From the sequence record OZ035799.1: a DNA stretch of 64,000 nt. One strand, given 5' to 3'. The stretch comes from Justusliebigvirus alia. The notes beneath the pieces were generated by a model. It did no database searches. It saw nothing but the letters and a program-made list of their open reading frames with translations, and was not told the origin of the DNA. Both the position numbers and the translations under genes were made by a program. Shown here one piece after another: positions 1 to 64,000 of this stretch (position 1 is the stretch's first letter; each line of letters opens with the position of its first letter).

Positions 1-1
1 A

Positions 2-361
2 TTCCCTACTGGAACAGTTATTCATTGTGCAAGCGGTAAAAAACATGTTGTTACAGTAGGTGGTGCTTTCTTTAGTGCCAACGAGAAAATAAAAGCAACT
101 GTTACAGGTCAAACCTATCTACAGTCTAATGCTTTAAACTGGGCTAGTAATGGCTACGCTAAAGCAGCAGGTACTAAGATTGTTATTCCAGGTGCAGGTG
201 CAAATGGCGGCGATCTTGTGACAACTATAGCACGTGCTACATATGTGACAAATAGTTTGTACACAATAGATATTGCAGATCCAATTGTAACACCTACAGC
301 AGAGAATACACAAATTAAAGCTCTGAATCCTGTTACTTTTGTTACTGTCAACAATGCTTAA
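2..361 (+). CDS. 3-prime end of a virion structural gene (partial; probable tail fibre/tail-associated protein)
   Basis: Frame open from window edge to TAA 359-361; Gly/Ala/Thr-rich; followed by stem-loop and start of next fibre gene. Confidence 0.5.
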   Translation, partial: FPTGTVIHCASGKKHVVTVGGAFFSANEKIKATVTGQTYLQSNALNWASNGYAKAAGTKIVIPGAGANGGDLVTTIARATYVTNSLYTIDIADPIVTPTAENTQIKALNPVTFVTVNNA

Positions 362-365
362 TTAA

Positions 366-387
366 AAAGGGGCGAAAGCCCCTTTAT
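366..387 (+). terminator. intergenic stem-loop (GGGGC-GAAA-GCCCC) + T-run
   Basis: Perfect GC stem with GNRA-like loop between two tail genes. Confidence 0.4.
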
Positions 388-402
388 AAAAGGAGTAGTA
401 AA

Positions 403-2364
403 GTGATTTTAACACGTCCAAATAGTGCCATTGCAGACATGGTAGAGTCTCGCTATAGAAAGCGTAGAAGTTTTGCAAGTGGTTTTACCTTAAGAGATGC
501 TCGTGAAGCATTGCTCTTTGAAACTGACGGTAACTACTATCAGTGGAAAGGTTCTCTACCTAAAGTTGTACCTGCTAACTCTACTCCTACATCTACTGGA
601 GGGATTTCAGATACAGCTTGGAAAAATGTGGGTAATGCAGATGACATTGCTCAAATAGAATCAGAATTAGATGCTATTGAAGCTGAAATTGAAGATCTTA
701 GAGAATCCATTCCAGAAGCTGGTAAATCAGCTTACCAGATTGCCGTAGACAATGGTTTCCAAGGTACTGAGACAGAGTGGTTGGCTTCTTTAAAAGGTGA
801 TCCAGGTGCTCCATTAAAGCTGCTAGGGACACTATCTAATACCAACCAATTACCTACAACTGGAAACAATGCAGGAGATGCATGGATTGTAGGCGAGAAT
901 ATGTATGCTTGGGATGGTACTGCTTGGAGAAAAGTAAACTCACAGGGGCCAGAAGGTAAATCAGCTTATCAAGTTTGGCTTGCAGCAGGAAACCAAGGTA
1001 CAGAACTAGATTATCTTGCTTCAATTAAAGGTGATAAAGGGGAACCTGGCCCAGAGGGGCCACAAGGTGTACCAGGTAATAATGCTAATGGTTTTGATTA
1101 CCAAGGTGCAGCTAATTCCGTTTCAGATCTTCCTTCTGCATCTCCTGGAAACACATCTCAAGCATGGAGTATTGGTACATATCTATACGTGTCAAACGGT
1201 GTAGAATGGATCAATATGGGCGCTATAGTGGGGCCAAAAGGAGATAAAGGCGACAAAGGAGATAAGGGTAACACTGGTGATTCTGCTTATCAAGTCTGGT
1301 TAAATGCTGGTAACGTTGGTACTATTGACGAATATATTGCCTCTCTGAAAGGAGAAAAAGGTGATAAGGGAGACAAGGGTGATCAAGGTGAGCAGGGTAT
1401 ACAAGGCTTGACGGGGCCAACTGGTGCAGGGTTGACAATTATTGATATTCTGACTGACACTTCTGAACTACCACAAACTGGAGAAGATGGTGATGGTTAT
1501 CTGATCAATAATGAACTTTGGGTCTGGTTGCAAGGAGCCACAGAGTGGACAAACGTTGGTCGTTTAGCTGGTACTCCAATCACTGCAAAAGGACACGTTG
1601 CGTCTGCAAGTGCACTTCCTCCTACATCCAATTACGGTGATGCTTATTTGACGGAAGATACAGGTCATCTTTACATTTACACCTATGATGAACAAACTCA
1701 AACTGCTGAATATGTAGATATGGGTAGTTTGAAAGGTGATAAGGGTGAGAAAGGTGACGCTGGTACTAACGGTACGGATGGTGCAACTTGGATTGTTAAA
1801 ACAACAGATCCAATTTCTAGTGATGGTAAACAAGGTGATTATGCCTTTAATATCTCCACTGGTGAGGTGTTCTTAAAAACATCTGCAACTGCCTGGACTT
1901 CTCAAGGTACACTGCCTAGCATCACAGATGCACCTAGTGACGGTAAGATCTATGCTCGTAAAGATGGAGCATGGGAAGAACTCACTAGTTCTGTAGATGG
2001 TCAAGATATAGTTCCAACAAAAGTAACAACTAATTTTATAGAGGTTACAGCATACACCAACAACTCTGTTACAGGTGACTGGACACCTCCAGGAACACAT
2101 AACATGAATGTGTTGAATCTTACTGGTAACGCTACTATAAAAGCATGGCCTGGTGTCGAAGATAGTACAAAACCTAAACCATTCTCTGCAATAGTTTATC
2201 TTATCCAAGATGCCACTGGAGGTCGTACTGTTACTTTAGATCCATCTTACAAAGTAATTGGTTCTAGTGATATTAATACAGATCCTAACGGAGTAACAAT
2301 ACTACAACTAACATATTGTGGTGTTGGCGATTACGTGGATGCTATTGTTGCTAAACGCACATAA
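403..2364 (+). CDS. tail fibre protein with collagen-like Gly-X-Y repeats
   Basis: 653-aa ORF, GTG start 6 nt after AAGGAG; repeats GDKGDKGDKG, GEKGDKGDKGDQGEQGIQGLTGPTG. Confidence 0.75.
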   Translation: MILTRPNSAIADMVESRYRKRRSFASGFTLRDAREALLFETDGNYYQWKGSLPKVVPANSTPTSTGGISDTAWKNVGNADDIAQIESELDAIEAEIEDLRESIPEAGKSAYQIAVDNGFQGTETEWLASLKGDPGAPLKLLGTLSNTNQLPTTGNNAGDAWIVGENMYAWDGTAWRKVNSQGPEGKSAYQVWLAAGNQGTELDYLASIKGDKGEPGPEGPQGVPGNNANGFDYQGAANSVSDLPSASPGNTSQAWSIGTYLYVSNGVEWINMGAIVGPKGDKGDKGDKGNTGDSAYQVWLNAGNVGTIDEYIASLKGEKGDKGDKGDQGEQGIQGLTGPTGAGLTIIDILTDTSELPQTGEDGDGYLINNELWVWLQGATEWTNVGRLAGTPITAKGHVASASALPPTSNYGDAYLTEDTGHLYIYTYDEQTQTAEYVDMGSLKGDKGEKGDAGTNGTDGATWIVKTTDPISSDGKQGDYAFNISTGEVFLKTSATAWTSQGTLPSITDAPSDGKIYARKDGAWEELTSSVDGQDIVPTKVTTNFIEVTAYTNNSVTGDWTPPGTHNMNVLNLTGNATIKAWPGVEDSTKPKPFSAIVYLIQDATGGRTVTLDPSYKVIGSSDINTDPNGVTILQLTYCGVGDYVDAIVAKRT

Positions 2365-2367
2365 TCA

Positions 2368-2392
2368 AAGCCCCTTCGGGGGCTTATTATTT
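2368..2392 (+). terminator. stem-loop (AAGCCCC-TTCG-GGGGCTT) + U-rich tail
   Basis: Inverted repeat immediately after stop at 2362-2364. Confidence 0.45.
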
Positions 2393-2403
2393 AAGGAGAT
2401 TAA

Positions 2404-5217
2404 ATGTATCCTATTCCTTTATTTATGTCAACAACATCAGCTTCAGTAGTAACAGCTACATCTATAACCACTTCATCTATTGGTATTGCAATAGTTGGTA
2501 GTAAAAAGCAACTGACATACACAGTTTCACCGGAAGATGGTGCGTTATTTGATATAGCTTTTTCATCTTCAGATAATACCAAAATGGTTATAGATAATAG
2601 TGGTATGATGGAGTTTGTTGCCGAAGGTGGTTTTGATGCAATAATGACAGCTAAAAATAATTTAGGTGCTGTCTTAACTGATCAATCTGGGGGTTATGCT
2701 TCAGAATTAAGCGTGTACACTGAAAGTCTATCAGCTATGGATGTAGGCACTACTCAACAGTTGGTTGCTACAATCAGTCCAGAAGGTGCTAAAGATCTTC
2801 CAGACATGGTAATTACGTACACCACAACAGATCCAGAAGTAGCTACTGTAAGCCCTACAGGATTAATAACTGCTCTTAAAGATGGCAATTGCCGTATAGG
2901 TTGTACTGCAACGTATCAAGGAACAGTTGTGGCCTCTGATAGTTCTTATTTAGGTGTTAATGCTATTCCTGTTATTTCTAATGTAACAGCCGTGGCAAAC
3001 AGCTATGGAGACGTTCGTGTTGCTTGGGATGTAACTGATCCTCTAGATGGTGATACTTATACTGTAGAAGTATTAGATTTAAGTAATAACAGTGTCCAGT
3101 GGACTACAACAACCACGAATACTTACGCCTACTTTGATATCTCTGACTCTATTCCTCTTTATGGGTTTGCTCCAACATACCTTAAAATTAGCGTTAAGAG
3201 CACCAAAGCAGCAGCCGTTATCTTTAATAACTCAATAGCTACAGATGATTCATTCATTAAAGAAGTTATTGTCTTTGCTGGACAAGATAACGTAAATGCA
3301 CACTTTACAGAACTATCTGGTGCAAATAAAGCAGCAATGAGTAGCACAACAGCCCGTAATGCATATGCTACGCAACGTGGTTTAGCAAATGCTGAAGTTC
3401 TTCCGTTAAATACAGCTTCTGGATCATCAGCAGCAGATAAATATGCTGACGATAAAGCTGGAACAGGTACACCAGACAACTACTGGTATGATCTGGATAA
3501 CACAGCAGATGGGCCATGCTTAACTAACTTTATCACTAAAGTCACACCTTATGCAAGTAAGGTTAAAGCCATTATTTGGGGACAAGGTGAAAATGATGCT
3601 GTATCAGCATCTTCAACTGTTGCAGGTAGATACAGTAACACTACACGTTACCATGATGCTACGATAGCTATCTTTGATAAGATGCGTACAATAGTTCCTG
3701 CTTCTCAAGCAAAAATTGTTTGGCAGATCCTGGGACGTTCTTATTTATATGGTGTAGAAGTTAATGGTGTGGATTGGCAGAAGTACAGAAATGTACAAAG
3801 AACCATCTCTACAGCACGTGATGATGTTATCATTGGTTCTTGGGTAGATGGTGCTGAACGTTACAGTGGTTATGTTTATGAAGAAGGTATTGATGGTCGT
3901 ATCCATTATATTTCTTCTGTATACCAAACAGCAGCTACAAAACTTGCTAAATCAGCAGCAGACGGTACAGACTTAACATCAACGTCACCTGTTTGGGTTG
4001 ATATGGCTGTTCCAACTGGAGCAACAGCTACTTCCCAACCTAATCAAGATACAATTTTAGCATGGGATGCTCAAGGCTATAGTAAACACTACTTCCGTAA
4101 TATTAACGTCTTAACCGCATCTGTATTAACTGAACAAACGCTTAATACGAACAGTTATACGTTTACCTATGCAGATCAAGTAGAACAATATGGTTTTGCA
4201 GCAGGAACTACTGTATTTGATGTTGCATATTATGACGAAGCAAATGATGTGTTATCTCCTTTAGTACGTTTTAATGTTAATGTTACACCAGGAACTGTCG
4301 TGATGGATTATGATTTGACACAAGAAACTCTTCCAGCAGATGTGCGCGTAAACAGGAGCAACCATTATGCTAGGGCTTCTGGAGATATCCTTGTACCGAC
4401 AGAGGTTTCTGCTCCTATAGCACCTTTAGAATATATTGGTACAACGCCACAAGGTAGACGTGTTGTAGCAGCCAGCCGTACATATATCTTTATCAACAAT
4501 AACTTGACAACAGCTTCCCCGTGGTTGAAGACGAACTTGACAGTTACAGCATCAACAATCAACTCTCCGGTTGGAACTACAGCTAACACTTACAAGTTAA
4601 CACCTTCTACAACTTCAGGACAACATATTTTATCAGCGGTGAATACAGCTTCTGATATTACAGCAGGTAAACAATGGGCTGCATCTGTATTCTTGAAACC
4701 AGACGGGATCACTAAAGTCAAGCTCAAATTGACTTCAGGAGATGAGGTTAACGAAGGGACTTATGATCTTGAAGCTGGAACATTTACAGGCACAGATGCA
4801 AATATGATCGACATGGGGAATGGTTGGTATCGTGTAATCTTACATAAAGTAACGATTGCTAAACAAGCCTCTATGACTTATGAGATTATAGCTTTGAATG
4901 CCAGTGGATCAGACACTTTTGCAGGAGACGGCACTGGAGGTCTTATTGCTTGGGTTCCACAACTTGAAATGGGTGATATGACAAACCCAGTTTGGGCGGG
5001 GACACCATTTGTTTGTACTTATGCACGAGACACAGATAGTGCTGCCACCTTCACTATTCCTAAGAACGGACACACTGGCGTGGATATTTACCACACAGAT
5101 GGAACTGTGCAAAGAGAGATTTTCACTGGCACAGCTACTACTTGGATGTTGTCATTCAACGCCGCAAGTGCGGATTGGGGATCGAAATTCATTTCTGGTT
5201 TGAAATATTACGACTAA
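2404..5217 (+). CDS. large tail fibre / receptor-binding protein with Ig-like domains; possible esterase-type motif (WGQGENDA)
   Basis: 937-aa ORF, ATG after AAGGAG; Ser/Thr-rich beta-rich sequence typical of fibres/tailspikes. Confidence 0.65.
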   Translation: MYPIPLFMSTTSASVVTATSITTSSIGIAIVGSKKQLTYTVSPEDGALFDIAFSSSDNTKMVIDNSGMMEFVAEGGFDAIMTAKNNLGAVLTDQSGGYASELSVYTESLSAMDVGTTQQLVATISPEGAKDLPDMVITYTTTDPEVATVSPTGLITALKDGNCRIGCTATYQGTVVASDSSYLGVNAIPVISNVTAVANSYGDVRVAWDVTDPLDGDTYTVEVLDLSNNSVQWTTTTTNTYAYFDISDSIPLYGFAPTYLKISVKSTKAAAVIFNNSIATDDSFIKEVIVFAGQDNVNAHFTELSGANKAAMSSTTARNAYATQRGLANAEVLPLNTASGSSAADKYADDKAGTGTPDNYWYDLDNTADGPCLTNFITKVTPYASKVKAIIWGQGENDAVSASSTVAGRYSNTTRYHDATIAIFDKMRTIVPASQAKIVWQILGRSYLYGVEVNGVDWQKYRNVQRTISTARDDVIIGSWVDGAERYSGYVYEEGIDGRIHYISSVYQTAATKLAKSAADGTDLTSTSPVWVDMAVPTGATATSQPNQDTILAWDAQGYSKHYFRNINVLTASVLTEQTLNTNSYTFTYADQVEQYGFAAGTTVFDVAYYDEANDVLSPLVRFNVNVTPGTVVMDYDLTQETLPADVRVNRSNHYARASGDILVPTEVSAPIAPLEYIGTTPQGRRVVAASRTYIFINNNLTTASPWLKTNLTVTASTINSPVGTTANTYKLTPSTTSGQHILSAVNTASDITAGKQWAASVFLKPDGITKVKLKLTSGDEVNEGTYDLEAGTFTGTDANMIDMGNGWYRVILHKVTIAKQASMTYEIIALNASGSDTFAGDGTGGLIAWVPQLEMGDMTNPVWAGTPFVCTYARDTDSAATFTIPKNGHTGVDIYHTDGTVQREIFTGTATTWMLSFNAASADWGSKFISGLKYYD

Positions 5218-5224
5218 TAAAAAA

Positions 5225-5249
5225 GGAGCCTATTGGCTCCTTTTCTTTT
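5225..5249. terminator. bidirectional rho-independent terminator (GGAGCC-TATT-GGCTCC)
   Basis: Perfect 6-bp stem flanked by A-run upstream and T-run downstream, between convergent gene blocks. Confidence 0.55.
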
Positions 5250-5252
5250 ATC

Positions 5253-5684
5253 TTAATCAGTGAAAATTACGCTTACATCTTCTTTAGAAAAGAGTTTATG
5301 ATCTTCACCTTTTGTCTCAAGAGTTTCATACAGGTTAAGAAGTTCTGAAACATCTTTCTCTACCAGTTTCTTCAATGTTGCAATTTTCTGTTTGCGACTC
5401 TTAATACGTTCAGCTACAACCTTACGTTGGTATCCAGCAGTACGATAACCTGAGAAAGTTACACCAGTGAGACTTGCAGTTACAGGATCGTAATGACGTT
5501 CAATCTGAAATTTATTAAAAGGTACAGCGTCATCACGAATAATCTTCCCGCCATTACTTACTTGACGAAGACCAGTAACTTGTTCTAGTCGTGCCATAGA
5601 AATCTTTGGAGACAGACCAGAGTCCAGGTTCATACCATTGTTAATCAGTGCTTTCAGGGTGATTTTGCTGTTCAGTGTACTCAT
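5253..5684 (-). CDS. hypothetical protein
   Basis: 143-aa ORF; ATG preceded by GGAGGA; overlaps 3-prime end of methyltransferase gene by 44 nt. Confidence 0.55.
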   Translation of the reverse strand: MSTLNSKITLKALINNGMNLDSGLSPKISMARLEQVTGLRQVSNGGKIIRDDAVPFNKFQIERHYDPVTASLTGVTFSGYRTAGYQRKVVAERIKSRKQKIATLKKLVEKDVSELLNLYETLETKGEDHKLFSKEDVSVIFTD

Positions 5685-6372
5685 TTAGTCGTTCCTCCGC
5701 TTGCTTAAAAATATTTACATCGGCTTCACAGCCTAAGTATTCTCTACCTGTTAAAAGTGCCGCAACTTGTGTTGTTGCACTTCCAGAGAAGAAGTCTAAG
5801 ACTACATCTCCTTCGTTGGTGTGTATATTAATAAGGTCACAAAACAAAGTCAAGTGTTTTTGTGTTGGATGAAAACGATCTGCTCCTTGATAGATAGGAT
5901 ACTCAAACACACCCTTATGGTAGGAAGCATTGAAGGTTGGCTTAGAACCTTTAACACAAACAATAGCCATTTCTTTAGCGTTACTAAGATAGTTAACACC
6001 ACTGTTGATGGGTACAGGGTTTGTTTTAATCCATTCGATAGTACGGAACATACGAAAACCAAGCGGTTCAAGGATTTCACGTAGCTCCTGGATCTTCCAG
6101 ATATCATACCAAACTATGCAAGTACCACCTTTTCTAAGCACCCTATAGGCTTCTTTGAATACTTCTTTAAAGTAAGGAATATCTACAACATCCCAATCAC
6201 CAAAGTTGTAAGATACACGGAATCTATCCGTATCTTTTCCAGTAGGCTCTCCAGACTGAAAATTTGTGTCACGAGAAATAGCATATGGTGGGTCAGTAAG
6301 AATCAAATCTACACTATTGCTTTCGAGGGTTTGCAGGTAGTTTAATGCAGTGTTGTTTACAAATTCGCTCAT
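5641..6372 (-). CDS. DNA methyltransferase, beta-class (N6-adenine or N4-cytosine)
   Basis: 243 aa; catalytic DPPY motif N-terminal, AdoMet motif FFSGSATT C-terminal (beta-class order). Confidence 0.8.
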   Translation of the reverse strand: MSEFVNNTALNYLQTLESNSVDLILTDPPYAISRDTNFQSGEPTGKDTDRFRVSYNFGDWDVVDIPYFKEVFKEAYRVLRKGGTCIVWYDIWKIQELREILEPLGFRMFRTIEWIKTNPVPINSGVNYLSNAKEMAIVCVKGSKPTFNASYHKGVFEYPIYQGADRFHPTQKHLTLFCDLINIHTNEGDVVLDFFSGSATTQVAALLTGREYLGCEADVNIFKQAEERLNEYTEQQNHPESTD

Positions 6373-6390
6373 TATATCTCCTTCAAAGAA

Positions 6391-6412
6391 AAGGAGCCGT
6401 TAGGCTCCTTAT
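6391..6412 (-). terminator. stem-loop (GGAGCC-GTTA-GGCTCC)
   Basis: Perfect inverted repeat between SSB-like gene and methyltransferase gene. Confidence 0.4.
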
Positions 6413-6432
6413 ATTCACACAATACTTAACTA

Positions 6433-7380
6433 TTAGAAACAGTGCAGGAAGTTTCGACCATACTGCAAACCAATAGGAGCAAATGGGATATCATCATCGA
6501 AATCTTGAACAACAGGTTCTGGTTCTTTCGGTGCTGGCTCTTTCTTCTCTACTTTTTTAGTTTCTTTCTTAACTTCTTGTACTGGGGTAGACATTCCACG
6601 GATAGCAGCAGCTACTTTATCAGACAAAGCAAGAACTTCACGAGCAGCTTCAATAATCTCTTCTGCCGTTACAGTTTTACCTGTATGATCACGACAAGCG
6701 TTAAGAATTGCGTGTCCAACTGAAGCACCAAGATCATAGTCAGTCACATCAACGCCACGATCTTTAGCAATTTCTGCTTTCAGAGTAACAGTTGCAGATT
6801 GTACCACACCAGCCAAGTCGAAAGCATCACCTTTCACACCAGCACGTAGAAGCTCCAGAGCGCCGTTTACAGCGTGTCCTGTTTCAATCCCTACGGTATC
6901 ACGTTTTTTGTAGTTAGGCTTGCTACCTTCGTTATTAGATGGCTTGTTTCCACCTTTTGAAGAAGATTGTGCTTGCTGAACACCTTCTGTTGAAAGAATA
7001 GTGATTTTACCTTTAGAGGAATTGTAGTATGTTTTGCCATTCCATTCAGAAGGTTTAACATCCATAGTTAGTTCTACACCTTTTTCGATAGTAACCCACT
7101 TGTCACCATCTTTAACTTGCAGGTTTTCATGTTCTGGATGCAGTTTAACTTCACCTAGGCTAACCCAAACACCTTTATCATCAGCACTAGCACCTTTCTC
7201 TTTAATAAGCAGAGATGCTTTGTGAGTTGATTCAATTTTCTTATCTGGCTGACCTGCAACCTTAATATAAGAGACTTTCATTTCATCAAACTTATCCAGT
7301 TTGACATATTCAACGATACCTTCAGCCCAGAATGCTTCTTTTTTAGTACGACGGTCAATTTCAGAATTAATTACTGGCAT
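6433..7380 (-). CDS. putative ssDNA-binding protein with SSB-type acidic DFDDDIPF motif
   Basis: 315 aa; GAGGAG RBS; DFDDDIPF identical to E. coli SSB C-terminal tip but followed by 15 more residues. Confidence 0.5.
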   Translation of the reverse strand: MPVINSEIDRRTKKEAFWAEGIVEYVKLDKFDEMKVSYIKVAGQPDKKIESTHKASLLIKEKGASADDKGVWVSLGEVKLHPEHENLQVKDGDKWVTIEKGVELTMDVKPSEWNGKTYYNSSKGKITILSTEGVQQAQSSSKGGNKPSNNEGSKPNYKKRDTVGIETGHAVNGALELLRAGVKGDAFDLAGVVQSATVTLKAEIAKDRGVDVTDYDLGASVGHAILNACRDHTGKTVTAEEIIEAAREVLALSDKVAAAIRGMSTPVQEVKKETKKVEKKEPAPKEPEPVVQDFDDDIPFAPIGLQYGRNFLHCF

Positions 7381-7396
7381 AAATTCTCCTCTATAA

Positions 7397-7795
7397 TTAC
7401 ATTACTTTAACACAAAACTCTCGTAAAAGAGTAGCGTCAGTTTCTTCCAACAGGTATTTACCAAGACCAATACCAAATCCTATTTCACCACTTTCAAAAT
7501 GGAGGATTTGTATCTTTTCTCCACCAAGGTTAATTACTTTTGCTTTTCCAGGATTATCCAAAACATCTCGTATTGTATCCTGTAGTAGCATTAGTTCACG
7601 TTTTGTGATAGTGGTTTCAGATATCTCTTTGTTTTCTACTCTCACTGTTAAACGGTTGTATCCACCAAAGAGACATAGTATTTGAATAAAAAAGGTATTA
7701 TCTTGAGGTTCAACATCTTTTTTAGTTAGCTCAAGACGATTAGTTTCTCTACTGTAGAACGTCTCGACTAAGATTTTAGAACGATTATCTATCAT
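7397..7795 (-). CDS. hypothetical protein
   Basis: 132-aa ORF; GAGGA RBS. Confidence 0.55.
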   Translation of the reverse strand: MIDNRSKILVETFYSRETNRLELTKKDVEPQDNTFFIQILCLFGGYNRLTVRVENKEISETTITKRELMLLQDTIRDVLDNPGKAKVINLGGEKIQILHFESGEIGFGIGLGKYLLEETDATLLREFCVKVM

Positions 7796-7838
7796 TCAAG
7801 TCCTCATAATAACACATAATTATAATGTTTGTCAACAC

Positions 7839-8432
7839 TTAAATCTTAAATTCTTCACTGTTAAATGAATCCAGTGTACGTACTTCTGGTTCTTTGGGAA
7901 TGAAAACGTCTTTTACAAAGCGGAACATAGGGAAACGTTCTGCCATTTTACGGACGTGTGCTTCTTTACCTGTGTATCGGTGATTAATAGTACAAATATT
8001 AGTTTTCAGTGCAAATTCAAAATCTGGATGATATACATAATTTTGACCATCCCAGTAACACAGGCAAATAGCTACATCAAAGTTCCATACGATTTCACTG
8101 CGTACACCCTCTTCCATGATCATAAAGTTAAACTTAAGATCTTTATAGTATGCTTCAAATACCCATTTCAAATGTGGTAGTTCGGCATAAGTGTGTTCTG
8201 TTTGCTTAGTAAGTTGTTTAACATTACGTGCACCAACACCCAACATCAAAAATTTCTCTACTAGTACGAGTGTATTGTGGTTAGGCATACGCAAGTAAAT
8301 GTCAATATCTTGCGCAGGTTTCTCTAATCGCCAGTCACGTACAGCGCCGCCAGCTACAATTGCAAACGGATCTACCAGTTGGCACATACGTAATACTTCT
8401 AAAGCTCGTACTTTTTGATCTTCAATATTCAT
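7839..8432 (-). CDS. minimal nucleotidyltransferase (GGAVRD...DIDIY; CCA-adding/poly(A) polymerase head-domain-like)
   Basis: Track ORF 7839..8453 starts at GTG; in-frame ATG at 8432 has AGGAGAA RBS. Confidence 0.5.
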   Translation of the reverse strand: MNIEDQKVRALEVLRMCQLVDPFAIVAGGAVRDWRLEKPAQDIDIYLRMPNHNTLVLVEKFLMLGVGARNVKQLTKQTEHTYAELPHLKWVFEAYYKDLKFNFMIMEEGVRSEIVWNFDVAICLCYWDGQNYVYHPDFEFALKTNICTINHRYTGKEAHVRKMAERFPMFRFVKDVFIPKEPEVRTLDSFNSEEFKI

Positions 8433-8440
8433 ATTTTCTC

Positions 8441-9037
8441 CTATCGTTTCCACTCTTTGTGTTGTTCTACATGCTCAAGCATTTCATTATATAGTGCTTT
8501 AAGATGTGGAACAACTCTTTCATCTTCAATTTCAAAGAATTTTGTAAGCTGTTCTGCCTTAGCCTTCAACCAACAAAGATGCGCTTCAATTTCAGTATTA
8601 AAACGTCCCAGCGTTTTCATGCGACCGTCTACTTTTATGTTGGCTTTATACTTTTTACGATCTTTCTCGTAACTACAGCCTACCATAGTCCCATGAGATC
8701 TTTTACTTACCCTATAAGCTAAGAACTTATTAAGATCTCCTGTTACTAAAAGACAGGTATTGGGAGAGTAAACTCTCCCTCCTATAATATCTTTATCAAG
8801 TTCTAAGTTTTCCCAGTTATCCCAAGTTTGCAACCAGGAGTAGAAATTGGAGAACAGTTTCCATTCTTCACAAACCGTCACCCCCTTATAACAAGGATCA
8901 CGTTCTTGTTGACAAGGGGAGTAACACCTCCCCAACATAGCCATCCATTTCATATAATGCGGCGTTAGTTTCTTACTACCAGGTAGCGTACTCTCGCCTT
9001 CCAAATCATTAATACCTTCACCATATACGGTAAGCAT
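8441..9037 (-). CDS. putative free-standing homing endonuclease (phage HNH/AP2-type)
   Basis: 198 aa; W..M..RC...Y...VCEEW..F..F pattern and AP2-like LGRFNTEIEAHLCWLKA; lies just downstream of polymerase gene. Confidence 0.45.
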   Translation of the reverse strand: MLTVYGEGINDLEGESTLPGSKKLTPHYMKWMAMLGRCYSPCQQERDPCYKGVTVCEEWKLFSNFYSWLQTWDNWENLELDKDIIGGRVYSPNTCLLVTGDLNKFLAYRVSKRSHGTMVGCSYEKDRKKYKANIKVDGRMKTLGRFNTEIEAHLCWLKAKAEQLTKFFEIEDERVVPHLKALYNEMLEHVEQHKEWKR

Positions 9038-9064
9038 AAAAACTCCTTTAAAATCAAAGAGTTG

Positions 9065-11644
9065 TCAGTGACAACTGGCCCATGAGTTACCAACATCGTA
9101 ACCAGCAGTGAGAGGTACATTAAGATTGTAATACTCACCAGCTTTATTAACAGCGATAGATGCTAATTCTCCAGCACGACTGTAGGCTGTAAACCAACCA
9201 CCTTTTGGAGATTCATGTACGTTAGCCCAAATCTTGCCAGTACGTTTCTCTTCCTCTTCTTTCCAAGCATTAACTTTATCCAAACATTCTTTATCAATTT
9301 TCTTTTGTTCTTCTGGATCATCAACTTGAGTCCAACCTAAAGATTCTTTAGAGAACCATTTAAAATGCACCAGATCACGAGTTACTTCAAGCTGTGCTTC
9401 ATCGTGATATGCAATCATTTGTTGAACGAATGACTTATTTTTCCAGTCATCAACAAAAAAGTCAACAGCTAATCCTTCTTCTTCGATAAGATCGTCGTAG
9501 ATAACCATTGCTCTTTTTGCACAAATAACACCACCACTCTGGAACAGAGAGTTAAGTATTGCGTGTGCAGATCGTGTAGGTACTTTTCTACCATCAATAC
9601 CAAGAATGTATTTCTTACCTGTTTTAACCCAAAAATCATGCAGACGTTCTTTAAGAAGCGCAAGAGGTTTTGCAGCTTCCCAGAAAGCATCGTATACAAG
9701 CTGTCCTGTATACATATCACTACCTATAGTTTTTGCTACTTTTGCAGCTTGAGCACCATAAGTAATACCATACTTAACAGATTTAGCAGGGCTTCGTTCA
9801 AACTTACGACCAATAGTGTCAGAAATACGTCGAGCCATCATTGTATGAACATCATTAGGTTTTTCCAACAATAGAGCATTACAATATTCGTGTGGTTCCT
9901 GCTCGTACCGCCAACAGTAGTGGGATTCTATTTTTGCCTCAAGAGAATCAAAGTCATAACCAATTTGGAAGTATTTTGGAACTTCTACACCAAATAAGTT
10001 ACGCATTTCATATCCGTACAGAGATGTTACACGTGGGATATTTGCTACTAACCTATGTTTCATACGAGATGTAGCCGCATCACACGTTGCAGCAGGAGTT
10101 GGTATACGACCATCAGCCCTTACTGCTGCCAGATAACCCTTATCGTAATCCTCTTCATCTTCTTCCCAATCAGCACCACCTCCTAGAATAGAGTTCCTAC
10201 GGTGTTTATACGTAAGATACTGCACAATCTGCGTAGCATAAGGAAACTTTTCACCCAGTGCTTCCAAGTTAGGACAAATATCTTTCTCTTGCCCTTTTGT
10301 AAAGGAAGGGTTAGTAAGCACTTTAACACCACGACCTTTAGCTTTAGCAATACGATCTCTTAGTTTCCATTCCAAAGTTTCTGGTGTGCACTCCAGATGA
10401 TCACATCTGTCCTGGCAGAAGTTAGATGCTAACGTTTGATCAACATAGTCACGAATAGCTTTCTCCATCTGTGCTTCATCTTTCTTAATCTTAGTGCCAG
10501 ATTTAAGAGTGATATCTTTATCTTTATATTCAGATGGACTCCAACCTAAACCAACTAACCAGTTTTTAATATGTGTAGTGTCGTCTAAAGTAGCAGGTAC
10601 TGTAGGATCACAAATAGGTTCTTCTGCTGGAATAGGGAGTTTAAACTCTTTACCTAATGCAAATAACCACCAACCATCTTCTTTTTGTACAAGTTCACCA
10701 GAATGTTTCTCTGCAAACTTTATCATGTTACTTGAAGGTTCACCATTCTTTTTAAACTGTAGTTTAGGTGGAATGAATGATTTCAAATAACCTTTAGTAG
10801 CAGGTTTAGGAGGTAGCACAGGTTCTGCCTCTAAACGACATGCTTCCATTCGAGCATCCAGATCACGAATATTATCTTCTGCTTGTTTCATATTGAAAGC
10901 AAAGCCACGGTGCTCTTGACGTGTAATAATATCCGCTACACGTTGTTCTAAGTTAAATGGTTCAGACCACTTATTATAATCACCCCACTCTTCCATCAAA
11001 TAACGGAACACTGCGGTGTTAGCTTTGTTATCGTAAATACAGTAATACAGCATATCTGCTGCAAATGTTTTAAATCTTTCAGTTTCAGGAATGTTTTTTC
11101 TAAAATCAATTTTAACATCCCCTCCAGCTTTTTTAGATAACTCTGCCAGACTATGACCACCGAAGCGATCAGGGTTTAGTGTCTTACTTAAGATCATAGT
11201 ATCACAAATTTCAATGTTACTATTACCCCAAGTATTGTACTTAATACTGTAGTTGAGTTTAAAAAATAATTTAATTGCCAGTAAGTCGAAGTTAATGATG
11301 TTGTGTCCAACTACTTTGGTAATTTTATAGTTTGAATTACCTTTAAATTTACCTGTTCCGTTTACAAAATCAGGAAAATCTTTAAGAGGGAAATGGGTAT
11401 ATTCTAAATGCTCATATTCCTCCAGTCGGTATTCATACTTTCCGTCAGTCTCAATATACGGACGACCATCGAAAAGATATTTATCACCATCATGGAAAGC
11501 AATAATCTCTCCAGTATCATGACTTTCGCACACAATACAGTGCATTGCAAAACTATCTTTTAAACGATATGGACTTGCCAAGTAATCTACACTTTCGTCA
11601 TTAAGCAAGTTGTTACTTTCAATGTCGAAAGTAAAAGCTCCCAT
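9065..11644 (-). CDS. DNA polymerase, family A, with 3-prime-5-prime exonuclease domain
   Basis: 859 aa; N-terminal FDIE exonuclease motif; strong AAGGAGGGAG RBS. Confidence 0.9.
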   Translation of the reverse strand: MGAFTFDIESNNLLNDESVDYLASPYRLKDSFAMHCIVCESHDTGEIIAFHDGDKYLFDGRPYIETDGKYEYRLEEYEHLEYTHFPLKDFPDFVNGTGKFKGNSNYKITKVVGHNIINFDLLAIKLFFKLNYSIKYNTWGNSNIEICDTMILSKTLNPDRFGGHSLAELSKKAGGDVKIDFRKNIPETERFKTFAADMLYYCIYDNKANTAVFRYLMEEWGDYNKWSEPFNLEQRVADIITRQEHRGFAFNMKQAEDNIRDLDARMEACRLEAEPVLPPKPATKGYLKSFIPPKLQFKKNGEPSSNMIKFAEKHSGELVQKEDGWWLFALGKEFKLPIPAEEPICDPTVPATLDDTTHIKNWLVGLGWSPSEYKDKDITLKSGTKIKKDEAQMEKAIRDYVDQTLASNFCQDRCDHLECTPETLEWKLRDRIAKAKGRGVKVLTNPSFTKGQEKDICPNLEALGEKFPYATQIVQYLTYKHRRNSILGGGADWEEDEEDYDKGYLAAVRADGRIPTPAATCDAATSRMKHRLVANIPRVTSLYGYEMRNLFGVEVPKYFQIGYDFDSLEAKIESHYCWRYEQEPHEYCNALLLEKPNDVHTMMARRISDTIGRKFERSPAKSVKYGITYGAQAAKVAKTIGSDMYTGQLVYDAFWEAAKPLALLKERLHDFWVKTGKKYILGIDGRKVPTRSAHAILNSLFQSGGVICAKRAMVIYDDLIEEEGLAVDFFVDDWKNKSFVQQMIAYHDEAQLEVTRDLVHFKWFSKESLGWTQVDDPEEQKKIDKECLDKVNAWKEEEEKRTGKIWANVHESPKGGWFTAYSRAGELASIAVNKAGEYYNLNVPLTAGYDVGNSWASCH

Positions 11645-11711
11645 TCTCCCTCCTTAAAATATTTCTAAAGTCTTAATTTGTTAATACTGTACCACAAATT
11701 AATTGTTTTGT

Positions 11712-11732
11712 AAAGGGGCTTTCGCCCCTTCT
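11712..11732 (-). terminator. stem-loop (AGGGGC-TTTC-GCCCCT)
   Basis: Perfect inverted repeat in 93-nt gap upstream of polymerase gene. Confidence 0.4.
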
Positions 11733-11737
11733 TGTTA

Positions 11738-12130
11738 TTAATTGTCAGCACTTAGTTGTACTTTAATAAGGCAATTAGGGACACCATTGGTATTTCTCAA
11801 GCCTACACGTTCGATTTTAACAGTGCCTGTCAAACCATTAAAAGTGGAAACAATGTTATTAATGTTTTCATCCTTACTAGTGATATCAAGAACAACTTTA
11901 TCACTAACATTTTTCAACATACGATCTACAAGCTCTCCCACAAAACCACTGGTAGTTTGAATGAGAAGGTATAGACAACCATCCTCAAACCACAAATGTT
12001 CACCATAAGCATAACCGTATGGTTCTAATTCCGATCCGTCTTGGAATTTAAACTTAGCAATAGTTTTCGTATAATCATACGCTAAAGCAGAAGGGGATAC
12101 CCCATAGAGGATGTTTTCGTTGTCTTTCAT
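11738..12130 (-). CDS. hypothetical protein
   Basis: 130-aa ORF; AAGGAGA RBS. Confidence 0.55.
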   Translation of the reverse strand: MKDNENILYGVSPSALAYDYTKTIAKFKFQDGSELEPYGYAYGEHLWFEDGCLYLLIQTTSGFVGELVDRMLKNVSDKVVLDITSKDENINNIVSTFNGLTGTVKIERVGLRNTNGVPNCLIKVQLSADN

Positions 12131-12141
12131 ATTTTTTCTCC

Positions 12142-13914
12142 TTAATAAGAACCAGCAGGAATATTCTCTGGGTTACTTGTGTATTGATCGTAATCGTGAA
12201 GTGTAGCTGTTTTAATCTCATAGAAGAAACTACCTGCTGCACCAGTCTCTGAGAACTCACGGTTCTTTAGAATGTAGCAATATGTGCGGTTACGTTCCAT
12301 AGGATCTTCAGCTTGTTTATCACGCTCCAGCGCAATTGTGATACCAGCACCTTTAGCAAGGAAGCTACTACCCATTGCATCATCTTCTACAATATGTTCA
12401 TTACTATTGTTAGAAGACTTTTTAACGTGTGAAATTACAACAATGGTTATTGCATACTCTTTCATAATGCGTTTCAGCCACGTCGCAAGTTCCTCTTGTT
12501 GTGACACGTCCATACCAGAAAGCAAATCAGAATAAGGGTCGATAACAAGAATGGTTACTCCGAAATAAATAATCATTTCCAGAACCTTCTCTTTAATCAC
12601 ATCTACGTTAGCTCCACGATCATCACAAACATAGAAACGTGGTGTTCCATCTTCCCGTTCGTAAAAATCACGAATCTTTTCTTCATTATCTTTTAAAATC
12701 TTTTCCTTCTCTTCTTTCGTTTTACGGTGAAGAGGGATATGCAAGAATGAAGACAGTAAGTTACGAGAATACTTCTTATACGTTGCCTCCAAAGATAAAA
12801 TACCAAGAGTATGTTCTGGGTGTGCAAGAATAATGTGTTTCGTAATCTCGTTAACCAACAGTGTCTTACCGATACTTGTTTTTGCAAGTATAACAGTAAT
12901 TTCTTCTTCTACCAAGCCTCCACCTAACATATTAGAAGCAACACGCATGAATGGAGGAAGGGTAATCATTTTAGCTTCCAGGCATTCCAAGGCTGCTTCA
13001 TACAGTACGTTAGAAGCGTAAACACCAGCAGGTGTGTATAGTTTAGCTTTGAAAAAGCGATCAATAAAATGATCAATTTTTCCTTCTACTAGTGCCTGGT
13101 TAGGATCTTTAACATCAGTTAGCTCCATCACGTAAACTTTATTACGTGGTAAGATTTTAACACATTTCTCAACTGCTGCACGTCCAGCTTCATCATTGTC
13201 CATACATAGAACAATCTTTTTAAATTGGTCTAAGAATTTATAACGATGTTGAAGCTGTTTATGCAGAGATGTTTCGCCACAAGTACCAGATACTACAGCA
13301 GGAACAGGATATTTACCACCCTTGTTATAATCTTTTAGCATCTGTGTTGCAGCCAGCATATCGTGTTCACCACCAACGATTAGAATAGTACCGCTGTGGT
13401 TACGATATTTAAACTCCCCAAAAAGATCACAATCCTTTCCTGTTTCACCGATAGGATGCGAGAAATCTTTTGGATCGATACGTTGTTTATACCCAGCAAT
13501 ATTGTAATCTTTAGTTGTAGGGTATAGTGTTGAAATTACTTCGCCAGTAGCTTCATCGTACATATAGCGTACACCGAAAGGTTTAGAGATATCTTCACGA
13601 ATACCGCGATAACCTTTTGGATTAGTTCCAGTGCTGGCTTTTAGTTTATCATGTACTTCTGGATTAAACTCACTACCCAAGATATCCTCCTCTTCAATTT
13701 CTTCGCCGTGTGCATTTAACCATTTTTGATCAGGGATAGTAAAGCCACAAGAAAAACAATGTGCGCCTCGATGGTCTTCATCGGCATCTAAGCCATATAC
13801 CATCAAATTGTTTTGTGATCGATCACGCCCTCCTTTCATACAACGAGGACACCCAGTATGTCCTTCTTGACTTAGATCAATGTTATACCCATATTTATTT
13901 ACAACATAAGACAC
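12142..13914 (-). CDS. bifunctional DNA primase-helicase (T7 gp4-like)
   Basis: 590 aa; N-terminal Cys4 zinc ribbon (CPRC...CFSCGF), C-terminal P-loop helicase; GTG start after GGAGAA. Confidence 0.85.
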   Translation of the reverse strand: MSYVVNKYGYNIDLSQEGHTGCPRCMKGGRDRSQNNLMVYGLDADEDHRGAHCFSCGFTIPDQKWLNAHGEEIEEEDILGSEFNPEVHDKLKASTGTNPKGYRGIREDISKPFGVRYMYDEATGEVISTLYPTTKDYNIAGYKQRIDPKDFSHPIGETGKDCDLFGEFKYRNHSGTILIVGGEHDMLAATQMLKDYNKGGKYPVPAVVSGTCGETSLHKQLQHRYKFLDQFKKIVLCMDNDEAGRAAVEKCVKILPRNKVYVMELTDVKDPNQALVEGKIDHFIDRFFKAKLYTPAGVYASNVLYEAALECLEAKMITLPPFMRVASNMLGGGLVEEEITVILAKTSIGKTLLVNEITKHIILAHPEHTLGILSLEATYKKYSRNLLSSFLHIPLHRKTKEEKEKILKDNEEKIRDFYEREDGTPRFYVCDDRGANVDVIKEKVLEMIIYFGVTILVIDPYSDLLSGMDVSQQEELATWLKRIMKEYAITIVVISHVKKSSNNSNEHIVEDDAMGSSFLAKGAGITIALERDKQAEDPMERNRTYCYILKNREFSETGAAGSFFYEIKTATLHDYDQYTSNPENIPAGSY

Positions 13915-13926
13915 ATGATTCTCCTA

Positions 13927-14196
13927 CTAAAATGATTCGTTTGTCTCCATAATATATTGCATTTCCAAATCTTCCATATGTTTCTTAAATTGGTAAACAA
14001 TTTCCGATGGGGAAATATCTATATCAAAAAGTTCTTTTGTACCAGAATAAAACCTAATACCATCAACAATAAGACCACCATAATAATCCCAATCACTTTC
14101 TCGTGAGAAAGGGTTAGGTTCTTCATAATAGTAATCTACTTCAACAATAATAGGTTCTTTATTATCTTGTTTATACTCAAAATCAAAAGTGTTCAT
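13927..14196 (-). CDS. hypothetical protein
   Basis: 89-aa ORF; start overlaps stop of upstream gene. Confidence 0.5.
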   Translation of the reverse strand: MNTFDFEYKQDNKEPIIVEVDYYYEEPNPFSRESDWDYYGGLIVDGIRFYSGTKELFDIDISPSEIVYQFKKHMEDLEMQYIMETNESF

Positions 14197-15140
14197 TATA
14201 AATCCTCGATAAGCAGTCTGCGGGTTTCATTTAAATCATCAATATTGTAGTTATCTCTTACATACTTAGCAAGAGCCAATCCTTTCTCAATACAAACATC
14301 AGGAGATTCGATTAAGTATTCTACAATATCTTTCCACTCTTTAACTGAATCAGCAAAGAAGATTAGATCTTTAAATTCTTCAGTATAATAGTTCTCTCGT
14401 GGCGAACAAACGAGTGGCAAACCTTTAGCACCAGCTTCAAGAATTTTTAAATTACTTTTGGCATTATTAAAATGATTATTTACTAACGGAGCTATGGAGA
14501 TTTGATGACCATCGTATGCTTCCATATAACACTCATAAGGACGAATACCTTCATAAACACAATCTGGTTGAATATCTTCTTTAATTTGCAACCATTGAGC
14601 ACTACTTAACTCTTCGTGATCTCTACGAAATCCACATAAAGTTAAATCTTTACCAAAACCAGGAAGAATAGCTAAATCATGTTTATGTGTTTCACTTCCC
14701 GCCCAAACCAGTGGACTTTTAGAATAACGGTCTTTTGTCAAAGTAAATTGACCTTCGTCGTAAGGTAGTGCGTTTCTAATAACGACAACATTACGATTTA
14801 AATGACGAATTTTGTAAGCTAGGTATTCTGTTGTTACAGTAACAACATCTGCTAACTTGACCATCTCTACGATAGTCTTTGAGTGATTAGCAAATACGCC
14901 AGCCATATAATGTTCAGGATTAAGTGAATAAAAGTCATCTAAATCAACAATAATCTTAACACCTTGTGCCTTGAGGCGTTTAACCTCGTCTGCTCCATGA
15001 GAATACACTCTATTAAAAACCAAAACGTCTTTCTTAGGTTTAAACGTATTTCCAGCAAATGGCATTACAATACGATGGTAATCACAACCACTGCCTAACT
15101 TATTATCACACTTAAGTACAGGAGTATTAGGATTTACCAT
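14196..15140 (-). CDS. glycosyltransferase (GT-B fold-like)
   Basis: Track ORF starts 15179; chosen ATG at 15140 follows GAGGAGG; KILEAGAKGLPLVCSP resembles GT1/GT4 signature. Confidence 0.5.
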   Translation of the reverse strand: MVNPNTPVLKCDNKLGSGCDYHRIVMPFAGNTFKPKKDVLVFNRVYSHGADEVKRLKAQGVKIIVDLDDFYSLNPEHYMAGVFANHSKTIVEMVKLADVVTVTTEYLAYKIRHLNRNVVVIRNALPYDEGQFTLTKDRYSKSPLVWAGSETHKHDLAILPGFGKDLTLCGFRRDHEELSSAQWLQIKEDIQPDCVYEGIRPYECYMEAYDGHQISIAPLVNNHFNNAKSNLKILEAGAKGLPLVCSPRENYYTEEFKDLIFFADSVKEWKDIVEYLIESPDVCIEKGLALAKYVRDNYNIDDLNETRRLLIEDL

Positions 15141-15813
15141 GTTTTTGAGCCTCCTCATAAGAGATAAAAGTTTTACCATTGCGAAGATCCTCCAGTGATT
15201 GTTTATATTGTTCCCAGTTTACACCAATCCCCTGTTCTTTCTCTTCTTTTGACAGATTCGCAAAAGGTAAAGGATTGTCTCCAAACACATCGTCAGGATG
15301 GATAAACGCCATAATTCGAATAGGACATGGTACGCCTTGAATACCTCGGTTCAAACCTGCCAGTGGAACGCGATGAATCCACTCTGCATCTTCATATCCA
15401 TAACCGTGGGTGTATGAGCGGAAATAGCCAGCTTTCTCAATAACTGCACGGGAATACATACCAAACTGGCACATTCCTAGCTCCCAAATAACCACTTCCC
15501 CTTCAATACCTTTTACTTTATCTTTAAAGTATTCAGGCATACCAAAGAAATCCCAACCATTTTCCTTCGCCTGTTTTACAAAATATGTTTCCCAACCTTG
15601 AACAACAGGATAGCAATCATCATCAAAAATAAACCAGTAATCATACCCTTCATCATAAAACTTTTTCATCAGTTCATTACGGGCATATGCAACACCTTTT
15701 CGTTCACGATCATACTGCACAACAAAAGTAGCATTAGGATCAGTCACAAGATAATCTTTAAGAGGACGCTTACCTACAGTAATAACACCAACACCGATTT
15801 TTGTATTTTCCAA
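15127..15813 (-). CDS. glycosyltransferase family 2-like
   Basis: 228 aa; TTG start 5 nt after AAGGAG; DxD-type FIFDDDCYP and YGYEDAEW motifs. Confidence 0.55.
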   Translation of the reverse strand: MENTKIGVGVITVGKRPLKDYLVTDPNATFVVQYDRERKGVAYARNELMKKFYDEGYDYWFIFDDDCYPVVQGWETYFVKQAKENGWDFFGMPEYFKDKVKGIEGEVVIWELGMCQFGMYSRAVIEKAGYFRSYTHGYGYEDAEWIHRVPLAGLNRGIQGVPCPIRIMAFIHPDDVFGDNPLPFANLSKEEKEQGIGVNWEQYKQSLEDLRNGKTFISYEEAQKHGKS

Positions 15814-15822
15814 AATAACTCC

Positions 15823-16386
15823 TTAAATAATTTTATTCATGTCTTGACAATGTAAAAGGTGTGAAACAGCTTTCCTAGGATCATCACTACCTAAACGGTA
15901 TGTGTGAAATAAATATAACCCACGTAATAAACCTAGCCTTTTGTTGTTAGCATGTAATGCTTTAGAGAAAATTATATCAAACTGTATTGACCTTTCCTCA
16001 AAAGGTATTTCATTCCACAGGCTCTTACGAAAGAGAAGAAAGAATCCTGCTAAGATAGCATCTGTAGGTACTTCCTCTATTGAGTTTCCCCATTCTAGAT
16101 GTGCTCTTTTTGCAATCTCAATGTGGTGTAATATATTTGGATCTTCACTTCTTTCATTATTAAATAATTGATATGTTGATCCCAATCTATTACAAGATGC
16201 ACCAAGAACATCAAAATCAGGATTTGAACGGACTATTGATTCCAACCAAGCAGGTTGTTCTGGAAGAAGAAACATTGTATCAATGTCTCTTAGGCAAATC
16301 CAACTATCTTCTGGTAAGACACTTATTGTGTCATTGATACCTTTTCCAATATCTCCAGAAAGATAGGGAGTTATGTGAAATATCAT
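15823..16386 (-). CDS. glycosyltransferase-like protein
   Basis: 187 aa; GGAGGGAG RBS; LRDIDTMF acidic motif. Confidence 0.45.
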   Translation of the reverse strand: MIFHITPYLSGDIGKGINDTISVLPEDSWICLRDIDTMFLLPEQPAWLESIVRSNPDFDVLGASCNRLGSTYQLFNNERSEDPNILHHIEIAKRAHLEWGNSIEEVPTDAILAGFFLLFRKSLWNEIPFEERSIQFDIIFSKALHANNKRLGLLRGLYLFHTYRLGSDDPRKAVSHLLHCQDMNKII

Positions 16387-16443
16387 ACTCCCTCCGTATT
16401 ATTACTTTAGCATTTTTAGACTAAAAAGTCCAAATGGTTTTAC

Positions 16444-16638
16444 CTATTGATTACGTTTTGCGAGTTCCATTTGGATAGCTAAACTGTGATCTCGTGCTTC
16501 CATATACTCTTTATATGTTTCATTAAGATGATCACGACAAACATCACGCAGTTTAATCAGTTTATCTGTAGGGATACCACTAAGATCATCCCAAGATTTT
16601 ACAACTTCACCAGTATCATTGATCCCAATGGTTTTCAT
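16444..16638 (-). CDS. hypothetical protein
   Basis: 64-aa ORF; AAGGAGG RBS. Confidence 0.5.
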   Translation of the reverse strand: MKTIGINDTGEVVKSWDDLSGIPTDKLIKLRDVCRDHLNETYKEYMEARDHSLAIQMELAKRNQ

Positions 16639-16846
16639 CTACAACCTCCTTAATTGCTACAGCACAGTTTTTGCAGATACACTGCCCTTTACCTTTAGAA
16701 ATCTGGATGTAAGGTTCATTTTCATTTTCGCCCTTACGTGAGTCATATATTACAGAATTGAAGCACACAACGCAAATATTTTTTAAGATTGTATACTTAT
16801 CAACTTTCTTTTTTGTTTTAAAGTTAACTTCAATAACATCAGCCAT
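16616..16846 (-). CDS. small zinc-ribbon protein (CVVCFN...CICKNC)
   Basis: In-frame ATG at 16846 forms ATGA overlap with upstream stop. Confidence 0.45.
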   Translation of the reverse strand: MADVIEVNFKTKKKVDKYTILKNICVVCFNSVIYDSRKGENENEPYIQISKGKGQCICKNCAVAIKEVVDENHWDQ

Positions 16847-17124
16847 CAGTGTAACACTCCCAGTATGTTGCTTTGTGACATAACCATAGAACATTCAACA
16901 TTATCGTGACTACGTGAAAAACGTTCCCAAACATCTTCATCGACTCGTAAAGCTATACAAGGATAGACGTTATCATTGATCATTTCAATTGAATAAACAT
17001 CTATATTGTCTTCGTCTTCGATGAACATCATTGCAAACTGTTCTAAATGTTTCCTAATGTAATGTACATCCTCTTCTGTAAGACCAATAACAAGATAACT
17101 TGCAACGATAACGCCATCTTTCAT
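16846..17124 (-). CDS. hypothetical protein
   Basis: 92-aa ORF; AAGGAGA RBS. Confidence 0.5.
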   Translation of the reverse strand: MKDGVIVASYLVIGLTEEDVHYIRKHLEQFAMMFIEDEDNIDVYSIEMINDNVYPCIALRVDEDVWERFSRSHDNVECSMVMSQSNILGVLH

Positions 17125-17134
17125 CTATATCTCC

Positions 17135-17644
17135 TTAGCGATAGAATTGATGTTCTTTGTAGCGGTACACTAGAACCATATCTTTTTCCCAGTGTGCTCT
17201 TATTGTAGATTTTTTAAAGTATAATGCTCCTTTTGTAATATCTAATGCAATTCGTAATTCTGGAAAATGCGTATCGAGATAAAGTAGACGTTCTGCTATA
17301 GCCTTAGCTTCCTTCCACTTATCACGTTCCATAACGTTGAATGTCTTTGTGTAAGAGAATTGTCCTTTTTGAAACAAAACTTCTTTTATAGTATCAGGGA
17401 AATATGAATCTCTAGCCCTATTTAATACTACATTACCAACAGCAGACATACCGCGCTTTCCTTGATTACGACTTTCTGCATAGATTGCACAAGCTAATAG
17501 ATTTTCTTTACTATCACGCTTTGTACACTTGTGAACTACTTTAGCAGTTTTTACGTTTGCAGCTTCGGCTTGCGCCACAACAGGTGTAAATGTAAAAGCA
17601 GTTAAGGATAGTAACGCAATTGCGACAAAGGTTTTTATTGACAA
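17135..17644 (-). CDS. secreted cell-wall hydrolase (SleB/CwlJ-like) with signal peptide
   Basis: TTG start after AGGAGG; signal peptide ending AQA; AESRNQG...AVGNVVLNR motif. Confidence 0.6.
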   Translation of the reverse strand: MSIKTFVAIALLSLTAFTFTPVVAQAEAANVKTAKVVHKCTKRDSKENLLACAIYAESRNQGKRGMSAVGNVVLNRARDSYFPDTIKEVLFQKGQFSYTKTFNVMERDKWKEAKAIAERLLYLDTHFPELRIALDITKGALYFKKSTIRAHWEKDMVLVYRYKEHQFYR

Positions 17645-17735
17645 ACTTGCCTCCTATTTTGTTAAACGAACTTTTATTGTAACACAGAAGAGGCTGTTTT
17701 GCAAGTGGAGGGGGATAATCCCCTCTTACACCCTG

Positions 17736-18338
17736 TTAGATGTTGTAAACCTTCGTATGAGTTACTACACCATCTTCTACAAAATCAATACGTTCTTGAT
17801 CCGTAACTAGTGCAGACAATACTTTAAATTTAATTGTTACACGTTCAAAAGCTGGTTGACCATCTTTAAGATAATTATGTTCAGTTGTTACTGTCTTGTT
17901 TACAAAATCAACTTTTGCTTTACCGTTTTCACGCAAGTGGAATGTTTTTCCTGCTTTATACACAATTTCAACATTACCTTCGAGAGTAATTCCTTCGAAA
18001 AGTTCACCCTCTTCTTCATTTTCTTCACTTTTGAACAGACGACGAAACTCTTCCATATCAAGATAAACAACATCTTCAGAATAACTATCAGTAAGGTATG
18101 TCTTACCATCCATTAACCCGAAATATTGCCAGATCGCAGAATAAACATCACTAGTTGATCCAAGGGTATCTCTGAGTTTAGTTCCACGGATTACTTCATA
18201 AACTTCAAAATTGAAACCAGACTGCAAAGCATTAAACAGTACATCACTAACTTCTAAAGCATAATCTTCATTGTTGTCAATATCCACAAGAAAATTGCCG
18301 CTACGAATAAGTTTTTGACCTTCTAAAGTAATACTCAT
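17736..18338 (-). CDS. hypothetical protein
   Basis: 200-aa ORF; GAGGAGAA RBS; flanked by stem-loops. Confidence 0.55.
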   Translation of the reverse strand: MSITLEGQKLIRSGNFLVDIDNNEDYALEVSDVLFNALQSGFNFEVYEVIRGTKLRDTLGSTSDVYSAIWQYFGLMDGKTYLTDSYSEDVVYLDMEEFRRLFKSEENEEEGELFEGITLEGNVEIVYKAGKTFHLRENGKAKVDFVNKTVTTEHNYLKDGQPAFERVTIKFKVLSALVTDQERIDFVEDGVVTHTKVYNI

Positions 18339-18390
18339 TGTTTTCTCCTCTTCTATTTAAAATATGCGCCCCGAAGGGCGCTATGATTTA

Positions 18391-18987
18391 TTACTCGAAC
18401 CAATCGTCGCCAGCGCCAAACGCTTTAACTACATCATAAATGTCAAGTCCAGCTTTACCTACACCATATGCTTTCAGTTTCCATTCGTTATCTTCCCGCA
18501 CCAGGGAGGCAACGTGGCAAATGGTATTACCTGCAAGTTCTGGAGCCAAGAAGTCAAAGTCCAGCAGTTCAACGTTACGTTCATCATCGAAGATTTTAAG
18601 GAAACCTTCGGTAGCGTGACCAAGGCGTTTCTTACCCGTTTCGTCATCAATAGTAATTACGAATGCAATTTCCTGTGCTTCAGCAGAGATATTATCCAGT
18701 GTAACATCAATCTGCTCCATTTGCCCTACACCGTCACGAACATCTTCACCTGCAAAAGTAGAACGTTCAGGATCAAATTTCTGTGCGTAGCATACCAAGT
18801 GGCGAGGAGACAACAGTTCCGGCAGACCAGATGCATTGTGTCGGCAAATCAGAGCACTAACATCCAGATCCAGTTTTTCGTTAGATTTCCAAGAGAATTC
18901 CAGACGAATGCGTTTCAGTGCTGGTGCAATCTTTTTCAGAGAAACTTTTTCGCTAGAACCTTTTTTCAGGGAAATTTTCTGAGTCAT
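18391..18987 (-). CDS. terD: TerD-domain protein
   Basis: 198 aa; ISLKKG start, DLDVSA, EIAFVITIDD, EWKLKAYG blocks typical of TerD family. Confidence 0.75.
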   Translation of the reverse strand: MTQKISLKKGSSEKVSLKKIAPALKRIRLEFSWKSNEKLDLDVSALICRHNASGLPELLSPRHLVCYAQKFDPERSTFAGEDVRDGVGQMEQIDVTLDNISAEAQEIAFVITIDDETGKKRLGHATEGFLKIFDDERNVELLDFDFLAPELAGNTICHVASLVREDNEWKLKAYGVGKAGLDIYDVVKAFGAGDDWFE

Positions 18988-19059
18988 AATTTATTATCTC
19001 CTTTGTTGTTAATTTACGTTGTCTATTTTACTAATCTTTTCTACAAAGTCAAGCGTTTT

Positions 19060-19854
19060 TTACGCTTTTGCTCCAAATTTTTTAACCCACTCGCCAAACT
19101 CTTCAGATAGCAGTTTATCGTAAAGTTCTTCGTCAGACAAGGACAAATCTGCAATACCGATAAAATCAACATTATCGTATTCTTTTGCCAAGTCTTTCAG
19201 GAATTTAAAGTTTGCATTACCTACACCAACCATAAACCAGTAAACAGGAGTGTTGCGGTGTTTGTTCAGCAAACTACGTACTGCTGAAGTATCCATGTTC
19301 TCCCCGTCAGTTTGGAAGAAAATCATTGCAGGAGTACGATCAACTTGTGCATCAGTATCTACAACCTGTTCTACAACAGTACGTGTAACTTCTACACGTT
19401 CTTTTTTACCAGTTAGTTTAGCAAGGAAACCCTTAGCCGGAACTTCTTCATATTCAACGACTTCGCGTGTAATATTTTTCGTAGGTACACTACCGAAGTA
19501 TGTACCATAGATCTCTTGCATTACTGGAGCATAAGCTGTACCACCATTGATGCAAACATTAGACATGCAAGAGCCGACATAATCATCATATACATCAGCC
19601 GTTGCAGGAGGCAGTTCAAAAGAAGAACTATTGAAAGCCCACATGTCAATCTGTGCATTATCATCAAACTTCATACCAAACGGCAGCAGCTTACCTACAA
19701 AATCACTAACAGTGCCATCACGATACAGCTCACACATACTCCCCGAAATATCTAAGGCGCTACCGACACGAAGAACAACATCGTTAATCTTTTTCTTACG
19801 CAGAGATACAGTAAGAGTTTCTTGACGTTTTTTAAGACTGATTTTATTGGACAT
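19060..19854 (-). CDS. von Willebrand factor A domain protein (TerY-like)
   Basis: 264 aa; MIDAS motif LDISGSM; AAGGAGA RBS. Confidence 0.55.
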   Translation of the reverse strand: MSNKISLKKRQETLTVSLRKKKINDVVLRVGSALDISGSMCELYRDGTVSDFVGKLLPFGMKFDDNAQIDMWAFNSSSFELPPATADVYDDYVGSCMSNVCINGGTAYAPVMQEIYGTYFGSVPTKNITREVVEYEEVPAKGFLAKLTGKKERVEVTRTVVEQVVDTDAQVDRTPAMIFFQTDGENMDTSAVRSLLNKHRNTPVYWFMVGVGNANFKFLKDLAKEYDNVDFIGIADLSLSDEELYDKLLSEEFGEWVKKFGAKA

Positions 19855-19855
19855 A

Positions 19856-20125
19856 TTATTTCTCCTTTCTGAGTGTAATGTTAGTAACTTCTAAATCCAC
19901 TTCTACCATTTCTGTATCATATGAAATACAGCTAAGTTGACCTCTTTGTGAACCGTTCAGACACATTGCTTGGTTTGTATTAACCTTAATAAACACTAAG
20001 TTTCTGAACGTATCTAAACCAGAATCTTGATAGGCAACATAATATACAAATGTATCACCTACGTCAAGTTCTCCAAAACATTTAGGTTCATCTGATTTGT
20101 CGTCTTTGATATTAAATTTAAGCAC
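19856..20125 (-). CDS. hypothetical protein
   Basis: 89-aa ORF; GTG start after AAGGAGGAG. Confidence 0.45.
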   Translation of the reverse strand: MLKFNIKDDKSDEPKCFGELDVGDTFVYYVAYQDSGLDTFRNLVFIKVNTNQAMCLNGSQRGQLSCISYDTEMVEVDLEVTNITLRKEK

Positions 20126-20681
20126 TATCTCCTCCTTTACCTACTTTCCAACCTAAATAGAAAGCCTCTCTAGTGATTTTTTGCAACTCGTTTAAAGAGA
20201 TAGTTACAACTAAATCATCTTCAATTTCTAGCTTTGAGTCTTCTTCTGTCTCAATGCAAGTATTATGCACTTTGTGGTAAGGATTGTCAACACGTTTAAA
20301 TTTATTATTTTCAGTGCTGAAGAAGCAATCTGGATCTTCTTCCCCATCACCCCAACCCTGGTTAGGATCTTCTTCAGATCTTTCTGTTGGGATCTCGCCT
20401 GTAAAGTGCTCTTCTAATACCAGAGCAATCCCATCTCCAAGATCGGAAGAGAACATCAAATTACAAACTTCTTCCCAAGGCATAGACCACTTAAATCTTT
20501 TACGATTGCCATGTTTATCTTCTTCGTTAGAGAAAACACTACCATAACTATCATAATTCCCATACATCTCTTCGACAACCTTACCACCTTTCAAAAGAAA
20601 TAGGTAGCAAGGAGAGCCATCGAAAGAGGTAGAAAGAGCAGCATTACCAGACTCTTTGCACAAGAAACTAAAACACCCCAT
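20118..20681 (-). CDS. hypothetical protein
   Basis: 187-aa ORF; start overlaps upstream stop. Confidence 0.5.
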   Translation of the reverse strand: MGCFSFLCKESGNAALSTSFDGSPCYLFLLKGGKVVEEMYGNYDSYGSVFSNEEDKHGNRKRFKWSMPWEEVCNLMFSSDLGDGIALVLEEHFTGEIPTERSEEDPNQGWGDGEEDPDCFFSTENNKFKRVDNPYHKVHNTCIETEEDSKLEIEDDLVVTISLNELQKITREAFYLGWKVGKGGDSA

Positions 20682-20881
20682 TATACACCAGCCTTAAGAT
20701 CAATTAAGGCCAAAGTTGTTTCAGAGTGTGTTTGCTCGTCTACAGGTGCAGTCATATGATAATACAAAAAATCTTCGGCATCATACCAATCTGATTCTTG
20801 ACCTTGTTTCCAACCATCAATGAAAGCATCTTCCATAATGGTTTGCAATTCTTCACGAGTTAAGTGAATATCTTTACTCAT
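20681..20881 (-). CDS. hypothetical protein
   Basis: 66-aa ORF; AGAGGAGAA RBS. Confidence 0.45.
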   Translation of the reverse strand: MSKDIHLTREELQTIMEDAFIDGWKQGQESDWYDAEDFLYYHMTAPVDEQTHSETTLALIDLKAGV

Positions 20882-21087
20882 TACACATTCTCCTCTTTTA
20901 CCAATTCCATCGTTGAATTGTCAAAACCATCTTTAGAAGAATAGGTATAGACAGAACGTAGTTCTCGCAGGACAGTGAATACATTAGGATCATCTAACCA
21001 AGTATCCTGGAGGAGAACATAACGATCTTCATTGTCATACTGAACAGCAATCATAGAACCAGACAGTTTGTAAATTTTAATATTCAT
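20881..21087 (-). CDS. hypothetical protein
   Basis: Track ORF starts at GTG 21114; in-frame ATG at 21087 has AAGGAGA RBS. Confidence 0.45.
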   Translation of the reverse strand: MNIKIYKLSGSMIAVQYDNEDRYVLLQDTWLDDPNVFTVLRELRSVYTYSSKDGFDNSTMELVKEENV

Positions 21088-21100
21088 AATATATTTCTCC

Positions 21101-22204
21101 TTAAAGTAGACCACGTTTAACAGTTTGAATCATACCATCTTCAAGAGATTGCACTTCTTGAATGTAATCAATACGAGCAGCACGGGCTTCAGTGTTGATT
21201 CGGTTAGTTTCTTCCAACATTTTAACTAAGTTTTCTTGATCACGACGCAATGTTTCAATATCCAATACTTGACGATTAGCAAGTTGTGTAGCTTCAATTT
21301 GGTTTTGTGCAGCCAGATCACTACCCATTGCAATAGCAGCATTAAATTCATTCAGTACATTGTTCTGCGTATCGGCTGCTTTCTTCTGGCGTAGACTTTC
21401 AATATACATAGAAAAGTTTGCAGAGTAAGCAGGAATAACATTATTCACAATATTACGGGCTGATCGCATCAAACTTGCAGATACTTTCTGCATACTTTGT
21501 ACACGTGGCCCCATCTGAACACACAGTAAGCGTAAGGCTTTCAGGTCTGCAATACGAATTTCAAGCAGATCCATAGTATCACGAGTACGTTGACGCTCTT
21601 CTACCTCATTTTCAGGTAGTGTATTAAGGCGAATTTCTTCTTTTTCATAAGTAGCTGTTAGAAGCTCTATATCCCTGTTTAAGCTAAGAGCATATTTTGC
21701 AATAGCTTCTTCTAAACGTTGCAGATATCGTAAAGAATCTTCTTCTTTTTTCAAGTCTGTTTGGAGTGTCTTTACCAAACCTTCAATACGGTTATTGATG
21801 GTGTCAAATTCTCCAAACAAATCTTCTTTCATACCTAAAACTTTCTTAACTAGTTTACCTAAACCTTTAGATTGTTTAATAGAGTTAGGATCAAGTTGCT
21901 TTGCTTGCTTAATAAGTGCAGTTAAACGTTCACTCATTTCATCTCCCTGAGATGAACGCTGGTGTTTAAGCACTTCAGCATTAAGGTTACGAAGAGTAAG
22001 TCCTGCATCAGCACCAACCTGTTCAATCTCTTCACGAGACATTGGAGGCAGCATTTGTACAGGTCGTGCAACAGCAGGGGCATATACAGGGCTTGCATCC
22101 ATAGCACTTGGAGCAAACAAAGACTTACTTTTTTCTGTTGTTGCCGTGAATACACTCATTTCAGACGGTTTGCTTTTTACGGCACTGATAAAAGGACTGG
22201 ACAT
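21101..22204 (-). CDS. TelA/KlaB-like (toxic anion resistance family) protein
   Basis: 367 aa, helical/coiled-coil; GGAGGAAA RBS; family call from overall pattern only. Confidence 0.45.
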   Translation of the reverse strand: MSSPFISAVKSKPSEMSVFTATTEKSKSLFAPSAMDASPVYAPAVARPVQMLPPMSREEIEQVGADAGLTLRNLNAEVLKHQRSSQGDEMSERLTALIKQAKQLDPNSIKQSKGLGKLVKKVLGMKEDLFGEFDTINNRIEGLVKTLQTDLKKEEDSLRYLQRLEEAIAKYALSLNRDIELLTATYEKEEIRLNTLPENEVEERQRTRDTMDLLEIRIADLKALRLLCVQMGPRVQSMQKVSASLMRSARNIVNNVIPAYSANFSMYIESLRQKKAADTQNNVLNEFNAAIAMGSDLAAQNQIEATQLANRQVLDIETLRRDQENLVKMLEETNRINTEARAARIDYIQEVQSLEDGMIQTVKRGLL

Positions 22205-22272
22205 TCAATTTCCTCCATATTCTTTAGTAGATGGTGATACCTCTGTACCACCATCATAACACAAATTAAGTA

Positions 22273-23124
22273 TTAAACAAACATATCTAAATAATTTGTA
22301 GTAATAAATGCTCCATCTGCTTCCAGATTAACATAACCAGTAGCATTAGTGGTTAAGAAATCCAGATCGAAGGACTCTTTAACACCCCGTACCTCAATAC
22401 GAGAGATATCGAATACAGGTAGTGTAACAGCCTCTTCGTGCAATACCGTACCTTTGTATGTTGCCTTAATGATAAACTTGATATTACCCGTTCCAGCATC
22501 ATACAAAACACTTTCAAACCCTTTGAGAGTATACTTATCACCAGAAGTGAAGTGCAAAGTTGCTTTGTTTACAGTACGTTTCTTACGAGGAGTTCCTTTC
22601 ACACGTTTATGATCACTACGTTTTTTGTACTTAGGAATGAATACAAACGATACATTCTGAAGAAAGGTATCAACATCCAGGATTTTAATATCCTCTGTTG
22701 CAGCAAATTTTGAAGTCGTTGCATCAAAATGCTTTTCCCTGCGATCATACATAAAGATATCAAACCGATCTTCTAAATCAAACAAATTATGTATTTTAAT
22801 TTCAGAATGCTTGCGCATTGCAGCAACCTTGAACTCTTCAAAACGTGGGTGTTCTACAAGTTCTTCAAGTTTTACACCAAAGACAGTATATTGTTTCGAA
22901 GTTTTTTCTGGCGTTGGCATTACAGAAGCATAATCACCGATTGCGCTTTTAAAGCAAAATTGTTCTTGACCTGTATTTTTACCAACGAATTTACAGTATT
23001 CGTCATCGTGCATACTTTCTTTGGTAGTACCAACAAACTCAAAACCATCTTTATTCTTCTCAAGAATTTCTTGATTAAAGATCCAACCTTCCAGGCGATA
23101 CACTTTACCAACTTCTAGTTTCAT
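22273..23124 (-). CDS. hypothetical protein
   Basis: 283-aa ORF; AAGGAGAA RBS. Confidence 0.55.
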   Translation of the reverse strand: MKLEVGKVYRLEGWIFNQEILEKNKDGFEFVGTTKESMHDDEYCKFVGKNTGQEQFCFKSAIGDYASVMPTPEKTSKQYTVFGVKLEELVEHPRFEEFKVAAMRKHSEIKIHNLFDLEDRFDIFMYDRREKHFDATTSKFAATEDIKILDVDTFLQNVSFVFIPKYKKRSDHKRVKGTPRKKRTVNKATLHFTSGDKYTLKGFESVLYDAGTGNIKFIIKATYKGTVLHEEAVTLPVFDISRIEVRGVKESFDLDFLTTNATGYVNLEADGAFITTNYLDMFV

Positions 23125-23159
23125 CTGTTTCTCCTTCTTATTTAATCTGTATTAAATTA

Positions 23160-23750
23160 TTAACGACGACGTGAGCTACTAAAACTACGTTTCGACGAAG
23201 AATAACTTTTCGAAGACTTACTATAAGAGCTAATAGGGCTTGAGTAAGACTTACGAGCAGAGTAATCACTATTCACTTTTGTTGTTGACGGGCGTGAATA
23301 CGTTTGTACACTTTGCTGCTTAATTGTGTTTTGTTTAGTGGTTGTATATGTATTTCCTTGTTTATCATAAAAACTATGCTTTTGTGTTGTATATGCTTTA
23401 CTGTTAGTTGTAGGAGCAGCGTTGTTATTAATAATTGTTGTGCTGCTACCACCATCTCTATAACCGCCACCGCCACTATTACCACTCAACATATGACCAA
23501 GAAGCATACCTGTAGCAAACTCACCTACGCCAGAAGAACCACTGCCGCCTCCTTGCACAACAACTGTTGAAGGTTGTGCAGGTGCTGCTTGAACAACTTG
23601 AGGTGCAGGCTGATTTACATATTGTTCATCTACCATCTGATTTGGTGTTTGTTGGTAACGTTGATTTTGTACATTTTCAGAATCATCACAACCTACCAGC
23701 AATGCACTACCTAATACAACTGCAACAATAAAAGATTTAATGTTTTTCAT
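23160..23750 (-). CDS. lipoprotein with glycine-zipper segment and Ser/Tyr/Lys-rich tail
   Basis: ATG at 23750 (GAGGG RBS) gives signal peptide ending at lipobox LVGC; GMLLGHMLSG glycine zipper. Confidence 0.55.
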   Translation of the reverse strand: MKNIKSFIVAVVLGSALLVGCDDSENVQNQRYQQTPNQMVDEQYVNQPAPQVVQAAPAQPSTVVVQGGGSGSSGVGEFATGMLLGHMLSGNSGGGGYRDGGSSTTIINNNAAPTTNSKAYTTQKHSFYDKQGNTYTTTKQNTIKQQSVQTYSRPSTTKVNSDYSARKSYSSPISSYSKSSKSYSSSKRSFSSSRRR

Positions 23751-23943
23751 TTGTAACCCTCTCATTTAAAGTCTCAACACAATTTTTAAAATCCCTAGAG
23801 AAACAATACATCTGTTCTCCGTTCCTGTTGATAGTAATTGTATGGTTATCAATATATGTTGTCAAGATAAAAATCAAACAAAACAACCCTAGAGCAAAAC
23901 AAATATTTTCAAACAGAATCCAAAGAACACGTAAAACCACCAT
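23737..23943 (-). CDS. small membrane protein
   Basis: 68 aa; GAGGTG RBS; hydrophobic core. Confidence 0.4.
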   Translation of the reverse strand: MVVLRVLWILFENICFALGLFCLIFILTTYIDNHTITINRNGEQMYCFSRDFKNCVETLNERVTNEKH

Positions 23944-23982
23944 CAGATCACCTCAACAAAGCCCCCGAAGGGGCTTAATGAA

Positions 23983-24960
23983 TTAAGCAACAGTCTGGTC
24001 TTCTTTTTCAGGGAAGATTAAACTTGCAATAACACCCAGCCCAAGAGTACCTAACACAATATACATACTGATCGTCGGATCAATGTGTGCTGGCAGGAAA
24101 CTCACTTTTGCGTGCAGAGTTTCTGCAAACGGGTGATACATCAGTTTTACACCCACAAATACCAGGACTACGATAACTGCTTTCTCCAGATGAACCAAAT
24201 ACTTCAGTGCAACACTAAGAACAAAGAACAGAGCACGTAAACCTAAGATTGCACAGAGCATCGAAGAGAACACCAGCAGAGGTTCTTGTGTCACCGCAAT
24301 TACTGCTGGAACAGAGTCTACTGCAAAGATTACGTCAACCATTTCCATTACAAACACACAAACCAGAGCCGGAGTTGCTACACGAACACCATTTTTGATT
24401 GTGAAGAACTTCTCACCATCCATCTGATCAGATACAGGGAACAGCTTACGAACAATGCGAGTAGCCCAGTGTTTAGAGTAATCAACTTCTGCATCATTAT
24501 CCCCAGCGAATACCATTTTAGCCGCACAGAAAAGGATGACAGCACCGAAGAAGATATTAACATACCAGCCCAAACTCAACAAGTAAGTGCCTACTGCTAC
24601 AAACACACCTCGGAAGACAATCGCACCTGCAATACCCCAAAGTAGAATTTTGTGCTGCAAGTGTGTGCTTTTAATACCAAAACTTGCGAAGACTGCCACA
24701 AATACTACTAAGTTATCTACAGAAAGAGATTTCTCCAACACATACCCACTCAAGAACAAGCTCGCAAAATCAGCACCGTGTTGGAAGTATACAAAACCAT
24801 AGTAGGCTAATGATACCCCAATCCAGAAAATTGACCAGCCAATTGCAGATTTAAATGAAATTTCTTTGTTTTCTCTGTGTCCAAAGAAGTCAATACAAAT
24901 CGACAAGACTAAAATACCCACTAAAACAACCACATCAATAATTGGGAAACCCAGTTGCAT
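23983..24960 (-). CDS. terC: TerC-family integral membrane protein
   Basis: 325 aa, multi-pass hydrophobic; signature EKSLSVDNLVVF; AGAGGAGAA RBS. Confidence 0.75.
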   Translation of the reverse strand: MQLGFPIIDVVVLVGILVLSICIDFFGHRENKEISFKSAIGWSIFWIGVSLAYYGFVYFQHGADFASLFLSGYVLEKSLSVDNLVVFVAVFASFGIKSTHLQHKILLWGIAGAIVFRGVFVAVGTYLLSLGWYVNIFFGAVILFCAAKMVFAGDNDAEVDYSKHWATRIVRKLFPVSDQMDGEKFFTIKNGVRVATPALVCVFVMEMVDVIFAVDSVPAVIAVTQEPLLVFSSMLCAILGLRALFFVLSVALKYLVHLEKAVIVVLVFVGVKLMYHPFAETLHAKVSFLPAHIDPTISMYIVLGTLGLGVIASLIFPEKEDQTVA

Positions 24961-25037
24961 TCTTTTCTCCTCTTTAATGCGGAGGACAATCCTCCGCTCT
25001 ATGTCTTATACTATAAACTGTTTTTAAAGAAAGTCAA

Positions 25038-25286
25038 CTAGTTCAGTTCTGTAATTTTAAGTTTATCTTCTTTGTTAATGATAGGGAAAGCTACAGCATC
25101 ACCTACGTCATCAATAAAGCAAATAGCAAGACCACCTTCCACTTTGCTAATCTGACCATTAAAGGCGTGATACGGGGCAGGAACTTGATCTCCATCTTCA
25201 AGGAGAATAGCCTCGTAAACCTTGCCGATAGTACAATCACGAGTGTTTCTAAATTTTTCAAGCACTTCAACATTTACTTTACGCAT
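25038..25286 (-). CDS. hypothetical protein
   Basis: 82-aa ORF; upstream stem-loop GCGGAGGA-CAA-TCCTCCGC. Confidence 0.5.
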   Translation of the reverse strand: MRKVNVEVLEKFRNTRDCTIGKVYEAILLEDGDQVPAPYHAFNGQISKVEGGLAICFIDDVGDAVAFPIINKEDKLKITELN

Positions 25287-25300
25287 ATAAAAATCCTCTC

Positions 25301-25507
25301 TTATTTGTTAGATTGAAAGATACCACGAAGTACCGCAAGAATGAACGTCACACAGACTACACTCCAAAACGTTACAGGAACATGATGCCAGTCTAAGCCG
25401 ATAATGTCAATCATATAATTGTATGCTAAAAGCAGTAGCCAACTAGGGATTAACACAATCAAGAACACAACAATAAAACAACCTAATACTGCTAAAACAC
25501 CTGCCAT
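25301..25507 (-). CDS. small membrane protein
   Basis: 68 aa, two hydrophobic helices; AAGGAGAA RBS. Confidence 0.45.
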   Translation of the reverse strand: MAGVLAVLGCFIVVFLIVLIPSWLLLLAYNYMIDIIGLDWHHVPVTFWSVVCVTFILAVLRGIFQSNK

Positions 25508-25516
25508 ACTTTCTCC

Positions 25517-26233
25517 TTATTTCAGTTTGTAAACAATTACATTTAAACCTTTGTTTACTAGAGTTTCTTCGATCATAAGTTTTACAATATTCCAAGAACC
25601 TCCAGCCAAACCACAACCAAGCATTGGTAAACCTACAATTTTACCGCCTGAAGATACAACATCGTCTCCCATACTATCTAACGCATTATAGATAGCTTCA
25701 TAATTCAGGTCACGCTTGCCTTCCTCACGACGACTATAACCATATTGTCCATATAAATTATAAATTGTCAAATTGTTTTCTGTATACTTGGTAAACGTAC
25801 CTAATTTTTTATAATCACCACGTTTAGTGGCACAATCTGCTTTAAACGCACCAGGCCACTTGCTTTTAATTTTTGGTGCAATACCACTACCCATAGTGCA
25901 AAAACAGTTACAGCAGTGTGCTATAGCGTCTATATCGCCTCTCTCGGCTGCTGCTAAAAGATCACCGTATACCTCAATGATACCTGCTGGATAACTTGTT
26001 ACAATTTCATCTTCCCAGTACATTTTCTCTACACCACCGATCAGTGCAAAGTTTTGTGTAATGCGATCATCAATATAGTTAAGACCTGAAACATACACAG
26101 CGTATTCATCCTGTGCTGTAATACCTTGCACACGAATTCTTAAGACACCATCTTTATCTGTTGCTACACGCCCAAAATCTTTTTCTGTAATATTGGTGAT
26201 AGGATCTCCGAAAGTCATTACTTTATTAGACAT
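25517..26233 (-). CDS. macro-domain protein (ADP-ribose binding/processing)
   Basis: Track ORF starts 26350 inside PRTase gene; ATG at 26233 removes overlap; DAIAHCCNCFCTMGSGIA and GLPMLGCGLAGG resemble macro motifs. Confidence 0.45.
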   Translation of the reverse strand: MSNKVMTFGDPITNITEKDFGRVATDKDGVLRIRVQGITAQDEYAVYVSGLNYIDDRITQNFALIGGVEKMYWEDEIVTSYPAGIIEVYGDLLAAAERGDIDAIAHCCNCFCTMGSGIAPKIKSKWPGAFKADCATKRGDYKKLGTFTKYTENNLTIYNLYGQYGYSRREEGKRDLNYEAIYNALDSMGDDVVSSGGKIVGLPMLGCGLAGGSWNIVKLMIEETLVNKGLNVIVYKLK

Positions 26234-27083
26234 AATAATCCCCTTTAACATTAGATTTGTTGATAATGTTGCTTTCAAAAAATTGACGTAGGAAATCAAA
26301 GTTCTCTTTATATTTTTCAATGTTATTGTAGCCTTCTGCAAGGCAACCAAAGAACAGTTGTTCTACATAATACAAAGGAAGTTGTGAAAGTGCAATTTTA
26401 AAATCAACTTCGCTTTGACTCATTAGATACTTAATAGGACGAACCAAACATTTAGCATCAGTTTCTTGCTTAATCATTTTAATAAAAGCTGCCAGGTTAT
26501 TGATATAGTTGAAGTTAAGTGCAGCTTCGGTATTGGCTTCTGTACCTTCATACTTTGCAAAGTACAGGAAAAACGTATCGTTTTCAACACCTTCTTTGTC
26601 TAAAATTTCAATAAGTTTTTCTTCGTGCGTTCCTGTAATATTAACATCATCAATGAAAATCAGAGTTTTATTACCCCAGAAATCACGATTGATAGAGAAA
26701 GTGTCACCATCGATCAAAGCCTTACGATCTTCTTTGCTAAGAAATCCATAATCATTGATATAGCTCACTTTACGATGAACGATATCCCACTCCACTGGTT
26801 TACCACCTTTGATAGAGATTAGGTAGTTGAGGTGGTCTACAAAATGTTCAGATAACACTGTAGCTGCATTTTTCACATAGTTATATGGAGATGGAATAAC
26901 AACAAAACTTTCATTTACCAGTCGTTCTTCATACTTAGAAAAGAAACTTTCAGCCAGAATGCGCCCCATTCTTTTTGCTGCCTGGTTACTACCAAACTTT
27001 AGTTTGGAATAATCTGCAATGTTAAATTTTGCTTCCTTCAGGTTAGTAAAAGTATTAGCAAAATGTTGAATTTGATTACGCAT
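26226..27083 (-). CDS. type I phosphoribosyltransferase
   Basis: 285 aa; PRPP-binding motif LIFIDDVNITGTH. Confidence 0.65.
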   Translation of the reverse strand: MRNQIQHFANTFTNLKEAKFNIADYSKLKFGSNQAAKRMGRILAESFFSKYEERLVNESFVVIPSPYNYVKNAATVLSEHFVDHLNYLISIKGGKPVEWDIVHRKVSYINDYGFLSKEDRKALIDGDTFSINRDFWGNKTLIFIDDVNITGTHEEKLIEILDKEGVENDTFFLYFAKYEGTEANTEAALNFNYINNLAAFIKMIKQETDAKCLVRPIKYLMSQSEVDFKIALSQLPLYYVEQLFFGCLAEGYNNIEKYKENFDFLRQFFESNIINKSNVKGDYYV

Positions 27084-27732
27084 TAATAAGTTCCTCTTTT
27101 TTAAGTTTAGCCAACAAGTCTTCTGGATTAATAATATGACAGAACTTCATCCCTATGTCAACAGCTTTTCCATCATAGATCAAACTATCTCCAACGTGTA
27201 AGATCTCCTCTGGTGCGAGATCAAACGTTACCATTTCATCAAAAGAGAGTTTAAAAAACCTAGGATCTGGTTTACACAAGCAAAACTCATCAGAAAAATG
27301 CATAAAGTCAAATGGTAATTTTGTCAAGCCAGAATATACAGCTAAGAAACTACCAGGTACAAAATTGGTATTGCTCTTAATACTCAAAGAATAGGTTGAA
27401 CTTAGCTCTTCCAACTTCTTGCAAAGTTCAGGGTTTAATGTTGGAGGATGTTTTATAAACATTGCTAAACAGTCTCTTTTTAACCCATCTACTTTATCAA
27501 GATCAATGTTCAAACGAGCAGAAAGTGTTTCCCAAGCATTTCTAGATGTTCCACAAATGCCTTTTTCTGCTTTTAAATCCAGGAGAGTTTTTACCTCTTT
27601 ATATACGGTAGCTGCTTCTACCTCAGAACAAGAGGCATACTCGGCAATAACCTTGTTGCGTTCTTCTGCATACAAAGGATTAGCAGTAATAAGAGTATTC
27701 CATACATCAAAAGAAATATGCTTAACAGTCAT
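27076..27732 (-). CDS. HAD-superfamily phosphatase
   Basis: ATG at 27732 follows GGAGGA; motif I FDVWNT and motif IV HVGDS..D. Confidence 0.6.
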   Translation of the reverse strand: MTVKHISFDVWNTLITANPLYAEERNKVIAEYASCSEVEAATVYKEVKTLLDLKAEKGICGTSRNAWETLSARLNIDLDKVDGLKRDCLAMFIKHPPTLNPELCKKLEELSSTYSLSIKSNTNFVPGSFLAVYSGLTKLPFDFMHFSDEFCLCKPDPRFFKLSFDEMVTFDLAPEEILHVGDSLIYDGKAVDIGMKFCHIINPEDLLAKLKKEELINA

Positions 27733-27734
27733 TT

Positions 27735-27890
27735 TTAATCCTCCGTCCAAAAGAATATCATCTGCTTAATTTTATTGATCTCTTGATGTAGTAACTTTCC
27801 AGCATGTGATTGATCTTTAATATTGACAGCAAGAATTTCAAGCTCCGTCAGTTTTTCTTGGATAGCTTTATATTCATCATCTGTAAGCAT
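27735..27890 (-). CDS. small hypothetical protein (51 aa)
   Basis: Not in track (<60 aa); ATG after GGGGAAG; fills gap between flanking genes. Confidence 0.3.
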   Translation of the reverse strand: MLTDDEYKAIQEKLTELEILAVNIKDQSHAGKLLHQEINKIKQMIFFWTED

Positions 27891-27901
27891 TTTCTTCCCC
27901 T

Positions 27902-28093
27902 TTAGAATGGTAATCTTTGTATGTCACTTATCCCCACACCAAGAAGTCTAGCAATATCCTTATCTAAAAGCAACTCTTTTTGTTCTAAAATGTTAATCAG
28001 ATCTCCTAATACTTCTTTAATGTCACGATCATTTTTAGCAACGTGACCACCTGCCGTATCAACTTTATCTTTAAAAACAAAGTAATGATCCAT
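27902..28093 (-). CDS. hypothetical protein
   Basis: Track start 28105; ATG at 28093 has GGAGGG RBS. Confidence 0.45.
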   Translation of the reverse strand: MDHYFVFKDKVDTAGGHVAKNDRDIKEVLGDLINILEQKELLLDKDIARLLGVGISDIQRLPF

Positions 28094-28139
28094 AATACCC
28101 TCCATATAAATAAAGGAGGCTTTCGCCTCCTTTTATCAC

Positions 28140-29300
28140 TTAGTAAGAACGACCACCAAACACATACTCTGTGTAGTTTTTACGTTCTTTGTTTTTAATA
28201 ACAACTTCAATGTTGTTGCCTTTATCATCGGTGAACACAAAGTGATAACCGTCACCACCCATTGTACGGATGTGTTTTTCATCATACGTCAGCAAGATAC
28301 GGTCTACACCCCAGTAGTAGTCACCTTCTTCATCTTTGTCTTCTACTGTAACGACCCCTTCCATTTCAGGAAGATGCTCTTCTCCTAGCTTATGGTCTAC
28401 AGCTACAACATAACGATTACCGCTAAACAAACCCTGTGCTGTCATACCGTCAATATCGGTATCTGCCGAAACATCTCCTGTACGATCTACACCGTTGACT
28501 TTCAGAAGTTTAACTTCTTTTGCAGCATAGCGGTGTTCAGTAATACTGATACCCATTAATGCAAGTGCATCAGAGAATTTGTCATTAGGGTAACGGTTAA
28601 GTTCTTCTACTAATGACTGAACAATATCAAAGTTCAAGTCCACGGACAGATTATAAAGCGTTTCAAAATCTGGTAAAAAGGCTTTGTTCTCCAGATTTTT
28701 AGCCAGATAGTCATCCATAGTAGCTTTAGGTAGTTTCTTATAGCTAAAGCTGTAGAAAATACGGCTAGGGCGATTACGCAAAAATTCTGATACATAACCA
28801 TCATTTTTAGTCAATACAAACAGCTTGTCATAGCCACCAACACCATCCAGCAGGGTAAGCAAACCATCCTGTGCATCTTTTTCAGCATACAGTTTATCAA
28901 ATTCATCGATCATAATCATCACAGGTTGTGTGATTTTAGACATAAAATTGATAAAGCCTTCACCATTAAAAGCACTACCGATAGAAATAGTAGGAATACC
29001 CATTTCACGAAGAGCAGAAGACAGCATTTTAGCTTGCAAAGTTTTACCGCTACCCTTCGTACCCTCAAGGAGAACACCTGTGTTTTTACCTTTACGGCTA
29101 AGGAACGTCTTGATAATACGTTCTGATTTATCATCAGTATCACCGTATGTTACTGAAGGGACTTCCATATCGTTTTTAGGATACAGGAAGAACTCACCAC
29201 TTTGAGTAACACCTACACCAAAAGTTCCTGCTGGAATTTCTTCAATATCTGTGCCAGACTTCTGACGCAGGAAGATTTGATTGCCGAATACTGTAAACAT
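28140..29300 (-). CDS. AAA+ ATPase (paralog A)
   Basis: 386 aa; Walker A GTKGSGKT, Walker B MIMIDEFDK; collinear similarity to the + strand ATPase at 44833-45960. Confidence 0.75.
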   Translation of the reverse strand: MFTVFGNQIFLRQKSGTDIEEIPAGTFGVGVTQSGEFFLYPKNDMEVPSVTYGDTDDKSERIIKTFLSRKGKNTGVLLEGTKGSGKTLQAKMLSSALREMGIPTISIGSAFNGEGFINFMSKITQPVMIMIDEFDKLYAEKDAQDGLLTLLDGVGGYDKLFVLTKNDGYVSEFLRNRPSRIFYSFSYKKLPKATMDDYLAKNLENKAFLPDFETLYNLSVDLNFDIVQSLVEELNRYPNDKFSDALALMGISITEHRYAAKEVKLLKVNGVDRTGDVSADTDIDGMTAQGLFSGNRYVVAVDHKLGEEHLPEMEGVVTVEDKDEEGDYYWGVDRILLTYDEKHIRTMGGDGYHFVFTDDKGNNIEVVIKNKERKNYTEYVFGGRSY

Positions 29301-29320
29301 AGTTTTCTCCTCTGTTTAAT

Positions 29321-29791
29321 TTAGTCAGATTCCCAAATGTTGTCTTTCTTAATCCACATTCGTTGATTATCTGAACCTCTATAACGTTTCGTTGTTGGTT
29401 GATTCATATCATACTTACCATCTATCACTATGTCAACCAGTTTTTTAATTTTTTCTGGAATTTCTTCAAAAAGATATCCTGTATATAAGACAATATCTTT
29501 TTTGTTTCCAAAACAATCTCTTACCTTTTCAAGAACATACTCTACAGTGTCAATGTTCTCTTTGTCAAGAGGTTCACCACCTAAAACGGTTAATCCTTTA
29601 ATGAAAGGTCGAGATAAATCTTTCAAGATAAGATCTAATGTTTCAGTAGTGAACTCTTGTCCGTAGTTATACGACCAGGCTTTCTGGTTAAAGCAGCCAC
29701 GGCAACCGTGGCTACAACCGCTCACCCACAAAGAGCATCTTACACCGTCACCGTTGAGCATGTCAACAGGTTCATATCCGGCGTAATTCAA
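29321..29791 (-). CDS. nrdG: anaerobic ribonucleotide reductase activating protein
   Basis: 156 aa; TTG start; N-terminus MNYAGYEPVD and radical-SAM CSHGCRGC resemble E. coli NrdG. Confidence 0.85.
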   Translation of the reverse strand: MNYAGYEPVDMLNGDGVRCSLWVSGCSHGCRGCFNQKAWSYNYGQEFTTETLDLILKDLSRPFIKGLTVLGGEPLDKENIDTVEYVLEKVRDCFGNKKDIVLYTGYLFEEIPEKIKKLVDIVIDGKYDMNQPTTKRYRGSDNQRMWIKKDNIWESD

Positions 29792-30729
29792 AAATGTTTC
29801 TCCCTTTCTAATACTTCTTGCATTTTACCTTTATTATAAGGGCGAGAGTTAGGGGCAGAAAGGTATCCTGACACTCTTCTGATTACAGATATAGATTCTT
29901 CCTCATGATTGCCACAACTTGGACACTCGAAGCCTTTAGCTGTTGCCTTAAATTCACCATGAAAACCACATTTGAAACACTGATCTACAGGTTGGTTCAC
30001 GCCAAAATAAGGAATTTTGTTGTAGGCATAATCTACAAGAGTTTCCAGTGCTTGCAAGTTATTTTTAAGGTTTGGTGTTTCTACATAACCTATGTTCCCA
30101 CCATTACTGATTTGTGCAAAACCTTCCTCATAATCCCACTTTTGGAACGGGGTAGTGTGCATCCACACAGGTTGATGGAAAGAGTTTGTCAAGTAGTCAC
30201 GATCAATAGAACCTGGATAGCGATCATTTAATGCTTTGGCAAATTTATAGCACAAGGATTCTGCTGGTGTTCCATACAAACTAAAAGCTAAACCAGAACG
30301 TTCTTTAAATGTGCCACAGATATCCTTCATATATTGAAGGATGTTTTTACCCATTGCTTTTGGATTGGTGTTACCTGGGTATAAAATCTCCATAGCTTCT
30401 GCTAAACCTACATAACCGATACTAATAGAGGCATAACCACCTTCGAATAGCTTACCAATCTCTTCATTAGCTTCTAGTCGAGCTAAAGCCCCTTCCATAA
30501 ACAATGTAGGGTTTTGAGATGCTTTGGTATGTCTAATACGGTTAACACGTAGTATATGTGCCTTATACGCCATCTCCATATGTTGTTCCAACAGTTCAGT
30601 AAATAAGATGCCCTTTTCACGGGACTCTGCTGCAATGATAGGTAAGTTTAAAGAAACCACGCCTAAGTTGAAACGACCATCATATTTTTCACCTTGCTCT
30701 GTTGCATAGTATGACAAGAAACTTCTACA
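29788..30729 (-). CDS. nrdD: anaerobic ribonucleoside-triphosphate reductase, exon 2
   Basis: Frame continues from exon 1 across intron (MG|CRSFLSYY); glycyl-radical motif RVSGYL near C-terminus. Confidence 0.8.
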   Translation of the reverse strand, partial: CRSFLSYYATEQGEKYDGRFNLGVVSLNLPIIAAESREKGILFTELLEQHMEMAYKAHILRVNRIRHTKASQNPTLFMEGALARLEANEEIGKLFEGGYASISIGYVGLAEAMEILYPGNTNPKAMGKNILQYMKDICGTFKERSGLAFSLYGTPAESLCYKFAKALNDRYPGSIDRDYLTNSFHQPVWMHTTPFQKWDYEEGFAQISNGGNIGYVETPNLKNNLQALETLVDYAYNKIPYFGVNQPVDQCFKCGFHGEFKATAKGFECPSCGNHEEESISVIRRVSGYLSAPNSRPYNKGKMQEVLEREKHF

Positions 30730-31009
30730 CATTATGTTCAAAGTGGCTCGCAAGGCCACTCCCGCACCATTACGTGCTGCTGCATGTCACCATGCAGATC
30801 AGACTATATCTTCATGCTTAAAGCATGTCTACCATTTGGGGTGTCATAGGCTTACACCCTACGCTGCTACATTCATCACAGCTAGTCGTTAGGCATTTCG
30901 TAATAGTACCCCCCTTCTTCTGTGTTGGGAGTTCTGTTACGTTTAGCACGGGATTGTCTCGTTGAGAGTTCCCCCGTTTAGGCAGATTTTACATGAGCAG
31001 TTATAGTTT
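30730..31009 (-). ncRNA. group I self-splicing intron (ORF-less) in nrdD
   Basis: 280-nt non-coding insert; exon 1 ends in U, intron ends in G; core CUAAACGGGGGAACUCUC...GACAAUCCCGUGCUAAA resembles T4 td/nrdD intron core; P7-like GACUAG/AUAGUC. Confidence 0.7.
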
Positions 31010-31867
31010 ACCCATGCTTGTGACGCGACCATCTGAAGATCCTGTAACTTCTTTGTTTAAAGGTACAGAGATAAAATCAGGATAAATGCGTTCAGCACAA
31101 CACTCCATTGCCAGTTGCTTCAAATCATAGTTTGGATCGCCAGCTTTCATGTTAACACCATCTTCCAAGAAGAAGATAACTTTAGGAAACACAGGAGTTA
31201 CCCTATCTTTTCCTAATCCTTGTTTGTGCACCATTAGGTAGTTTTTAGTGATCATTCTACCAAAAGCAGAGGTATCCAAACCTAAACTAATTGTTATAAA
31301 AGGTGACTGACCATTTACACTCATTAGAGTGTTCACTTGGTAGATTAAAGTTTGCATTGCATCATAGACCTGTTTATCTACCATACGCATAGCAATATCA
31401 TAATCACCAACATCAGCATATATTTTATTAAAACTTGCTTTAACGTATTGACTAAGCCCAGTATCAACATGTGCACAAGTTTGTCCACCATATTGGCTAG
31501 AAGCTACTGCTTGAATAATTTGAGTTAGGACAGTAGTCGCTACACCGATAGATTTTGGTTTTTCAATATGTGCATTACCAATACGGAAACCGTTCTCAAG
31601 CATATCTTGGTAATTTACCAGGCAACAATTAGTTAAAGGTGAGAGTAAATAATCTAAATCGTGGATGTGACCATACCCACTTTTATGCCATTCTGCCAGA
31701 TCTTCCGGTAAAATATGGGTCATTGCCATGTGCTTGCTTAGGATACCTGCTAGTAAATCTCGGTGAGTATTAACAATCATTGCAGGTTTGTTTGCATTTT
31801 CACGAGTAAATTCTTCGGATGTTTGTTCGAGGAATCCGATTACATCCTCATATAGTTTTTGGGTCAT
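31010..31867 (-). CDS. nrdD: anaerobic ribonucleoside-triphosphate reductase, exon 1
   Basis: ATG after GGAGGA; track ORF runs into intron and stops after 3 extra codons. Confidence 0.8.
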
Positions 31868-31956
31868 TAATCCTCCGTGGAAAATAAAAGCCAGCTTAAT
31901 GCTGGCTTTAGGGTGGATCTTTATTTTAAATCTTTTTCGTAAGATTGTCCTTGATC

Positions 31957-32907
31957 TTAGTCAAGGTTTTTGGTAATACGTGTACAACCGTCAGAAGTCA
32001 AACCGTCAACTTGAGTTTCCCAAGTGCCATGAATATTTCGGAACAATGTTGTTACACCTTTTGGTTCATTAATAATGATTGCCATAACAAGTTTAGGATC
32101 GATAACAGACATAATCTTTTCCTCAATACCCTCTGTAATAACATTATTGCGCACAATATTAATTGCATCTTCTTGTACAGTAAGAGCACTTACGTTCTTA
32201 AGAGTATATACCTGCTGCGTAGTGTAAATGATACGAACATAACTTACAGAACGAGTAGGCACAGGTTTACGCGGTCGGCGAAAACGTGGTTTTGGTGAAG
32301 ATTCAGTCTTACTTTCATTTTTTGAATAATACTCCTCAAACAGTTTAGTAAATGTTTTTACATCAACTACAAACCGATCTTTCCTATATGGAGAATTCTT
32401 ATGTGCACCATTAATACCACTGTTTTCATCGAAGAAAGTAATGTTTTCTTCAGTTGAATACATTAGATAATGATCTGCATTTTTCCAATGTGGTTGTGGA
32501 CAATGAGGATTACAAACGGAAAGCAAGTAATTAATATTTTCTTCCGTGGCCTCAGTATCCAGGAAGCACGTATTATGCACAGTCAGTTGTACTTTTTCAG
32601 CCATATCTTTTTCTTTATCCTCTTTAGCAAGATATTCAGTACGAATAATCTCCAGAAAACCTTCAGGTGTTACTTCCATAAATTTATATTCAGGATGAAG
32701 CTCCATATATTCAAATCCACAACCATCTAATTGCTGTAGGAAGTTAGGGTAGAAGAACAAATCATTAACACTGTGAATCAGATCATTGATTTCTGCTTCA
32801 GTTGTGTAACCAAAACTCTTGTGAATTGCTTCGTTAAGAATATGCAGGATACCCATCTCTTCTGCTGCTTTTTTAACTTCCAGTTTATTAGCGTAAAATG
32901 CAATCAT
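31957..32907 (-). CDS. hypothetical protein
   Basis: 316-aa ORF; AAGGAGAA RBS; terminator-like hairpin downstream. Confidence 0.55.
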   Translation of the reverse strand: MIAFYANKLEVKKAAEEMGILHILNEAIHKSFGYTTEAEINDLIHSVNDLFFYPNFLQQLDGCGFEYMELHPEYKFMEVTPEGFLEIIRTEYLAKEDKEKDMAEKVQLTVHNTCFLDTEATEENINYLLSVCNPHCPQPHWKNADHYLMYSTEENITFFDENSGINGAHKNSPYRKDRFVVDVKTFTKLFEEYYSKNESKTESSPKPRFRRPRKPVPTRSVSYVRIIYTTQQVYTLKNVSALTVQEDAINIVRNNVITEGIEEKIMSVIDPKLVMAIIINEPKGVTTLFRNIHGTWETQVDGLTSDGCTRITKNLD

Positions 32908-32924
32908 TATGTTCTCCTTCTAAA

Positions 32925-33359
32925 TTAGTTTAAAATTTCTTTTGCAATGGTAGAAGCAAGTTTTCCATCATATTGATTCGGATACTCTGCTTTAAGGTGT
33001 TTCATCATATCTGGCATTTTCTTGCCTGTCAAGGCAAATTCTTCAGCAATAGCTCGAAGATCATCTTCAGATAGCATTTCTGGCAAATATTTTTCCAGAG
33101 TGGTGATATCACGCATAGCTCGCTCACACTTGCTAATGGAGGCATTAACTTTCTTAAGCGAGTCTAGTTCCTCTTTAGCGTGTGCAATACCAATCTTAAC
33201 AATGTTAATCATAATATCGTCTTCTGATTTGTTTAGATTTGCCTTTTGAGTACGAGCAAGGTCAAACTCACCAATAATATTAGTTAACAAAGCAAAAGCA
33301 CCCTTATCGGTTGTACGTGCTAAGATACGATCTGCTTTCATTTGTGTCACAATAGACAT
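32925..33359 (-). CDS. GatB/YqeY-domain protein
   Basis: 144 aa; LEKYLPEMLSEDDLRAI...KKMPDMMKHLKAEYPNQYDGK matches YqeY pattern. Confidence 0.6.
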   Translation of the reverse strand: MSIVTQMKADRILARTTDKGAFALLTNIIGEFDLARTQKANLNKSEDDIMINIVKIGIAHAKEELDSLKKVNASISKCERAMRDITTLEKYLPEMLSEDDLRAIAEEFALTGKKMPDMMKHLKAEYPNQYDGKLASTIAKEILN

Positions 33360-33371
33360 TCTATTCTCCTC

Positions 33372-33944
33372 TTATTTGCTAATGCTTTGAGTCTTGTTTA
33401 CAACACGATTTATTGCCAGTGAAGCCCTAGGCTCTGCAATACCTGTTGCATAGATATAAGGATGACCTCTTGGAGACTCCCTCATACCGAATGAACCTAA
33501 TTCTAAACCATATTCATCCTCTATGTCAACCCCAATATTAGTGGGTACTAAATATGTTTTAACTCCATAATAAGTAGAGAAGAAACAGCGCATAGAGTTA
33601 GCATACTCTTCAATTGTAGCATCAGGGTAGAACTCAATCAACTCCAATTTCAAGAAAATATTGAAATGAGTATCATCTAAATTTTCTTCTGTACGGTAAC
33701 ATGGTGTTAGTGCCATATAAGGATTACCTGCTGCAAATTCAAAACCATCCTTCTCCATTTGCAGGAAAGATTGTTCTGCACTAGCTACATAGTATTTACC
33801 GTTAGGATGACCTAATGGGCGATCCTCTTTATTTTCTGGTAGTGTGTACGCCAGTATATCAGCATCCACGAGGTATGGAACTTCTAACATTTGTGCAAAC
33901 CGACCATAGTAATCAATAGCTTGAGCTATTACTTCAACATTCAT
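33372..33944 (-). CDS. class II aminoacyl-tRNA-synthetase-like catalytic core protein (tentative)
   Basis: 190 aa; motif-2-like YRTEENLDDTHFNIFLKLELIEF and motif-3-like GLELGSFGMRE. Confidence 0.35.
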   Translation of the reverse strand: MNVEVIAQAIDYYGRFAQMLEVPYLVDADILAYTLPENKEDRPLGHPNGKYYVASAEQSFLQMEKDGFEFAAGNPYMALTPCYRTEENLDDTHFNIFLKLELIEFYPDATIEEYANSMRCFFSTYYGVKTYLVPTNIGVDIEDEYGLELGSFGMRESPRGHPYIYATGIAEPRASLAINRVVNKTQSISK

Positions 33945-34192
33945 GAGCGACCTCCATTGCGGAATGCACGTTTAGTAATGTTCGACATAGTGATCAAATC
34001 TTGAAGCGTCATATCAGGAAAATGCTGTTCAAGAACACCTTCAACAGCGCCTACAATATCTGATAACTCAATAAGTTGCATCAGCTTGCAATCTTGATCA
34101 ATAGCATCTTGAAGTTCATAAAGCTCTTCTTGAATCTTAGCAACAGAACCATATTCCTCTTTGCTAATCTCCTTCAAATGATACCCTGCCAC
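33941..34192 (-). CDS. MazG/HisE-like all-alpha NTP pyrophosphohydrolase (tentative)
   Basis: 83 aa; GTG start after AAGGGGG; short acidic helical protein. Confidence 0.4.
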   Translation of the reverse strand: MAGYHLKEISKEEYGSVAKIQEELYELQDAIDQDCKLMQLIELSDIVGAVEGVLEQHFPDMTLQDLITMSNITKRAFRNGGRS

Positions 34193-34346
34193 TTTAACCC
34201 CCTTAGTTTACCAGTTTATTTATGTCTGGTAAAAGATTTATTTCACCTAAAAAATCACCTTCACCTTCCTCTAACCAACTCTCATATGCTTGTGCATGAT
34301 TATAGTTACCATCAAAAGAATCTGCAACAAATTTTTCTACAGTTTT

Positions 34347-36977
34347 TCAATATCTGCCAGCGCCAAATACACCAAGTTTAATACCATTGATCGGTAAAGT
34401 GGTGCTTGTTGGTACTTTCTCTGTTGCAACACGGTTGATATCTATAATCTCCTGTACGGTTGTATTCCATTGTAAGCATTTAACACAACGGGTGTGCGCT
34501 ACATACAGTAGGTTTCGCTCTGCCTCTTCTAGTCCTACCCATTCACCAGTCTTTTTATCATAGTTGGAAGGAAAATCATTAGCAACAATAACCTGATCCC
34601 ACTCCAAACCTTTAGACTTGTGTGCTGTAGTCAGTGTGACTTTTGCTGTAGGGGAATTTCTATGCGTTCTAAGTGTATGTGCTATAGTGTTTGCCTTACC
34701 AGAAACTACGATGTTTAACAAGCGTTTAGCATCTGGATCAGCCTCTGCACACTCAACAAATTCATCCCAGTCTGCATAAGGTAATACAGTTTCATGTTTT
34801 ACTTTCTCAATATCTCCTCTCCGAAGAGCATTAACACTATCTACCATAGAGATAAAATCCCTGGTATCTACGTTAATAATAATTTCTTCCCCATCTGCAA
34901 TACGATCCATTGCCTCCATAAGCAAGGTTAAATTCTTGCGAAAGATGATAGTGTAAGGTTTTGTATAGTCTACAACATCTGATTTGTAGCTACCTACTAC
35001 AGTATCAAAGCCTTTACCAACCAAAGGATGACGCAAAGGTTCTTTATCACTTAAAATCATATTGGCAATGTTTGCCACTTTGGGGCCAAAACGGAAGCAA
35101 GCAGTTAATGGAAGCTCTGCCCCATACTTAGCTGTTTCAATCATCATATTAGAGCTACCTCTAAATTGATAAATACAGTTGTGGCTAAGAATTTCATTGC
35201 CAAAGAAGTTAGCAGTATCCTCTACTTCAATATCATAGTAGATACCCTCACTATCTACAATATCCACAATCTCTTCTGCTGTTACAGTATCACCATCTTT
35301 TACCAACACAGACATGCCTTTAAACAAACCCGCTGCCGGAATTAAGTTATATTTGGCAGTGTCTACAGAGGACATGCATTCTTTTAAAGATGCAAACGGA
35401 ACTATTTCAAGGATCTTTTGTGCAAAACTCAATGCTTCACAATAAGAATTGAAATATTTACGTACACGGTAACGACCTTCCAATTTAGCAACACTTACGC
35501 TTACACCTGCTTTAATGAGTGAAGCATAGATCGGCATTTCACTTTCTGTCCACTCAAAACTGACTTGTGTTCCTTTACAACCTTGTGCTCGCAAAGTCAC
35601 TGTTAACATTTTTCTTTCATCTACTGCACAATTGATGCTGTGCCAATGTGGATAAGCAAAATGATAGTCTTTATCCTCTAAAAGTTTAAAACCATTCTGT
35701 CCGAATTGTTCAAAGATGTTATTGATCCTTTCTTGATTAATGCCGCGTGAACTTGCTTCAAATACACAAGTAGGAATGCCATATTGTAAACTGTATGCCA
35801 TTTCTTTTTCCATAGCAGCTTCGCGATTTTCAACAATGTCCAACACCCATAATTTCTGTGCTTTTTCAGAACGTGTACGTTGCCCCAGTTTAGAAAAACC
35901 TTCTTTATCATCGAATTTGTTAGTGATCCCTACTCGGAAACCTAAATCTTTCCTCCACATTAGGTATACCACCATCTGGTCATCTTTCAGAACATAGGAT
36001 GAAGCCCAAATACGATGGTTATGTGTCATATCTAAAGTTTTACCTGTAGCAGTAATAATATTCCTACCTTTTGTACGTGTAGATAAAGTCTTATTTGTTA
36101 CTTTTCTAAATGTAACTTTACCATTAGAATAAGACTCTACCTTATCACCGATTTGCAGGTCTTTCATTGTAACCTGACCATTCTCGGTGTTAAGTACCGT
36201 GTTTTCCGACACACATTGGAATTCATCGCCAACTACCACAATTTGTTTTGCAGATTTAGCATTTCGCAGAATAGACAAGAATGCAGGGTTAACATCCTGG
36301 AATTCATCACCAAAAATAATATCATAACCAAGATCAGCACCAGATAATTCAAACAATTTTACATAGGTGTCATGCGTCATCAAAGTATCTGTGTTAGGAT
36401 CGATGCGCTCTCGCCACAATTGTTTTGCATACTTAACTACTTCTGTAATTAGTTTGTGTTCGTTAATACCTTTTCTTTTAATATCTGCAAGATGTACACC
36501 AGGAAAATGTTTACGGCTGATAAAAGGATCATCCGAAAATTCAAACTTACCTACGGTTTGCTTGATCATTAAACCAATCATAGCACGAGTTAAAAGTGTT
36601 TTCCCTCGTTTATCAATAAGATTATTAATCTTAAATTTCTTTGCTATCTCGCTACCTGTACCTGCAACGTTAACATACTGTCCTTCTGGTCGTGACAGTT
36701 TTGCACGTAAACGATGATCCAGGAATTGATAGCAAATAGAATGCAATGTACGGCATTCTACATTTAGTGGCATCTTACGTCGTGCTTCTTCTGCCATGCT
36801 TTTATTGAAAGCTAAGTAAAGAATGCGATCTTCTGTACTGTTAGCCAGCAAATAAAGTGTTGACGTTTTGCCTGATCCAGATTTAGCTTGGATAGTTAAA
36901 AAGCGATGGTCTGGAAAAGCCTCCTTAATAGCTGTTTGCTCTTCTGTTGGAGTGAAGCTCAACTCTTTCTTAGCCAT
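34347..36977 (-). CDS. SF1 DNA helicase (UvrD/RecD/Dda-like) interrupted by an intein
   Basis: ATG at 36977 after AGAGAGG; Walker A AKSGSGKT, motif II GDEFQD, motif III split as GDEFQ|intein|CIYQFRGS, motif VI YVAHTR. Confidence 0.8.
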   Translation of the reverse strand: MAKKELSFTPTEEQTAIKEAFPDHRFLTIQAKSGSGKTSTLYLLANSTEDRILYLAFNKSMAEEARRKMPLNVECRTLHSICYQFLDHRLRAKLSRPEGQYVNVAGTGSEIAKKFKINNLIDKRGKTLLTRAMIGLMIKQTVGKFEFSDDPFISRKHFPGVHLADIKRKGINEHKLITEVVKYAKQLWRERIDPNTDTLMTHDTYVKLFELSGADLGYDIIFGDEFQDVNPAFLSILRNAKSAKQIVVVGDEFQCVSENTVLNTENGQVTMKDLQIGDKVESYSNGKVTFRKVTNKTLSTRTKGRNIITATGKTLDMTHNHRIWASSYVLKDDQMVVYLMWRKDLGFRVGITNKFDDKEGFSKLGQRTRSEKAQKLWVLDIVENREAAMEKEMAYSLQYGIPTCVFEASSRGINQERINNIFEQFGQNGFKLLEDKDYHFAYPHWHSINCAVDERKMLTVTLRAQGCKGTQVSFEWTESEMPIYASLIKAGVSVSVAKLEGRYRVRKYFNSYCEALSFAQKILEIVPFASLKECMSSVDTAKYNLIPAAGLFKGMSVLVKDGDTVTAEEIVDIVDSEGIYYDIEVEDTANFFGNEILSHNCIYQFRGSSNMMIETAKYGAELPLTACFRFGPKVANIANMILSDKEPLRHPLVGKGFDTVVGSYKSDVVDYTKPYTIIFRKNLTLLMEAMDRIADGEEIIINVDTRDFISMVDSVNALRRGDIEKVKHETVLPYADWDEFVECAEADPDAKRLLNIVVSGKANTIAHTLRTHRNSPTAKVTLTTAHKSKGLEWDQVIVANDFPSNYDKKTGEWVGLEEAERNLLYVAHTRCVKCLQWNTTVQEIIDINRVATEKVPTSTTLPINGIKLGVFGAGRY
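35178..36215 (-). mobile_element. intein (~346 aa) within helicase motif III
   Basis: Starts Cys (CVSENTVL), block B THNH, ends SHN followed by Cys; middle region large enough for an endonuclease domain. Confidence 0.7.
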
Positions 36978-36978
36978 T

Positions 36979-37455
36979 TCAACCTCTCTTAATTTGTTTA
37001 ACAAGCATAGGAACAAAATCTCGTTTTAAAATTTGTTCAATAATATGATCAGGTAGCTGTTGGAAATTATAATTAAAAGCTACTGTCTCACCTTTAGGTG
37101 TTTCTACCCGCACATATAACATGTTACGAAGTTTATCCACTTGTGCTGTATATTCTAAACCATGTAATTGATGCATTGCAAACATCAAATCATCAGTTTC
37201 AGTTTGGAATCTATCATTTGCTTGCATTAAGGACAAGGTAAAAGGTAGATTTTCCCTAAGAGCCACCTTCTTAGGAACTAGTGAAGGAAAATACTCACCA
37301 ATAACTTCCTGTGTAAGCTGGATACACTCTTTTTCAATTTGGTTTTGTTCCTTAAGTTCACAAACACTTTTTTGTAAAGTGTTAACCTCTTTTTGCAAAG
37401 CTGCTAGTTGAGCACTTAACTTTCTTTTTTGATTACGACCAAAACGTTTAGACAT
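36979..37455 (-). CDS. hypothetical coiled-coil protein
   Basis: 158-aa ORF; GGGGGAAA RBS. Confidence 0.5.
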   Translation of the reverse strand: MSKRFGRNQKRKLSAQLAALQKEVNTLQKSVCELKEQNQIEKECIQLTQEVIGEYFPSLVPKKVALRENLPFTLSLMQANDRFQTETDDLMFAMHQLHGLEYTAQVDKLRNMLYVRVETPKGETVAFNYNFQQLPDHIIEQILKRDFVPMLVKQIKRG

Positions 37456-37463
37456 ATTTCCCC

Positions 37464-37979
37464 CTAGTAAAACCCTTTAACAATCTGTATTAACTCGGCA
37501 CAACGGTTGACCAACTTTTCCTCATACAATACACGTTGTGGCATATGTTGTATAATATACTCCATTTGCTCATGCCATGTCCACTTTTCTTTTTTGTCTG
37601 GGATAACATCACTAGCACGAGAATTATCTTTTAATGTTTGTATAATCCAATTGCTTGGAAAGTGCTCTCCACCTTTCTTAAATGGTTTATAGTGGCCTAG
37701 AGTGAATTGAGAATCCCCTGTTAGAGCACCCAATTTATTTAGATGGATAATCAAACTACGAAACACGTAGTATTCATAGATGTTATCCACCGTATAGCAA
37801 GCATAATATTTCAAGATGCCCTTATCTCGCGGATACTTACCAACATCCAGATTGCACCAGTTGACATTTTCTGGATCATAGTGGTGTTCCTTAAGCCATA
37901 TTTCTCTTTCATCAAAGTCTGGATATATTACCGCTCTGCTTACAGAGTCAACAAGTGGAGATTGAGCATCAAAAAACAT
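37464..37979 (-). CDS. hypothetical protein
   Basis: 171-aa ORF; AAGGAAAA RBS. Confidence 0.5.
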   Translation of the reverse strand: MFFDAQSPLVDSVSRAVIYPDFDEREIWLKEHHYDPENVNWCNLDVGKYPRDKGILKYYACYTVDNIYEYYVFRSLIIHLNKLGALTGDSQFTLGHYKPFKKGGEHFPSNWIIQTLKDNSRASDVIPDKKEKWTWHEQMEYIIQHMPQRVLYEEKLVNRCAELIQIVKGFY

Positions 37980-38000
37980 TATATTTTCCTTATTGGTTTG

Positions 38001-38366
38001 TTAAACGTTTTCTAAATCTTTTAAGGCATTACCCAACGTTAAAACAATAACATCGTTTGCTGCCTCTTCCCCATTAATATTGGTGAAATTTGGTGTGACA
38101 AAAGTAACCATATAAAACTCGTCCACCTGGAAGACAGCAATAACACCGTCCATCTTAACATCTTGACGAAATGAAAAACCAAGCATCTTCTCTTGCAAAG
38201 GCATATCCCCTTCCTTCATTACTGCCAGGGAGTTTTCAGGAATGTTATATTTATCTGCTCCGATGTAGATGTACGTAATGTTATCTTTATCGTGATGATA
38301 CAGGGTTGCTTTTTCCATATCTAAACCTGACAGATCAAATACGTTAATTTCTTGTGTAGTCTTCAT
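38001..38366 (-). CDS. hypothetical protein
   Basis: Track start 38441; ATG at 38366 has GGGAGAA RBS and removes overlap. Confidence 0.45.
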   Translation of the reverse strand: MKTTQEINVFDLSGLDMEKATLYHHDKDNITYIYIGADKYNIPENSLAVMKEGDMPLQEKMLGFSFRQDVKMDGVIAVFQVDEFYMVTFVTPNFTNINGEEAANDVIVLTLGNALKDLENV

Positions 38367-38730
38367 AAATATTCTCCCAAATCCAATAATCATCTGTGTA
38401 AGTAGGATGCCTTTTATCCCACTCTGTTCTAGCCCAAGCAACCGCTGCTACCAACACATCACCATGACAAGGTTGAGGTGCGCAGAAGCAAACTAAGTCT
38501 TTCCCTTCTAATTCTAACAAATCCTCAAGAGTGATTTTACCACAACGAATTTGTTCCCACAACCACTCTTTATATCTTTGTATAGTTGATCCTCGTGGTT
38601 CATCATCCTTTAACTTAAAAGGATTTGCAAACTTTGAGGCTTTTAACCCCATATGAGGCATAGCTCTGCCAATGTACACTGCACCTTCAGGTATTACTTT
38701 ACCTAAGTGGTAAAAATTTAATACTTTCAT
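38344..38730 (-). CDS. hypothetical protein (DUF4326-like pattern)
   Basis: Track start is TTG at 38754; first in-frame ATG at 38730. Confidence 0.4.
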   Translation of the reverse strand: MKVLNFYHLGKVIPEGAVYIGRAMPHMGLKASKFANPFKLKDDEPRGSTIQRYKEWLWEQIRCGKITLEDLLELEGKDLVCFCAPQPCHGDVLVAAVAWARTEWDKRHPTYTDDYWIWENIYEDYTRN

Positions 38731-38731
38731 A

Positions 38732-39082
38732 TTAACCCAAACACATCTGTGCAATCAAGCCCTGTATAAATTTATTAGCTTCTTTACTGTCGTAGTCAGT
38801 CTCTTCTGGATATCCATCTTCATCGTACACAACTGTACCTTCAATATACCCTGCCTCAATTAAGGCGCGGATCATATCAAATTGCCAGCATGAGTTACCA
38901 AATGGACGTTTACCATTAAAACACTCTTCTTCTCTCCATAACGTAGAGAGTAGTTGTCGGAAATATTCCCGTACAGTGACAGTACCAAGATCTGAATCCT
39001 CAAACATAACATCCAGGGCATCAGGATTGCTTTTCTCTACATAAGGGATATATTTAACACCATTAATAGTTACATCAAGCAT
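38732..39082 (-). CDS. hypothetical protein
   Basis: 116-aa ORF; AAGGAGAA RBS. Confidence 0.5.
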   Translation of the reverse strand: MLDVTINGVKYIPYVEKSNPDALDVMFEDSDLGTVTVREYFRQLLSTLWREEECFNGKRPFGNSCWQFDMIRALIEAGYIEGTVVYDEDGYPEETDYDSKEANKFIQGLIAQMCLG

Positions 39083-39445
39083 TTATTTCTCCTTATCATC
39101 ATATTCTAAGAACATATCTGCACGATATGCTTTACGCTCTTCAAACTTAGCAGGATCTACAACAATAAGCAATACAAGGTTAACATCTAAATACTTCTTA
39201 ACAAATAGAAATAAATCTTTTCCACAGTTAAAACCTACACCAGTATAGGCATCCCCATATTGATCTACTGATTTAATCTTCTTACTAACCGTACATTCTA
39301 TGCTATTCTTTTCTTCTTGGTATAAGGCTTTCCCACCCCAATATGTAAAGAATTTAGTACCGTCAGCACCAAGTTTAAAACCTTCTGTTGCATGCCCAGC
39401 AAATGAAAGTAAACATAACCAAGTGATCATCAGGTACTTTAGCAT
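39083..39445 (-). CDS. secreted/periplasmic protein with signal peptide
   Basis: ATG at 39445 gives signal peptide MLKYLMITWLCLLSFAGHA; track start is upstream GTG. Confidence 0.45.
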   Translation of the reverse strand: MLKYLMITWLCLLSFAGHATEGFKLGADGTKFFTYWGGKALYQEEKNSIECTVSKKIKSVDQYGDAYTGVGFNCGKDLFLFVKKYLDVNLVLLIVVDPAKFEERKAYRADMFLEYDDKEK

Positions 39446-39446
39446 T

Positions 39447-39929
39447 TTAACCACCCAATTGCAAATGTTTAGAAAGAACAATATCCCACTGATCACCACA
39501 ACCGTTATCTATGCGGAACATAATGTACGTATCATCTTCTTCTACGACATATAACACCTCATAGGAATTACAACAGCCTTCCCAATTTTTAACAGCCTCT
39601 GGTGTATCATGTGTAAAAATTTCATTACCATCATATGACCAAAACAAAGGGGTGAGGTTTTCGAACGTCAGTGAAGTAGGGTTTACTTCATCTTTAACTG
39701 CTTCCTCGTATTCTTTATGCGTTTGTACTGCTTTAGTTAGTGTACTCATGTCTATCTCCTTTTCTCCTTCTTGACTATGGAGGATAGCGAACTCTCTAAA
39801 CTCCACTTCACGCCATGTTTTCAGGTAGTGCTTTATAATTTTATCAACATCTACCTGTTCAACATTACTTTTCAAGCAATAGTAATCATGGTCTTCGCCC
39901 ATTCTACCCCATATGCTGTACATTGTCAT
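39447..39929 (-). CDS. hypothetical protein
   Basis: 160-aa ORF. Confidence 0.45.
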   Translation of the reverse strand: MTMYSIWGRMGEDHDYYCLKSNVEQVDVDKIIKHYLKTWREVEFREFAILHSQEGEKEIDMSTLTKAVQTHKEYEEAVKDEVNPTSLTFENLTPLFWSYDGNEIFTHDTPEAVKNWEGCCNSYEVLYVVEEDDTYIMFRIDNGCGDQWDIVLSKHLQLGG

Positions 39930-40197
39930 CTGATTGATCCTTTACATTGCTCTTGGTATACACAGGAATAACATCGTCGTGATCTTTATTACTTTCATCT
40001 GTTAAAGCCCAAAACAATTTACCTGCTGGATGTTTAAAGATGTAAGCAATAGGTTCCTTTTCCTGGGCTTCTTTGCTACGGATACCATCCCGCCAGGCAA
40101 GCCAAGTGTAGATCATCATTTCTTGACGCTCTTCTTCGTTAGGCCACATATGTGGTGGGAAGTTTTTATCAAACCATTGCTTAAATTCTTCAGTCAT
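39904..40197 (-). CDS. hypothetical protein
   Basis: 97-aa ORF; AAGGAG RBS. Confidence 0.5.
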   Translation of the reverse strand: MTEEFKQWFDKNFPPHMWPNEEERQEMMIYTWLAWRDGIRSKEAQEKEPIAYIFKHPAGKLFWALTDESNKDHDDVIPVYTKSNVKDQSDDNVQHMG

Positions 40198-40207
40198 AAT
40201 CTACTCC

Positions 40208-40372
40208 TTAGCGTACAAAGTTAACTTCTGCTTCTTTCAGTTTTGACACTTCTACATAACCACCATGATCATCTTTAATCCATTCTTTTCCTTTACGGAT
40301 GATAACAGGATATGTAGAGTGAGTAAGTTTAGGTACAGATCTTTTTGTTTTAGTGATAGAAATGTTTTGCAT
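40208..40372 (-). CDS. small hypothetical protein (54 aa)
   Basis: Not in track; ATG after AAGGAGACT; stop 10 nt before next gene. Confidence 0.4.
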   Translation of the reverse strand: MQNISITKTKRSVPKLTHSTYPVIIRKGKEWIKDDHGGYVEVSKLKEAEVNFVR

Positions 40373-40432
40373 AGTAGTCTCCTTAGTAAATTTTACATAG
40401 AGTCTAGATTATTTAGTAGATAGAGTCAATAA

Positions 40433-40699
40433 CTAATTACTGTTAGATCTGTATTCTGTCTTCCATTCACAATGGTAAACTTCAACAGGTTCTAACTTCC
40501 AATGTTCAGGAACTAGTTCAGGACAATATCTACAAAAGAGAAATAGATAGATAACTAAGACAGGTATTAAATAGTAAAATGGTATACGATCATAACCATA
40601 CTTACGAGATAACATGTAGACATATAGATAGGGTATAACAATTAATCCTATAACTATAAGTAAGAAGAGAAGTATAAACCTTAGTGTAGTAACATCCAT
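40433..40699 (-). CDS. small membrane protein
   Basis: 88 aa, two hydrophobic helices; AGGAGAA RBS. Confidence 0.5.
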   Translation of the reverse strand: MDVTTLRFILLFLLIVIGLIVIPYLYVYMLSRKYGYDRIPFYYLIPVLVIYLFLFCRYCPELVPEHWKLEPVEVYHCEWKTEYRSNSN

Positions 40700-40863
40700 A
40701 GTATTCTCCTATACAGTAATATACTCTGTTCCTGCCCCTCCATGAGTGACAGGAACAATATCTATAGAGAATACTAACTCGCTTCGCTCGTCACCTTTCA
40801 GGTTTAGGGTAGCATGTTTTTCTGAAAAAGTCAATACTCTCCACAAAACTTTACAAAATACTT

Positions 40864-41136
40864 TTACATAGGTACAACAGAGTCTGTTTTGAAGTCGTAC
40901 ATATGATTTACACCTGTGATTTTTGACATAGAGATTGCACGTTTAGCACCTGCAATTACCTGGTCTGTCTTCTTAATCTCTTCACGGAACTTACGTACAG
41001 TTAAAGAGAAGAAACGATGATCCATCCATTGACGATTCACACGATCACGCTTGAAGTGACGGAAATCTTCAATCTGTTTATTGCGCAATCGGCGCAGTAC
41101 ATGCAATAGTTGATAGTAAGGGTGTTTATTTTTCAT
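40864..41136 (-). CDS. hypothetical basic protein
   Basis: 90-aa ORF; GGAGAA RBS. Confidence 0.5.
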   Translation of the reverse strand: MKNKHPYYQLLHVLRRLRNKQIEDFRHFKRDRVNRQWMDHRFFSLTVRKFREEIKKTDQVIAGAKRAISMSKITGVNHMYDFKTDSVVPM

Positions 41137-41139
41137 AAA

Positions 41140-41568
41140 TTATTCTCCAAATCGAAAGTCGTCAATATCATCAAACCATACACAATGGCGAGTCCTTTCT
41201 TTTTCTGTTGCAGATATTGTTTCAACAGCTTTAGGACTAAGCACAACAGGAATGTAACGAATAGGTCGTTCATAATAGTAGCCATACTTTTCTGTATTAG
41301 CTGCCTCAAAGACTTTACGGCGTTCTTCAAGATCTTCTATGGTGAATCCTACCATATAACCATCATGTTTGCTACCCCATCCTTCCTCACTTTCAACAAT
41401 TGGGATATAAAAGCCGTTACGCGTCCCTGACGCTGGTTTTTCTTGAGCCTGAAGGCAAGCCTCCCATCCTGCTTTAAAGACGTTATAGAGCGATTTACGC
41501 ACGTTATGAGTGCCGCTTTCGCTTGCTGGATAGAGTTCATTAAATTTATCTTGGATTTGTTGTGTCAT
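41140..41568 (-). CDS. hypothetical protein
   Basis: 142-aa ORF; AAGGGG RBS. Confidence 0.5.
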   Translation of the reverse strand: MTQQIQDKFNELYPASESGTHNVRKSLYNVFKAGWEACLQAQEKPASGTRNGFYIPIVESEEGWGSKHDGYMVGFTIEDLEERRKVFEAANTEKYGYYYERPIRYIPVVLSPKAVETISATEKERTRHCVWFDDIDDFRFGE

Positions 41569-41711
41569 ACTCGCCCCTTAGTGATTATTTGACCAGCTAA
41601 ACAAATAGCTTGTAGTACAATAAAGAAGTAGCCTAATTTTACACTACCCAATACCCAGAATGCAATGTTTGCAAACAAACAAAAAGCAATATTAAGTCTA
41701 AAGAATAACAT

Positions 41712-41912
41712 TTAATCCCCTTCATATTTAGGTAAAGGCATATATGCCACAATAGGAGGGTAATCAAAGTGAAAATGATGGTTCACCACAATAATCTTAC
41801 CAGACATACTTTTATGCACTTCACAATACCCTTTTTCACCATCTTCCATTACCACCACATACTCACCTAGTGGGATATCGTATGGATCTTCTACTTTTAC
41901 CCATTCTGTCAT
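41712..41912 (-). CDS. hypothetical protein
   Basis: 66-aa ORF; ATGA overlap with upstream gene. Confidence 0.45.
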   Translation of the reverse strand: MTEWVKVEDPYDIPLGEYVVVMEDGEKGYCEVHKSMSGKIIVVNHHFHFDYPPIVAYMPLPKYEGD

Positions 41913-42178
41913 TTTGGAAACACCTCTTGTCCATCTTCATGCATTTGTAGTAAAGTTTCACAGATTTCATACACATCTTGATATGTTACAACTGAGAGAT
42001 CAGATTCTTGATCTTCGACAAGCATAGCACAAAGAGCTTTAATGTCAATACCTTTACAATGTTCCGTAGCTATACGGTACATTTCACCATCCTCCCAAAC
42101 AATTGGTTGCGGAAGCAAAACGTCTGTACCATCTTCACAAGTTACAATGTAGTCTGCAATATTATCACGAATTTTCAT
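41909..42178 (-). CDS. hypothetical protein
   Basis: 89-aa ORF; AAGGGGG RBS; ATGA overlap. Confidence 0.45.
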   Translation of the reverse strand: MKIRDNIADYIVTCEDGTDVLLPQPIVWEDGEMYRIATEHCKGIDIKALCAMLVEDQESDLSVVTYQDVYEICETLLQMHEDGQEVFPK

Positions 42179-42432
42179 TGTACTACCCCCTTAAATCCAG
42201 ATGTGCTGCCAGTTTTAACTTTTGCTTTAAGATGTTCCAACTCTACCATAGGTGTTGCTACTTGTATAGGATTTTCCTCAACCTCATGAATATAATATTC
42301 ATAATAAGCATACTTACCAATAGAGTGCAGATACTTAATGGCATGTTCAGGCGAATCTGCTTCGACATACCCTAAATCTTTTGTGGTACGACCTTCACAA
42401 TCACCTTCGGTAGTTACATGATAAAGTGTCAT
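42175..42432 (-). CDS. hypothetical protein
   Basis: 85-aa ORF; GAGGAGG RBS. Confidence 0.5.
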   Translation of the reverse strand: MTLYHVTTEGDCEGRTTKDLGYVEADSPEHAIKYLHSIGKYAYYEYYIHEVEENPIQVATPMVELEHLKAKVKTGSTSGFKGVVQ

Positions 42433-42581
42433 AAAACCTCCTCATAGTAAGGTAAAGCCTTGATCAGTTGTTCTGAAGTGCCATTTTGTACCCACGTAAC
42501 ACCATTGTCAACAGAAACATACCCTTTTTTGTCAATAAATTTACGCAGACAGCCAGTGAACTTATTTTTGTAGATAACCAT
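42429..42581 (-). CDS. small hypothetical protein (50 aa)
   Basis: Not in track; ATG after AAGGAG; TGA overlaps next ATG. Confidence 0.4.
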   Translation of the reverse strand: MVIYKNKFTGCLRKFIDKKGYVSVDNGVTWVQNGTSEQLIKALPYYEEVL

Positions 42582-42593
42582 CTTTACTCCTTG

Positions 42594-42947
42594 TTACATC
42601 CACAGATTATGGAAATACTTAGCAAACAAAATGCGACCTTCTAAACGATCTTGCCGCTGCTTTTCATTAACTTCTTCTGGTGGAGTTGAGTCCTTAAAAG
42701 AAGACTCCATTTTTTCAAGAATTTCTAACCAGTGCTCTGATGCTCGTTCTTCCATATAAGGTAGATAGTCACCTTTAGCGTGTGGGTACATCCGACGAAG
42801 TAACCCACTAGGAATTTTAACATTATTTGTGGCTATCACTTTTGCACGATATGCAGAAAGTGCATTGTAGATCAGTTTACTTAGTGTCACATCTAAATCA
42901 AGAAGATCACTCTCTTCAAATTGAATTTCATCGTGTACAATTTTCAT
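42594..42947 (-). CDS. hypothetical protein
   Basis: 117-aa ORF; AAAGGAGAG RBS. Confidence 0.5.
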   Translation of the reverse strand: MKIVHDEIQFEESDLLDLDVTLSKLIYNALSAYRAKVIATNNVKIPSGLLRRMYPHAKGDYLPYMEERASEHWLEILEKMESSFKDSTPPEEVNEKQRQDRLEGRILFAKYFHNLWM

Positions 42948-42958
42948 ATCACTCTCCT

Positions 42959-43249
42959 TTATAGTAAAACACGTTTTGCACTGCTTGGTGCATTGTCGAA
43001 CATGTTTATCACTTTGTCAAGTTTGTGTATTAACTCGTTCGTAATGTTCCACTCTTTGTATGATCTCCATTGTTTCTTATTCTCACCTACCTGGTGTAAA
43101 ACTTTGATTGGTGCATTCAAACGTACATTGCGTTCTTTGTCCTCTTCAAAAGAGGCTAACCATTTTTCGTTATGCCCATGAACAGCAATAATAATGCCAA
43201 AACCATCAAAAGTTTCTGTAATATTCTTAGTTGCTAGTGTGATGTTCAT
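42959..43249 (-). CDS. hypothetical protein (first gene of leftward block)
   Basis: 96-aa ORF; AGAGGT RBS; divergent intergenic region upstream. Confidence 0.5.
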   Translation of the reverse strand: MNITLATKNITETFDGFGIIIAVHGHNEKWLASFEEDKERNVRLNAPIKVLHQVGENKKQWRSYKEWNITNELIHKLDKVINMFDNAPSSAKRVLL

Positions 43250-43312
43250 ATCTAACCTCTTTTGTTACGATACACACACACAGAGTACCAGAAATTAATT
43301 TCAGATCAAGTA

Positions 43313-43341
43313 TTGACATACTGTTTTATTGTGCTAATCTT
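43313..43341 (+). promoter_or_regulatory. putative sigma70 promoter (TTGACA-N17-AATCTT) in divergent intergenic region
   Basis: Perfect -35 hexamer, weak -10; 30 nt upstream of RBS/ATG at 43373. Confidence 0.3.
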
Positions 43342-43372
43342 AATGCATACACAAATGAGAGGAGATAAACGA

Positions 43373-43924
43373 ATGCAAAACATCGATCTTACTTGGATAG
43401 AAGCCAAAGAAGCAATGTTAAAAGGCAAACGCGTTAAACATAAATACTTCTGCGAAGGAGAATGGTTTGAAATGCGTAACCGATCCATTGTAGATGAAAA
43501 AGGGAATGACATGCAACAATGGTTCAAAAATGAAATTTGGCAGGGAACAGGTTGGTCTGTAGTTGAAGAGCAGCCTAGCTCAAGCGCACTGTTTAGCCCT
43601 ACTATGTATCGCGTTATCGGTGCTTTAGTTGTTGATCACGGAATTGCAGTGGAAAAAGAATGCTGGGAAGAGGTATCTTTTTTCAACCTGGCTTCTTATG
43701 CAAAAAGCCATATGCACTTGTTTGAAGAAGGGGATGAATTTGTTCTTCGTATGCGATACGGCAAAGAATTCAGATTACCACTTGATAACGATGTAGACAC
43801 TGTTGTAAAATGGTTAGCAGAGCATTATGCTTACGATGCAATTTGTGGTCGCAGCTTCGGCAACGAACGCTGGGACATGATTTGTGAAAAATATGATTTT
43901 GAGCCGGAGTACGGAGTTTTATAA
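43373..43924 (+). CDS. hypothetical protein
   Basis: Track ORF 43262..43924 starts at TTG upstream of promoter; ATG at 43373 follows GAGAGGAG. Confidence 0.55.
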   Translation: MQNIDLTWIEAKEAMLKGKRVKHKYFCEGEWFEMRNRSIVDEKGNDMQQWFKNEIWQGTGWSVVEEQPSSSALFSPTMYRVIGALVVDHGIAVEKECWEEVSFFNLASYAKSHMHLFEEGDEFVLRMRYGKEFRLPLDNDVDTVVKWLAEHYAYDAICGRSFGNERWDMICEKYDFEPEYGVL

Positions 43925-44175
43925 TGTTAAGTATCAAACCTAAAATGATAACAGAAGACGAAGCAGACTTTATTTTCAAATGTGGACGTGTATGGAGAGA
44001 ATTCACAAAAGGGAATGAAGTAGTGGTTGTTGTCGAACACAAGATATCTATTCAGGATCTGTTTGGACAATATGTTGATGTTATTAAATTAGGTATTGAC
44101 AAGGGTTTAGTTGAGGTGTTAACATTAGATCAAGTTGAAGCAGAGCACCTCGATAAAGTGGTGGTTGAATTTTAA
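43924..44175 (+). CDS. hypothetical protein
   Basis: 83-aa ORF; start overlaps upstream stop (TAATG). Confidence 0.5.
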   Translation: MLSIKPKMITEDEADFIFKCGRVWREFTKGNEVVVVVEHKISIQDLFGQYVDVIKLGIDKGLVEVLTLDQVEAEHLDKVVVEF

Positions 44176-44195
44176 AATACAGACGGGAGAAAGGT

Positions 44196-44369
44196 ATGAG
44201 TTTCTTTGTTACAGTATTTATGGCTATCTGGATTGTAGTCTCACTCGTTCTTTTCCTGGTGGGTTGTCTGGAAGAGATTAAGAAAGCGGTTATTTGCGGT
44301 TTCTTTGGCTTTATTATCTCTCCTGCCTGGATGTGGTTCTTCATTATGATTGGTTTCCTTAAAAGGTAA
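44196..44369 (+). CDS. small membrane protein (57 aa)
   Basis: Not in track; ATG after GGGAGAAAGG; two hydrophobic segments. Confidence 0.4.
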   Translation: MSFFVTVFMAIWIVVSLVLFLVGCLEEIKKAVICGFFGFIISPAWMWFFIMIGFLKR

Positions 44370-44383
44370 GTGAGGAATAAAGA

Positions 44384-44821
44384 ATGAGTAAAACAAACGC
44401 AATCGCAGATAAAGCAACGGATGTACTTCTGAACATGGTTAACGTCACTATTCAAACAATGAGTGATGTTGTGGAGTTTGGAAAACAACAAATTCCAGAA
44501 GTAATCCATCAATTATTAGTGTGGAAAGCAGTATCCGCAGGTTTATGGCAACTTTTTAGTATTTGCTTTATGGTTATTACTTTTATTGCTGTGCGGAACC
44601 TCGTAAAAGCAATTAAAGATAAAGAATGCCTGTGGTCACGAGATCGCTATGGTGAAGTATCTGCTTTACCTATTGTTGGCCTTGTTGTCTGTGCTTTCTT
44701 TTTCTTTTTAGGATTTGTTATTTTCTTTTCGAATTTTGATTGGCTAAAAATCATTATTGCACCAAAAGTGTATCTGATTGAATTTGCTGCTGATTTAATT
44801 CGTTCATCTCAACAAAAATAA
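44384..44821 (+). CDS. membrane protein
   Basis: 145 aa; GAGGA RBS; hydrophobic helices. Confidence 0.5.
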   Translation: MSKTNAIADKATDVLLNMVNVTIQTMSDVVEFGKQQIPEVIHQLLVWKAVSAGLWQLFSICFMVITFIAVRNLVKAIKDKECLWSRDRYGEVSALPIVGLVVCAFFFFLGFVIFFSNFDWLKIIIAPKVYLIEFAADLIRSSQQK

Positions 44822-44832
44822 AAGGGGTTAAA

Positions 44833-45960
44833 ATGAAATACACGATTTATGGTGATATTGTAAGTGTAAATAAAGATATGGGCGTGGAATCTAACTATCT
44901 TCCACCTGGATTCTATACTGTTAGTCGTGATCCCCTTGGCAATTACTTTTTAAGCCGTGGTAATCTAACAGGTGTACCGGATGTTCTGTATGGTGAAACA
45001 GAAAAACGAGCAAATCACGTTATTCGTACATTCCATCGCCGGAGTGCACAAGGTAAAAATACAGGTTTGCTCCTGACAGGCACTAAGGGCAGTGGTAAAA
45101 CTATGTTAGCCAAACTCATTAGTCGTGACCTTGTAGAAGAAGGTATTCCAACTATTATGGTTACTCAAGCCTACAGTGATGCTAATTTCATTGAGCTTAT
45201 TAGCAAGATCACCGACAAAGCAGTGATTATTTTTGACGAGTTTGATAAAGTATATGAGAAGAAACAAGATCAAGAAGCACTTCTCACTTTGTTAGATGGT
45301 ACTGGCAGTGGTAATAAACTGTTTATTCTGACTAAAAACAGTGGTTTTATCTCTGAATTCTTTTTAAATCGTCCTAGTCGTGTGTTTTATAATTTTAATT
45401 ATGATAAAATCTCACTAGAAACTATGATTGACTATTTAGATAAAAACCTGGATAACAAAGCACACTTTGATAATTTCCAAAGACTTTGGGATGTAAGTTT
45501 AGAGTTGTCCTTTGATGTGATCCAAGGTATAGTAGAAGAACTTAATTTCTACCCTGATTTATCCTTTAAAGAATGCATCTCTATGATGGGCGTTTCTTTG
45601 GGTGGTGGTAATAAGTGGGATATCAGCAGCGTTGTTATTAATGGGAAACTTCAGAAAGTTAGCTGGGTATCTAGTTGGCATAACTTCACACCTGCAATCT
45701 TTTTAGGTGGCTCGTGCACACTAGACGTGTACTTGTCATCTCCAAGTGATGCAGACTCTAAAGAAGCCCTTGCTAATAGCTCTTACGTGGTTTTTGATGA
45801 TGAAGGAGATGCTCGAATTCCATTGAATGCGACAAAAATGAAAGCAGATCTTATTACAGGCGGTAAAATCGTTGTGTTTAGTGATGATCCAGAAGATTCT
45901 TTCCGTATTGTTCTGGAACCAACTATCACCAATGGTGCAACTTTGGCAAGCGTGTTTTAA
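44833..45960 (+). CDS. AAA+ ATPase (paralog B)
   Basis: 375 aa; Walker A GTKGSGKT, Walker B IIFDEFDK; many conserved blocks shared with 28140-29300 gene. Confidence 0.75.
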   Translation: MKYTIYGDIVSVNKDMGVESNYLPPGFYTVSRDPLGNYFLSRGNLTGVPDVLYGETEKRANHVIRTFHRRSAQGKNTGLLLTGTKGSGKTMLAKLISRDLVEEGIPTIMVTQAYSDANFIELISKITDKAVIIFDEFDKVYEKKQDQEALLTLLDGTGSGNKLFILTKNSGFISEFFLNRPSRVFYNFNYDKISLETMIDYLDKNLDNKAHFDNFQRLWDVSLELSFDVIQGIVEELNFYPDLSFKECISMMGVSLGGGNKWDISSVVINGKLQKVSWVSSWHNFTPAIFLGGSCTLDVYLSSPSDADSKEALANSSYVVFDDEGDARIPLNATKMKADLITGGKIVVFSDDPEDSFRIVLEPTITNGATLASVF

Positions 45961-45975
45961 GTAAGCCAGCAAATA

Positions 45976-46000
45976 AAAACCCGCTCCGGCGGGTTTTCTT
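45976..46000 (+). terminator. rho-independent terminator (CCCGC-TCCG-GCGGG + T-run)
   Basis: GC stem followed by TTTTCTT after ATPase gene. Confidence 0.5.
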
Positions 46001-46034
46001 GTATTGATGCCAGATTTAATAAGAGGAGTAATAG

Positions 46035-47207
46035 ATGACAGCACCAAAATCATGGGAACAATATAAAGAAGAATTAACACCCCTTGCTAAAAATCGCAAT
46101 ATTCAAATCCTGGGTTATGTTGGTGAATGGAAAGGGAACAAGACTAAACTTAAGCTATCTTGCCCTAAACATGGAGAGTGGAACACCACGAACATTAATG
46201 ATTTTAAGAAGGGACGTGGTTGTCCTATCTGTTCTGGTAAGAAGCCGTTAACATGGGAAACAGAATTGCCGATCTTGGAAGAGATAGCACAGAAGAGGGG
46301 GTATCAGGTGTTAGGGTACGTGGGAGAATGGAAAGGGAATAAAACAAAACTTGATTTGTTGTGTCATTGTGGTAATAAATGGGATACTACAAGTATTAAC
46401 AATTTTAAACGTGGTAGCGGTTGTCCACAATGTAAGAGGGAGAGACAAACAATGTCCGACGATCAACATATTGCAGATTTCTTTTCTACAGGGGAATTTA
46501 AGGAAGGCACTATCTTCACCAATACAGGGAAACGTAACAAGCGTGATGCAGTATGGATGGTTGAGTGTCCTGTTTGCTCCCATGATGAATATGTTCAAGC
46601 AGGTGTTTGTGATGGTAAATTTTACTCTGCAGGACATAACCTTAAACAAGGGTATATTCCGTGTCGTTGTGGGAACTATCAGTATACAGAAGACCAGATC
46701 ACCTATAGGGTAAAAAAGGAAGTAGAAGGGAAAGGGTATGTCTGGGTAGATTGGATTACCAAACCCTCTTCTATAGGTAAGTTTAAATATCTTTGTCTTG
46801 TGCATGGTGATCAGATAGGGAGTGCTCGTAATTTATTAAGCCTCGGTCAAGGTTGTCCACAGTGTGCTGGTCATAATCAACAGCAATTATATATTAATAT
46901 TGTTAAAGATAATGATATTATAGTTGCTCTTAAGTTTGGTATATCTAAAGATAGCGATAGACGATTAAACGGTCAAAATAGCCGTAATCTGTTTTTTATG
47001 GAGCGTATTTGTTTATATGATTTTAGCACAGTGAAACAATGTAAGGCTGCTGAAAGAGCTATAAAGAAAAAATTAAAAACTGGTATTTTAACGGAAAGAG
47101 AGTTGAAAGACGGTTATACAGAAACAGTAAGTGTTTCTGATTTGGAAAATCTTCAAAAAATTATTACACAATATGGTGGCAAATTAGTATACAGTAAGGA
47201 GATGTAA
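46035..47207 (+). CDS. tandem zinc-ribbon protein, possible homing-endonuclease-like/DNA-binding protein
   Basis: 390 aa; two ~45-aa repeats (LGYVGEWKGNKTKL...C..HG.W...IN.FK.G.GCP.C) plus two degenerate Cys4 units. Confidence 0.35.
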   Translation: MTAPKSWEQYKEELTPLAKNRNIQILGYVGEWKGNKTKLKLSCPKHGEWNTTNINDFKKGRGCPICSGKKPLTWETELPILEEIAQKRGYQVLGYVGEWKGNKTKLDLLCHCGNKWDTTSINNFKRGSGCPQCKRERQTMSDDQHIADFFSTGEFKEGTIFTNTGKRNKRDAVWMVECPVCSHDEYVQAGVCDGKFYSAGHNLKQGYIPCRCGNYQYTEDQITYRVKKEVEGKGYVWVDWITKPSSIGKFKYLCLVHGDQIGSARNLLSLGQGCPQCAGHNQQQLYINIVKDNDIIVALKFGISKDSDRRLNGQNSRNLFFMERICLYDFSTVKQCKAAERAIKKKLKTGILTERELKDGYTETVSVSDLENLQKIITQYGGKLVYSKEM

Positions 47208-47759
47208 ATGCGGATTACTGATAAGTATGTGTTCTTCTTTTCAGCAAAAGATGAATTTAGCAACTGGTATCTATCATCTTTTATTGAACCTTTAGCACCC
47301 AAGTATAATAATTCTATTACAAGTTCTGTTGAATTTACTTGTGTGGAACAATATATGATGTGGAGAAAAGCATGTTTGTTTTATGATTACAGTATTGCAT
47401 CTTCTATTTTAACCGGAGATCTAAGATATACAGGAGAAAAAGAACAAGCATATTATAAACGACTAGGCAGATTAGTTAAAGATTATGATGAAGATACCTG
47501 GGCTTCTTTACGGGAGAAGATTGTCAAGCGTGGTTTGTATCTTAAATACACACAAAATGAAGATCTCAAAAATAAACTTATCGCTTACGCAGATAAGGAG
47601 TTCGTAGAGGCAAGCCCTTATGATTCTATTTATGGTATCAAAATGGGGATGTGGGATCGTGACGTGGAAAATAAGGACTGTTGGAAAGGACAAAATCTTT
47701 TAGGAAAATGGCATACAGACCTTGCTGTTTATCTAAAAGCACAATCTGATATTTCCTGA
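47208..47759 (+). CDS. NADAR/YbiA-like (DUF1768) protein
   Basis: 183 aa; FSNWY and EQYMMWRKA motifs typical of NADAR family; starts at stop of upstream gene. Confidence 0.55.
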   Translation: MRITDKYVFFFSAKDEFSNWYLSSFIEPLAPKYNNSITSSVEFTCVEQYMMWRKACLFYDYSIASSILTGDLRYTGEKEQAYYKRLGRLVKDYDEDTWASLREKIVKRGLYLKYTQNEDLKNKLIAYADKEFVEASPYDSIYGIKMGMWDRDVENKDCWKGQNLLGKWHTDLAVYLKAQSDIS

Positions 47760-47974
47760 TATTTTGAAAATTTTTATTTTTATAAAAAGGGGTGTGGGTT
47801 TCATGTACGGAAATTCACCCTCTGAATAATATATCCAGAGTAAGTATTATTTTGTACTCTGTTAATAAATTATTTAATTTGTTTGTTGGAATATGTTATC
47901 TGGTTTTTAAAAGGCATACTATCTCTTAACTACTACTTATAACAGAACAGTAAAATCATTTTTATAAAAAGGAC

Positions 47975-48180
47975 AAAATTATTTAAAGTTTTTACAGATT
48001 TTTGGGTACAAATTTAGAAAATGAAAAGTTCAAGTTTGGTCAAAATTATTTAAAGTTTTTGTACGTATTTCTATCCAGATTTTGAAAATGAAAACTTCAA
48101 TTTTTTAAAAATTCCCCAGTTTATTTAAAGTTTTTTTGCCTTTTTCCGTAGAAAAATCAAAAATGAAAAGTTCAATTTCG
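47975..48180. repeat. three copies of ~55-bp direct repeat (AAAATTATTTAAAGTTTTT...GAAAATGAAAAGTTCAA)
   Basis: Both sub-motifs recur three times in same order within 200 bp of AT-rich non-coding DNA. Confidence 0.6.
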
Positions 48181-48198
48181 TGTTTTTATGGGTGTGCG

Positions 48199-48312
48199 TA
48201 TGATAATCATTTTCATTTGTAAATGAGAATCATTATCATTTAAGTATGTAAGTGATAATCATTCTCACTAAGAGAATGAGAATCATTAGCAAATGAGAAT
48301 TTTTCTCATTTA
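48199..48312. promoter_or_regulatory. cluster of five Fur-box-like palindromes
   Basis: TGATAATCATTTTC, TGAGAATCATTATC, TGATAATCATTCTC, GAGAATCATTAGC and perfect palindrome AAATGAGAA-TTT-TTCTCATTT; up to 13/14 match to GATAATGATAATCATTATC core. Confidence 0.45.
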
Positions 48313-48573
48313 GAGAATAACGCGCAGGGGTGGTGTTTGTCTCGCGCTCCCGTGTCCCCTCGCCATACAATAAGAATAGCATAACCAACAACAAAAGCAA
48401 GCGATTATTTTTATCTTTACATTTCTTTACAAATTTATTTTAGACGAGCTACCGGCGATCAACCTTCCAACCAGTAGTGCCCTGGTATGTTAGCCCCGCC
48501 TTTACGCCGTGGGGGTGGCGTTTCCTCTTCTGTATGTAAAACAGTATAAGCCCGATCCCTGGGCTTGTCAAGA

Positions 48574-48840
48574 TTATTTTTTGTTTTCTTGCCAGGATAG
48601 GACACCTAACCAAAAATACATGTCGCCCCGCGCCCCTGGCGGGATCTTGCTTTCCCCGCCGCCACTGCAAGCCCATAGATAACCATTTACGAACGTATCA
48701 AAGTGATCTATCTCTTCCACCTTATGATTGCCCAGGTTGAGAACGGTTTCAACCTTTAAGCCCGTTGCGCTTGCTACCTGGTGCACCGTGCCGCCTTGCC
48801 AGCCCAATGAGTGCATGAGATGTAAAGGAGTATTTGTCAT
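48574..48840 (-). CDS. hypothetical protein encoded in GC-rich island
   Basis: 88-aa ORF (MTNTPLHLMHSLGWQGG...) with AAAGGG RBS; surrounding ~600 bp clearly more GC-rich than rest of window. Confidence 0.3.
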   Translation of the reverse strand: MTNTPLHLMHSLGWQGGTVHQVASATGLKVETVLNLGNHKVEEIDHFDTFVNGYLWACSGGGESKIPPGARGDMYFWLGVLSWQENKK

Positions 48841-49105
48841 GGTATCGCCCTTTCTTTGATGTGCGCCCTGGTTGGCGCGGTAGAAAGATAATAGCCGTTT
48901 CCTTTATAGATAGCAAGCAAAAAAGAAATGAAAAAAGATTAAAAAAATGGTTGACGTTCCTCACCTGGTAGCGTAGTATTCATCTTGTCGAGGGGGCGAG
49001 GCACAACGACAATAAACAAAAGGAGGGCGCAATGTAGGACGGGCAAAGGTGAGGATCTCCACAATCCACCGTCACAATAACATTACTTATAAAAGGTTGA
49101 TAACG

Positions 49106-49201
49106 ATGATCAAGAAAGAAAACAGCTTGACGGTTGGAACGATTAACGCTATCATTCTTGCCGTTCCATTTTGGGTTGTAGTAGCGGTTATTATTTTTTA
49201 A
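49106..49201 (+). CDS. possible small membrane peptide (31 aa)
   Basis: ATG with weak AAGG; hydrophobic; not in track. Confidence 0.2.
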   Translation: MIKKENSLTVGTINAIILAVPFWVVVAVIIF

Positions 49202-49209
49202 AAATATTC

Positions 49210-49267
49210 TTGACAACGTTTTTTAATCTGATAAGATGTATCACATAGGGCGGCAATAGTGCCGCTC
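49210..49267 (+). promoter_or_regulatory. promoter-hairpin cassette (TTGACA ... CACATAGGGCGGCAATAGTGCCGCTC)
   Basis: sigma70 -35, then conserved CACATAGGG element with stem GCGGCA/TGCCGC, ~22 nt before ATG 49290. Confidence 0.55.
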
Positions 49268-49289
49268 ATAACAGAAGAGAGAAATAATC

Positions 49290-49562
49290 ATGGCATCATA
49301 TAGCGCATCAATGATTGTAATGGGTATCACTGGTAAACCTATGCGCGGTGGCGGATCTTTCGCTAACATCAATATTGATGGACGTTTATCCCTGGACGCA
49401 GCGATCACAGTGGCACGGGAAACGTTTAAAAAAGAATGTAATTTCAATAAACAAGATTATCTCGGCTTCGTTATTGAAAAAACCGCGCGCTTTGTTGATT
49501 ATAAAAGCCCGAAAATGATCGACACTACACTAAAGGCGCAAGATGTAGCTTTTTTGCTTTAA
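49290..49562 (+). CDS. hypothetical small early-type protein
   Basis: 90-aa track ORF behind cassette. Confidence 0.6.
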   Translation: MASYSASMIVMGITGKPMRGGGSFANINIDGRLSLDAAITVARETFKKECNFNKQDYLGFVIEKTARFVDYKSPKMIDTTLKAQDVAFLL

Positions 49563-49565
49563 GGC

Positions 49566-49625
49566 TTGACACTGAAAAATAATTTGGTAATATATACCAC
49601 ATAAGGCGGGAAATGGTTTCCCGCC
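49566..49625 (+). promoter_or_regulatory. promoter-hairpin cassette (TTGACA ... GGCGGGAAATGGTTTCCCGCC)
   Basis: Perfect 9-bp inverted repeat with TGG loop downstream of -35/-10. Confidence 0.6.
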
Positions 49626-49647
49626 AAATCAAAGAAAGGGTAACACA

Positions 49648-50010
49648 ATGAGCAAGCAAATCAATACTATCATGTTAAACCTGGTATCTTTCCGTGATGA
49701 CGTGAAAAATCTTTCGCGTGATGCAGTGGATGCACGGATCGAAAGCTATCGCACACAGATCGCAACATTACCGTTAAAACGTGATCAACATGCCGCTAAT
49801 ATGATGCTTGATGCTATGATTAAAAAGATGATTCAGTGTGATCTTACCCTGGCTTATGAATATGCTGGCGATCTCTTTGTAACGTATAATAAGCCCGTTC
49901 CAGGTATGAGCACCACGGAAGAATTGCATGCCTTAAATCTGCGACAAGATGCATGGGATAACATGCGCCGTGTTATGGTATGGGCCGAAAGCGGTAAAAT
50001 TTACGAATAA
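49648..50010 (+). CDS. hypothetical protein
   Basis: 120-aa track ORF; AAAGGG RBS. Confidence 0.6.
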   Translation: MSKQINTIMLNLVSFRDDVKNLSRDAVDARIESYRTQIATLPLKRDQHAANMMLDAMIKKMIQCDLTLAYEYAGDLFVTYNKPVPGMSTTEELHALNLRQDAWDNMRRVMVWAESGKIYE

Positions 50011-50016
50011 AAACGG

Positions 50017-50070
50017 TTGACATTGCACGAAAACCTGATAAGCTATCTTAAAGCGGGAATAGTTCCCGCT
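50017..50070 (+). promoter_or_regulatory. promoter-hairpin cassette (TTGACA ... AGCGGGAATAGTTCCCGCT)
   Basis: -35 hexamer plus 8-bp stem variant of the conserved hairpin. Confidence 0.55.
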
Positions 50071-50088
50071 TACATAGGATAAAACTTT

Positions 50089-50235
50089 ATGAAACAATAT
50101 GTAATGAGTATTCACACCAAAAACGGCGCTACTGTTACGACTCCGGCACGGTTTGCACTTGTAAACCGTTGCAAGAGACTAAAACGAGAGCTAAAAAATA
50201 ACCGTGCAACCGGTTTTAAACGCTGGGGAGGATAA
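50089..50235 (+). CDS. small basic protein (48 aa)
   Basis: Not in track; directly behind cassette; stop overlaps RBS of next gene. Confidence 0.45.
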   Translation: MKQYVMSIHTKNGATVTTPARFALVNRCKRLKRELKNNRATGFKRWGG

Positions 50236-50237
50236 TC

Positions 50238-50498
50238 TTGTTTTTTCTAAAAGTTTTTGATAATGTGATCGCTTTTGAACATGCTACGACGTTCGACCTG
50301 GCGAGATACGCTATCAGGTTTAAAGATAATGTTTATCCCCGTGCTGGCGGCGGTTACACTATTTTTAATCATCGTAATGCGCAACTAACAGATATAACGA
50401 ATCCAGATCCTGGAGTGTATCGCATAGGCTGGCTACCGTCAAAAGACGCTGCAAGCATGTTTAAGGTATGTAAACTACTAACAGAAGAGGCGAACTAA
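50238..50498 (+). CDS. hypothetical protein
   Basis: 86 aa; TTG start 5 nt after GGGGAGGA. Confidence 0.5.
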   Translation: MFFLKVFDNVIAFEHATTFDLARYAIRFKDNVYPRAGGGYTIFNHRNAQLTDITNPDPGVYRIGWLPSKDAASMFKVCKLLTEEAN

Positions 50499-50499
50499 C

Positions 50500-51054
50500 A
50501 TGGGGCGTGAATATGTGATCCAGTCCTGGGTAAAGCATGATGCTAATGATCCGCGCATAATACCAGATGACATGATCGATCACATGGTAGGGTATAGCGG
50601 GGAGCAGATAGGAAATCGAGCGGCAAAGAGCAACGGCAACACCAGGACGCGATCCGTTCGCCCTGGATGGCTGGCGAATGGTAACGCTGACATTGCAAGC
50701 GCCGCAGATCCAAGCGATGACGCTAAAAATAATCCCTTATACAGCATTGATCCGGCTTTTAAGGTGTTGGAAGAGTATCCCGCTAAATTAGCCGCACTAG
50801 ATAAGGCATACGAAGAAAAGCGCATGGCATGGACTGTATACAACACCGCTAAAATGGTGCTAGATGCAAAATTGATTAAAGCCCAGGAGAAGATCAATAA
50901 ACTTGTTGCAGTAGCGCAAGAGGAAGACCAGGGCGACCAGGAGGAAGAGGAAGAAATCATGCCTACCCTGGAAGAGGAAGAGATCCAGCCATACATGCCG
51001 ACGGAAGAGGAAAAAAGACAAGCCTTAAAAAATTATGAAAATTGCATTGTGTAA
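50500..51054 (+). CDS. hypothetical protein with acidic C-terminal tail
   Basis: 184-aa track ORF; C-terminus EEDQGDQEEEEE. Confidence 0.55.
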   Translation: MGREYVIQSWVKHDANDPRIIPDDMIDHMVGYSGEQIGNRAAKSNGNTRTRSVRPGWLANGNADIASAADPSDDAKNNPLYSIDPAFKVLEEYPAKLAALDKAYEEKRMAWTVYNTAKMVLDAKLIKAQEKINKLVAVAQEEDQGDQEEEEEIMPTLEEEEIQPYMPTEEEKRQALKNYENCIV

Positions 51055-51057
51055 GGC

Positions 51058-51113
51058 TTGACATATGCAAACAAGCCCCGTAATATATACCACATAGAGC
51101 GGGGCAACGCCTC
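51058..51113 (+). promoter_or_regulatory. degenerate promoter-hairpin cassette
   Basis: TTGACA, TAATAT, then CACATAGAGCGGGGCAACGCC (imperfect copy of conserved element). Confidence 0.4.
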
Positions 51114-51132
51114 AAAGGTGAAATAAAAATCA

Positions 51133-51161
51133 CTTGACACCTGAAATCAGTAAGCTATAAT
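51133..51161 (+). promoter_or_regulatory. consensus sigma70 promoter (TTGACA-N17-TATAAT)
   Basis: Perfect -35 and -10 hexamers with 17-bp spacer, ~37 nt upstream of ATG 51199. Confidence 0.65.
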
Positions 51162-51198
51162 GCTTATATAGATTGAAACATTACTAAGGAATAAAAGC

Positions 51199-51378
51199 AT
51201 GGCTATTATTGCAAAGACTGAGATCGTAGGTTTAGATTCTATCATCCTGGCATATGAGGAAGCTATAGAAATGTATGTGGTTTCCTATGGTGATTATATC
51301 CGTGAATATAAATTTATTGATCTAGCTTTTGAATGTTATATTCACCAGGTCAATAAAGCCTATGATGATTATCGTTAA
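51199..51378 (+). CDS. small hypothetical protein (59 aa)
   Basis: Not in track; AAGGAATAA RBS; downstream of consensus promoter. Confidence 0.45.
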   Translation: MAIIAKTEIVGLDSIILAYEEAIEMYVVSYGDYIREYKFIDLAFECYIHQVNKAYDDYR

Positions 51379-51397
51379 AAGTTTTAGTCTTGTGCTA

Positions 51398-51426
51398 TTG
51401 ACAACGAACGATAGTACAAGCATAAT
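51398..51426 (+). promoter_or_regulatory. sigma70 promoter (TTGACA-N17-CATAAT)
   Basis: Hexamers upstream of ATG 51474; no hairpin in this copy. Confidence 0.5.
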
Positions 51427-51473
51427 AACTTTTATCGGGAATACTCCTAACTAATCAAAAGAGATTAAAGACT

Positions 51474-51839
51474 ATGGCTAAAAATATCAATGTTTCTGCT
51501 TATGCTACCCTGGCTAACACTGCTAAAATTGAACTATCCAGCATTGAAGCGGTACATATTAGCGCCCGTCGCTGGTTTCAAAAGTCTTATGGTAATACTT
51601 ATTTCTCTTTGATGGTTGACGTTGAGATCGGCGGTAAACTGATTGAAGTCGTTAACGTTCCGTTTCATTATGGTTATGGTGATCATTTTGATACCGTTGC
51701 CCTGGAAGAGTTTAGCAAGGTTATCAACCTGGAAGGTAAAGACTTTTCAAATTATGCTTACCTTTCCCGTTTTTGCCGTGACAATGGGATCGCTGTATAC
51801 AGTCATGCAAGCGATGTTAAACGTAAAAAAGATTTATAA
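51474..51839 (+). CDS. hypothetical protein
   Basis: 121-aa track ORF. Confidence 0.6.
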   Translation: MAKNINVSAYATLANTAKIELSSIEAVHISARRWFQKSYGNTYFSLMVDVEIGGKLIEVVNVPFHYGYGDHFDTVALEEFSKVINLEGKDFSNYAYLSRFCRDNGIAVYSHASDVKRKKDL

Positions 51840-51845
51840 AAAGCA

Positions 51846-51903
51846 TTGACAGCACGAATAAAAAGCATATAATACTTATATCGAGAGCGGGAATAGTTCC
51901 CGC
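51846..51903 (+). promoter_or_regulatory. promoter-hairpin cassette (TTGACA-N16-TATAAT ... GCGGGAATAGTTCCCGC)
   Basis: Near-consensus promoter followed by conserved stem-loop. Confidence 0.6.
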
Positions 51904-51927
51904 CTCACTGAAAAAGAGATTAACATC

Positions 51928-52167
51928 ATGGCTAAATCTAAAATGTACAACGGTCACAAAAACAAAACTCATTGGAATGTAAGCCTTTGGATTAATAACG
52001 ATGAATCGTTATACTTATACGCTGTAGGTTTAATAAATGAGTGTGGTAATAAAGATAAAGCGGCGGATCTAATGTGCTACAGATTAAAACAGGACGGAAT
52101 CACTCATACACCTGATGGTTTCAAGTATAGTAAAACTGCAATCCGTGCCGCTATGGTTGGAATGTAA
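51928..52167 (+). CDS. hypothetical protein
   Basis: 79-aa track ORF. Confidence 0.6.
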   Translation: MAKSKMYNGHKNKTHWNVSLWINNDESLYLYAVGLINECGNKDKAADLMCYRLKQDGITHTPDGFKYSKTAIRAAMVGM

Positions 52168-52180
52168 AGGAGACATAAAA

Positions 52181-52261
52181 ATGAAACATCGTTCGACCTA
52201 TCTCACAAAACGTTTTAGCTTAGATCATAAATTGGGCTATTACGGAAGAAATAGAAAATAA
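52181..52261 (+). CDS. possible micro-ORF (26 aa)
   Basis: ATG after AAAGGAGAC; ends at next promoter. Confidence 0.25.
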   Translation: MKHRSTYLTKRFSLDHKLGYYGRNRK

Positions 52262-52262
52262 T

Positions 52263-52322
52263 TTGACACTGTTTAAAATTCTGGTATAGTTTATCACATA
52301 GGGCGGGAAATGGTTTCCCGCC
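52263..52322 (+). promoter_or_regulatory. promoter-hairpin cassette (TTGACA-N16-TATAGT ... GGCGGGAAATGGTTTCCCGCC)
   Basis: Same 21-nt hairpin as at 49605, 53182, 57503. Confidence 0.6.
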
Positions 52323-52344
52323 AAATCAAAGAAAGGTTATCATT

Positions 52345-52572
52345 ATGGCTATCGTTATTGTTCGCGTATCCGGTACGGTTGGAATCTCTCAGGTAGTAGC
52401 AGTTATCACAGAGAAGAAAGGGGATGATCTTCACTCCTCCTTGAATAGCTGGGCGGTCGCTAACTTTGGGCAATGGTCGAGCGTTGAGTACATCGAAGCC
52501 TACCAGGTGCCAACGATTAGCCTAACCGATCTGAATGTTGATCGCTTGTTGTGCCTGGATCAATTAAATTAA
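52345..52572 (+). CDS. hypothetical protein
   Basis: 75-aa track ORF. Confidence 0.6.
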   Translation: MAIVIVRVSGTVGISQVVAVITEKKGDDLHSSLNSWAVANFGQWSSVEYIEAYQVPTISLTDLNVDRLLCLDQLN

Positions 52573-52580
52573 AAATAATA

Positions 52581-52638
52581 TTGACAAGATAACTAAAATC
52601 AGTAAAATGTAATGCATAGGGCGGCAATAGTGCCGCTC
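52581..52638 (+). promoter_or_regulatory. promoter-hairpin cassette (TTGACA ... GGGCGGCAATAGTGCCGCTC)
   Basis: Same hairpin variant as at 49248 and 56429. Confidence 0.55.
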
Positions 52639-52659
52639 CTAGTGAGAGAGATTATCAAA

Positions 52660-52875
52660 ATGACTAATATCCGCACCTTGTTAAAAAATGCAAAGCAAGT
52701 TTTATTTTCAGATGACGAATATTTTAATAAAGATATTACAGGCGTGAAAAATTTAAAAGACGTGAAGGATGTTATCGGTATCCGTGGATCTTTACGTAAA
52801 GGTGACATATACGGTAACAAGGTGCAATATAAACTGTCAAAAGATTATGATTTTACTTTGACATTTATTTCATAA
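52660..52875 (+). CDS. hypothetical protein
   Basis: Track ORF 52612 starts inside cassette; ATG at 52660 follows cassette. Confidence 0.55.
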   Translation: MTNIRTLLKNAKQVLFSDDEYFNKDITGVKNLKDVKDVIGIRGSLRKGDIYGNKVQYKLSKDYDFTLTFIS

Positions 52876-52881
52876 AACCGC

Positions 52882-52942
52882 TTGCAATACTGCAAAAATA
52901 AAGTAAACTGTACTCATCAAGGCGGTGGAATAGCCCACCGCC
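52882..52942 (+). promoter_or_regulatory. promoter-like TTGCAA plus hairpin GGCGGTGG-AATAG-CCACCGCC
   Basis: 8-bp perfect stem with AATAG loop as in other cassettes. Confidence 0.45.
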
Positions 52943-52965
52943 TAACAAAGAGAAGAGGAAACATC

Positions 52966-53136
52966 ATGATCACTTTCGCTACCCGTGAAGCCGCTCGCAA
53001 CGTTGCACGTAAAGTTAACGCCGCCAACCTGGGCGCTACGCTTAAAGCCCCGGTAAAAGATGAATCAGGTAAATGGATCTTCCCTGGTCTGCGTCACGCT
53101 GATAAGCTGGGAACGTTAACGCTAAAAAATAAATAA
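52966..53136 (+). CDS. small hypothetical protein (56 aa)
   Basis: ATG after AGAGAAGAGGAAA; track ORF extends upstream through hairpin. Confidence 0.5.
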   Translation: MITFATREAARNVARKVNAANLGATLKAPVKDESGKWIFPGLRHADKLGTLTLKNK

Positions 53137-53143
53137 AATCCGC

Positions 53144-53202
53144 TTGACAGTAGCATCATTTATAAGTAAAGTAACAACAACGGCGGGAAATGGTTTCCCG
53201 CC
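53144..53202 (+). promoter_or_regulatory. promoter-hairpin cassette (TTGACA ... GGCGGGAAATGGTTTCCCGCC)
   Basis: -35 hexamer and conserved 21-nt hairpin. Confidence 0.6.
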
Positions 53203-53222
53203 ATCAATAAAGAGATAAGATC

Positions 53223-53582
53223 ATGAAATCAGTAAAAGCAATTAAAACTTACATTGTGTCGGCTATTTCTTTTGATGGTACTACAACCGAAAAAGAAAAG
53301 ATCACCGAACTGATGCGCCGTTTTAACTCTGAATACTGGTATCCCGATAATCAAAAACGTTACAATTATAACGTGATCAAGGCGATAGCCTCATGGTTAC
53401 AAGGTTTACCGTCAGAAATCAATATTGCTTTTGATTATAACGAGATCGATCACTTGTTAATTGAATGGAAGTACATAAAAGAAACAAGCAAAGAAACAAC
53501 CGTTACCCGTGAGCGGGAAAATTATTGGTTATATATTGCAAGCATGATCGTAATCCTGGCAAAACAGCATAACGTGGCGTAA
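53223..53582 (+). CDS. hypothetical protein
   Basis: 119-aa track ORF. Confidence 0.6.
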   Translation: MKSVKAIKTYIVSAISFDGTTTEKEKITELMRRFNSEYWYPDNQKRYNYNVIKAIASWLQGLPSEINIAFDYNEIDHLLIEWKYIKETSKETTVTRERENYWLYIASMIVILAKQHNVA

Positions 53583-53597
53583 TTAAGAGGAAGAAAC

Positions 53598-53735
53598 ATG
53601 AACGCATCACAGCAGATCGAAAAATTCAACCGCAGCAAGGCGCGTAAAGATTGGAACGAAGAGATCACCAAAAAAGGCGACAAGCGGAACAAAACAAAGA
53701 GAGATCGCAGCACAAAAAGATACTGGAACGAATAA
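53598..53735 (+). CDS. small highly basic protein (45 aa)
   Basis: Not in track; ATG after AAGAGGAAGAAA; followed by terminator. Confidence 0.4.
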   Translation: MNASQQIEKFNRSKARKDWNEEITKKGDKRNKTKRDRSTKRYWNE

Positions 53736-53742
53736 CAAAAAA

Positions 53743-53763
53743 GGGCGCAATAAGCGCCCTTTT
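53743..53763 (+). terminator. rho-independent terminator (GGGCGC-AATAA-GCGCCC + T-run)
   Basis: Same terminator sequence recurs at ~59124. Confidence 0.55.
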
Positions 53764-53853
53764 AGCTTATATAGAGGCTTGTTACCCATAGGCAATGGTA
53801 ATGCCAGGATAAGCCTATAAACCACGTTAGACAGCTTTACAGGAGCTTTAAAA

Positions 53854-54036
53854 ATGAAATTAGAAGAAATAAGCAAGGCACTAGCCCAGGGGCAAAGGTT
53901 AAACGCCCGTTATCGTGATCAATATGGCTTCATAACCAGCGGCGTGATCCTGGGGATTGAAGGCAATAAGATTTTTATTGACACGTTGAAAAACGTTGTA
54001 TATAGTGACAATATAATCTCAATAAAACATATATGA
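53854..54036 (+). CDS. hypothetical protein
   Basis: 60-aa track ORF; AGGAG RBS. Confidence 0.5.
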   Translation: MKLEEISKALAQGQRLNARYRDQYGFITSGVILGIEGNKIFIDTLKNVVYSDNIISIKHI

Positions 54037-54044
54037 GGCAAGAA

Positions 54045-54446
54045 ATGAAAAAATTATTGATCGCTGGTTTAATCTCTTTTGGCATGGTTGGAACATCTAG
54101 CGCGGCGATATCCTCCACAGTAGCAGAATTAAGCGCCGTTGATGCAATGGAAAACGTCATGCTTATTAATAATGCGATCCCCGATGAAATCATGGAGGAT
54201 TCACACATGATCGCTTATGGTGCTGTTACACAACTAACGGCAAAAATAGATAAATCTATTGTTAATGGCTTAAATGAAGATGTACCATGTGAAATTATTA
54301 CCAGTGTGCTCACTACTCAAAATTTTACGCCGTGGTTAAAAAGTATTCAAAAAGTACACAGTACAGCCGCAGATCGTAGCAATGAAAAACTAGTGTCAGC
54401 ACTTGCAACGTATACCCTAGCAAAATGTACCGAGATAAAAGATTGA
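54045..54446 (+). CDS. secreted protein with signal peptide
   Basis: MKKLLIAGLISFGMVGTSSAA signal peptide; track start 54033 is 4 codons upstream. Confidence 0.5.
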   Translation: MKKLLIAGLISFGMVGTSSAAISSTVAELSAVDAMENVMLINNAIPDEIMEDSHMIAYGAVTQLTAKIDKSIVNGLNEDVPCEIITSVLTTQNFTPWLKSIQKVHSTAADRSNEKLVSALATYTLAKCTEIKD

Positions 54447-54493
54447 CAATATAGAAAGCACGTTATAAGATACACACAACAAAGGAGAACTAC

Positions 54494-54796
54494 ATGAACG
54501 GCATAGCTAAAACGTTTTTTCTTTTTTCTGGTGTAAATGATCCATCAATAAAAGTCGATAGTGTAAAAGAAAACAATACTATCACAGCTAAATTGTCTCA
54601 AGATGAAACAAATAACGTGCTAATCATTAATCTTAAAGAAATAACAAAAGGTTATTACACTATTGCTTACCATGCGATCTATAATGCTGGTACTAGTGAG
54701 GAAGTGCAAACAAGCAACAACGAAAGCGCGGCGCTACCTGGTGATCTGGTGCTGGGCGTTATCAGTTTAATTGTCAATGATTTTTTTAAGGAGTAA
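54494..54796 (+). CDS. hypothetical protein
   Basis: 100-aa track ORF; AAAGGAGAA RBS. Confidence 0.55.
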   Translation: MNGIAKTFFLFSGVNDPSIKVDSVKENNTITAKLSQDETNNVLIINLKEITKGYYTIAYHAIYNAGTSEEVQTSNNESAALPGDLVLGVISLIVNDFFKE

Positions 54797-54800
54797 AACC

Positions 54801-54896
54801 ATGCCCTATTTACATTTATTTTTCGGTATCTTATTGACAGGATCTTTTTTCTTCTGTATGCTTGTTTCTATTGTAAACCACGTTTTAAGACATTAA
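54801..54896 (+). CDS. possible hydrophobic peptide (31 aa)
   Basis: ATG 4 nt after AAGGAG; not in track. Confidence 0.3.
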   Translation: MPYLHLFFGILLTGSFFFCMLVSIVNHVLRH

Positions 54897-54905
54897 GGAA
54901 ACAGC

Positions 54906-55025
54906 ATGAAAATTATTCCCGTACAGTATAGCGTAATAAATCCAGCATATGAGGAAGGAAGGAAAACAAGCATGGCTTTATGTTGTATTGCTACTATAGC
55001 CATGTTATTATATATTGTGTTTTAA
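54906..55025 (+). CDS. possible small membrane protein (39 aa)
   Basis: ATG after AAGGAAACAGC; hydrophobic C-terminus. Confidence 0.3.
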   Translation: MKIIPVQYSVINPAYEEGRKTSMALCCIATIAMLLYIVF

Positions 55026-55054
55026 TAGGTTTTATAGTTGTACGCTTTAAAGGC

Positions 55055-55085
55055 TTGACAATTTTTTGTTATGCTTTAAAATATA
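55055..55085 (+). promoter_or_regulatory. putative sigma70 promoter (TTGACA)
   Basis: -35 hexamer upstream of ATG 55126; no clear hairpin. Confidence 0.35.
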
Positions 55086-55125
55086 TCTTGAAAACGGCAA
55101 AGGCCGCAAACAAAAGGGTAAAATT

Positions 55126-55449
55126 ATGAAATCTGTGATCGGTGTTTATTTGGATAACTCTGATTTTTTCTATCATCGTGCGCGTTTCCTTGATGCGATT
55201 GAAATGATAGAATCAGGCTTTAAAGAGTATCGCCTTGCACATGATGACCTGGAAGCATTACAGGGCAATAGTGTTTTTACATTGCAAGCTAAAGCACTAT
55301 GCAAAAGCCGGATCGACATTGCAAGCAAAAAGATAGAACGCGGCATGTCCTGGTTGCGCACCGCAGAAATCAACATGGGGCAATGGTACGGCGAAAACTT
55401 AGAAAATAAACACACTTTTGTAAATGTAGAAAATATTAAAGATTATTGA
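55126..55449 (+). CDS. hypothetical protein
   Basis: Track ORF 55066 begins at TTG inside promoter; ATG at 55126 after AAAGGG. Confidence 0.5.
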   Translation: MKSVIGVYLDNSDFFYHRARFLDAIEMIESGFKEYRLAHDDLEALQGNSVFTLQAKALCKSRIDIASKKIERGMSWLRTAEINMGQWYGENLENKHTFVNVENIKDY

Positions 55450-55511
55450 TTGACAGCACACCTGATAAGTAATATATTGTATCTCATAGAGCGGGGAAAT
55501 GGTTTCCCCGC
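55450..55511 (+). promoter_or_regulatory. promoter-hairpin cassette (TTGACA ... GCGGGGAAATGGTTTCCCCGC)
   Basis: -35 directly after upstream stop; conserved hairpin variant. Confidence 0.6.
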
Positions 55512-55531
55512 CTTAACAGAAGAGATAAGAT

Positions 55532-55816
55532 ATGAAGATCACAAAAGCACTTTCCAACTATGCAGCACGTCGCGGCTTATGCTTAACCGTTGAAAACTTA
55601 GGGAAAGAAGATTTTTTGTGCTTTTGGGAGCTTGAGAATGATAATGAGTGGATCTTCTCTTATTCTATCTGCAAAGATCAAAATGGTTGCTTGTTAACAT
55701 GGCGAGGTAATATCTATTTACCGGAAGAAATAAAACAAGAATTACCAGGCACGATCATGACTGAGAAACAGCTTAAGGAAGTGATCAATTTTGTAGGGCA
55801 AAACATTAAAAAATAA
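55532..55816 (+). CDS. hypothetical protein
   Basis: 94-aa track ORF. Confidence 0.6.
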   Translation: MKITKALSNYAARRGLCLTVENLGKEDFLCFWELENDNEWIFSYSICKDQNGCLLTWRGNIYLPEEIKQELPGTIMTEKQLKEVINFVGQNIKK

Positions 55817-55817
55817 T

Positions 55818-55877
55818 TTGACAGTAGGCAAACAACGTAGTAAAGTTTATCACATAGGGCGGGAAATGGTTTCCCGC
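55818..55877 (+). promoter_or_regulatory. promoter-hairpin cassette (TTGACA-N17-TAAAGT ... GGGCGGGAAATGGTTTCCCGC)
   Basis: Conserved TATCACATAGGGCGGG element. Confidence 0.6.
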
Positions 55878-55900
55878 TCACAACAAAAGAGAAACAAATC

Positions 55901-56071
55901 ATGATCCCGACTATGTTTTACGTATCGCGCAAAGGTCACAATATTTTTTGGTCTGAAGATTTAAATGAAGCCATGACGTTTGCCCGTGATCGTGTTGCTA
56001 TCGGTGGCGTTAATATTACCGTAACCGATGAAAACGGCATTGAATACTACAACGGCGACGATGAAGAGTAA
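55901..56071 (+). CDS. small hypothetical protein (56 aa)
   Basis: Not in track; ATG ~23 nt after hairpin. Confidence 0.45.
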   Translation: MIPTMFYVSRKGHNIFWSEDLNEAMTFARDRVAIGGVNITVTDENGIEYYNGDDEE

Positions 56072-56078
56072 TTAATAA

Positions 56079-56100
56079 GGCGGGGGGAGTATTCCCCGCC
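56079..56100 (+). promoter_or_regulatory. stand-alone hairpin (GGCGGGGGGAGTATTCCCCGCC)
   Basis: Variant of conserved stem-loop without upstream -35, 20 nt before ATG 56120. Confidence 0.4.
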
Positions 56101-56119
56101 ATCAATAAAGAGATAAATC

Positions 56120-56389
56120 ATGAAAATATCATTGGACGTTGCAATCAAGGCCATCGAATCCGGTTACACCCTGGTAAAAGATGATAAGGCTAAAATAGTG
56201 CATCATGTTAACAAGGAAACAGGCGAAAGCATGATCACATATAAAGCCGCCTACTTTCTCCAATCAGTAGCAGATCCGCGCGTACAGCGCCAGGTCACGG
56301 CGGCTATTGCTAAAAAATTATGTGCTTTACAGGGCACAAGTTTTAACGAGATCCCGCCGTGTTTTGACTGGTCGAGCTTGAAAAAATAG
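56120..56389 (+). CDS. hypothetical protein
   Basis: 89-aa track ORF. Confidence 0.6.
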   Translation: MKISLDVAIKAIESGYTLVKDDKAKIVHHVNKETGESMITYKAAYFLQSVADPRVQRQVTAAIAKKLCALQGTSFNEIPPCFDWSSLKK

Positions 56390-56390
56390 T

Positions 56391-56448
56391 TTGACAAAAA
56401 TTATAAATCGGGTAGAATGTATTTCGTAGGGCGGCAATAGTGCCGCTC
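56391..56448 (+). promoter_or_regulatory. promoter-hairpin cassette (TTGACA-N16-TAGAAT ... GGGCGGCAATAGTGCCGCTC)
   Basis: Good -10 and conserved hairpin. Confidence 0.6.
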
Positions 56449-56469
56449 GCAACTAAAAGAGAAATCATC

Positions 56470-56664
56470 ATGGCGCTTAAAAAACTAACAAGCAATACTC
56501 GTTGGGATGAAATCGACGGGGAAGTATACATTTTCGCCCGTAAACCAGGTGATCAAAAATGGTCAAAGGCTTTTACTTGTCACCCTGCAACAATAGATCT
56601 AATAAAAAGTAAAGGTTTACGTGAAGCAGTAGCGAGAAGTTTACTGATTCCTTGTAAAAAATAG
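56470..56664 (+). CDS. hypothetical protein
   Basis: Track ORF 56440 starts within hairpin; ATG at 56470 after AAAGAGAAA. Confidence 0.55.
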   Translation: MALKKLTSNTRWDEIDGEVYIFARKPGDQKWSKAFTCHPATIDLIKSKGLREAVARSLLIPCKK

Positions 56665-56665
56665 T

Positions 56666-56727
56666 TTGACAATATGCGGTTATCTGGTAAAGTGTACCAC
56701 GTAGGGCGGGGCAATAAGGCAACGCCC
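56666..56727 (+). promoter_or_regulatory. promoter plus degenerate hairpin (TTGACA ... GGGCGGGGCAATAAGGCAACGCCC)
   Basis: -35 hexamer; imperfect copy of conserved element. Confidence 0.45.
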
Positions 56728-56745
56728 ACTAATGAGGGTAAAATC

Positions 56746-56850
56746 ATGTTAGAGAAAATTTTCACGGTTGTAATAGTGGGCCTGGCGTTATCGGTTGGAG
56801 TGATTGCAACTATGGCTAACATGATCCTATCTTCCCACGGTATTGGATAA
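56746..56850 (+). CDS. small membrane peptide (34 aa)
   Basis: Not in track; ATG after GAGGG; one hydrophobic helix. Confidence 0.35.
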   Translation: MLEKIFTVVIVGLALSVGVIATMANMILSSHGIG

Positions 56851-56860
56851 GGTGAATCAA

Positions 56861-57076
56861 ATGATCACGAATAAGACAGGTAAAACGGAATTTTTACGCG
56901 GCTTGCAAATAGGTAAACCTGAGATCTGGCATTGCACTAAAAGACCACGTGACGAAATGAAAGATTTCACCGCTACTTTACAACGTGTTAAAATATCTAT
57001 CACACAGAAAAAAGCCTTGTTAGTAGTAGAAAACGAGATCCCGCAAACCATTATTATTGTCGAGCGTACAGCATGA
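56861..57076 (+). CDS. hypothetical protein
   Basis: Track ORF 56843 starts at TTG; ATG at 56861 after AAGGTG. Confidence 0.5.
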   Translation: MITNKTGKTEFLRGLQIGKPEIWHCTKRPRDEMKDFTATLQRVKISITQKKALLVVENEIPQTIIIVERTA

Positions 57077-57459
57077 AAACTGAAATCATTAACGAAATGA
57101 TCAACGGCTATAAAGAAGCCTTTATTTTTGCCGAACCAGCGACGGATCACAATGGGGAATATATTGAGAATCTAGACGATTATGATTTTTCTCCTAGCGC
57201 CCTGAAACGTATTACCAGCGATGTGACCGCCTTTTGTAGTGCCAATGTTGCCGCTATCTCTGAGGCAATGAGCGACGGCGCAACAGCAAACCAGATCGGG
57301 AATGACTTACATTTCACCCGTAACGGTCACGGCGTAGGCTTTTGGGATCGCCCTGAAATATACACTACTAACACCGCCAACCGCCTAACAAATGCAGCTA
57401 AATTAATGCCATCGGTGCATGCTTACATTGGTGAAGATAATTTGATTTATATTGAATAA
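57073..57459 (+). CDS. hypothetical protein
   Basis: 128-aa track ORF; ATGA overlap with upstream gene. Confidence 0.55.
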   Translation: MKTEIINEMINGYKEAFIFAEPATDHNGEYIENLDDYDFSPSALKRITSDVTAFCSANVAAISEAMSDGATANQIGNDLHFTRNGHGVGFWDRPEIYTTNTANRLTNAAKLMPSVHAYIGEDNLIYIE

Positions 57460-57464
57460 AAGTA

Positions 57465-57523
57465 TTGACACCGATCCCCAGTATGGTATTATTTACCACG
57501 TAGGCGGGAAATGGTTTCCCGCC
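57465..57523 (+). promoter_or_regulatory. promoter-hairpin cassette (TTGACA ... GGCGGGAAATGGTTTCCCGCC)
   Basis: Conserved 21-nt hairpin. Confidence 0.6.
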
Positions 57524-57546
57524 AGGTAATCAAAAAGGTAAATACT

Positions 57547-57936
57547 ATGCGCAACCTGGTTTCTGTTTCTAACGTTGAAAAATTCCAATCTTTACAGGGT
57601 ATCGTTAACAACGTAGCGCCTTTTTTAGTCAATGGCTTGATTGCAAAGATGAAGAATAAACATCATGCCGCATGGTCTGCTTACTGCTTTGACAATGATG
57701 AAAAAGCGGCTGAAATGATGTTAAATATGCTGTTAGACAGTGTAGAATCATCTTTACCGGAAAACATCGCAGAAGAGATCACCTATCGTTATAATATGGC
57801 GATCACTTACCAGGAGGTTGCGCAATTTAATATGATGGATGATGACGAACAACAGGATCAGGAAATTTTCTGGGAGTATGCTGATCGCCAATCGGCTTTT
57901 GATGAAAAATTAGCGATGTATTATAATGAATATTAA
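57547..57936 (+). CDS. hypothetical protein
   Basis: Track ORF 57511 starts within hairpin; ATG at 57547 after AAAAAGG. Confidence 0.55.
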   Translation: MRNLVSVSNVEKFQSLQGIVNNVAPFLVNGLIAKMKNKHHAAWSAYCFDNDEKAAEMMLNMLLDSVESSLPENIAEEITYRYNMAITYQEVAQFNMMDDDEQQDQEIFWEYADRQSAFDEKLAMYYNEY

Positions 57937-57952
57937 TACACGGTAAAAGAAA

Positions 57953-57976
57953 GGGGCGCACTAAGCGCCCTTTTTT
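57953..57976 (+). terminator. rho-independent terminator (GGGGCGC-ACTAA-GCGCCCC + T6)
   Basis: GC stem plus TTTTTT after stop at 57936. Confidence 0.6.
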
Positions 57977-58322
57977 GTATTCTTTTTTCACAATGGAAGC
58001 GACACGTAAAGAATAGGCGTAAAGGTGGCGTAAAACCATCTAAAACCGACTGTAACCGCTTAAACAAGGTAGGAATGATTAATCACCTTACCAGGATGAA
58101 AAAGCCGTTATAAAGCTATCTAGAGCGTTTAAAGCACATAGGAAATAATTTGCTTTTTATCTTGCCTTTTATTCTGCTTTTGATTATTATTATGGAACGG
58201 GCGGCACCTGGGGACAGGGGGAAGATAATCACCGGACGACCCCGCTATATATTGATAGCTAACATCTATCAAACAACAAAACATCAAAGAAATAAACTAT
58301 CAAATCTTTACAATCTCATCTA

Positions 58323-58351
58323 TTGACCGATAAATCATAGCAGTTTAATAT
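58323..58351 (+). promoter_or_regulatory. sigma70 promoter (TTGACC-N17-TAATAT)
   Basis: ~50 nt upstream of ATG 58400, after ~440-bp non-coding stretch. Confidence 0.45.
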
Positions 58352-58399
58352 TGTTTTTAGAGGGTAGAACATACCCAAAACGAAAACAGGAAAAAGAAA

Positions 58400-58636
58400 A
58401 TGAAAGAAGTCATGATCCTCAAAAAATCACCTATTTTACGTGGTGGCTTTATCGCTTACTCTGATGATCTGTTAATTGCAACGGTTGCAAAAATACTAAA
58501 ATCAGAAGAGGATAGTAAAAACGGCGTTTATCGTATCTGTTTCACCCGTGGGAAATTGCAAGGCAAGATCGCCTATGCTTTTGATTTACAAGATGTAAAT
58601 GATAAAATCTGCGCTGTTATTGATTATGCAAAATAA
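58400..58636 (+). CDS. hypothetical protein
   Basis: 78-aa track ORF. Confidence 0.55.
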   Translation: MKEVMILKKSPILRGGFIAYSDDLLIATVAKILKSEEDSKNGVYRICFTRGKLQGKIAYAFDLQDVNDKICAVIDYAK

Positions 58637-58648
58637 TTAACTTTCTTA

Positions 58649-58700
58649 TTGACACCGGATCACGCTTACATTATTATTTATCACGTAGGGCAAATCATTT
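58649..58700 (+). promoter_or_regulatory. promoter plus degenerate conserved element (TTGACA ... TATCACGTAGGGCAAATC)
   Basis: -35 hexamer; CACGTAGGGC retains 5-prime half of conserved element without stem. Confidence 0.4.
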
Positions 58701-58723
58701 TAAACGGTAAACGAGGAAACACC

Positions 58724-59107
58724 ATGAGCAATATCATCAACCTGGCAGCGACTGTAAACGGTAAAGACTTTAACGGCGCTGTAGACCGTGATCCTATGTG
58801 GTGCTTATCAGTGTTTAAAGGCGACCTGGTTGAAGTTAGAACAACCGAAGGGTATAGCGATGATTATAAATGCGAGATCCATTTACATAACTGGTACACG
58901 GGTAAAACTTATGCGCTGAATCACGCGTTTATCGGGAAAATTGAATATCGCGAAATGATCGACGAAGAAACGGGGCAAGATTTTAGCGATTATGTTTATA
59001 TTCGTTCCGAAACATTAGCCGAACGGTTGATCGAGAAAATGAAAGCAAAAAATAAAATTAATTTATCTCATTGGATTGATATAACAAACGATCCAGCTTA
59101 TCAGTAA
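58724..59107 (+). CDS. hypothetical protein
   Basis: Track ORF 58649 begins in promoter; ATG at 58724 after ACGAGGAAA. Confidence 0.55.
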   Translation: MSNIINLAATVNGKDFNGAVDRDPMWCLSVFKGDLVEVRTTEGYSDDYKCEIHLHNWYTGKTYALNHAFIGKIEYREMIDEETGQDFSDYVYIRSETLAERLIEKMKAKNKINLSHWIDITNDPAYQ

Positions 59108-59123
59108 ATAACATTCCATACAA

Positions 59124-59149
59124 GGGCGCAATAAGCGCCCTTTCTTTTT
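59124..59149 (+). terminator. rho-independent terminator (GGGCGC-AATAA-GCGCCC + T-run)
   Basis: Identical stem-loop to 53743; ends the small-gene array. Confidence 0.6.
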
Positions 59150-59354
59150 ACCTCAATAAAGATGATAGCTTTTACCTATCAAAAACGTTCACCGAAAAAA
59201 GTGAATAGATCGCGGTATCGAGCTAATCAAGGAGCAGATGAACAACCATACCATGAAGATCATAAGGCGCTTACAACGTGTTTTAGACCGCTTATTTTTA
59301 ATTTCTTCATGCAACTATCTGGCAAAAACAGCCTTTTTCTTGTCTTTCCTCTTA

Positions 59355-59430
59355 AATGATAATCATTCTTATTTATAGCTGATTATTTATGCAATAAACT
59401 GCATAATGCAATAATGATAATCATTCTTAA
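59355..59430. promoter_or_regulatory. two Fur-box-like motifs (AATGATAATCATTCTTA; AATGATAATCATTCTTAA)
   Basis: 12-13/14 match to Fur-box core, in AT-rich non-coding DNA. Confidence 0.4.
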
Positions 59431-59796
59431 CTTATGACCATCTAACCTATAAAATAATAAGTTATCTAACTAAATTAAAACTAATTATCTTACTTTTATT
59501 TATAACTTACTGTTACTATCTCATTGATAACCTTATATTAAACAACAATAACTAATATAAATCATTACTAAGCTAAATATAATCTATCTAACCTTTAAAA
59601 CTATAACTATAATCTATTGAATTATTGCACAAAGTAACTATTAAATCGTTAGTAACATTACTAAATAATTAATATCCTATTTATTTATGATCTAATCTTT
59701 ACCTTACTATCTATTACCTAAATAATCATTTTATACCGTAATCATTTCATACAATAATTATAACAAGAAATATAATTAGCAAGCGTATCATTAGCA

Positions 59797-59954
59797 GCCT
59801 ATGCCGGACACATAGGCGGCTAATAATAACGCAACTACACACCCCACATAATAACCATCACCGATAGTTATTATTTGTGCTTATGTAGCTTGCAACAACT
59901 GCAAGCGCAACAATATACATGGTATATTGTATTCCCTTACATTGTTGCGGTGCG
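59797..59954. repeat. nested inverted repeats (GCCTATG-N7-CATAGGC; ACAATATAC-ATG-GTATATTGT; GCGCAACAAT...ATTGTTGCG)
   Basis: Perfect palindromes read directly from sequence. Confidence 0.55.
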
Positions 59955-59990
59955 TTATTATTAGCTAATGTTTAGAACATTGGCTATAAT

Positions 59991-60063
59991 ATAAGCTATC
60001 CAATAATATAAGCTATCCAATAATAATAAGCTATACAATAATAATAAGCTATACAATAATAAA
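59991..60063. repeat. four tandem 17-18-bp direct repeats (ATAAGCTATCCAATAAT x2, AATAAGCTATACAATAAT x2), iteron-like
   Basis: Head-to-tail repeats in AT-rich intergenic DNA. Confidence 0.6.
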
Positions 60064-60227
60064 CATCGTGAATAATGATGCTGATGATCATAATGCGCCA
60101 CCTTCCAGGGCGGCGCTATGTGAACACAAAGAAATCTTTCTTGTCAAGAAAAATATTAACACTATTGCGCAAAATTATTTATATATGAATAGATGGTTTT
60201 TCATACTATTGCCCCTATAACATACCT

Positions 60228-60284
60228 CATTTGTTGCAATGTACCTTCCTATTTGTTGAGTATAGTTATAGCCTATTTGTTGAG
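60228..60284. repeat. three copies of (C)TATTTGTTGAG-type motif
   Basis: CATTTGTTGC, CTATTTGTTGAG, CTATTTGTTGAG spaced ~20 bp apart. Confidence 0.45.
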
Positions 60285-60353
60285 CCTACTTTCTTAAAAG
60301 CGCAATAAAGTAGAAATATCTTGATTTTTAGTCGGTTTTATAGTACAGAAAGT

Positions 60354-60377
60354 ATGCAAATGATAATCATTATCAGC
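60354..60377. promoter_or_regulatory. Fur-box-like motif (AAATGATAATCATTATCAG)
   Basis: Contains TGATAATCATTATC, 14/14 to Fur-box core. Confidence 0.45.
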
Positions 60378-60540
60378 TATCTTCCACGGGTAGCACTATT
60401 TCACGCCAGATCATTTCATTTGGCAAGGTGTATATAGATGTTTAGACTTGCCAAGCCATTGATTTACTTAGAATTTATCTGTTTTGTTGTGAGTAGTACC
60501 TTTCTTGCTCAGAAAATAATCAAAAGTCTTATAAGTCATT

Positions 60541-60574
60541 GAATGATAATGCAAATGATAATTATTCTCATTGA
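60541..60574. promoter_or_regulatory. tandem degenerate Fur-box-like motifs (GAATGATAATGCAAATGATAATTATTCTCATTGA)
   Basis: Repeated GATAAT half-sites. Confidence 0.35.
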
Positions 60575-60944
60575 TATTTGAGGGGGACGGTCGGCAGAAA
60601 TCGGGGGGCGCTGAAAATCGCGTTAAGCACCTCTCGCAAGCGAGCAGTATTTTGCGGCAAGTTATTGATATTATTGACTTTACGCTTATGAAAAGGGGGT
60701 GTGTCGAAATAAATCGGGTATACCGGAAAATTTTTGTGGCATAGATATTTATTTGTCTATATTATGTACAAAGGGGTGTGTTAAAAATATTAGGTATATA
60801 TAGAATAATTGATAGGGAAATCCTATGCTAATCCCTCCATTAATGATGTTCCTATGTTACTGTTCTTGTAATAGATGAAAAGACGCTGTATGATGTGTGG
60901 CATGAAACGTAAACTTACAACGTAAACTTATAAAGGAGTCTGAT

Positions 60945-61322
60945 ATGTGTGTTCCTCTTAGCAGTCCACTGCTGTTAGAATTTTACAAAGCATGGATGCA
61001 AGATCATTCCTCAATGCATCGTGAGAATGTTGGTTTGTGTATTTGCCTTATGGATTATCTGGCAACCACTATGTCAAAGAAAAAACCTACGCGAGAAGAT
61101 ATAGAACATTTCAAAATGGTTCGCAGTAAAACGCTGGAAGAGATGAAATTGCAATTCACGTGTGCTGGGCTATCCTCCTTCCTGCCCTTTAATGATGATC
61201 TTCTGTGTTATGAAGATGAAGGTAAGAAACATTCTTGCCATACTAACCCAGAGAGATTGCAGTGGGTGAAAGATCGTATTGCCGATTCATGTTTGGTGTT
61301 AGGGGGTGATAATGAAAAGTAA
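60945..61322 (+). CDS. Cys/His-containing small protein, paralog 1
   Basis: 125 aa; AAAGGAG RBS; motifs FYKAW, GLC.CL.DY, QFTCAGL, LPFN.D, CHTN..RLQWVKDRI. Confidence 0.6.
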   Translation: MCVPLSSPLLLEFYKAWMQDHSSMHRENVGLCICLMDYLATTMSKKKPTREDIEHFKMVRSKTLEEMKLQFTCAGLSSFLPFNDDLLCYEDEGKKHSCHTNPERLQWVKDRIADSCLVLGGDNEK

Positions 61323-61680
61323 TATTCCGTTGAGTAGTGCAGCTTTAATACGATTCTATAAAGCATGGATTGCCAACCATCCGGCAATGAATCGCACAAC
61401 GAGTGGCTTGTGTGGTTGTCTGGTAGATTATGTAGATGATTTTGTTGGTGAGGTAACTAGAGAAGAAGATAAAAGATGGCGTGATCGTTTGTTGGATAGT
61501 TTGAAATACGAAATGAGGAAACAATTTACATGTGCAGGACTGGACTACAATCTTCCGTTCAATGCAGATTGCATGGATTACCTTTCAGAATGTATAGACT
61601 TGGCGTGTCATACCAACACGTTACGTCTTCAATGGGTGAAAGACAGAATCGAAGATGCAAATAATGCTTGCATTGAATAG
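61312..61680 (+). CDS. Cys/His-containing small protein, paralog 2
   Basis: Track start is GTG at 61306; ATG at 61312; same motif set as paralog 1. Confidence 0.6.
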   Translation: MKSNIPLSSAALIRFYKAWIANHPAMNRTTSGLCGCLVDYVDDFVGEVTREEDKRWRDRLLDSLKYEMRKQFTCAGLDYNLPFNADCMDYLSECIDLACHTNTLRLQWVKDRIEDANNACIE

Positions 61681-61751
61681 AAATGCCTGTACACTGTGTT
61701 CCATAAGATATGCAATATCGCGCATAACAAAACTACTAATGAGAGGTGTAA

Positions 61752-62210
61752 ATGAAAACTGTATCTTTGTATCTTGCTAACACGGAGCGTGTACATAATC
61801 TTGTAAAAGAATGCGGTGTGAGTGTTCAATTTAACATAGGAACGCCTTCCGTGGTGACAGGCAGCGAGATGTGTGTTATTGATTTCATCAATGAATATTT
61901 TCGTGGGAAGCCTATTGCTCGTCACTTCATTCGAGAAATGCGAGATGTACAACAGGATTATGAATTCTACCCAGAAATTTGTGAACGCTATGAAACTATT
62001 CTTAGTTCTGTAGAAGATCCAGATACCAGTGAAACAGGTGTTTCCCACTTACTGTGGATGTTGAATGAAATCCAGGATGGGTGTAATGATATGTCTGAAA
62101 CCAAACGCCATCGTTGGCTAGGCTATATTCAGGGTGTTATGGTTATGAAAAACCTTATTACAGTTGATGATGAACGTAACGCTACGCGCCCCGTCTTTAA
62201 TGGAGCATAA
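61752..62210 (+). CDS. hypothetical protein
   Basis: 152-aa track ORF; GAGGTG RBS. Confidence 0.55.
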   Translation: MKTVSLYLANTERVHNLVKECGVSVQFNIGTPSVVTGSEMCVIDFINEYFRGKPIARHFIREMRDVQQDYEFYPEICERYETILSSVEDPDTSETGVSHLLWMLNEIQDGCNDMSETKRHRWLGYIQGVMVMKNLITVDDERNATRPVFNGA

Positions 62211-62211
62211 C

Positions 62212-62427
62212 ATGAAAAGCATCCAGGTGTGTATTGAAAATAATTGTGGTTATCTGGGATTGACACACGTTGCTTTCCCTCTTATGTTAGATGCCGATAT
62301 CGCTTACAGCGGAGTTGCTTATGTGTCATTCAAGACAATGAGCCAAGTACCTGGCTGGAAGTGGGAAGTAGTTGATGTTGTTGAAGGAGAAGACTATGTT
62401 TTCCTTCCACACGAATATACTGTTTAA
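62212..62427 (+). CDS. hypothetical protein
   Basis: Track ORF 62164 overlaps upstream gene; ATG at 62212 follows GGAG. Confidence 0.45.
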   Translation: MKSIQVCIENNCGYLGLTHVAFPLMLDADIAYSGVAYVSFKTMSQVPGWKWEVVDVVEGEDYVFLPHEYTV

Positions 62428-62441
62428 AAGAGGAAAAGAAG

Positions 62442-62618
62442 ATGGATAAACAAACTACTGTGTACTTAGTAACAAAGAATACCCCAGGCTGGAGCCAATG
62501 CAGCACTGTACCTTACAAAATCTGTGCAACATTAGAACTAGCACAACGTGCAGAAGCAGAAGTGAATGCCATGCAATACAGCTATGGTGAAATCATTCCT
62601 TTTACTCTTGAACAATAA
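62442..62618 (+). CDS. small hypothetical protein (58 aa)
   Basis: Not in track; ATG after AAGAGGAAAAGAAG. Confidence 0.4.
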   Translation: MDKQTTVYLVTKNTPGWSQCSTVPYKICATLELAQRAEAEVNAMQYSYGEIIPFTLEQ

Positions 62619-62629
62619 GGAGTTGTGTA

Positions 62630-63082
62630 ATGTTTGAAATTGGTAAAGTGTATCGTTTTAAAAACCCATCTTATATCCGTAAGTTTGCTAACGTGTCTGA
62701 GTGCAATAGCAGGATTGCTTCTTTTTTAGGTGATTCCTATTTTCGTGTATTAGATGTGGATGACTGGTATGGTGTCACTGCTTTGCAATCCTTAGCAGGA
62801 GAACAAGAAATTATCGCTCAAAATGAAGGAGACTTTCTTCAGTGTTACACGTTGCTTGCAAAAAGTGAGTTTGAGTATTTTGTAGAAGTCTTAGAGGAAG
62901 CACCAAAAAGTAAACACGAAGAGAAATACCTGCTTGTAGTGGATGGAGTTCCGATCATGGAAACCATCTCCCGTGAGGAAGTTGAAAAAGAGGCGAAACG
63001 TTACAAACTGGATCGTACACAGAGTGTAGTTGAAGTCTATTCTCTTGTTGGTGTTGCAGATATTCATGTGAACATTGTATAA
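62630..63082 (+). CDS. hypothetical protein
   Basis: 150-aa track ORF; AAGGAG RBS. Confidence 0.55.
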   Translation: MFEIGKVYRFKNPSYIRKFANVSECNSRIASFLGDSYFRVLDVDDWYGVTALQSLAGEQEIIAQNEGDFLQCYTLLAKSEFEYFVEVLEEAPKSKHEEKYLLVVDGVPIMETISREEVEKEAKRYKLDRTQSVVEVYSLVGVADIHVNIV

Positions 63083-63085
63083 TAT

Positions 63086-63298
63086 ATGTGTAATGACAGA
63101 TACATTCTTCGTGTATCTGATAAGTCTCCTATGTTTGACTGGCGGGGCTGGTGGCTACTGGCTCCGATGCAAGGTCTGACTGACGTGGAAAAGGAGGCTT
63201 ATGTGTATACAAAAGAAGATATAGAAGATAACCTTTATTTGACAGATAACATTAAGAATGGTATCTTTGAGTGTAAATTGAAAGGAGAGGAAGAATGA
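63086..63298 (+). CDS. hypothetical protein
   Basis: 70-aa track ORF. Confidence 0.45.
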   Translation: MCNDRYILRVSDKSPMFDWRGWWLLAPMQGLTDVEKEAYVYTKEDIEDNLYLTDNIKNGIFECKLKGEEE

Positions 63299-63594
63299 CT
63301 GTTACAGAAAAACTGCGTTGTATTGCAAAGCAAAGTGGAGAAGGCTTATGGTTTCCTATTGATGAAGTTATTCAGGACTGTTATGATCAGGCTAAGACTG
63401 GCAAATATTCCAAAGCATTTAAACCATCTGTTTTCGGTTTGGATGACTATCCGACAAATGAACAAGCAAGGAAACGCCAAGTTGATTTGATTGATCTTGC
63501 TATGGAAGCACTACGAGAGCGTGGGCTTAGTAAGGTGTATGCTTTAAACACCAAAGAGGGTTTTGTAGATTCAGTGATCGTAGATTGGCATTAA
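63295..63594 (+). CDS. hypothetical protein
   Basis: 99-aa track ORF; ATGA overlap. Confidence 0.5.
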   Translation: MTVTEKLRCIAKQSGEGLWFPIDEVIQDCYDQAKTGKYSKAFKPSVFGLDDYPTNEQARKRQVDLIDLAMEALRERGLSKVYALNTKEGFVDSVIVDWH

Positions 63595-63603
63595 GGAGAA
63601 GCC

Positions 63604-63972
63604 ATGCAAGAAAATAATAAAGTGTGTAACATGAAAAGCAGCCCCTATTTGCTACAATTTTATGAGTGGTGGTTAGAACAAGAAGATACAAACTTTAGCA
63701 AAAAGCATTATGGTCTTTGCACGTGTCTTGTAGACTTCTTATACAATATTGCTTGGATAAAAGATGTTGAGAATGTATCAAAGCTCCAATCCTCTGTACG
63801 AGAGGAAATGAAGGAACAATTTAAGAAAGCGGGTTTGAACCATTTACATCCGTTTAATACGGATTTCTCGCACTACTTTACGGAAACAGAGCTAGGCATT
63901 GCACACCTTAATAAAGAACGTGTACAATGGGTGATTGATCGTATTCGTGATATGGAGGAATACAATGGTTAA
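63604..63972 (+). CDS. Cys/His-containing small protein, paralog 3
   Basis: 122 aa; AAGGAGAAG RBS; shares FYEWW, GLCTCLVDFL, QFKKAGL, HPFNTD, ERVQWVIDRIRD with paralogs 1-2. Confidence 0.6.
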   Translation: MQENNKVCNMKSSPYLLQFYEWWLEQEDTNFSKKHYGLCTCLVDFLYNIAWIKDVENVSKLQSSVREEMKEQFKKAGLNHLHPFNTDFSHYFTETELGIAHLNKERVQWVIDRIRDMEEYNG

Positions 63973-64000
63973 GTTTAAAACTTTCTGTGCAATCACTGTT
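63965..64000 (+). CDS. 5-prime end of next gene (partial)
   Basis: ATG overlapping end of paralog 3, open to window edge. Confidence 0.25.
   Translation, partial: MVKFKTFCAITV

Follow-up and report, generated by a model that had tools for sequence, protein, structure and literature searches.

Does Justusliebigvirus alia, in carrying two look-alike genes 15.5 kb apart on opposite strands, encode true duplicates of one ATPase and, if so, what might a phage do with both? We addressed this in the window, that is, the whole 64,000-nucleotide stretch of sequence record OZ035799.1 analysed here, in which a sequence-only reading had proposed two diverged paralogs, each of ~380 residues, of an uncharacterised AAA+ ATPase, possibly specialised for different substrates.

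Two paralogous ATPases with a classical AAA motor

Both open reading frames lie exactly where that reading had placed them, and on translation yield 386 aa plus stop for paralog A (28140..29300, minus strand) and 375 aa plus stop for paralog B (44833..45960, plus strand). They are orthologs of phi92 gp190 (99% identical to A in DNA) and gp221, respectively, both already annotated as 'ATPase', and hence the pair is not newly seen. E. coli K-12 supports growth of phi92-like phages, so experiments should be practical.

BLASTP aligned residues 2–253 of A with 3–256 of B at 119/254 identities (47%), 70% positives and E = 1e-81, with no significant match beyond the aligned residues (~255 on). Identity at this level over ~255 residues far exceeds a shared P-loop, and no library or paper gives either protein a defined housekeeping function; A and B are thus true, anciently diverged paralogs of an uncharacterised AAA+ ATPase, as had been proposed. 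Walker A GTKGSGKT and the block LLTLLDG.G....LF.LTKN.G..SEF..NRPSR.FY.F.Y were found in both, whereas the Walker B string IDEFDK is that of A only, B having FDEFDK, so that the common part is DEFDK. Similarity had also been claimed along the whole length, but past residue ~255 it escapes BLASTP and is seen at the profile level only; likewise, the divergence ascribed to the C-terminal halves is real but concerns the C-terminal third, from ~residue 255.

AF2 models of A and B (pLDDT 83.9 and 87.8, respectively) have the same four-part fold with a AAA core and a four-helix lid. A begins with a small five-stranded β domain and linker (aa 1–55, 29136..29300, minus strand; strands at 2–5, 8–11, 17–19, 26–31 and 37–41 by DSSP on the model), in which P23, L39, P48, Y52 and G53 are conserved family-wide. 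The AAA α/β core (aa 56–190) and lid (aa 191–255) follow at 28536..29135, and then an acidic β-rich C-terminal domain (aa 256–386, 28143..28535) with an aromatic tail (...YVFGGRSY) of low pLDDT. In B, core and lid (aa 56–258, 44998..45606, plus strand; PF00004 and Foldseek matches) precede the acidic β-rich C-terminal domain (aa 259–375, 45607..45957), which ends in ...LASVF. The whole architecture is kept across Erwinia, Salmonella, Agrobacterium, Proteus, Lactobacillus and crAss-like phages (TM 0.6–0.84).

The motor motifs map in A to Walker A G80–T87, pore-loop aromatic F111, Walker B D132–E133, sensor-1 N166, R177-P-S-R180 and lid F224–D225, and in B to Walker A G83–T90, pore-loop aromatic Y114, Walker B D135–E136, sensor-1 N169 and R180-P-S-R183. 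Across 186 family members (A numbering), Walker A G80-x-K-G-[SA]-G-K-[TS], Walker B D132–E133, N166, R177, P178 and R180 are invariant, as is the arginine-finger motif R-P-[S/G]-R (exact RPGR in 62/186), and 182 have an aromatic residue at the pore-loop-1 position. The family pore loop reads [FYW]-x-[GD], as against the canonical aromatic-hydrophobic-Gly, and the pore-loop-2 region is shorter than in p97. The third lid helix opens with an invariant F224–D225, and nowhere in the lid is an Arg invariant; aligned by eye rather than by structural superposition, F224–D225 falls opposite the 'A-D' of the classical 'GAD', which would suggest that a sensor-2 Arg is lacking. Judged by these motifs, A and B both look catalytically intact, and motor dN/dS is 0.00–0.08 in both.

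Both proteins score above the PF00004 (Pfam AAA) gathering cut-off of 21.2 bits (A 29.4, B 38.9). The best 60 PDB matches of the family profile are all classical AAA proteins (p97/Cdc48 at ~4e-12, VAT, Rix7, AFG2, NVL and Pex1), with the family 'NRPsR' opposite the 'LRPGR' of p97 ('ILRPGRL'), and in Foldseek the B model matched Bcs1 (5e-10), then YjoB, Rpt subunits, FtsH and p97. Structure prediction and comparison with AAA+ clades, which the sequence-only reading had recommended, thus place the motor of A and B by profile and fold searches in the classical AAA clade (p97/Cdc48, Rix7, FtsH, Bcs1). In both models the β2–α2 region is, by DSSP, a loop without the separate short helix typical of that clade. 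The clamp-loader, DnaC-IstB and DnaA-Hda clades were rejected (Hda 29.8 bits against a cut-off of 194.8; IstB 19.9 against 200), and so was the FtsH-type Zn metalloprotease given as an alternative annotation in the phi92 record, as neither protein has HExxH or matches Peptidase_M41. Maximal 19-residue hydropathy is 1.0 in A and B, and hence no transmembrane segment is indicated.

The C-terminal domain

Profiles of the A and B C-domains gave a collinear alignment of 107 columns (P = 1.6e-4), and an intermediate group matches both (P = 7e-9 and 6.5e-8). On this profile evidence, the two are one homologous, heavily diverged domain, linked via the intermediate group. The C-domain evolves ~5 times faster than the motor: it is 41–50% identical among A-type orthologs (motor 87–90%) and 51–60% among B-type orthologs (motor 80–84%). 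Its dN/dS of 0.05–0.41 over both paralogs (A: 0.07–0.41) indicates purifying selection under a constraint that is relaxed or shifting; it does not demonstrate positive selection and, being below 1, provides no evidence of an arms race. Together with the low values in the motor, it shows both genes to be functional. The sequence-only interpretation is supported in part: the C-terminal portion is fast-evolving in both lineages, which fits partner specialisation, but it is the same homologous domain in each.

Net charge is −9 for the A domain and −6 for that of B, the domain is acidic in 185/185 members, and 95% of members have an aromatic residue within the last six residues, a conserved tail perhaps comparable to those with which HslU and the proteasomal ATPases dock. 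Searches for a recognisable relative of the C-domain found none, so its role is a guess; substrate selection in classical AAA proteins is usually N-terminal, not C-terminal.

Copy number, gene context and family

A is the final gene of the nrdD–nrdG transcription block, in a nucleotide-metabolism and replication neighbourhood with NrdD/G and a UvrD-type helicase among its products. Seven nucleotides past its stop lies a terminator-like hairpin (28112..28133, minus strand; 9-bp stem with 5 GC pairs, tetraloop, T-rich tail), the only such site found in 25500–31200. A comparable hairpin (45976..45997, plus strand; 9-bp stem, 5 GC pairs, tetraloop) lies 16 nt past the B stop, and A and B are in separate transcription units, with one such hairpin behind each.

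Most phages, including phAPEC8 of the same subfamily, have a single copy. In phAPEC8 the same 'endonuclease' gene comes after the ATPase gene as after B, and the phAPEC8 type falls within the B clade (bootstrap 1.00); B has the place of the single copy of phAPEC8-like phages, and A is therefore the extra one. Both copies are present in 11/11 phi92-like records among the matches listed and in the Klebsiella relative KP13-26, A-type and B-type genes share one metagenomic contig (L015, L022), and A-type orthologs in Klebsiella phages are 70–75% identical. The A and B motors (47%) are about as distant from each other as either is from jumbo-phage copies. The same pattern recurs independently in the unrelated Lactobacillus phage SAC12B, which has a paralog pair of its own.

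PHROG 2376 matches A over residues 1–376 of 386 (E 3.6e-104) and B over 1–367 of 375 (E 6.6e-108), and the family comprises 3,217 clusters (50% identity clusters, E<=1e-30). It spans large phages, crAss-like ones among them, of Proteobacteria, Firmicutes and Bacteroidota. Among the genomes of 185,579 prokaryotic species there are 37 family loci, 35 of them on MAG contigs, and the PHROG 2376 family is thus phage-restricted and almost absent from bacterial genomes. Most members lie among small early genes, outside replication modules; many environmental phages have NadV and NadM-Nudix, genes of NAD+ salvage, on one side of the family gene and rIIA/rIIB on the other, a synteny confined to one deep clade and absent from the window. 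We found no characterised member, nor experimental data for any member, in the literature.

Possible roles of the pair and comparison with known systems

In our estimate there is an even chance that A and B each form a protein-remodelling ATPase ring and that their C-domains select different partners. Both would be active, soluble classical AAA ATPases driven by the engine that also powers Cdc48/p97, FtsH, Rpt and Bcs1, built from a small N-terminal β domain, a compact AAA core and lid, a ~120-aa acidic β-rich C-domain and a short, flexible, aromatic-ended tail. The presumed oligomeric ring would hydrolyse ATP to pull or remodel a substrate, probably a protein, through a pore lined by the conserved aromatic, and the fast-evolving C-domain and tail may dock it onto a lineage-specific partner or substrate. 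Given the extreme divergence of their C-domains, A and B most likely recognise different partners. B would be the copy in the ancestral position, closing a short operon of small early-type genes, and A the extra copy closing the nrdD/nrdG block, the two probably being used at different times of infection. Points against this reading are the noncanonical pore loop, the shortened pore-loop-2 region, the short β2–α2 helix missing from the models, the usual N-terminal site of substrate selection in classical AAA proteins and weak matches to clamp-loader, Hda and DnaC-like models of PHROG and NCBIfam.

A and B might instead assemble together into a single hetero-oligomeric ring, in the manner of Rpt1-6, Pex1/Pex6 or Yta10/Yta12, the duplication having split one job. 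Their joint presence in phi92-like phages, KP13-26 and the metagenomic contig, the recurrence of the arrangement in SAC12B and the retention of every catalytic residue in both fit this reading; we consider it unlikely, however, since the single copy of most phages makes homo-oligomers the ancestral working form, the genes are separate units on opposite strands with their own terminators, and their motors are no closer to each other than to jumbo-phage copies. One could suspect from the nonsynonymous differences among near-identical phages (3–7.5 in A, 0–1 in B) that the duplication has left one of the two as a pseudo-ATPase, either decaying or regulatory, but this is extremely improbable and in effect refuted by the intact invariant catalytic residues and the motor dN/dS (<=0.08) in both lineages; A-type orthologs, moreover, persist in Klebsiella phages. 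A role of A and B as AAA+ factors that act on nucleic acids in phage replication or recombination (as helicase loaders, or as clamp-loader-like or initiator-like proteins) is also distinctly unlikely. The location of A and weak matches to a clamp loader (phrog_168, B 1e-8), DnaC-like loaders, Hda (B 3.9e-7) and IstB speak for such factors, but these matches span Walker A to sensor 1 only and fall far under cut-offs. Arginine-finger spacing (three residues) is as in classical AAA proteins, with apparently no conserved sensor-2 Arg, the models show no initiator-type helical insert (α2 has only 8 residues), the best 60 PDB profile matches are all to the classical clade, the C-domain, strongly acidic in every member, is ill-suited to DNA binding, and most family members lie outside replication modules.

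We find it doubtful that A and B are dedicated counter-defence or host-takeover machines that dismantle immune or housekeeping complexes of the host or feed host proteins to its proteases, with the acidic C-domain in an arms race. The sequence-only reading had raised this link, for which gene neighbourhood is all that the data offer. There is a precedent for dismantling in Trip13, which acts on HORMA-CdnC, and NadV, NadM-Nudix and rIIA/rIIB are associated with countering NAD-depleting defence and Rex-type exclusion; the environmental gene context, the rapid evolution of the C-domain and its possibly docking-like tail could all be read in this way. Against it, C-domain dN/dS peaks at 0.41 and the NadV/rII synteny is limited to its one clade. 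PADLOC defence models gave no match to a specific system, only marginal ones in the generic P-loop region (mad8, E ~1e-3), and there was none to Trip13/Cap6 models. Conservation of the motor across phages of three phyla is no harder to reconcile with a general, phage-internal task than with antagonism of particular hosts. A broader proposal, improbable in our view, is that PHROG 2376 is a major unrecognised class of phage Cdc48/Trip13-like unfoldases that extract or unfold specific host proteins, the phi92 pair having two targets. The always-acidic C-domain might then capture targets such as immune complexes or basic proteins associated with the nucleoid or ribosome, and the aromatic tail might pass substrates to a host peptidase. 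The general view, to our knowledge, is that phages make use of the host's AAA+ machines (for example ClpXP, Lon and FtsH) rather than bring a classical-clade unfoldase of their own, and such a class, if real, would be the first case in bacteria of a virus taking over its host with a protein-unfolding machine that it encodes itself; were A and B routine replication or assembly helpers, the annotation would be useful but ordinary. As far as sequence can tell, the family, of >3,000 clusters, has all the hallmarks of an active Cdc48/FtsH-type motor. The phi92 and SAC12B pairs provide a natural experiment, with the same engine and different C-domains, and once the partners of A and B are identified, thousands of phage genes would gain an annotation in one step.

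Among known systems, other PHROG 2376 members are the same in kind as A and B, by end-to-end profile and full-length structural matches, and have only the generic name 'ATPase' (phi92 gp190/gp221, phAPEC8 gp014, GAP32, Serratia BF, Brochothrix A9 gp41, Bacillus Deep Blue gp066 and crAss-like members). Unlike the Trip13/Pch2-like ATPase of type III CBASS, A and B match no PADLOC or NCBIfam Trip13/Cap6 model, have a different N-terminal domain and lack a nearby HORMA partner. They differ from Bcs1 and B. subtilis YjoB in having no transmembrane segment and no Bcs1_N Pfam match (15–18% identity), and Bcs1, unlike A and B, has no C-terminal domain; from FtsH, they differ in lacking the HExxH protease domain and membrane anchor. 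Identity to any solved AAA protein is 14–22%, and none of the sequence tests identified the N-terminal β domain as a double-psi barrel, an OB ring or an MIT domain. With the classical AAA proteins (Cdc48/p97, VAT, Rix7/NVL, AFG2, FtsH, Rpt/PAN/Mpa), A and B nevertheless share Walker A/B, the 'LLT.LDG' helix, the sensor-1 Asn, the R-P-G/S-R arginine finger, an aromatic at the putative pore-loop-1 position and perhaps, going by the by-eye alignment, the lack of a sensor-2 Arg. They depart from them in that their AAA module is single and unusually compact, its pore-loop regions being shortened, and in their additional acidic C-terminal β domain.

The pair and its family

The two ATPase genes that the sequence-only reading had placed on opposite strands were confirmed as open reading frames at 28140-29300 (-) and 44833-45960 (+), encoding proteins of 386 and 375 aa, here called A and B. 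In BLASTP, residues 2-253 of A align with residues 3-256 of B at 47% identity (119/254; E = 1e-81), which establishes the pair as AAA+ paralogs, and past residues 253/256 no significant alignment was obtained. The divergence proposed for the C-terminal halves is hence real but limited to the last third of each protein, and the motifs quoted are present except that IDEFDK occurs literally in A only, B having FDEFDK.

The source of the window is a phi92-like coliphage, the DNA of A being 100% identical to that of Justusliebigvirus alia OZ035770 and 99% to that of phi92. The phi92 orthologs of A and B, gp190 and gp221, are both annotated as 'ATPase; predicted AAA domain fold; putative ATPase or Zn metalloprotease', so that neither the sequences nor their designation as ATPases are new. 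We dropped the 'Zn metalloprotease' alternative because A and B lack both an HExxH motif and a hydrophobic segment of membrane-spanning length. A literature search found no functional study of the family ATPases and no paper discussing gp190 or gp221, including the 2026 phi92 virion-structure paper and the 2025 Stephanstirmvirinae comparison. The phi92 record (NC_023693) also places a 'hypothetical tRNA' at 117581-117668, antisense within gp190 and corresponding to the + strand inside 28140-29300; it is probably spurious, since ARAGORN found no tRNA gene in the 64-kb window. Four records with a gene 98.3% identical to the E. coli phi92-like gene A and with phi92-like genome sizes (MG065639, MG065645, MG065656 and MG065689) are named Campylobacter phage A150, A145, C3 and A110a, with Campylobacter jejuni as stated host, a label that looks doubtful.

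Both proteins belong to PHROG 2376, a phage 'ATPase' family whose profile spans A and B end to end. An exhaustive profile search gave 7,063 representatives at E<=1e-3, of which 3,217 pass E<=1e-30, and nearly all of the best 150 matches are 350-440 aa long. In tblastn the family was found in 302 of 50,697 phage records, from phi92-like, phAPEC8-like, GAP32-like jumbo and crAss-like phages to phages of Aeromonas, Proteus, Acinetobacter, Bacillus, Lactococcus, Lactobacillus, Brochothrix and Staphylococcus; full-length structural matches in BFVD (TM 0.6-0.84) came from the same kinds of phage. Among 185,579 prokaryotic species, one genome each, there are only 37 loci, 35 of them on MAG contigs, and the family is thus nearly confined to phages. 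Isolate bacterial genomes yielded just two members, from Magnetospirillum molischianum DSM 120 (L098) and Pararhizobium sp. BT-229 (L104, on a 1.6-Mb contig), whose copies may be prophage-borne or domesticated.

History and rates of change

Two family loci are present in all listed phi92-like records and in Klebsiella phage KP13-26, and A-type and B-type genes occur together on one metagenomic contig (L015, L022). In phAPEC8, a phage of the same subfamily, there is one copy only, and the 'endonuclease' and PVP-SE1 gp121-like genes behind it are those that also follow B. In a neighbour-joining tree the B clade takes in the phAPEC8 type with 100% bootstrap; B is therefore the copy in ancestral position and A the extra one, which may be the product of duplication within the lineage or of acquisition from another phage. 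Judged from sequence distances the split is old, because the identity between A and B (47%) is no higher than that of either to the jumbo-phage copies (48%), and the grouping of A, B and an intermediate group of members (P0041-46) apart from jumbo-phage and other copies has a support of only 0.59. Another pair, gp073 and gp067 (L095; 19941-21095 and 24203-25303, on the same strand about 3 kb apart), occurs in Lactobacillus phage SAC12B (Herelleviridae); the two are 35% identical across the motor and have unalignable C-terminal domains. This pair is independent of A and B, and paralog pairs hence recur in the family.

The motor and the C-terminal domain, which begins at about residue 255, evolve at different rates. 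Relative to the window copies, A-type orthologs from Klebsiella-phage relatives are 87-90% identical in the motor and 41-50% in the C-terminal domain, and B-type orthologs 80-84% and 51-60%, respectively. Pairwise Nei-Gojobori dN/dS was 0.00-0.08 for the N-terminal domain, motor and lid as against 0.05-0.41 for the C-terminal domain. Among near-identical phi92-like genomes, the motor of A has 0-1 nonsynonymous versus 18-21 synonymous differences and its C-terminal domain 3-7.5 versus 4.5-12, while B has 0-1 nonsynonymous differences in the whole gene. Both A and B are therefore maintained by purifying selection, with the constraint on the C-terminal domain relaxed about five-fold compared to the motor. 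Positive selection is not demonstrated: these estimates are pairwise only, close sequences being too few for site models (four IMG/VR loci per gene), and dN/dS was nowhere near 1.

Gene neighbourhoods

A is the final gene of a minus-strand block with nrdD and nrdG, and is followed 7 nt past its stop codon by a hairpin with a 9-bp stem (28112-28133). The anaerobic ribonucleotide reductase gene nrdD is interrupted by a group I catalytic intron (30780-31055, -; Rfam RF00028, 72.3 bits, E 2e-16), which leaves it as two ORFs, 29788-30759 and 31001-31867, in agreement with the 'spliced variant' of the phi92 annotation. Downstream of A, 26226-27750 (-) encodes a ComF-like PRTase_3 protein (E 1.5e-41) and a HAD hydrolase, and the leftward continuation in phi92 (gp172-gp187) includes a phosphatase, a TerC-like membrane protein, a TelA-like 'tellurite resistance' protein and a 'stress protein'; taken together, these genes look like a Ter-type stress or nucleoside-modification cluster carried by a phage.

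B comes last in a short series of small, unannotated plus-strand genes, the series starting from a divergent intergenic region near 43.3 kb, and a hairpin similar to that after A lies 16 nt past its stop codon (45976-45997). Promoter-like sites around A and B were no more frequent than in shuffled sequence, and we therefore deduce no expression timing from them. Directly after B lies gp222 (46035-47207, +), an 'endonuclease' in phi92 and phAPEC8 with four CapR domains and a T5orf172 (GIY-YIG-like) domain. The gene adjoins the B-type ATPase in phAPEC8 too; it is an implausible partner of B, because its domain content is that of a homing-endonuclease-like gene.

Elsewhere, runs of small unannotated early-type ORFs neighbour the family gene in phAPEC8, Brochothrix A9, Deep Blue and two metagenomic contigs. 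Neighbour clustering at 69 loci and the inspected neighbourhoods revealed no partner gene conserved family-wide. The recurrent neighbours (NadV, NadM-Nudix, a phrog_335 phosphatase, rIIA and rIIB) are confined to one clade, and the window lacks them. In this deep environmental clade (L025-L091, e.g. L068, L077, L039, L056), with ATPases 38-94% identical among themselves, the order is NadM-Nudix, NadV (NAMPT), ATPase, rIIA, rIIB; NadV is directly upstream of the ATPase at 12 loci and present at 22/80, and the phrog_335 'phosphatase' is also frequent. The arrangement may reflect nothing beyond shared ancestry.

Motor, C-terminal domain and proposed role

Confident AF2 models built with 45-46 homologs (pLDDT 83.9 for A and 87.8 for B) divide A and B alike into four parts. 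A five-stranded beta domain at the N-terminus (about aa 1-45) is followed by an AAA alpha/beta core and by a lid of four helices that ends near residue 250; the C-terminal domain, rich in beta structure, spans about 115-130 aa and leads into a low-confidence tail. For the motor, Pfam, NCBIfam and PADLOC returned only generic AAA matches (in Pfam, PF00004 alone above threshold), and single-sequence searches of the PDB with A and B gave weak classical-AAA matches only, besides an influenza NS1 match to B 201-291 (E about 1e-3) that was set aside as spurious. The best 60 of 116 significant PDB sequences found with the family profile are exclusively classical-clade proteins, led by Cdc48/p97 (about 4e-12) and followed by VAT, Rix7, AFG2, NVL and Pex1, and Foldseek with the B model ranked Bcs1, YjoB, Rpt subunits, FtsH and p97 at the top.

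The A-type and B-type C-terminal profiles are collinear over 107 columns (P = 1.6e-4), and that of the intermediate group matches them at 7e-9 and 6.5e-8, respectively. In a joint alignment they share an N-G that is nearly invariant, an acidic loop (D-E-D-G-D) and, after the terminal strand, hydrophobic-aromatic residues. At the level of sequence profiles this is a demonstration that the C-termini of A and B are one diverged domain, despite the lack of BLAST similarity. A PDB search with the profile of the domain turned up no relative (best match CRABP2, E 0.2). For all its sequence turnover, the domain is acidic in all 185 members (median net charge -8 over about 118 residues). Of the family members, 95% have an aromatic residue among the last six positions, and in 65% it is the final residue.

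The reading best supported, which we would put at even chances, is that A and B are two ring-forming, ATP-driven protein remodellers. On this view one classical-AAA engine, almost unchanged in evolution, would drive both, and the difference would lie in the acidic C-terminal module, which evolves fast and may govern the choice of partner. Paralogy, clade, intact catalytic residues, homology of the domains, unequal rates, purifying selection and phage restriction are shown, and we infer oligomeric state, protein substrate, C-terminal role and timing. Assembly of A and B into one hetero-oligomer seems unlikely. A role in replication or as a loader appears slightly less probable still; Hda, DnaC-like, IstB and clamp-loader models gave weak matches far below cut-offs that end before the arginine-finger region. 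We consider it equally doubtful as hetero-oligomerization that A and B are dedicated counter-defence unfoldases. Host takeover, which had also been suggested, is a hypothesis for which the gene neighbourhood offers no more than circumstantial support. Taken alone, the present data on the pair hold nothing surprising. What the analysis adds to the existing annotation is the classical-clade placement, a single diverged acidic domain at the C-termini, an estimate of how large and how phage-restricted the family is, and its recurring paralog pairs, in a large, widespread and mechanistically suggestive family without a characterised function.

A motif census of 186 non-identical members bears on the comparison with classical AAA proteins. 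The catalytic residues are intact, the Walker A Lys, Walker B Asp-Glu, sensor-1 Asn and R177-P-[S/G]-R180 being invariant (186/186), with exact RPGR in 62; at pore-loop 1, 182 members have F, Y or W. The family lid opens on an invariant F-D in the place of the A-D of the classical 'GAD' (matched by eye), a correspondence that would leave no conserved sensor-2 arginine. With the non-canonical pore-loop motif and shortened loops as grounds for doubt, we conclude that the motor of A and B is a compact classical-clade AAA module, its PDB profile alignments running from Walker A through 'LLTLLDG' and sensor 1 to 'NRPsR', which faces 'LRPGR' of p97.

What the first reader, a model, noticed from the sequence alone, without database searches (positions are those of the whole stretch)
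30730..31009. ORF-less group I intron splitting the anaerobic ribonucleotide reductase gene
The nrdD reading frame is interrupted by 280 nt of non-coding sequence. Joining the flanks restores a conserved NrdD segment (…RVTSMG|CRSFLSYY…). The insert has group I hallmarks: exon 1 ends in U, intron ends in G, and its core (CUAAACGGGGGAACUCUC…GACAAUCCCGUGCUAAA, plus GACUAG/AUAGUC pairing) resembles the T4 td/nrdD intron family. Unlike the T4 nrdD intron it carries no endonuclease ORF, and the host genome uses a T7-type replisome, pointing to horizontal spread of the ribozyme.
Basis: partly seen in the sequence, partly recalled or inferred. Interest (0 to 1): 0.6.

Follow-up and report, generated by a model that had tools for sequence, protein, structure and literature searches.

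The report
Group I intron in phage nrdD

Summary
Confirmed and ordinary. The window is a phi92-like myovirus (100% identical to OZ035770, 98.6% to phi92). nrdD lies on the minus strand: exon 1 is 31867..31010, the intron is 31009..30730 (280 nt) and exon 2 is 30729..29788.

- **Boundaries.** A natural intron-less allele (phage alia) fixes them to the base.
- **Intron identity.** Rfam's group I model scores 72.3 bits (cut-off 50). A ten-sequence alignment of relatives pairs 98.2% of helix cells, against 33-41% in shifted controls.
- **Spliced product.** It is a full-length NrdD. The intron sits just before the codon aligning with T4 NrdD Cys290.
- **Relation to T4.** The ribozyme is about 70% identical to the T4 nrdD (sunY) intron, but T4's intron lies about 110 codons upstream.
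- **Lost endonuclease gene.** Sister phages carry the same intron with a 169-aa HNH endonuclease ORF in P6a. The window's form is a clean deletion of that ORF. A second, different deletion exists in other relatives.
- **Homing signature.** Four synonymous changes cluster in the first 9 nt of exon 2.
- **Prior annotation.** The phi92 GenBank record already lists a "spliced variant" NrdD.

Novelty is nil and interest is low. The "T7-type replisome" argument is irrelevant.

The parts
31010..31867 (-). nrdD exon 1 (286 codons, ends ...RVTSMG, last base U)
   Evidence: ORF list. Boundary fixed by the intron-less allele. Matches the N-terminal half of Pfam NRDD and T4 NrdD.
30730..31009 (-). Group I intron, subgroup IA2-like, 280 nt, with no complete ORF
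   Evidence: Rfam RF00028 at 72.3 bits. Own model R1 at 182.8 bits, the only hit in the window. Covariation. Absent from phage alia.
29788..30729 (-). nrdD exon 2 (starts at the codon aligning with T4 NrdD Cys290, CRSFLS...; contains the glycyl-radical domain and a Zn ribbon)
   Evidence: Pfam Gly_radical matches residues 477-579. The Cys aligns to T4 NrdD C290.
30992..30998 (-). Internal guide sequence GCUCAUG (intron 12-18). It pairs with exon-1 CAUGGGU (31016..31010) to form P1, with U.G at the splice site
   Evidence: Read from the sequence. JSE has a compensatory change: exon GAUGGGU with guide GCUCAUC. T4 sunY has the identical guide.
31002..31006 (-). CUAUA in the P1 loop (intron 4-8). 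Candidate P10 partner of exon-2 UGUAG (30729..30725)
   Evidence: Sequence. L038 has the same pairing. In L091, exon-2 UGUCGCGC faces a CGCG in its own P1 loop. The intron-less allele UGCCG would pair poorly.
30802..30986 (-). Catalytic core, given in intron numbering (window = 31010 - n): P3 (24-29/177-182), P4 (33-38/57-62), P5 (43-46/50-53), P6 (63-64/116-117), P7 (123-127/204-208, pseudoknotted with P3), P8 (183-188/192-197)
   Evidence: Rfam alignment, MFE fold and per-helix pair counts.
30899..30941 (-). P6a/P6b arm (intron 69-111). It keeps the Shine-Dalgarno-like GAAGAAGGGGGG and the stem that flanks the HNH ORF in sister phages. The deletion scar is at ...GGUACU|AUUACG
   Evidence: Alignments with phiWec187, nepoznato, phi92 and AMO3598.
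30839..30882 (-). P7.1 (128-131/144-147) and P7.2 (151-156/166-171), the extra hairpins typical of subgroup IA2
   Evidence: All 4 P7.1 pairs and 4 of 6 P7.2 pairs show changes on both sides.
30743..30797 (-). P9 (213-219/224-230, GUGA loop), P9.1 (233-236/243-246) and P9.2 (251-255/263-267)
   Evidence: MFE fold. P9 has 5 of 7 pairs with changes on both sides. P9.1 and P9.2 were not in the covariation test.
30730..30730 (-). Terminal G (omega-G) at the 3' splice site
29321..29791 (-). nrdG (activase). It overlaps the nrdD stop, so the operon context is intact
   Evidence: Pfam Fer4_12 at 1.4e-41 and Radical_SAM. phi92 annotation.

Best explanation

**How it works.**
- After transcription the guide GCUCAUG pairs with the last seven exon-1 bases (P1, with U.G at the cleavage site).
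- An exogenous guanosine bound in P7 attacks the 5' splice site.
- The exon-1 3'-OH then attacks after the terminal G. Exon 2 is probably held by a short P10 (UGUAG/CUAUA).
- The ligated mRNA encodes one 599-aa NrdD. The junction falls between the codons that align with T4 NrdD Gly289 and Cys290.

**History.**
- This copy descends from an intron that carried a 169-aa HNH homing-endonuclease gene looped out of P6a. That form is still present in VEcB, arall, phiWec187, SD2, nepoznato and nieznany, and in HMD-6 and JSE.
- A 490-nt deletion between GUACUG and GUUCUG removed the ORF. It left the ORF's ribosome-binding region and the P6a stem behind.
- The intron reached this lineage by homing. All occupied alleles share exon-2 TGTAGAAGT, while empty alleles have TGCCGTAG(C/T).

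**Shown versus inferred.**
- Shown: the boundaries, the fold with covariation, the restored ORF, the allele series and the deletion scars.
- Inferred: actual splicing, the direction of events and homing.
For: - **Model hits.** Rfam RF00028 scores 72.3 bits, E 2e-16. R1 scores 182.8 bits and is the only hit in the window.
- **Covariation, MAFFT alignment of 10 relatives.** 98.2% of cells pair, against 33-41% for slid partners. 26 of 47 pairs change on both sides, and 0 of 500 shuffles reach the observed score.
- **Covariation, 130 distinct sequences.** 93.8% of cells pair, against 33-43% for slid partners.
- **Fold.** The MFE fold recovers the same helices.
- **Intron-less allele.** It is collinear at single-base resolution.
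- **Spliced product.** Full-length NRDD plus Gly_radical. It aligns to T4 NrdD residues 5-604, with the junction at G289|C290.
- **P1.** There is a compensatory change in JSE.
- **ORF-containing relatives.** They carry the same intron with a 510-nt ORF. PHROG HNH endonuclease scores 1.9e-34; Pfam HNH_3 and I-HmuI NUMOD-like are weak hits.
- **Two deletion junctions.** Both are subsets of the ORF-containing sequence.
- **SNP cluster.** Differences from intron-less alia fall at exon-2 +3, +4, +6 and +9. All are synonymous, against 23 differences in the other 1791 nt.
- **Prior annotation.** phi92 annotates a joined 'spliced variant'.
Against: - No transcript or biochemical data are available here, so splicing is inferred from sequence.
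- nrdD is dispensable in aerobic culture. A splicing-dead copy would therefore not be purged quickly.
- This copy has one P6a mismatch (C74.A106) and an extra G relative to phi92. Both are peripheral.
- An SD-like GGGAG plus a GTG start lies inside P9.2. It could in principle start a separate C-terminal fragment, and phi92 also annotates that ORF.
- P10 is short, and only one covarying example supports it.
Confidence: 0.92

Rival explanations
1. Split gene without splicing. The insert is a decayed intron that no longer splices, and NrdD is made as two polypeptides that assemble. This would resemble the Aeh1 NrdA that is split by mobE.
For: - Exon 1 ends in an in-frame TAA two codons into the insert.
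- A 323-aa ORF starts at GTG 30759, preceded by GGGAG.
- phi92 and most relatives annotate two separate CDSs.
- Non-splicing split reductase genes are documented (PMC7344957).
Against: - Every core helix, the U.G pair, the terminal G and the guide are intact.
- The intron is 99-100% conserved across many isolates, while the exons differ by about 1.5%.
- The GTG start and its SD are buried in the P9.2 stem.
- The split would fall immediately before the conserved Cys that aligns with T4 NrdD C290, inside the barrel.
- An early in-frame stop after the 5' splice site is also seen in the splicing T4 sunY intron.
Confidence: 0.05
2. A primitively ORF-less intron. The window's form is ancestral, and the endonuclease gene invaded P6a later in sister phages.
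For: - ORF-less introns at the same site, with a short T4-like P6a hairpin, exist in L038 and in TH18-type phages.
- An ORF-free ancestor therefore did exist at some stage.
Against: - The window keeps the ORF's upstream SD-like region and the long P6a stem CGUAAC.../...UUACG. That stem exists only in ORF-bearing versions and not in the short-P6a type.
- A second ORF-less type (AMO3598) keeps the last 18 nt of the ORF instead.
- Two different junctions that are both subsets of one ORF-containing sequence are explained by two deletions, not by two insertions.
Confidence: 0.06
3. Chance interruption or assembly artefact. On this reading the 280 nt would be a misassembled or chimeric insertion.
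For: None found.
Against: The same insert occurs at the same site in at least 12 independently deposited genome records at 99-100% identity. ORF-containing and intron-less alleles also exist.
Confidence: 0.01

Closest known systems
Spliced nrdD of Escherichia phage phi92 (NC_023693 / FR775895, PHI92_gene_192A 'spliced variant')
   Same: It is the same intron at the same site. It is 279 nt, against 280 nt in the window, and 99.3-99.4% identical including the flanks. Gene order is the same.
   Different: There are two differences, both in the P6a/P6b arm: one extra G, and G to A at the deletion junction.
T4 nrdD (sunY) group I intron carrying I-TevII
   Same: - The host gene is the same.
- The ribozyme core is homologous, about 70% identical over intron positions 12-231.
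- The guide GCUCAUG is identical.
- P7.1 and P7.2 are present, and no P2 hairpin is present in this model.
- There is an early in-frame stop after the 5' splice site.
   Different: - The insertion site differs: T4 is at AYE|Y in phase 1, the window at G289|C290 in phase 0, about 110 codons apart.
- T4 carries a GIY-YIG ORF 3' of P9. This family carries an HNH ORF in P6a, and the window carries none.
nrdD introns with an HNH ORF in JSE (Krischvirus), HMD-6 (V5-like) and nepoznato / nieznany / VEcB / arall / phiWec187 (Stephanstirmvirinae)
   Same: The site is the same, exon 2 starts with the same TGTAGAAGT, and the ribozyme is the same at 79-99% identity.
   Different: They retain a 169-173-aa HNH/I-HmuI-like ORF, about 490 nt, whose stop codon lies in the P7 5' strand. 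The window has lost it.
T4 td intron (I-TevI)
   Same: It is the same structural subgroup. A 33-nt stretch covering J8/7, P7 and P9 is 100% identical.
   Different: The host gene, the guide sequence and the endonuclease (GIY-YIG in P6a) all differ.

Membership tests
Group I intron (Rfam RF00028) | Conserved core helices P3-P8, scored by a covariance model above the curated threshold | tested here: met
   72.3 bits against a gathering score of 50, E 2e-16, model positions 1-253 of 253. The 5' end of that alignment runs into exon 1 and mis-assigns P1.
Group I intron (Rfam RF00028) | Helices supported by compensatory base changes in relatives, including the P3/P7 pseudoknot arrangement | tested here: met
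   - Alignment A3: 98.2% of cells pair, against 33-41% for slid controls. 26 of 47 pairs have changes on both sides.
- P3 has 5 of 6 pairs changing on both sides, P7.1 has 4 of 4, and P9 has 5 of 7.
- P7 itself is invariant and therefore uninformative.
- Alignment A4: 93.8% of cells pair, against 33-43%. That alignment is fitted to the model.
Group I intron (Rfam RF00028) | 5' splice site after a U that forms a U.G wobble with an internal guide sequence (P1) | tested here: met
   CAUGGGU pairs with GCUCAUG over 7 bp, with U.G last. JSE shows a C-G to G-C swap at the distal pair.
Group I intron (Rfam RF00028) | Terminal G at the 3' splice site, with exon 2 aligned by P10 | tested here: inconclusive
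   The terminal G at 30730 is met. P10 (UGUAG/CUAUA, 5 bp) is plausible, but its support is a single covarying relative, L091.
Group I intron (Rfam RF00028) | Exon ligation restores an uninterrupted functional reading frame | tested here: met
   The 599-aa product covers Pfam NRDD positions 1-562 of 562. It is collinear with the intron-less alia NrdD, with only 2 amino-acid differences.
Group I intron (Rfam RF00028) | Guanosine-dependent self-splicing | not testable with these tools
   Needs an in vitro GTP-labelling or splicing assay, or RT-PCR.
Subgroup IA2 (T4 td / nrdB / sunY type) | Extra hairpins P7.1 and P7.2 between P7 and P3', plus P9.1/P9.2 extensions | tested here: met
   Both hairpins are present and covary. 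The assignment of this feature to IA2 rests on textbook knowledge (Michel & Westhof classification), not on a tool.
Mobile (homing) group I intron | Encodes its own homing endonuclease | tested here: not met
   - There is no complete ORF. The 43- to 52-aa ORFs inside are out of frame with the relatives' endonuclease.
- The ORF is present in sister phages.
- The window's copy could move only if an endonuclease is supplied in trans. That is an inference.
T4 nrdD (sunY) intron orthologue | Same insertion site in nrdD | tested here: not met
   T4 is interrupted after ...DAFQAYE and is continuous through ...SPMGCRSFLS.

The most novel reading that the evidence does not exclude
The nrdD gene of enterobacterial myoviruses may host one ribozyme lineage that has occupied two different sites. 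One is T4's AYE|Y site; the other is the G289|C290 site used here.

- The internal guide is unchanged (GCUCAUG) and the 5'-exon targets are near-identical (UAUGAGU versus CAUGGGU). This is the pattern expected if the ORF-less ribozyme moved by reverse splicing rather than by endonuclease homing.
- Different endonuclease genes were then acquired independently: GIY-YIG 3' of P9 in T4, and HNH in P6a here.
- The Stephanstirmvirinae would then offer a living series of the whole gain-decay-loss cycle: empty site, ORF-containing intron, and two independent ORF deletions. These states are polymorphic even within single species.
Probability: 0.25. Interest if true: 0.4.

Novelty: already known. Interest (0 to 1): 0.15.

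Why it matters
- **Annotation.** Most GenBank relatives list nrdD as two genes, and some add a bogus "hypothetical protein" inside the intron. The correct product is one 599-aa NrdD made from a joined CDS.
- **Biology.** This is a textbook case: a group I intron at a conserved, functionally critical position of a ribonucleotide reductase, caught after loss of its homing endonuclease.
- **Modest added value.** Closely related phages provide empty, ORF-bearing and two kinds of ORF-deleted alleles. That series could serve as a convenient natural system for studying the homing cycle and trans-mobilisation.

Tried and rejected
- **phi92 genome paper.** I tried to read PMC3457257 to see how the authors justified the "spliced variant". 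The paper is not held. The rV5, Certrevirus CB7, BME3, RNR-survey and T4-relatives papers do not discuss this intron.
- **Rfam's P1.** Rfam's own alignment of the 5' end places P1 inside exon 1 (31055..31010). I rejected this in favour of the CAUGGGU/GCUCAUG pairing, which fits the exact boundary and covaries in JSE.
- **Same site as T4.** I considered whether the intron is the T4 nrdD intron at its own site. tblastn and PDB alignments rejected this.
- **Other introns or tRNAs.** I looked for them in the window and found none.
- **Allele census.** Exact counts were not possible, because short 100%-identical td-intron hits contaminate the identity bands. They give about 29 intron-containing records among phi92-like and Phapecoctavirus phages: 12 type A, 6 type B and 11 with the ORF. 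About 37 close and about 85 more distant records lack the intron.
- **Empty allele with the occupied signature.** No intron-less allele carrying exon-2 TGTAGAAGT was seen among the sampled records.

Full report
**What the window is.** A 6-kb stretch around the finding is 100% identical to OZ035770.1 (Justusliebigvirus alia) and 98.6% identical to Escherichia phage phi92. Both are myoviruses of the Stephanstirmvirinae. The genes here run on the minus strand in the order nrdD exon 1, insert, nrdD exon 2, nrdG, then an AAA ATPase.

**Checking the observation.**
- On the minus strand, exon 1 (31867..31010) ends ...GUC ACA AGC AUG GGU.
- The frame then reads AAA CUA UAA and stops.
- Exon 2 resumes at 30729 with UGU AGA AGU UUC.
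- Phage alia (NC_052655.1) belongs to the same species as the window but has an uninterrupted 1800-nt nrdD. Aligned to the window, it is missing exactly 31009..30730...CATGGGT|TGCCGTAGC....
- The joined exons encode 599 aa. They cover Pfam NRDD end to end (E 1.2e-165), include the glycyl-radical domain, and align with T4 NrdD (PDB 1H78) over residues 5-604.
- In that alignment the junction falls between T4 Gly289 and Cys290. From established knowledge of class III reductases (not tested here), Cys290 is the thiyl-radical cysteine on the finger loop. Introns and inteins typically sit at such highly conserved positions.

**Is it a group I intron?**
- Rfam's Intron_gpI model gives its only hit in the 64 kb here: 72.3 bits against a threshold of 50, E 2e-16.
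- I derived an explicit secondary structure, in intron numbering where window = 31010 - n:

| Element | Positions |
|---|---|
| P1 | exon -7..-1 with 12-18 |
| P3 | 24-29 with 177-182 |
| P4 | 33-38 with 57-62 |
| P5 | 43-46 with 50-53 |
| P6 | 63-64 with 116-117 |
| P6a | 69-73 with 107-111 |
| P7 | 123-127 with 204-208 |
| P7.1 | 128-131 with 144-147 |
| P7.2 | 151-156 with 166-171 |
| P8 | 183-188 with 192-197 |
| P9 | 213-219 with 224-230 (GUGA loop) |
| P9.1 | 233-236 with 243-246 |
| P9.2 | 251-255 with 263-267 |
| omega-G | 280 |

- An unconstrained MFE fold reproduces every nested helix of this model, with z = -2.9.
- For covariation I scanned IMG/VR for the J6/7-P7 motif, paired the 5' and 3' halves, and aligned ten diverse ORF-free relatives with MAFFT (A3).
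- On that alignment 98.2% of cells form standard pairs, against 33-41% when partners are slid by 1-3 columns. 26 of 47 pairs change on both sides, and no shuffle out of 500 reaches the observed covariation score.
- A covariance model built from A3 (R1) finds one hit in the window (30777..30999, 182.8 bits) and 160 in the viral loci. On 130 distinct sequences, 93.8% of cells pair against 33-43% for slid controls. That alignment is fitted to the model.
- P7 is invariant and so says nothing either way.
- P1 gets independent support from JSE, where the exon reads GAUGGGU and the guide GCUCAUC. This is a C-G to G-C swap relative to the window.
- P10 (exon-2 UGUAG with CUAUA in the P1 loop) is plausible. 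Beyond sequence inspection, its support is one covarying relative: L091, with exon-2 UGUCGCGC and a loop CGCG.

**Relation to T4.**
- The ribozyme is about 70% identical to the T4 nrdD (sunY) intron over positions 12-231. It has the same guide GCUCAUG.
- It is not at T4's site. T4 is interrupted after ...DAFQAYE, in phase 1 inside a Tyr codon, and is continuous through ...SPMGCRSFLS.
- T4's ORF (I-TevII, GIY-YIG) lies 3' of P9.
- A 33-nt stretch covering J8/7, P7 and P9 is 100% identical to T-even td introns.

**The missing endonuclease.**
- The same intron at the same site carries a 510-nt ORF in the Justusliebigvirus phages phiWec187, VEcB, arall and SD2. It does so too in the Phapecoctavirus phages nepoznato and nieznany, in HMD-6 and other V5-like phages, and in JSE, a T4-related Krischvirus.
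- The ORF is an HNH endonuclease: PHROG 59 at 1.9e-34, with weak Pfam HNH_3 and I-HmuI NUMOD-like hits.
- It is looped out of P6a. Its last eight codons run through P6a', P6' and J6/7, and its TAG lies in the P7 5' strand GACUAG.
- The window and phi92 differ from these by one clean 490-nt deletion between GUACUG and GUUCUG. The deletion leaves the upstream GAAGAAGGGGG (Shine-Dalgarno-like) hairpin and the long P6a stem.
- A second ORF-less type (AMO3598, ECGD1, PD06, PD211, pEC-M2929; 290 nt) has a different junction that keeps the last 18 nt of the ORF.
- Two different scars, each a subset of the ORF-bearing sequence, mean the ORF was lost at least twice.
- A third ORF-free form (L038, and probably the TH18-type V5-like phages) has a short T4-like P6a hairpin. 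It may represent the state before the ORF arrived.

**Evidence for homing and horizontal spread.**
- In the spliced nrdD, the window differs from intron-less alia at 27 of 1800 positions.
- Four of these are at exon-2 +3, +4, +6 and +9. There are none from -318 to -1, and the next is at +69. All four are synonymous.
- At the background rate of 1.3% per nt, about 0.12 differences are expected in 9 nt. By my own Poisson estimate, four or more has a probability of about 7e-6.
- Every occupied allele examined starts exon 2 with TGTAGAAGT: window, phi92, phiWec187, nepoznato, HMD-6, L038 and JSE. The empty alleles have TGCCGTAGC (alia) or TGCCGTAGT (T4).
- None of the sampled intron-less records has the occupied-type junction.
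- This is the short co-conversion tract expected of endonuclease-mediated homing. It also matches the intron's P10 guide.
- Presence is patchy even within species. Species alia has an empty allele and an ORF-less allele. Species VEcB has an ORF-less allele and an ORF-containing allele.
- Among Stephanstirmvirinae records, about 29 carry the intron and well over 100 do not. These counts are approximate.
phi92's polymerase is indeed annotated as T7-like family A, but that has no bearing on the question.

**Mechanism.** The best-supported account is ordinary group I self-splicing. P1 forms, an exogenous G attacks, and the exons are ligated after omega-G. This yields a single NrdD mRNA that is translated together with nrdG. 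The copy in the window cannot home on its own. It could be copied into an empty site only if a co-infecting phage supplies the HNH enzyme (inference). The stop codon two codons into the intron may keep ribosomes out of the folding ribozyme; T4 sunY has a similar early stop (the functional reading is inference). The rivals are a non-splicing split gene, a primitively ORF-less intron, and an artefact. They are weighed separately and are together given less than about 0.1.

**Novelty.** The phi92 record (FR775895 / NC_023693) already carries a joined CDS, PHI92_gene_192A, noted as "spliced variant". The window is 99.3% identical to it across this region. Any Rfam scan finds the intron. It is therefore already known, and interest is low. 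The only mildly new points are these:
- the allele series;
- the two independent ORF deletions;
- the shared guide sequence at two different nrdD sites, which allows but does not prove a reverse-splicing transposition.

Noticed in passing
window 28000-34000, compared with MG065639, MG065645, MG065656 and MG065689: Four GenBank records named 'Campylobacter phage' (A150, A145, C3, A110a) are 98.7-99.4% identical to this coliphage region, intron included. The host labels look doubtful.
   Followed up: no
window 30730-31009, compared with NC_052655.1, OZ035773.1 and MT932211.1: Intron state is polymorphic within ICTV species. Species alia has an empty site (type isolate) and an ORF-less intron (the window). 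Species VEcB has an ORF-less form (OZ035773) and an ORF-containing form (MT932211).
   Followed up: partly
L128 (AMO3598) 190-265, compared with window 30899-30941: There is a second, independent deletion of the intron's HNH ORF: junction GAAGAAGGG|TTATGATTATGAGTTCTG, giving a 290-nt intron. It occurs in AMO3598, ECGD1, PD06, PD211 and pEC-M2929-1AR.1. The AMO3598 record annotates a 33-aa 'hypothetical protein' inside the intron, over this junction and the core downstream of it.
   Followed up: yes
window 30779-30811: A 33-nt stretch (J8/7, the P7 3' strand and P9) is 100% identical to the td introns of many T-even phages. This suggests shared or exchanged core modules among phage IA2 introns.
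   Followed up: no
L091 about 1400-1440 and L092 about 1400-1440 (IMG/VR contigs): nrdD introns at the same Gly|Cys site appear to have C rather than U at exon position -1 (Gly codon GGC). It faces A (L091) or G (L092) in the guide, which is unusual for group I 5' splice sites, if the boundaries are as inferred.
   Followed up: no
L061, L083, L092, L062 (IMG/VR contigs): Several viral contigs carry four to seven hits of the IA2 intron model within less than 15 kb. These are very intron-dense loci.
   Followed up: no
window about 28570-28660 (inside the ATPase gene 28140..29300): The phi92 record lists a 'hypothetical tRNA' on the opposite strand inside the homologous ATPase gene. ARAGORN finds no tRNA anywhere in the window.
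   Followed up: partly
window 31016-31010, compared with L004 (T4) about 1480-1487: The T4 sunY intron and this intron sit at different nrdD sites. They use the identical guide GCUCAUG on similar 5' exon ends (UAUGAGU versus CAUGGGU). This is compatible with ectopic movement by reverse splicing. However, an ATGRGT hexamer is expected about once per 1.8-kb gene by chance.
   Followed up: partly

Follow-up and report, generated by a model that had tools for sequence, protein, structure and literature searches.

A class 1 intein in motif III of the UvrD-type helicase of Justusliebigvirus alia, and its orphan nested domain

Described inteins and prior annotation

The catalytic motif of a replication or repair ATPase is a textbook site for a selfish element such as an intein. 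Sixteen bacterial UvrD inteins, situated in functional motifs of UvrD-family P-loop helicases, were catalogued by Novikova et al. in 2016 (PMC4760082). The intein described here shares that type of host protein and that type of position, and differs in that its host is a virulent coliphage rather than a bacterium. Its metagenomic relatives have the same GDxxQ↓SIYxFRG junction (here and below, the arrow marks the insertion point). In the LAGLIDADG inteins PI-SceI, PI-PfuI, PI-PkoII and TliVMA, as in this one, a nested domain interrupts the Hint domain, and both show the footprints of homing; only about 130 Hint residues superpose, and the nested domain of our intein folds differently. In 2009, Dassa et al. 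described GIY-YIG domains as “not known to be present in inteins” (PMC2677866), and no later report of an in-frame GIY-YIG domain in an intein was found in the literature searched.

As an intein, the element is already known. GenBank labels the orthologous proteins of the BASEL phages PaulScherrer (MZ501100, bas60_0082) and JohannJBalmer (MZ501084), deposited in 2021, as “intein-containing UvrD / Rep family helicase precursor” with an intein mat_peptide, and that of vB_EcoM_ZYD (PQ110661) as “intein-containing UvrD.” All three represent the same element at the same insertion site in the same gene, with 97.7 to 98.6% amino acid identity across 346 residues, and since copies about 98% identical already carry the annotation, we do not regard the element as a discovery. 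The deposited BASEL mat_peptide spans 347 codons, one too many, as it includes the Cys+1 codon, which chemically belongs to the extein. The BASEL paper reports that inteins were identified by comparative annotation and nothing further (PMC8594841). The annotation has not reached the literature, since a paper from 2024 states that none are reported in coliphages (PMC11162368), and no experimental report of splicing or cleavage for this protein was found in the literature searched. The value of the present case is modest, the intein itself adding little; it lies in the orphan nested domain and in a phage pair ready for use in E. coli K-12.

The helicase gene and the intein

Over the helicase region, the window, a stretch of 64,000 nucleotides from the Justusliebigvirus alia record OZ035799.1, is 100% identical to the unannotated J. 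alia record OZ035770.1 and shares 99.1% identity with Escherichia phage phi92. J. alia and phi92 are virulent phi92-like myoviruses infecting E. coli and belong to the subfamily Stephanstirmvirinae. The helicase gene corresponds to phi92 gene 198 (gp198). A single long open reading frame, 34347..37016 on the minus strand, covers the whole locus, and translation likely starts at the ATG at 36977, which has a GAGAGG ribosome binding site 5 nt upstream; the stop codon is the TGA at 34347-34349. The features are collected in Table 1.

Table 1. Features of the intein-bearing helicase locus, in positions of the window
Feature	Position	Strand	Remarks
Helicase precursor ORF (N-extein, intein, C-extein)	34347..36977	-	876 aa, ~99.2 kDa
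N-extein	36216..36977	-	254 aa; Walker A (GSGKT), motif II (FGDEFQD), first half of motif III (VVVGDEFQ)
Intein	35178..36215	-	346 aa, ~39.3 kDa; 1038 nt, in frame; class 1 signature (Cys1, TxxH, HN, Cys+1)
Hint splicing domain, N-terminal half (residues 1-75)	35991..36215	-	Cys1 at 36213-36215; block B T64-H67 at 36015-36026
Central domain, N-subdomain, lobe 1 (residues 76-192)	35640..35990	-	beta-beta-alpha-beta-alpha core plus two short helices; candidate nuclease
Central domain, C-subdomain, lobe 2 (residues 193-288)	35352..35639	-	alpha/beta module with conserved RxRxxFxxYxxAxxFA; candidate DNA-binding module
Hint splicing domain, C-terminal half (residues 289-346)	35178..35351	-	blocks F/G, His345-Asn346 at end; dN/dS 0.012
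C-extein	34350..35177	-	276 aa; Cys+1 nucleophile (35175-35177), remainder of motif III (CIYQFRGS)
Upstream flank patch (-26..-1)	36216..36241	-	unlike intein-free alleles of the same genus (allele comparison)
Downstream flank patch (+1..+51)	35127..35177	-	co-varies with intein; CIYQFRGSSNMMI with intein, SIYQFRGSQNMMK without
Tract near-identical to Phapecoctavirus DIJ07P2	34903..36218	-	intein + 3 nt upstream + 275 nt downstream; 6 differences in 1316 nt

The exteins match the Pfam families UvrD-helicase (PF00580, E 8.5e-12) and UvrD_C (PF13361, E 1.1e-10). Spliced in silico, they give a protein of 530 aa (computed mass, ~59.9 kDa) that contains GSGKT, FGDEFQD and GDEFQCIYQFRGS, as expected of an SF1 helicase of the UvrD/Rep/PcrA type. 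The helicase in the window has a premature stop that costs it 48 C-terminal residues, and the helicases of the annotated orthologues are longer by that number. A frameshift was considered as the origin of the short C terminus and ruled out, the change being CGA to TGA. Because of the lost residues, the functional state of the J. alia helicase is uncertain.

The insert is a class 1 intein in motif III of a UvrD/PcrA-type SF1 helicase. An earlier reading of the sequence alone had proposed an intein of about 346 aa in this motif, with coordinates that proved exact to the base, and the splicing residues, profile matches, predicted fold and presence or absence among related phages all agree with it. 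In the translation of the frame, VVVGDEFQ leads directly into a Cys (CVSENT...), and the intein, residues 255 to 600 of the precursor, closes with ...EILSHN ahead of CIYQFRGSS. Its removal restores the helicase motif, the joined flanks reading GDEFQ↓CIYQFRG in accordance with the SF1 motif III pattern GDxxQ-x-IY-x-FRG. The terminal splicing blocks and the TxxH block that had been noted are likewise present: Cys1, T64-x-x-H67 (block B), His345-Asn346 and Cys+1 make up the complete class 1 set, and H67, H345 and N346 are invariant in an alignment of 36 intein relatives.

Comparison with intein profiles, which the sequence-only reading had suggested as a check, gave scores on both sides of the curated cut-offs for the single sequence and a firm match for the family profile. 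With the single sequence, TIGR01443 scored 20 to 23 bits (cut-off, 15.6) and PF01079 (Hint) scored 29.7 bits, equal to its cut-off; PF14890 (Intein_splicing) reached 33.6 bits, below its gathering cut-off of 35.8, and TIGR01445 reached 18 to 21 bits, below its cut-off of 24.5. PF14890 was matched by 35 of the 36 relatives, with a best E value of 3e-19. A profile of the family matched the solved inteins gp41-1, Spl DnaX, NpuDnaB and MtuRecA with E values down to 5e-19, and these matches were confined to profile positions of about 5-74 and 283-341. AlphaFold returned a pLDDT of 31 from single-sequence input and a usable model from the 36-sequence alignment. The model has a Hint fold, and an independent BFVD model of a 98% identical orthologue superposes on it with a TM score of 0.98. 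Measured against the KP2025 copy, the N-terminal Hint part has a dN/dS of 0.23, the central domain one of 0.22 and the C-terminal Hint part one of 0.012; both splicing halves are under strong purifying selection.

The extent of the family emerged when 1.84 billion representative proteins were searched exhaustively with HMMER; other homologue searches with the intein and with a central-domain profile had returned just two or three relatives. At E<1e-3 the family comprises 1166 protein clusters, and at E<1e-30 it comprises 122; the majority align over all 346 residues with 28 to 50% identity. Cys1 is present in all 92 full-length members, the C terminus is HN in 81 of these and SN in 11, and the +1 residue is Ser in 75, Cys in 16 and Thr in one. 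Eighty-eight of the 92 are inserted at GDxxQ↓[S/C]-x-[Y/F] in UvrD-type helicases that are otherwise very different, and a few members occupy other sites or hosts, such as a DNA methyltransferase.

A class 1 self-splicing intein whose nested domain is most likely a homing endonuclease is, with high probability, the joint explanation of these and the following observations. The gene would be translated as a precursor of ~99 kDa, from which the Hint domain (residues 1-75 and 289-346) would excise itself, to judge from the conserved chemistry of inteins. An N-S acyl shift at Cys1 would be followed by trans-thioesterification to Cys+1, by cyclisation of Asn346, aided by His345 and the T64xxH67 block, and by an S-N shift. 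The predicted products are a free intein of ~39 kDa and a helicase of ~60 kDa whose motif III is restored to GDEFQ-CIYQFRG.

Intein-free alleles and the flanks

Precisely the 1038 nt of the intein are missing from five helicase genes, those of EmilieFrey, Eryne, KKE7M, tuntematon and phi1_175008. Motif III is uninterrupted in them (GDE[FY]Q↓SIYQFRG), and Q and S are adjacent in the intein-free sequence GDE[FY]Q↓SIYQFRGSQ. At the nucleotide level, the junction in EmilieFrey and tuntematon is GAATATCAG↓AGCATTTAC, and that of the spliced-type allele is CAA↓TGT. A tblastn search with the spliced helicase finds it in two pieces in intein-bearing genomes. It is found in one piece of 1584 nt in EmilieFrey, Eryne, vB_Eco_PATM and KKE7M, which belong to the same genus and have a 98% identical helicase, and likewise in all Phapecoctavirus-type records examined (~82%) except DIJ07P2. 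At a coverage of at least 80%, 39 phage records contain the intein, out of about 130 records of Stephanstirmvirinae-like helicases, of which ~55 have the near-identical version and a further 77 the ~82% version.

The segment might instead be native to this helicase lineage, as an accessory or insertion domain that is never excised, and the phi92 authors' label for gene 198, [quoted passage not shown] speaks only of a helicase with a discontinuous arrangement. Such a domain would part the Q from the S/IY of motif III, which are contiguous in every intein-free homologue aligned, and the segment is precisely missing from 98% identical orthologues and has a Hint fold with all splicing residues in place. 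A native insertion shared by intein-free homologues, the finding that would have spoken against an intein, is excluded because motif III is uninterrupted in the five phages named above, and we give a never-excised native domain almost no weight.

The DNA next to the intein differs between intein-bearing and intein-free alleles. The window and EmilieFrey differ by ~2% over 4.3 kb, and at 28 of the 78 positions between -26 and +51 (Fisher p 3e-26). Downstream of the junction, the aligned intein-free alleles all read SIYQFRGSQNMMK and the intein-bearing alleles all read CIYQFRGSSNMM[I/V]. The upstream patch of the intein-bearing Justusliebigvirus phages is closer to the Klebsiella-phage lineage (KP2025, phi1_175008) than to that of their intein-free congeners. 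Most simply, the patch as a whole would be donor DNA, co-converted on arrival of the intein.

A second line of evidence comes from Phapecoctavirus DIJ07P2, whose intein protein is 100% identical to that of the window. Its intein together with the 275 nt of C-extein that follow is 99.3 to 99.5% identical to the window. Outside this tract, the DIJ07P2 helicase is 97 to 98% identical to that of Phapecoctavirus tuntematon and about 73 to 77% identical to that of the window. Against tuntematon and the window, respectively, identity is 97.2% and 73.2% for the N-extein and 68.4% and 99.3% for the first 275 nt of the C-extein; the distal C-extein is again close to tuntematon, at 98.3%. A mosaic with its start at the intein boundary would be expected from double-strand-break repair at the insertion site. 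Ordinary homologous recombination could in principle be its source and is the less specific explanation.

Sporadic presence, co-converted flanks and a transfer incongruent with the host gene, all footprints of a homing element, are found together at this locus. By these allele comparisons, the intein is mobile, or was so until recently, and has recently jumped between phage genera. The population footprints suggest that, in mixed infections, the nested 213-residue domain most likely cleaves intein-free helicase alleles at the Q↓S junction or close to it; an intein-bearing genome would then serve as the repair template, and the intein and neighboring extein DNA would be copied into the cut allele.

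The same distribution might also arise if the intein splices and its central domain is inactive as a nuclease, whether decayed, DNA binding only or repurposed, for example in a regulatory role, with ordinary recombination between co-infecting phages accounting for the spread. We consider this improbable. The central domain is under purifying selection (dN/dS 0.22), and its conservation extends over more than 1000 clusters, with charged and aromatic residues that are invariant. The family occupies one address, GDxxQ↓S/C, in 88 of 92 members across very diverse helicases, a pattern of the kind that a site-specific endonuclease yields, and the DIJ07P2 tract starts 3 nt from the intein boundary, as expected for break repair at the insertion site. 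Two phages of the public BASEL collection with 98% identical helicases, intein-bearing PaulScherrer and intein-free EmilieFrey, can both be grown on E. coli K-12, the best-understood host, so that homing, the length of the co-conversion tract and any fitness cost are directly testable there.

The central domain

The middle of the intein had been judged large enough for a homing endonuclease domain, and in size this holds, at 213 residues (76-288), while no match to any known nuclease family was obtained. Pfam returned nothing for these residues from single sequences, the 36 relatives or the family consensus, and the subdomain consensus sequences had no credible match in PHROGs or PADLOC. The best match of the central-domain profile among PDB sequences was Tektin at an E value of 1.4, which is noise. 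Foldseek searches of the PDB and BFVD were dominated by Hint matches and carried no information on the central domain. The two nuclease types for which a search had been suggested were both ruled out: neither LAGLIDADG nor HNH families were matched in Pfam by any of the 36 relatives, and solved LAGLIDADG inteins align with the model over ~130 Hint residues only. We found no description of the nested domain in the searchable literature.

The central domain is predicted to fold with a pLDDT above 90. Six of its residues (M86, G92, R94, G96, W123 and P189) are invariant in the 36-sequence alignment, and a further eight (Y84, L85, R113, E117, A134, E138, P148 and F168) are nearly so. The elements of lobe 1 follow the order b81-88, b92-98, a110-116, b121-128, a131-145. 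This order gives a weak GIY-YIG-like topology, and a GIY-YIG-like fold is the leading hypothesis for the domain, one that on the predicted model comes close to an even chance. In the equivalences that it suggests, Y84 would be the Tyr of GIY, R94 and G96 would lie in the YIG motif, R113 would be the Arg and E138 the Glu. An hhalign comparison with ten I-TevI-type GIY-YIG domains from phage genes gave the same register at a probability of 0.3% and an E value of 0.18, which is not significant. The domain differs from the GIY-YIG nucleases I-TevI, Slx1 and PD-T4-3 in lacking significant sequence or profile similarity to them, and also in having an invariant Arg (R94) in place of the second Tyr and no conserved Asn.

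A tentative and rather doubtful extension of this hypothesis is that the nested domain represents an undescribed class of intein-borne homing endonuclease. It would consist of an in-frame, extremely diverged GIY-YIG-like catalytic lobe and a DNA-binding lobe of its own, would be present in more than 1000 clusters nearly all at UvrD GDxxQ↓SIYxFRG, and would still be homing between coliphage genera. A shorter relative, in Vibrio phage RYC, has no lobe 2. BFVD and IMG/VR yielded no free-standing copy of the central domain; a search of IMG/VR with the central-domain alignment returned 13 loci, at least 10 of them within inteins at motif III of UvrD and none with the look of a stand-alone copy. As a fold family the nested domain is an orphan; if it is a nuclease, it would lengthen the list of endonuclease types captured by inteins and offer a new long-target DNA-cleaving scaffold.

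Non-canonical actinophage inteins have been described with a hidden, out-of-frame endonuclease (bioRxiv 10.1101/2025.01.02.630785), and by analogy the endonuclease here might be encoded in another frame or on the antisense strand of the intein middle, the in-frame translation being a spacer. Short open reading frames do occur inside the intein, at 35678..35911 on the minus strand (77 aa) and at 35740..35997 on the plus strand (85 aa). Those in alternative frames or antisense are at most 86 aa long and are missing from the intein of Klebsiella phage KP13-16, a 60% identical copy at the same site, and no conserved out-of-frame reading frames with nuclease motifs were seen across the family. The in-frame domain, for its part, has the confident predicted fold noted above and is conserved at the protein level, with 25 to 45% identity. 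We therefore regard a hidden endonuclease as very improbable. The helicase of KP13-16 contains a second, unrelated intein in its Walker A motif.

Mosaic and divergent relatives of the helicase intein

The helicase gene of Phapecoctavirus DIJ07P2 is of the type found in the intein-free Phapecoctavirus tuntematon, except for a 1.3-kb Justusliebigvirus-type patch that comprises the intein and 275 nt. At ~99.5% identity of this patch to the Justusliebigvirus type, the mosaic indicates a very recent exchange between the two phage genera.

The helicase orthologue of Klebsiella phage KP13-16 carries two inteins, the one in motif III being 60% identical to the intein of the window and the second interrupting Walker A (GTGK|AQPL...IVTHN|TSTL). 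The Walker A intein begins with Ala rather than Cys or Ser, and it includes an LGVLIGDGY motif of the LAGLIDADG type. The entire 1198-aa ORF was deposited as a "hypothetical protein."

The intein of Vibrio phage RYC shares the core VYLM...FRIG with that of the window and lacks the second lobe of the central domain. It is inserted three codons downstream of the window's site, still within motif III (GDKYQQLY|C...LTHN|CFRGS), and its position looks like a shift inside one motif. ORFs on two IMG/VR contigs bear the central domain, and the GDxxQ junction was not seen in their upstream sequence (...GQCQPPGTQ...); these are probably inteins of this type that occupy a different site or a different host protein.

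Features of the window and of the comparison loci (L numbers; positions count along each locus)
Feature	Position	Strand	Evidence
Group I intron, nrdD region	window 30780-31055	-	RF00028, 72.3 bits, E 2e-16
Early helicase stop	window 34347-34355	-	comparison with phi92, PaulScherrer, and EmilieFrey
171-aa ORF, HNH-like	window 37464-37979	-	annotation of phi92 homologue gp200
DIJ07P2 mosaic helicase	L003 3000-4310
KP13-16 helicase orthologue, two inteins	L006 740-4336
RYC shorter intein relative	L010 238-2892
Central domain, IMG/VR viral contigs	L032, L033, around 2500

Group I intron and HNH-like gene in the window

The sequence-only reading had also mentioned an nrdD intron and a free-standing HNH-like gene. 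A group I intron interrupts the gene for the anaerobic ribonucleotide reductase large subunit, and at the matching place the phi92 annotation gives a "spliced variant" of nrdD. The HNH-like gene corresponds to the 171-aa ORF two genes upstream of the helicase; the phi92 homologue of this ORF, gp200, is annotated as "predicted HNH endonuclease-like fold."

Helicase C terminus and host labels

The window helicase is 48 codons shorter at its C-terminal end than those of the three phages compared, its stop codon arising from three clustered substitutions (ACA TCT CGA to AGA TAT TGA). Over the 144 nt 3' of the new stop, the reading frame is kept and the sequence is conserved; either the C-terminal tail is truly truncated or this assembly contains a sequence error.

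Four records (MG065639, MG065645, MG065656, and MG065689) were deposited as "Campylobacter phage" with C. jejuni as host. Across the helicase gene they are 98% identical to phi92-like coliphages, and the host label looks doubtful.
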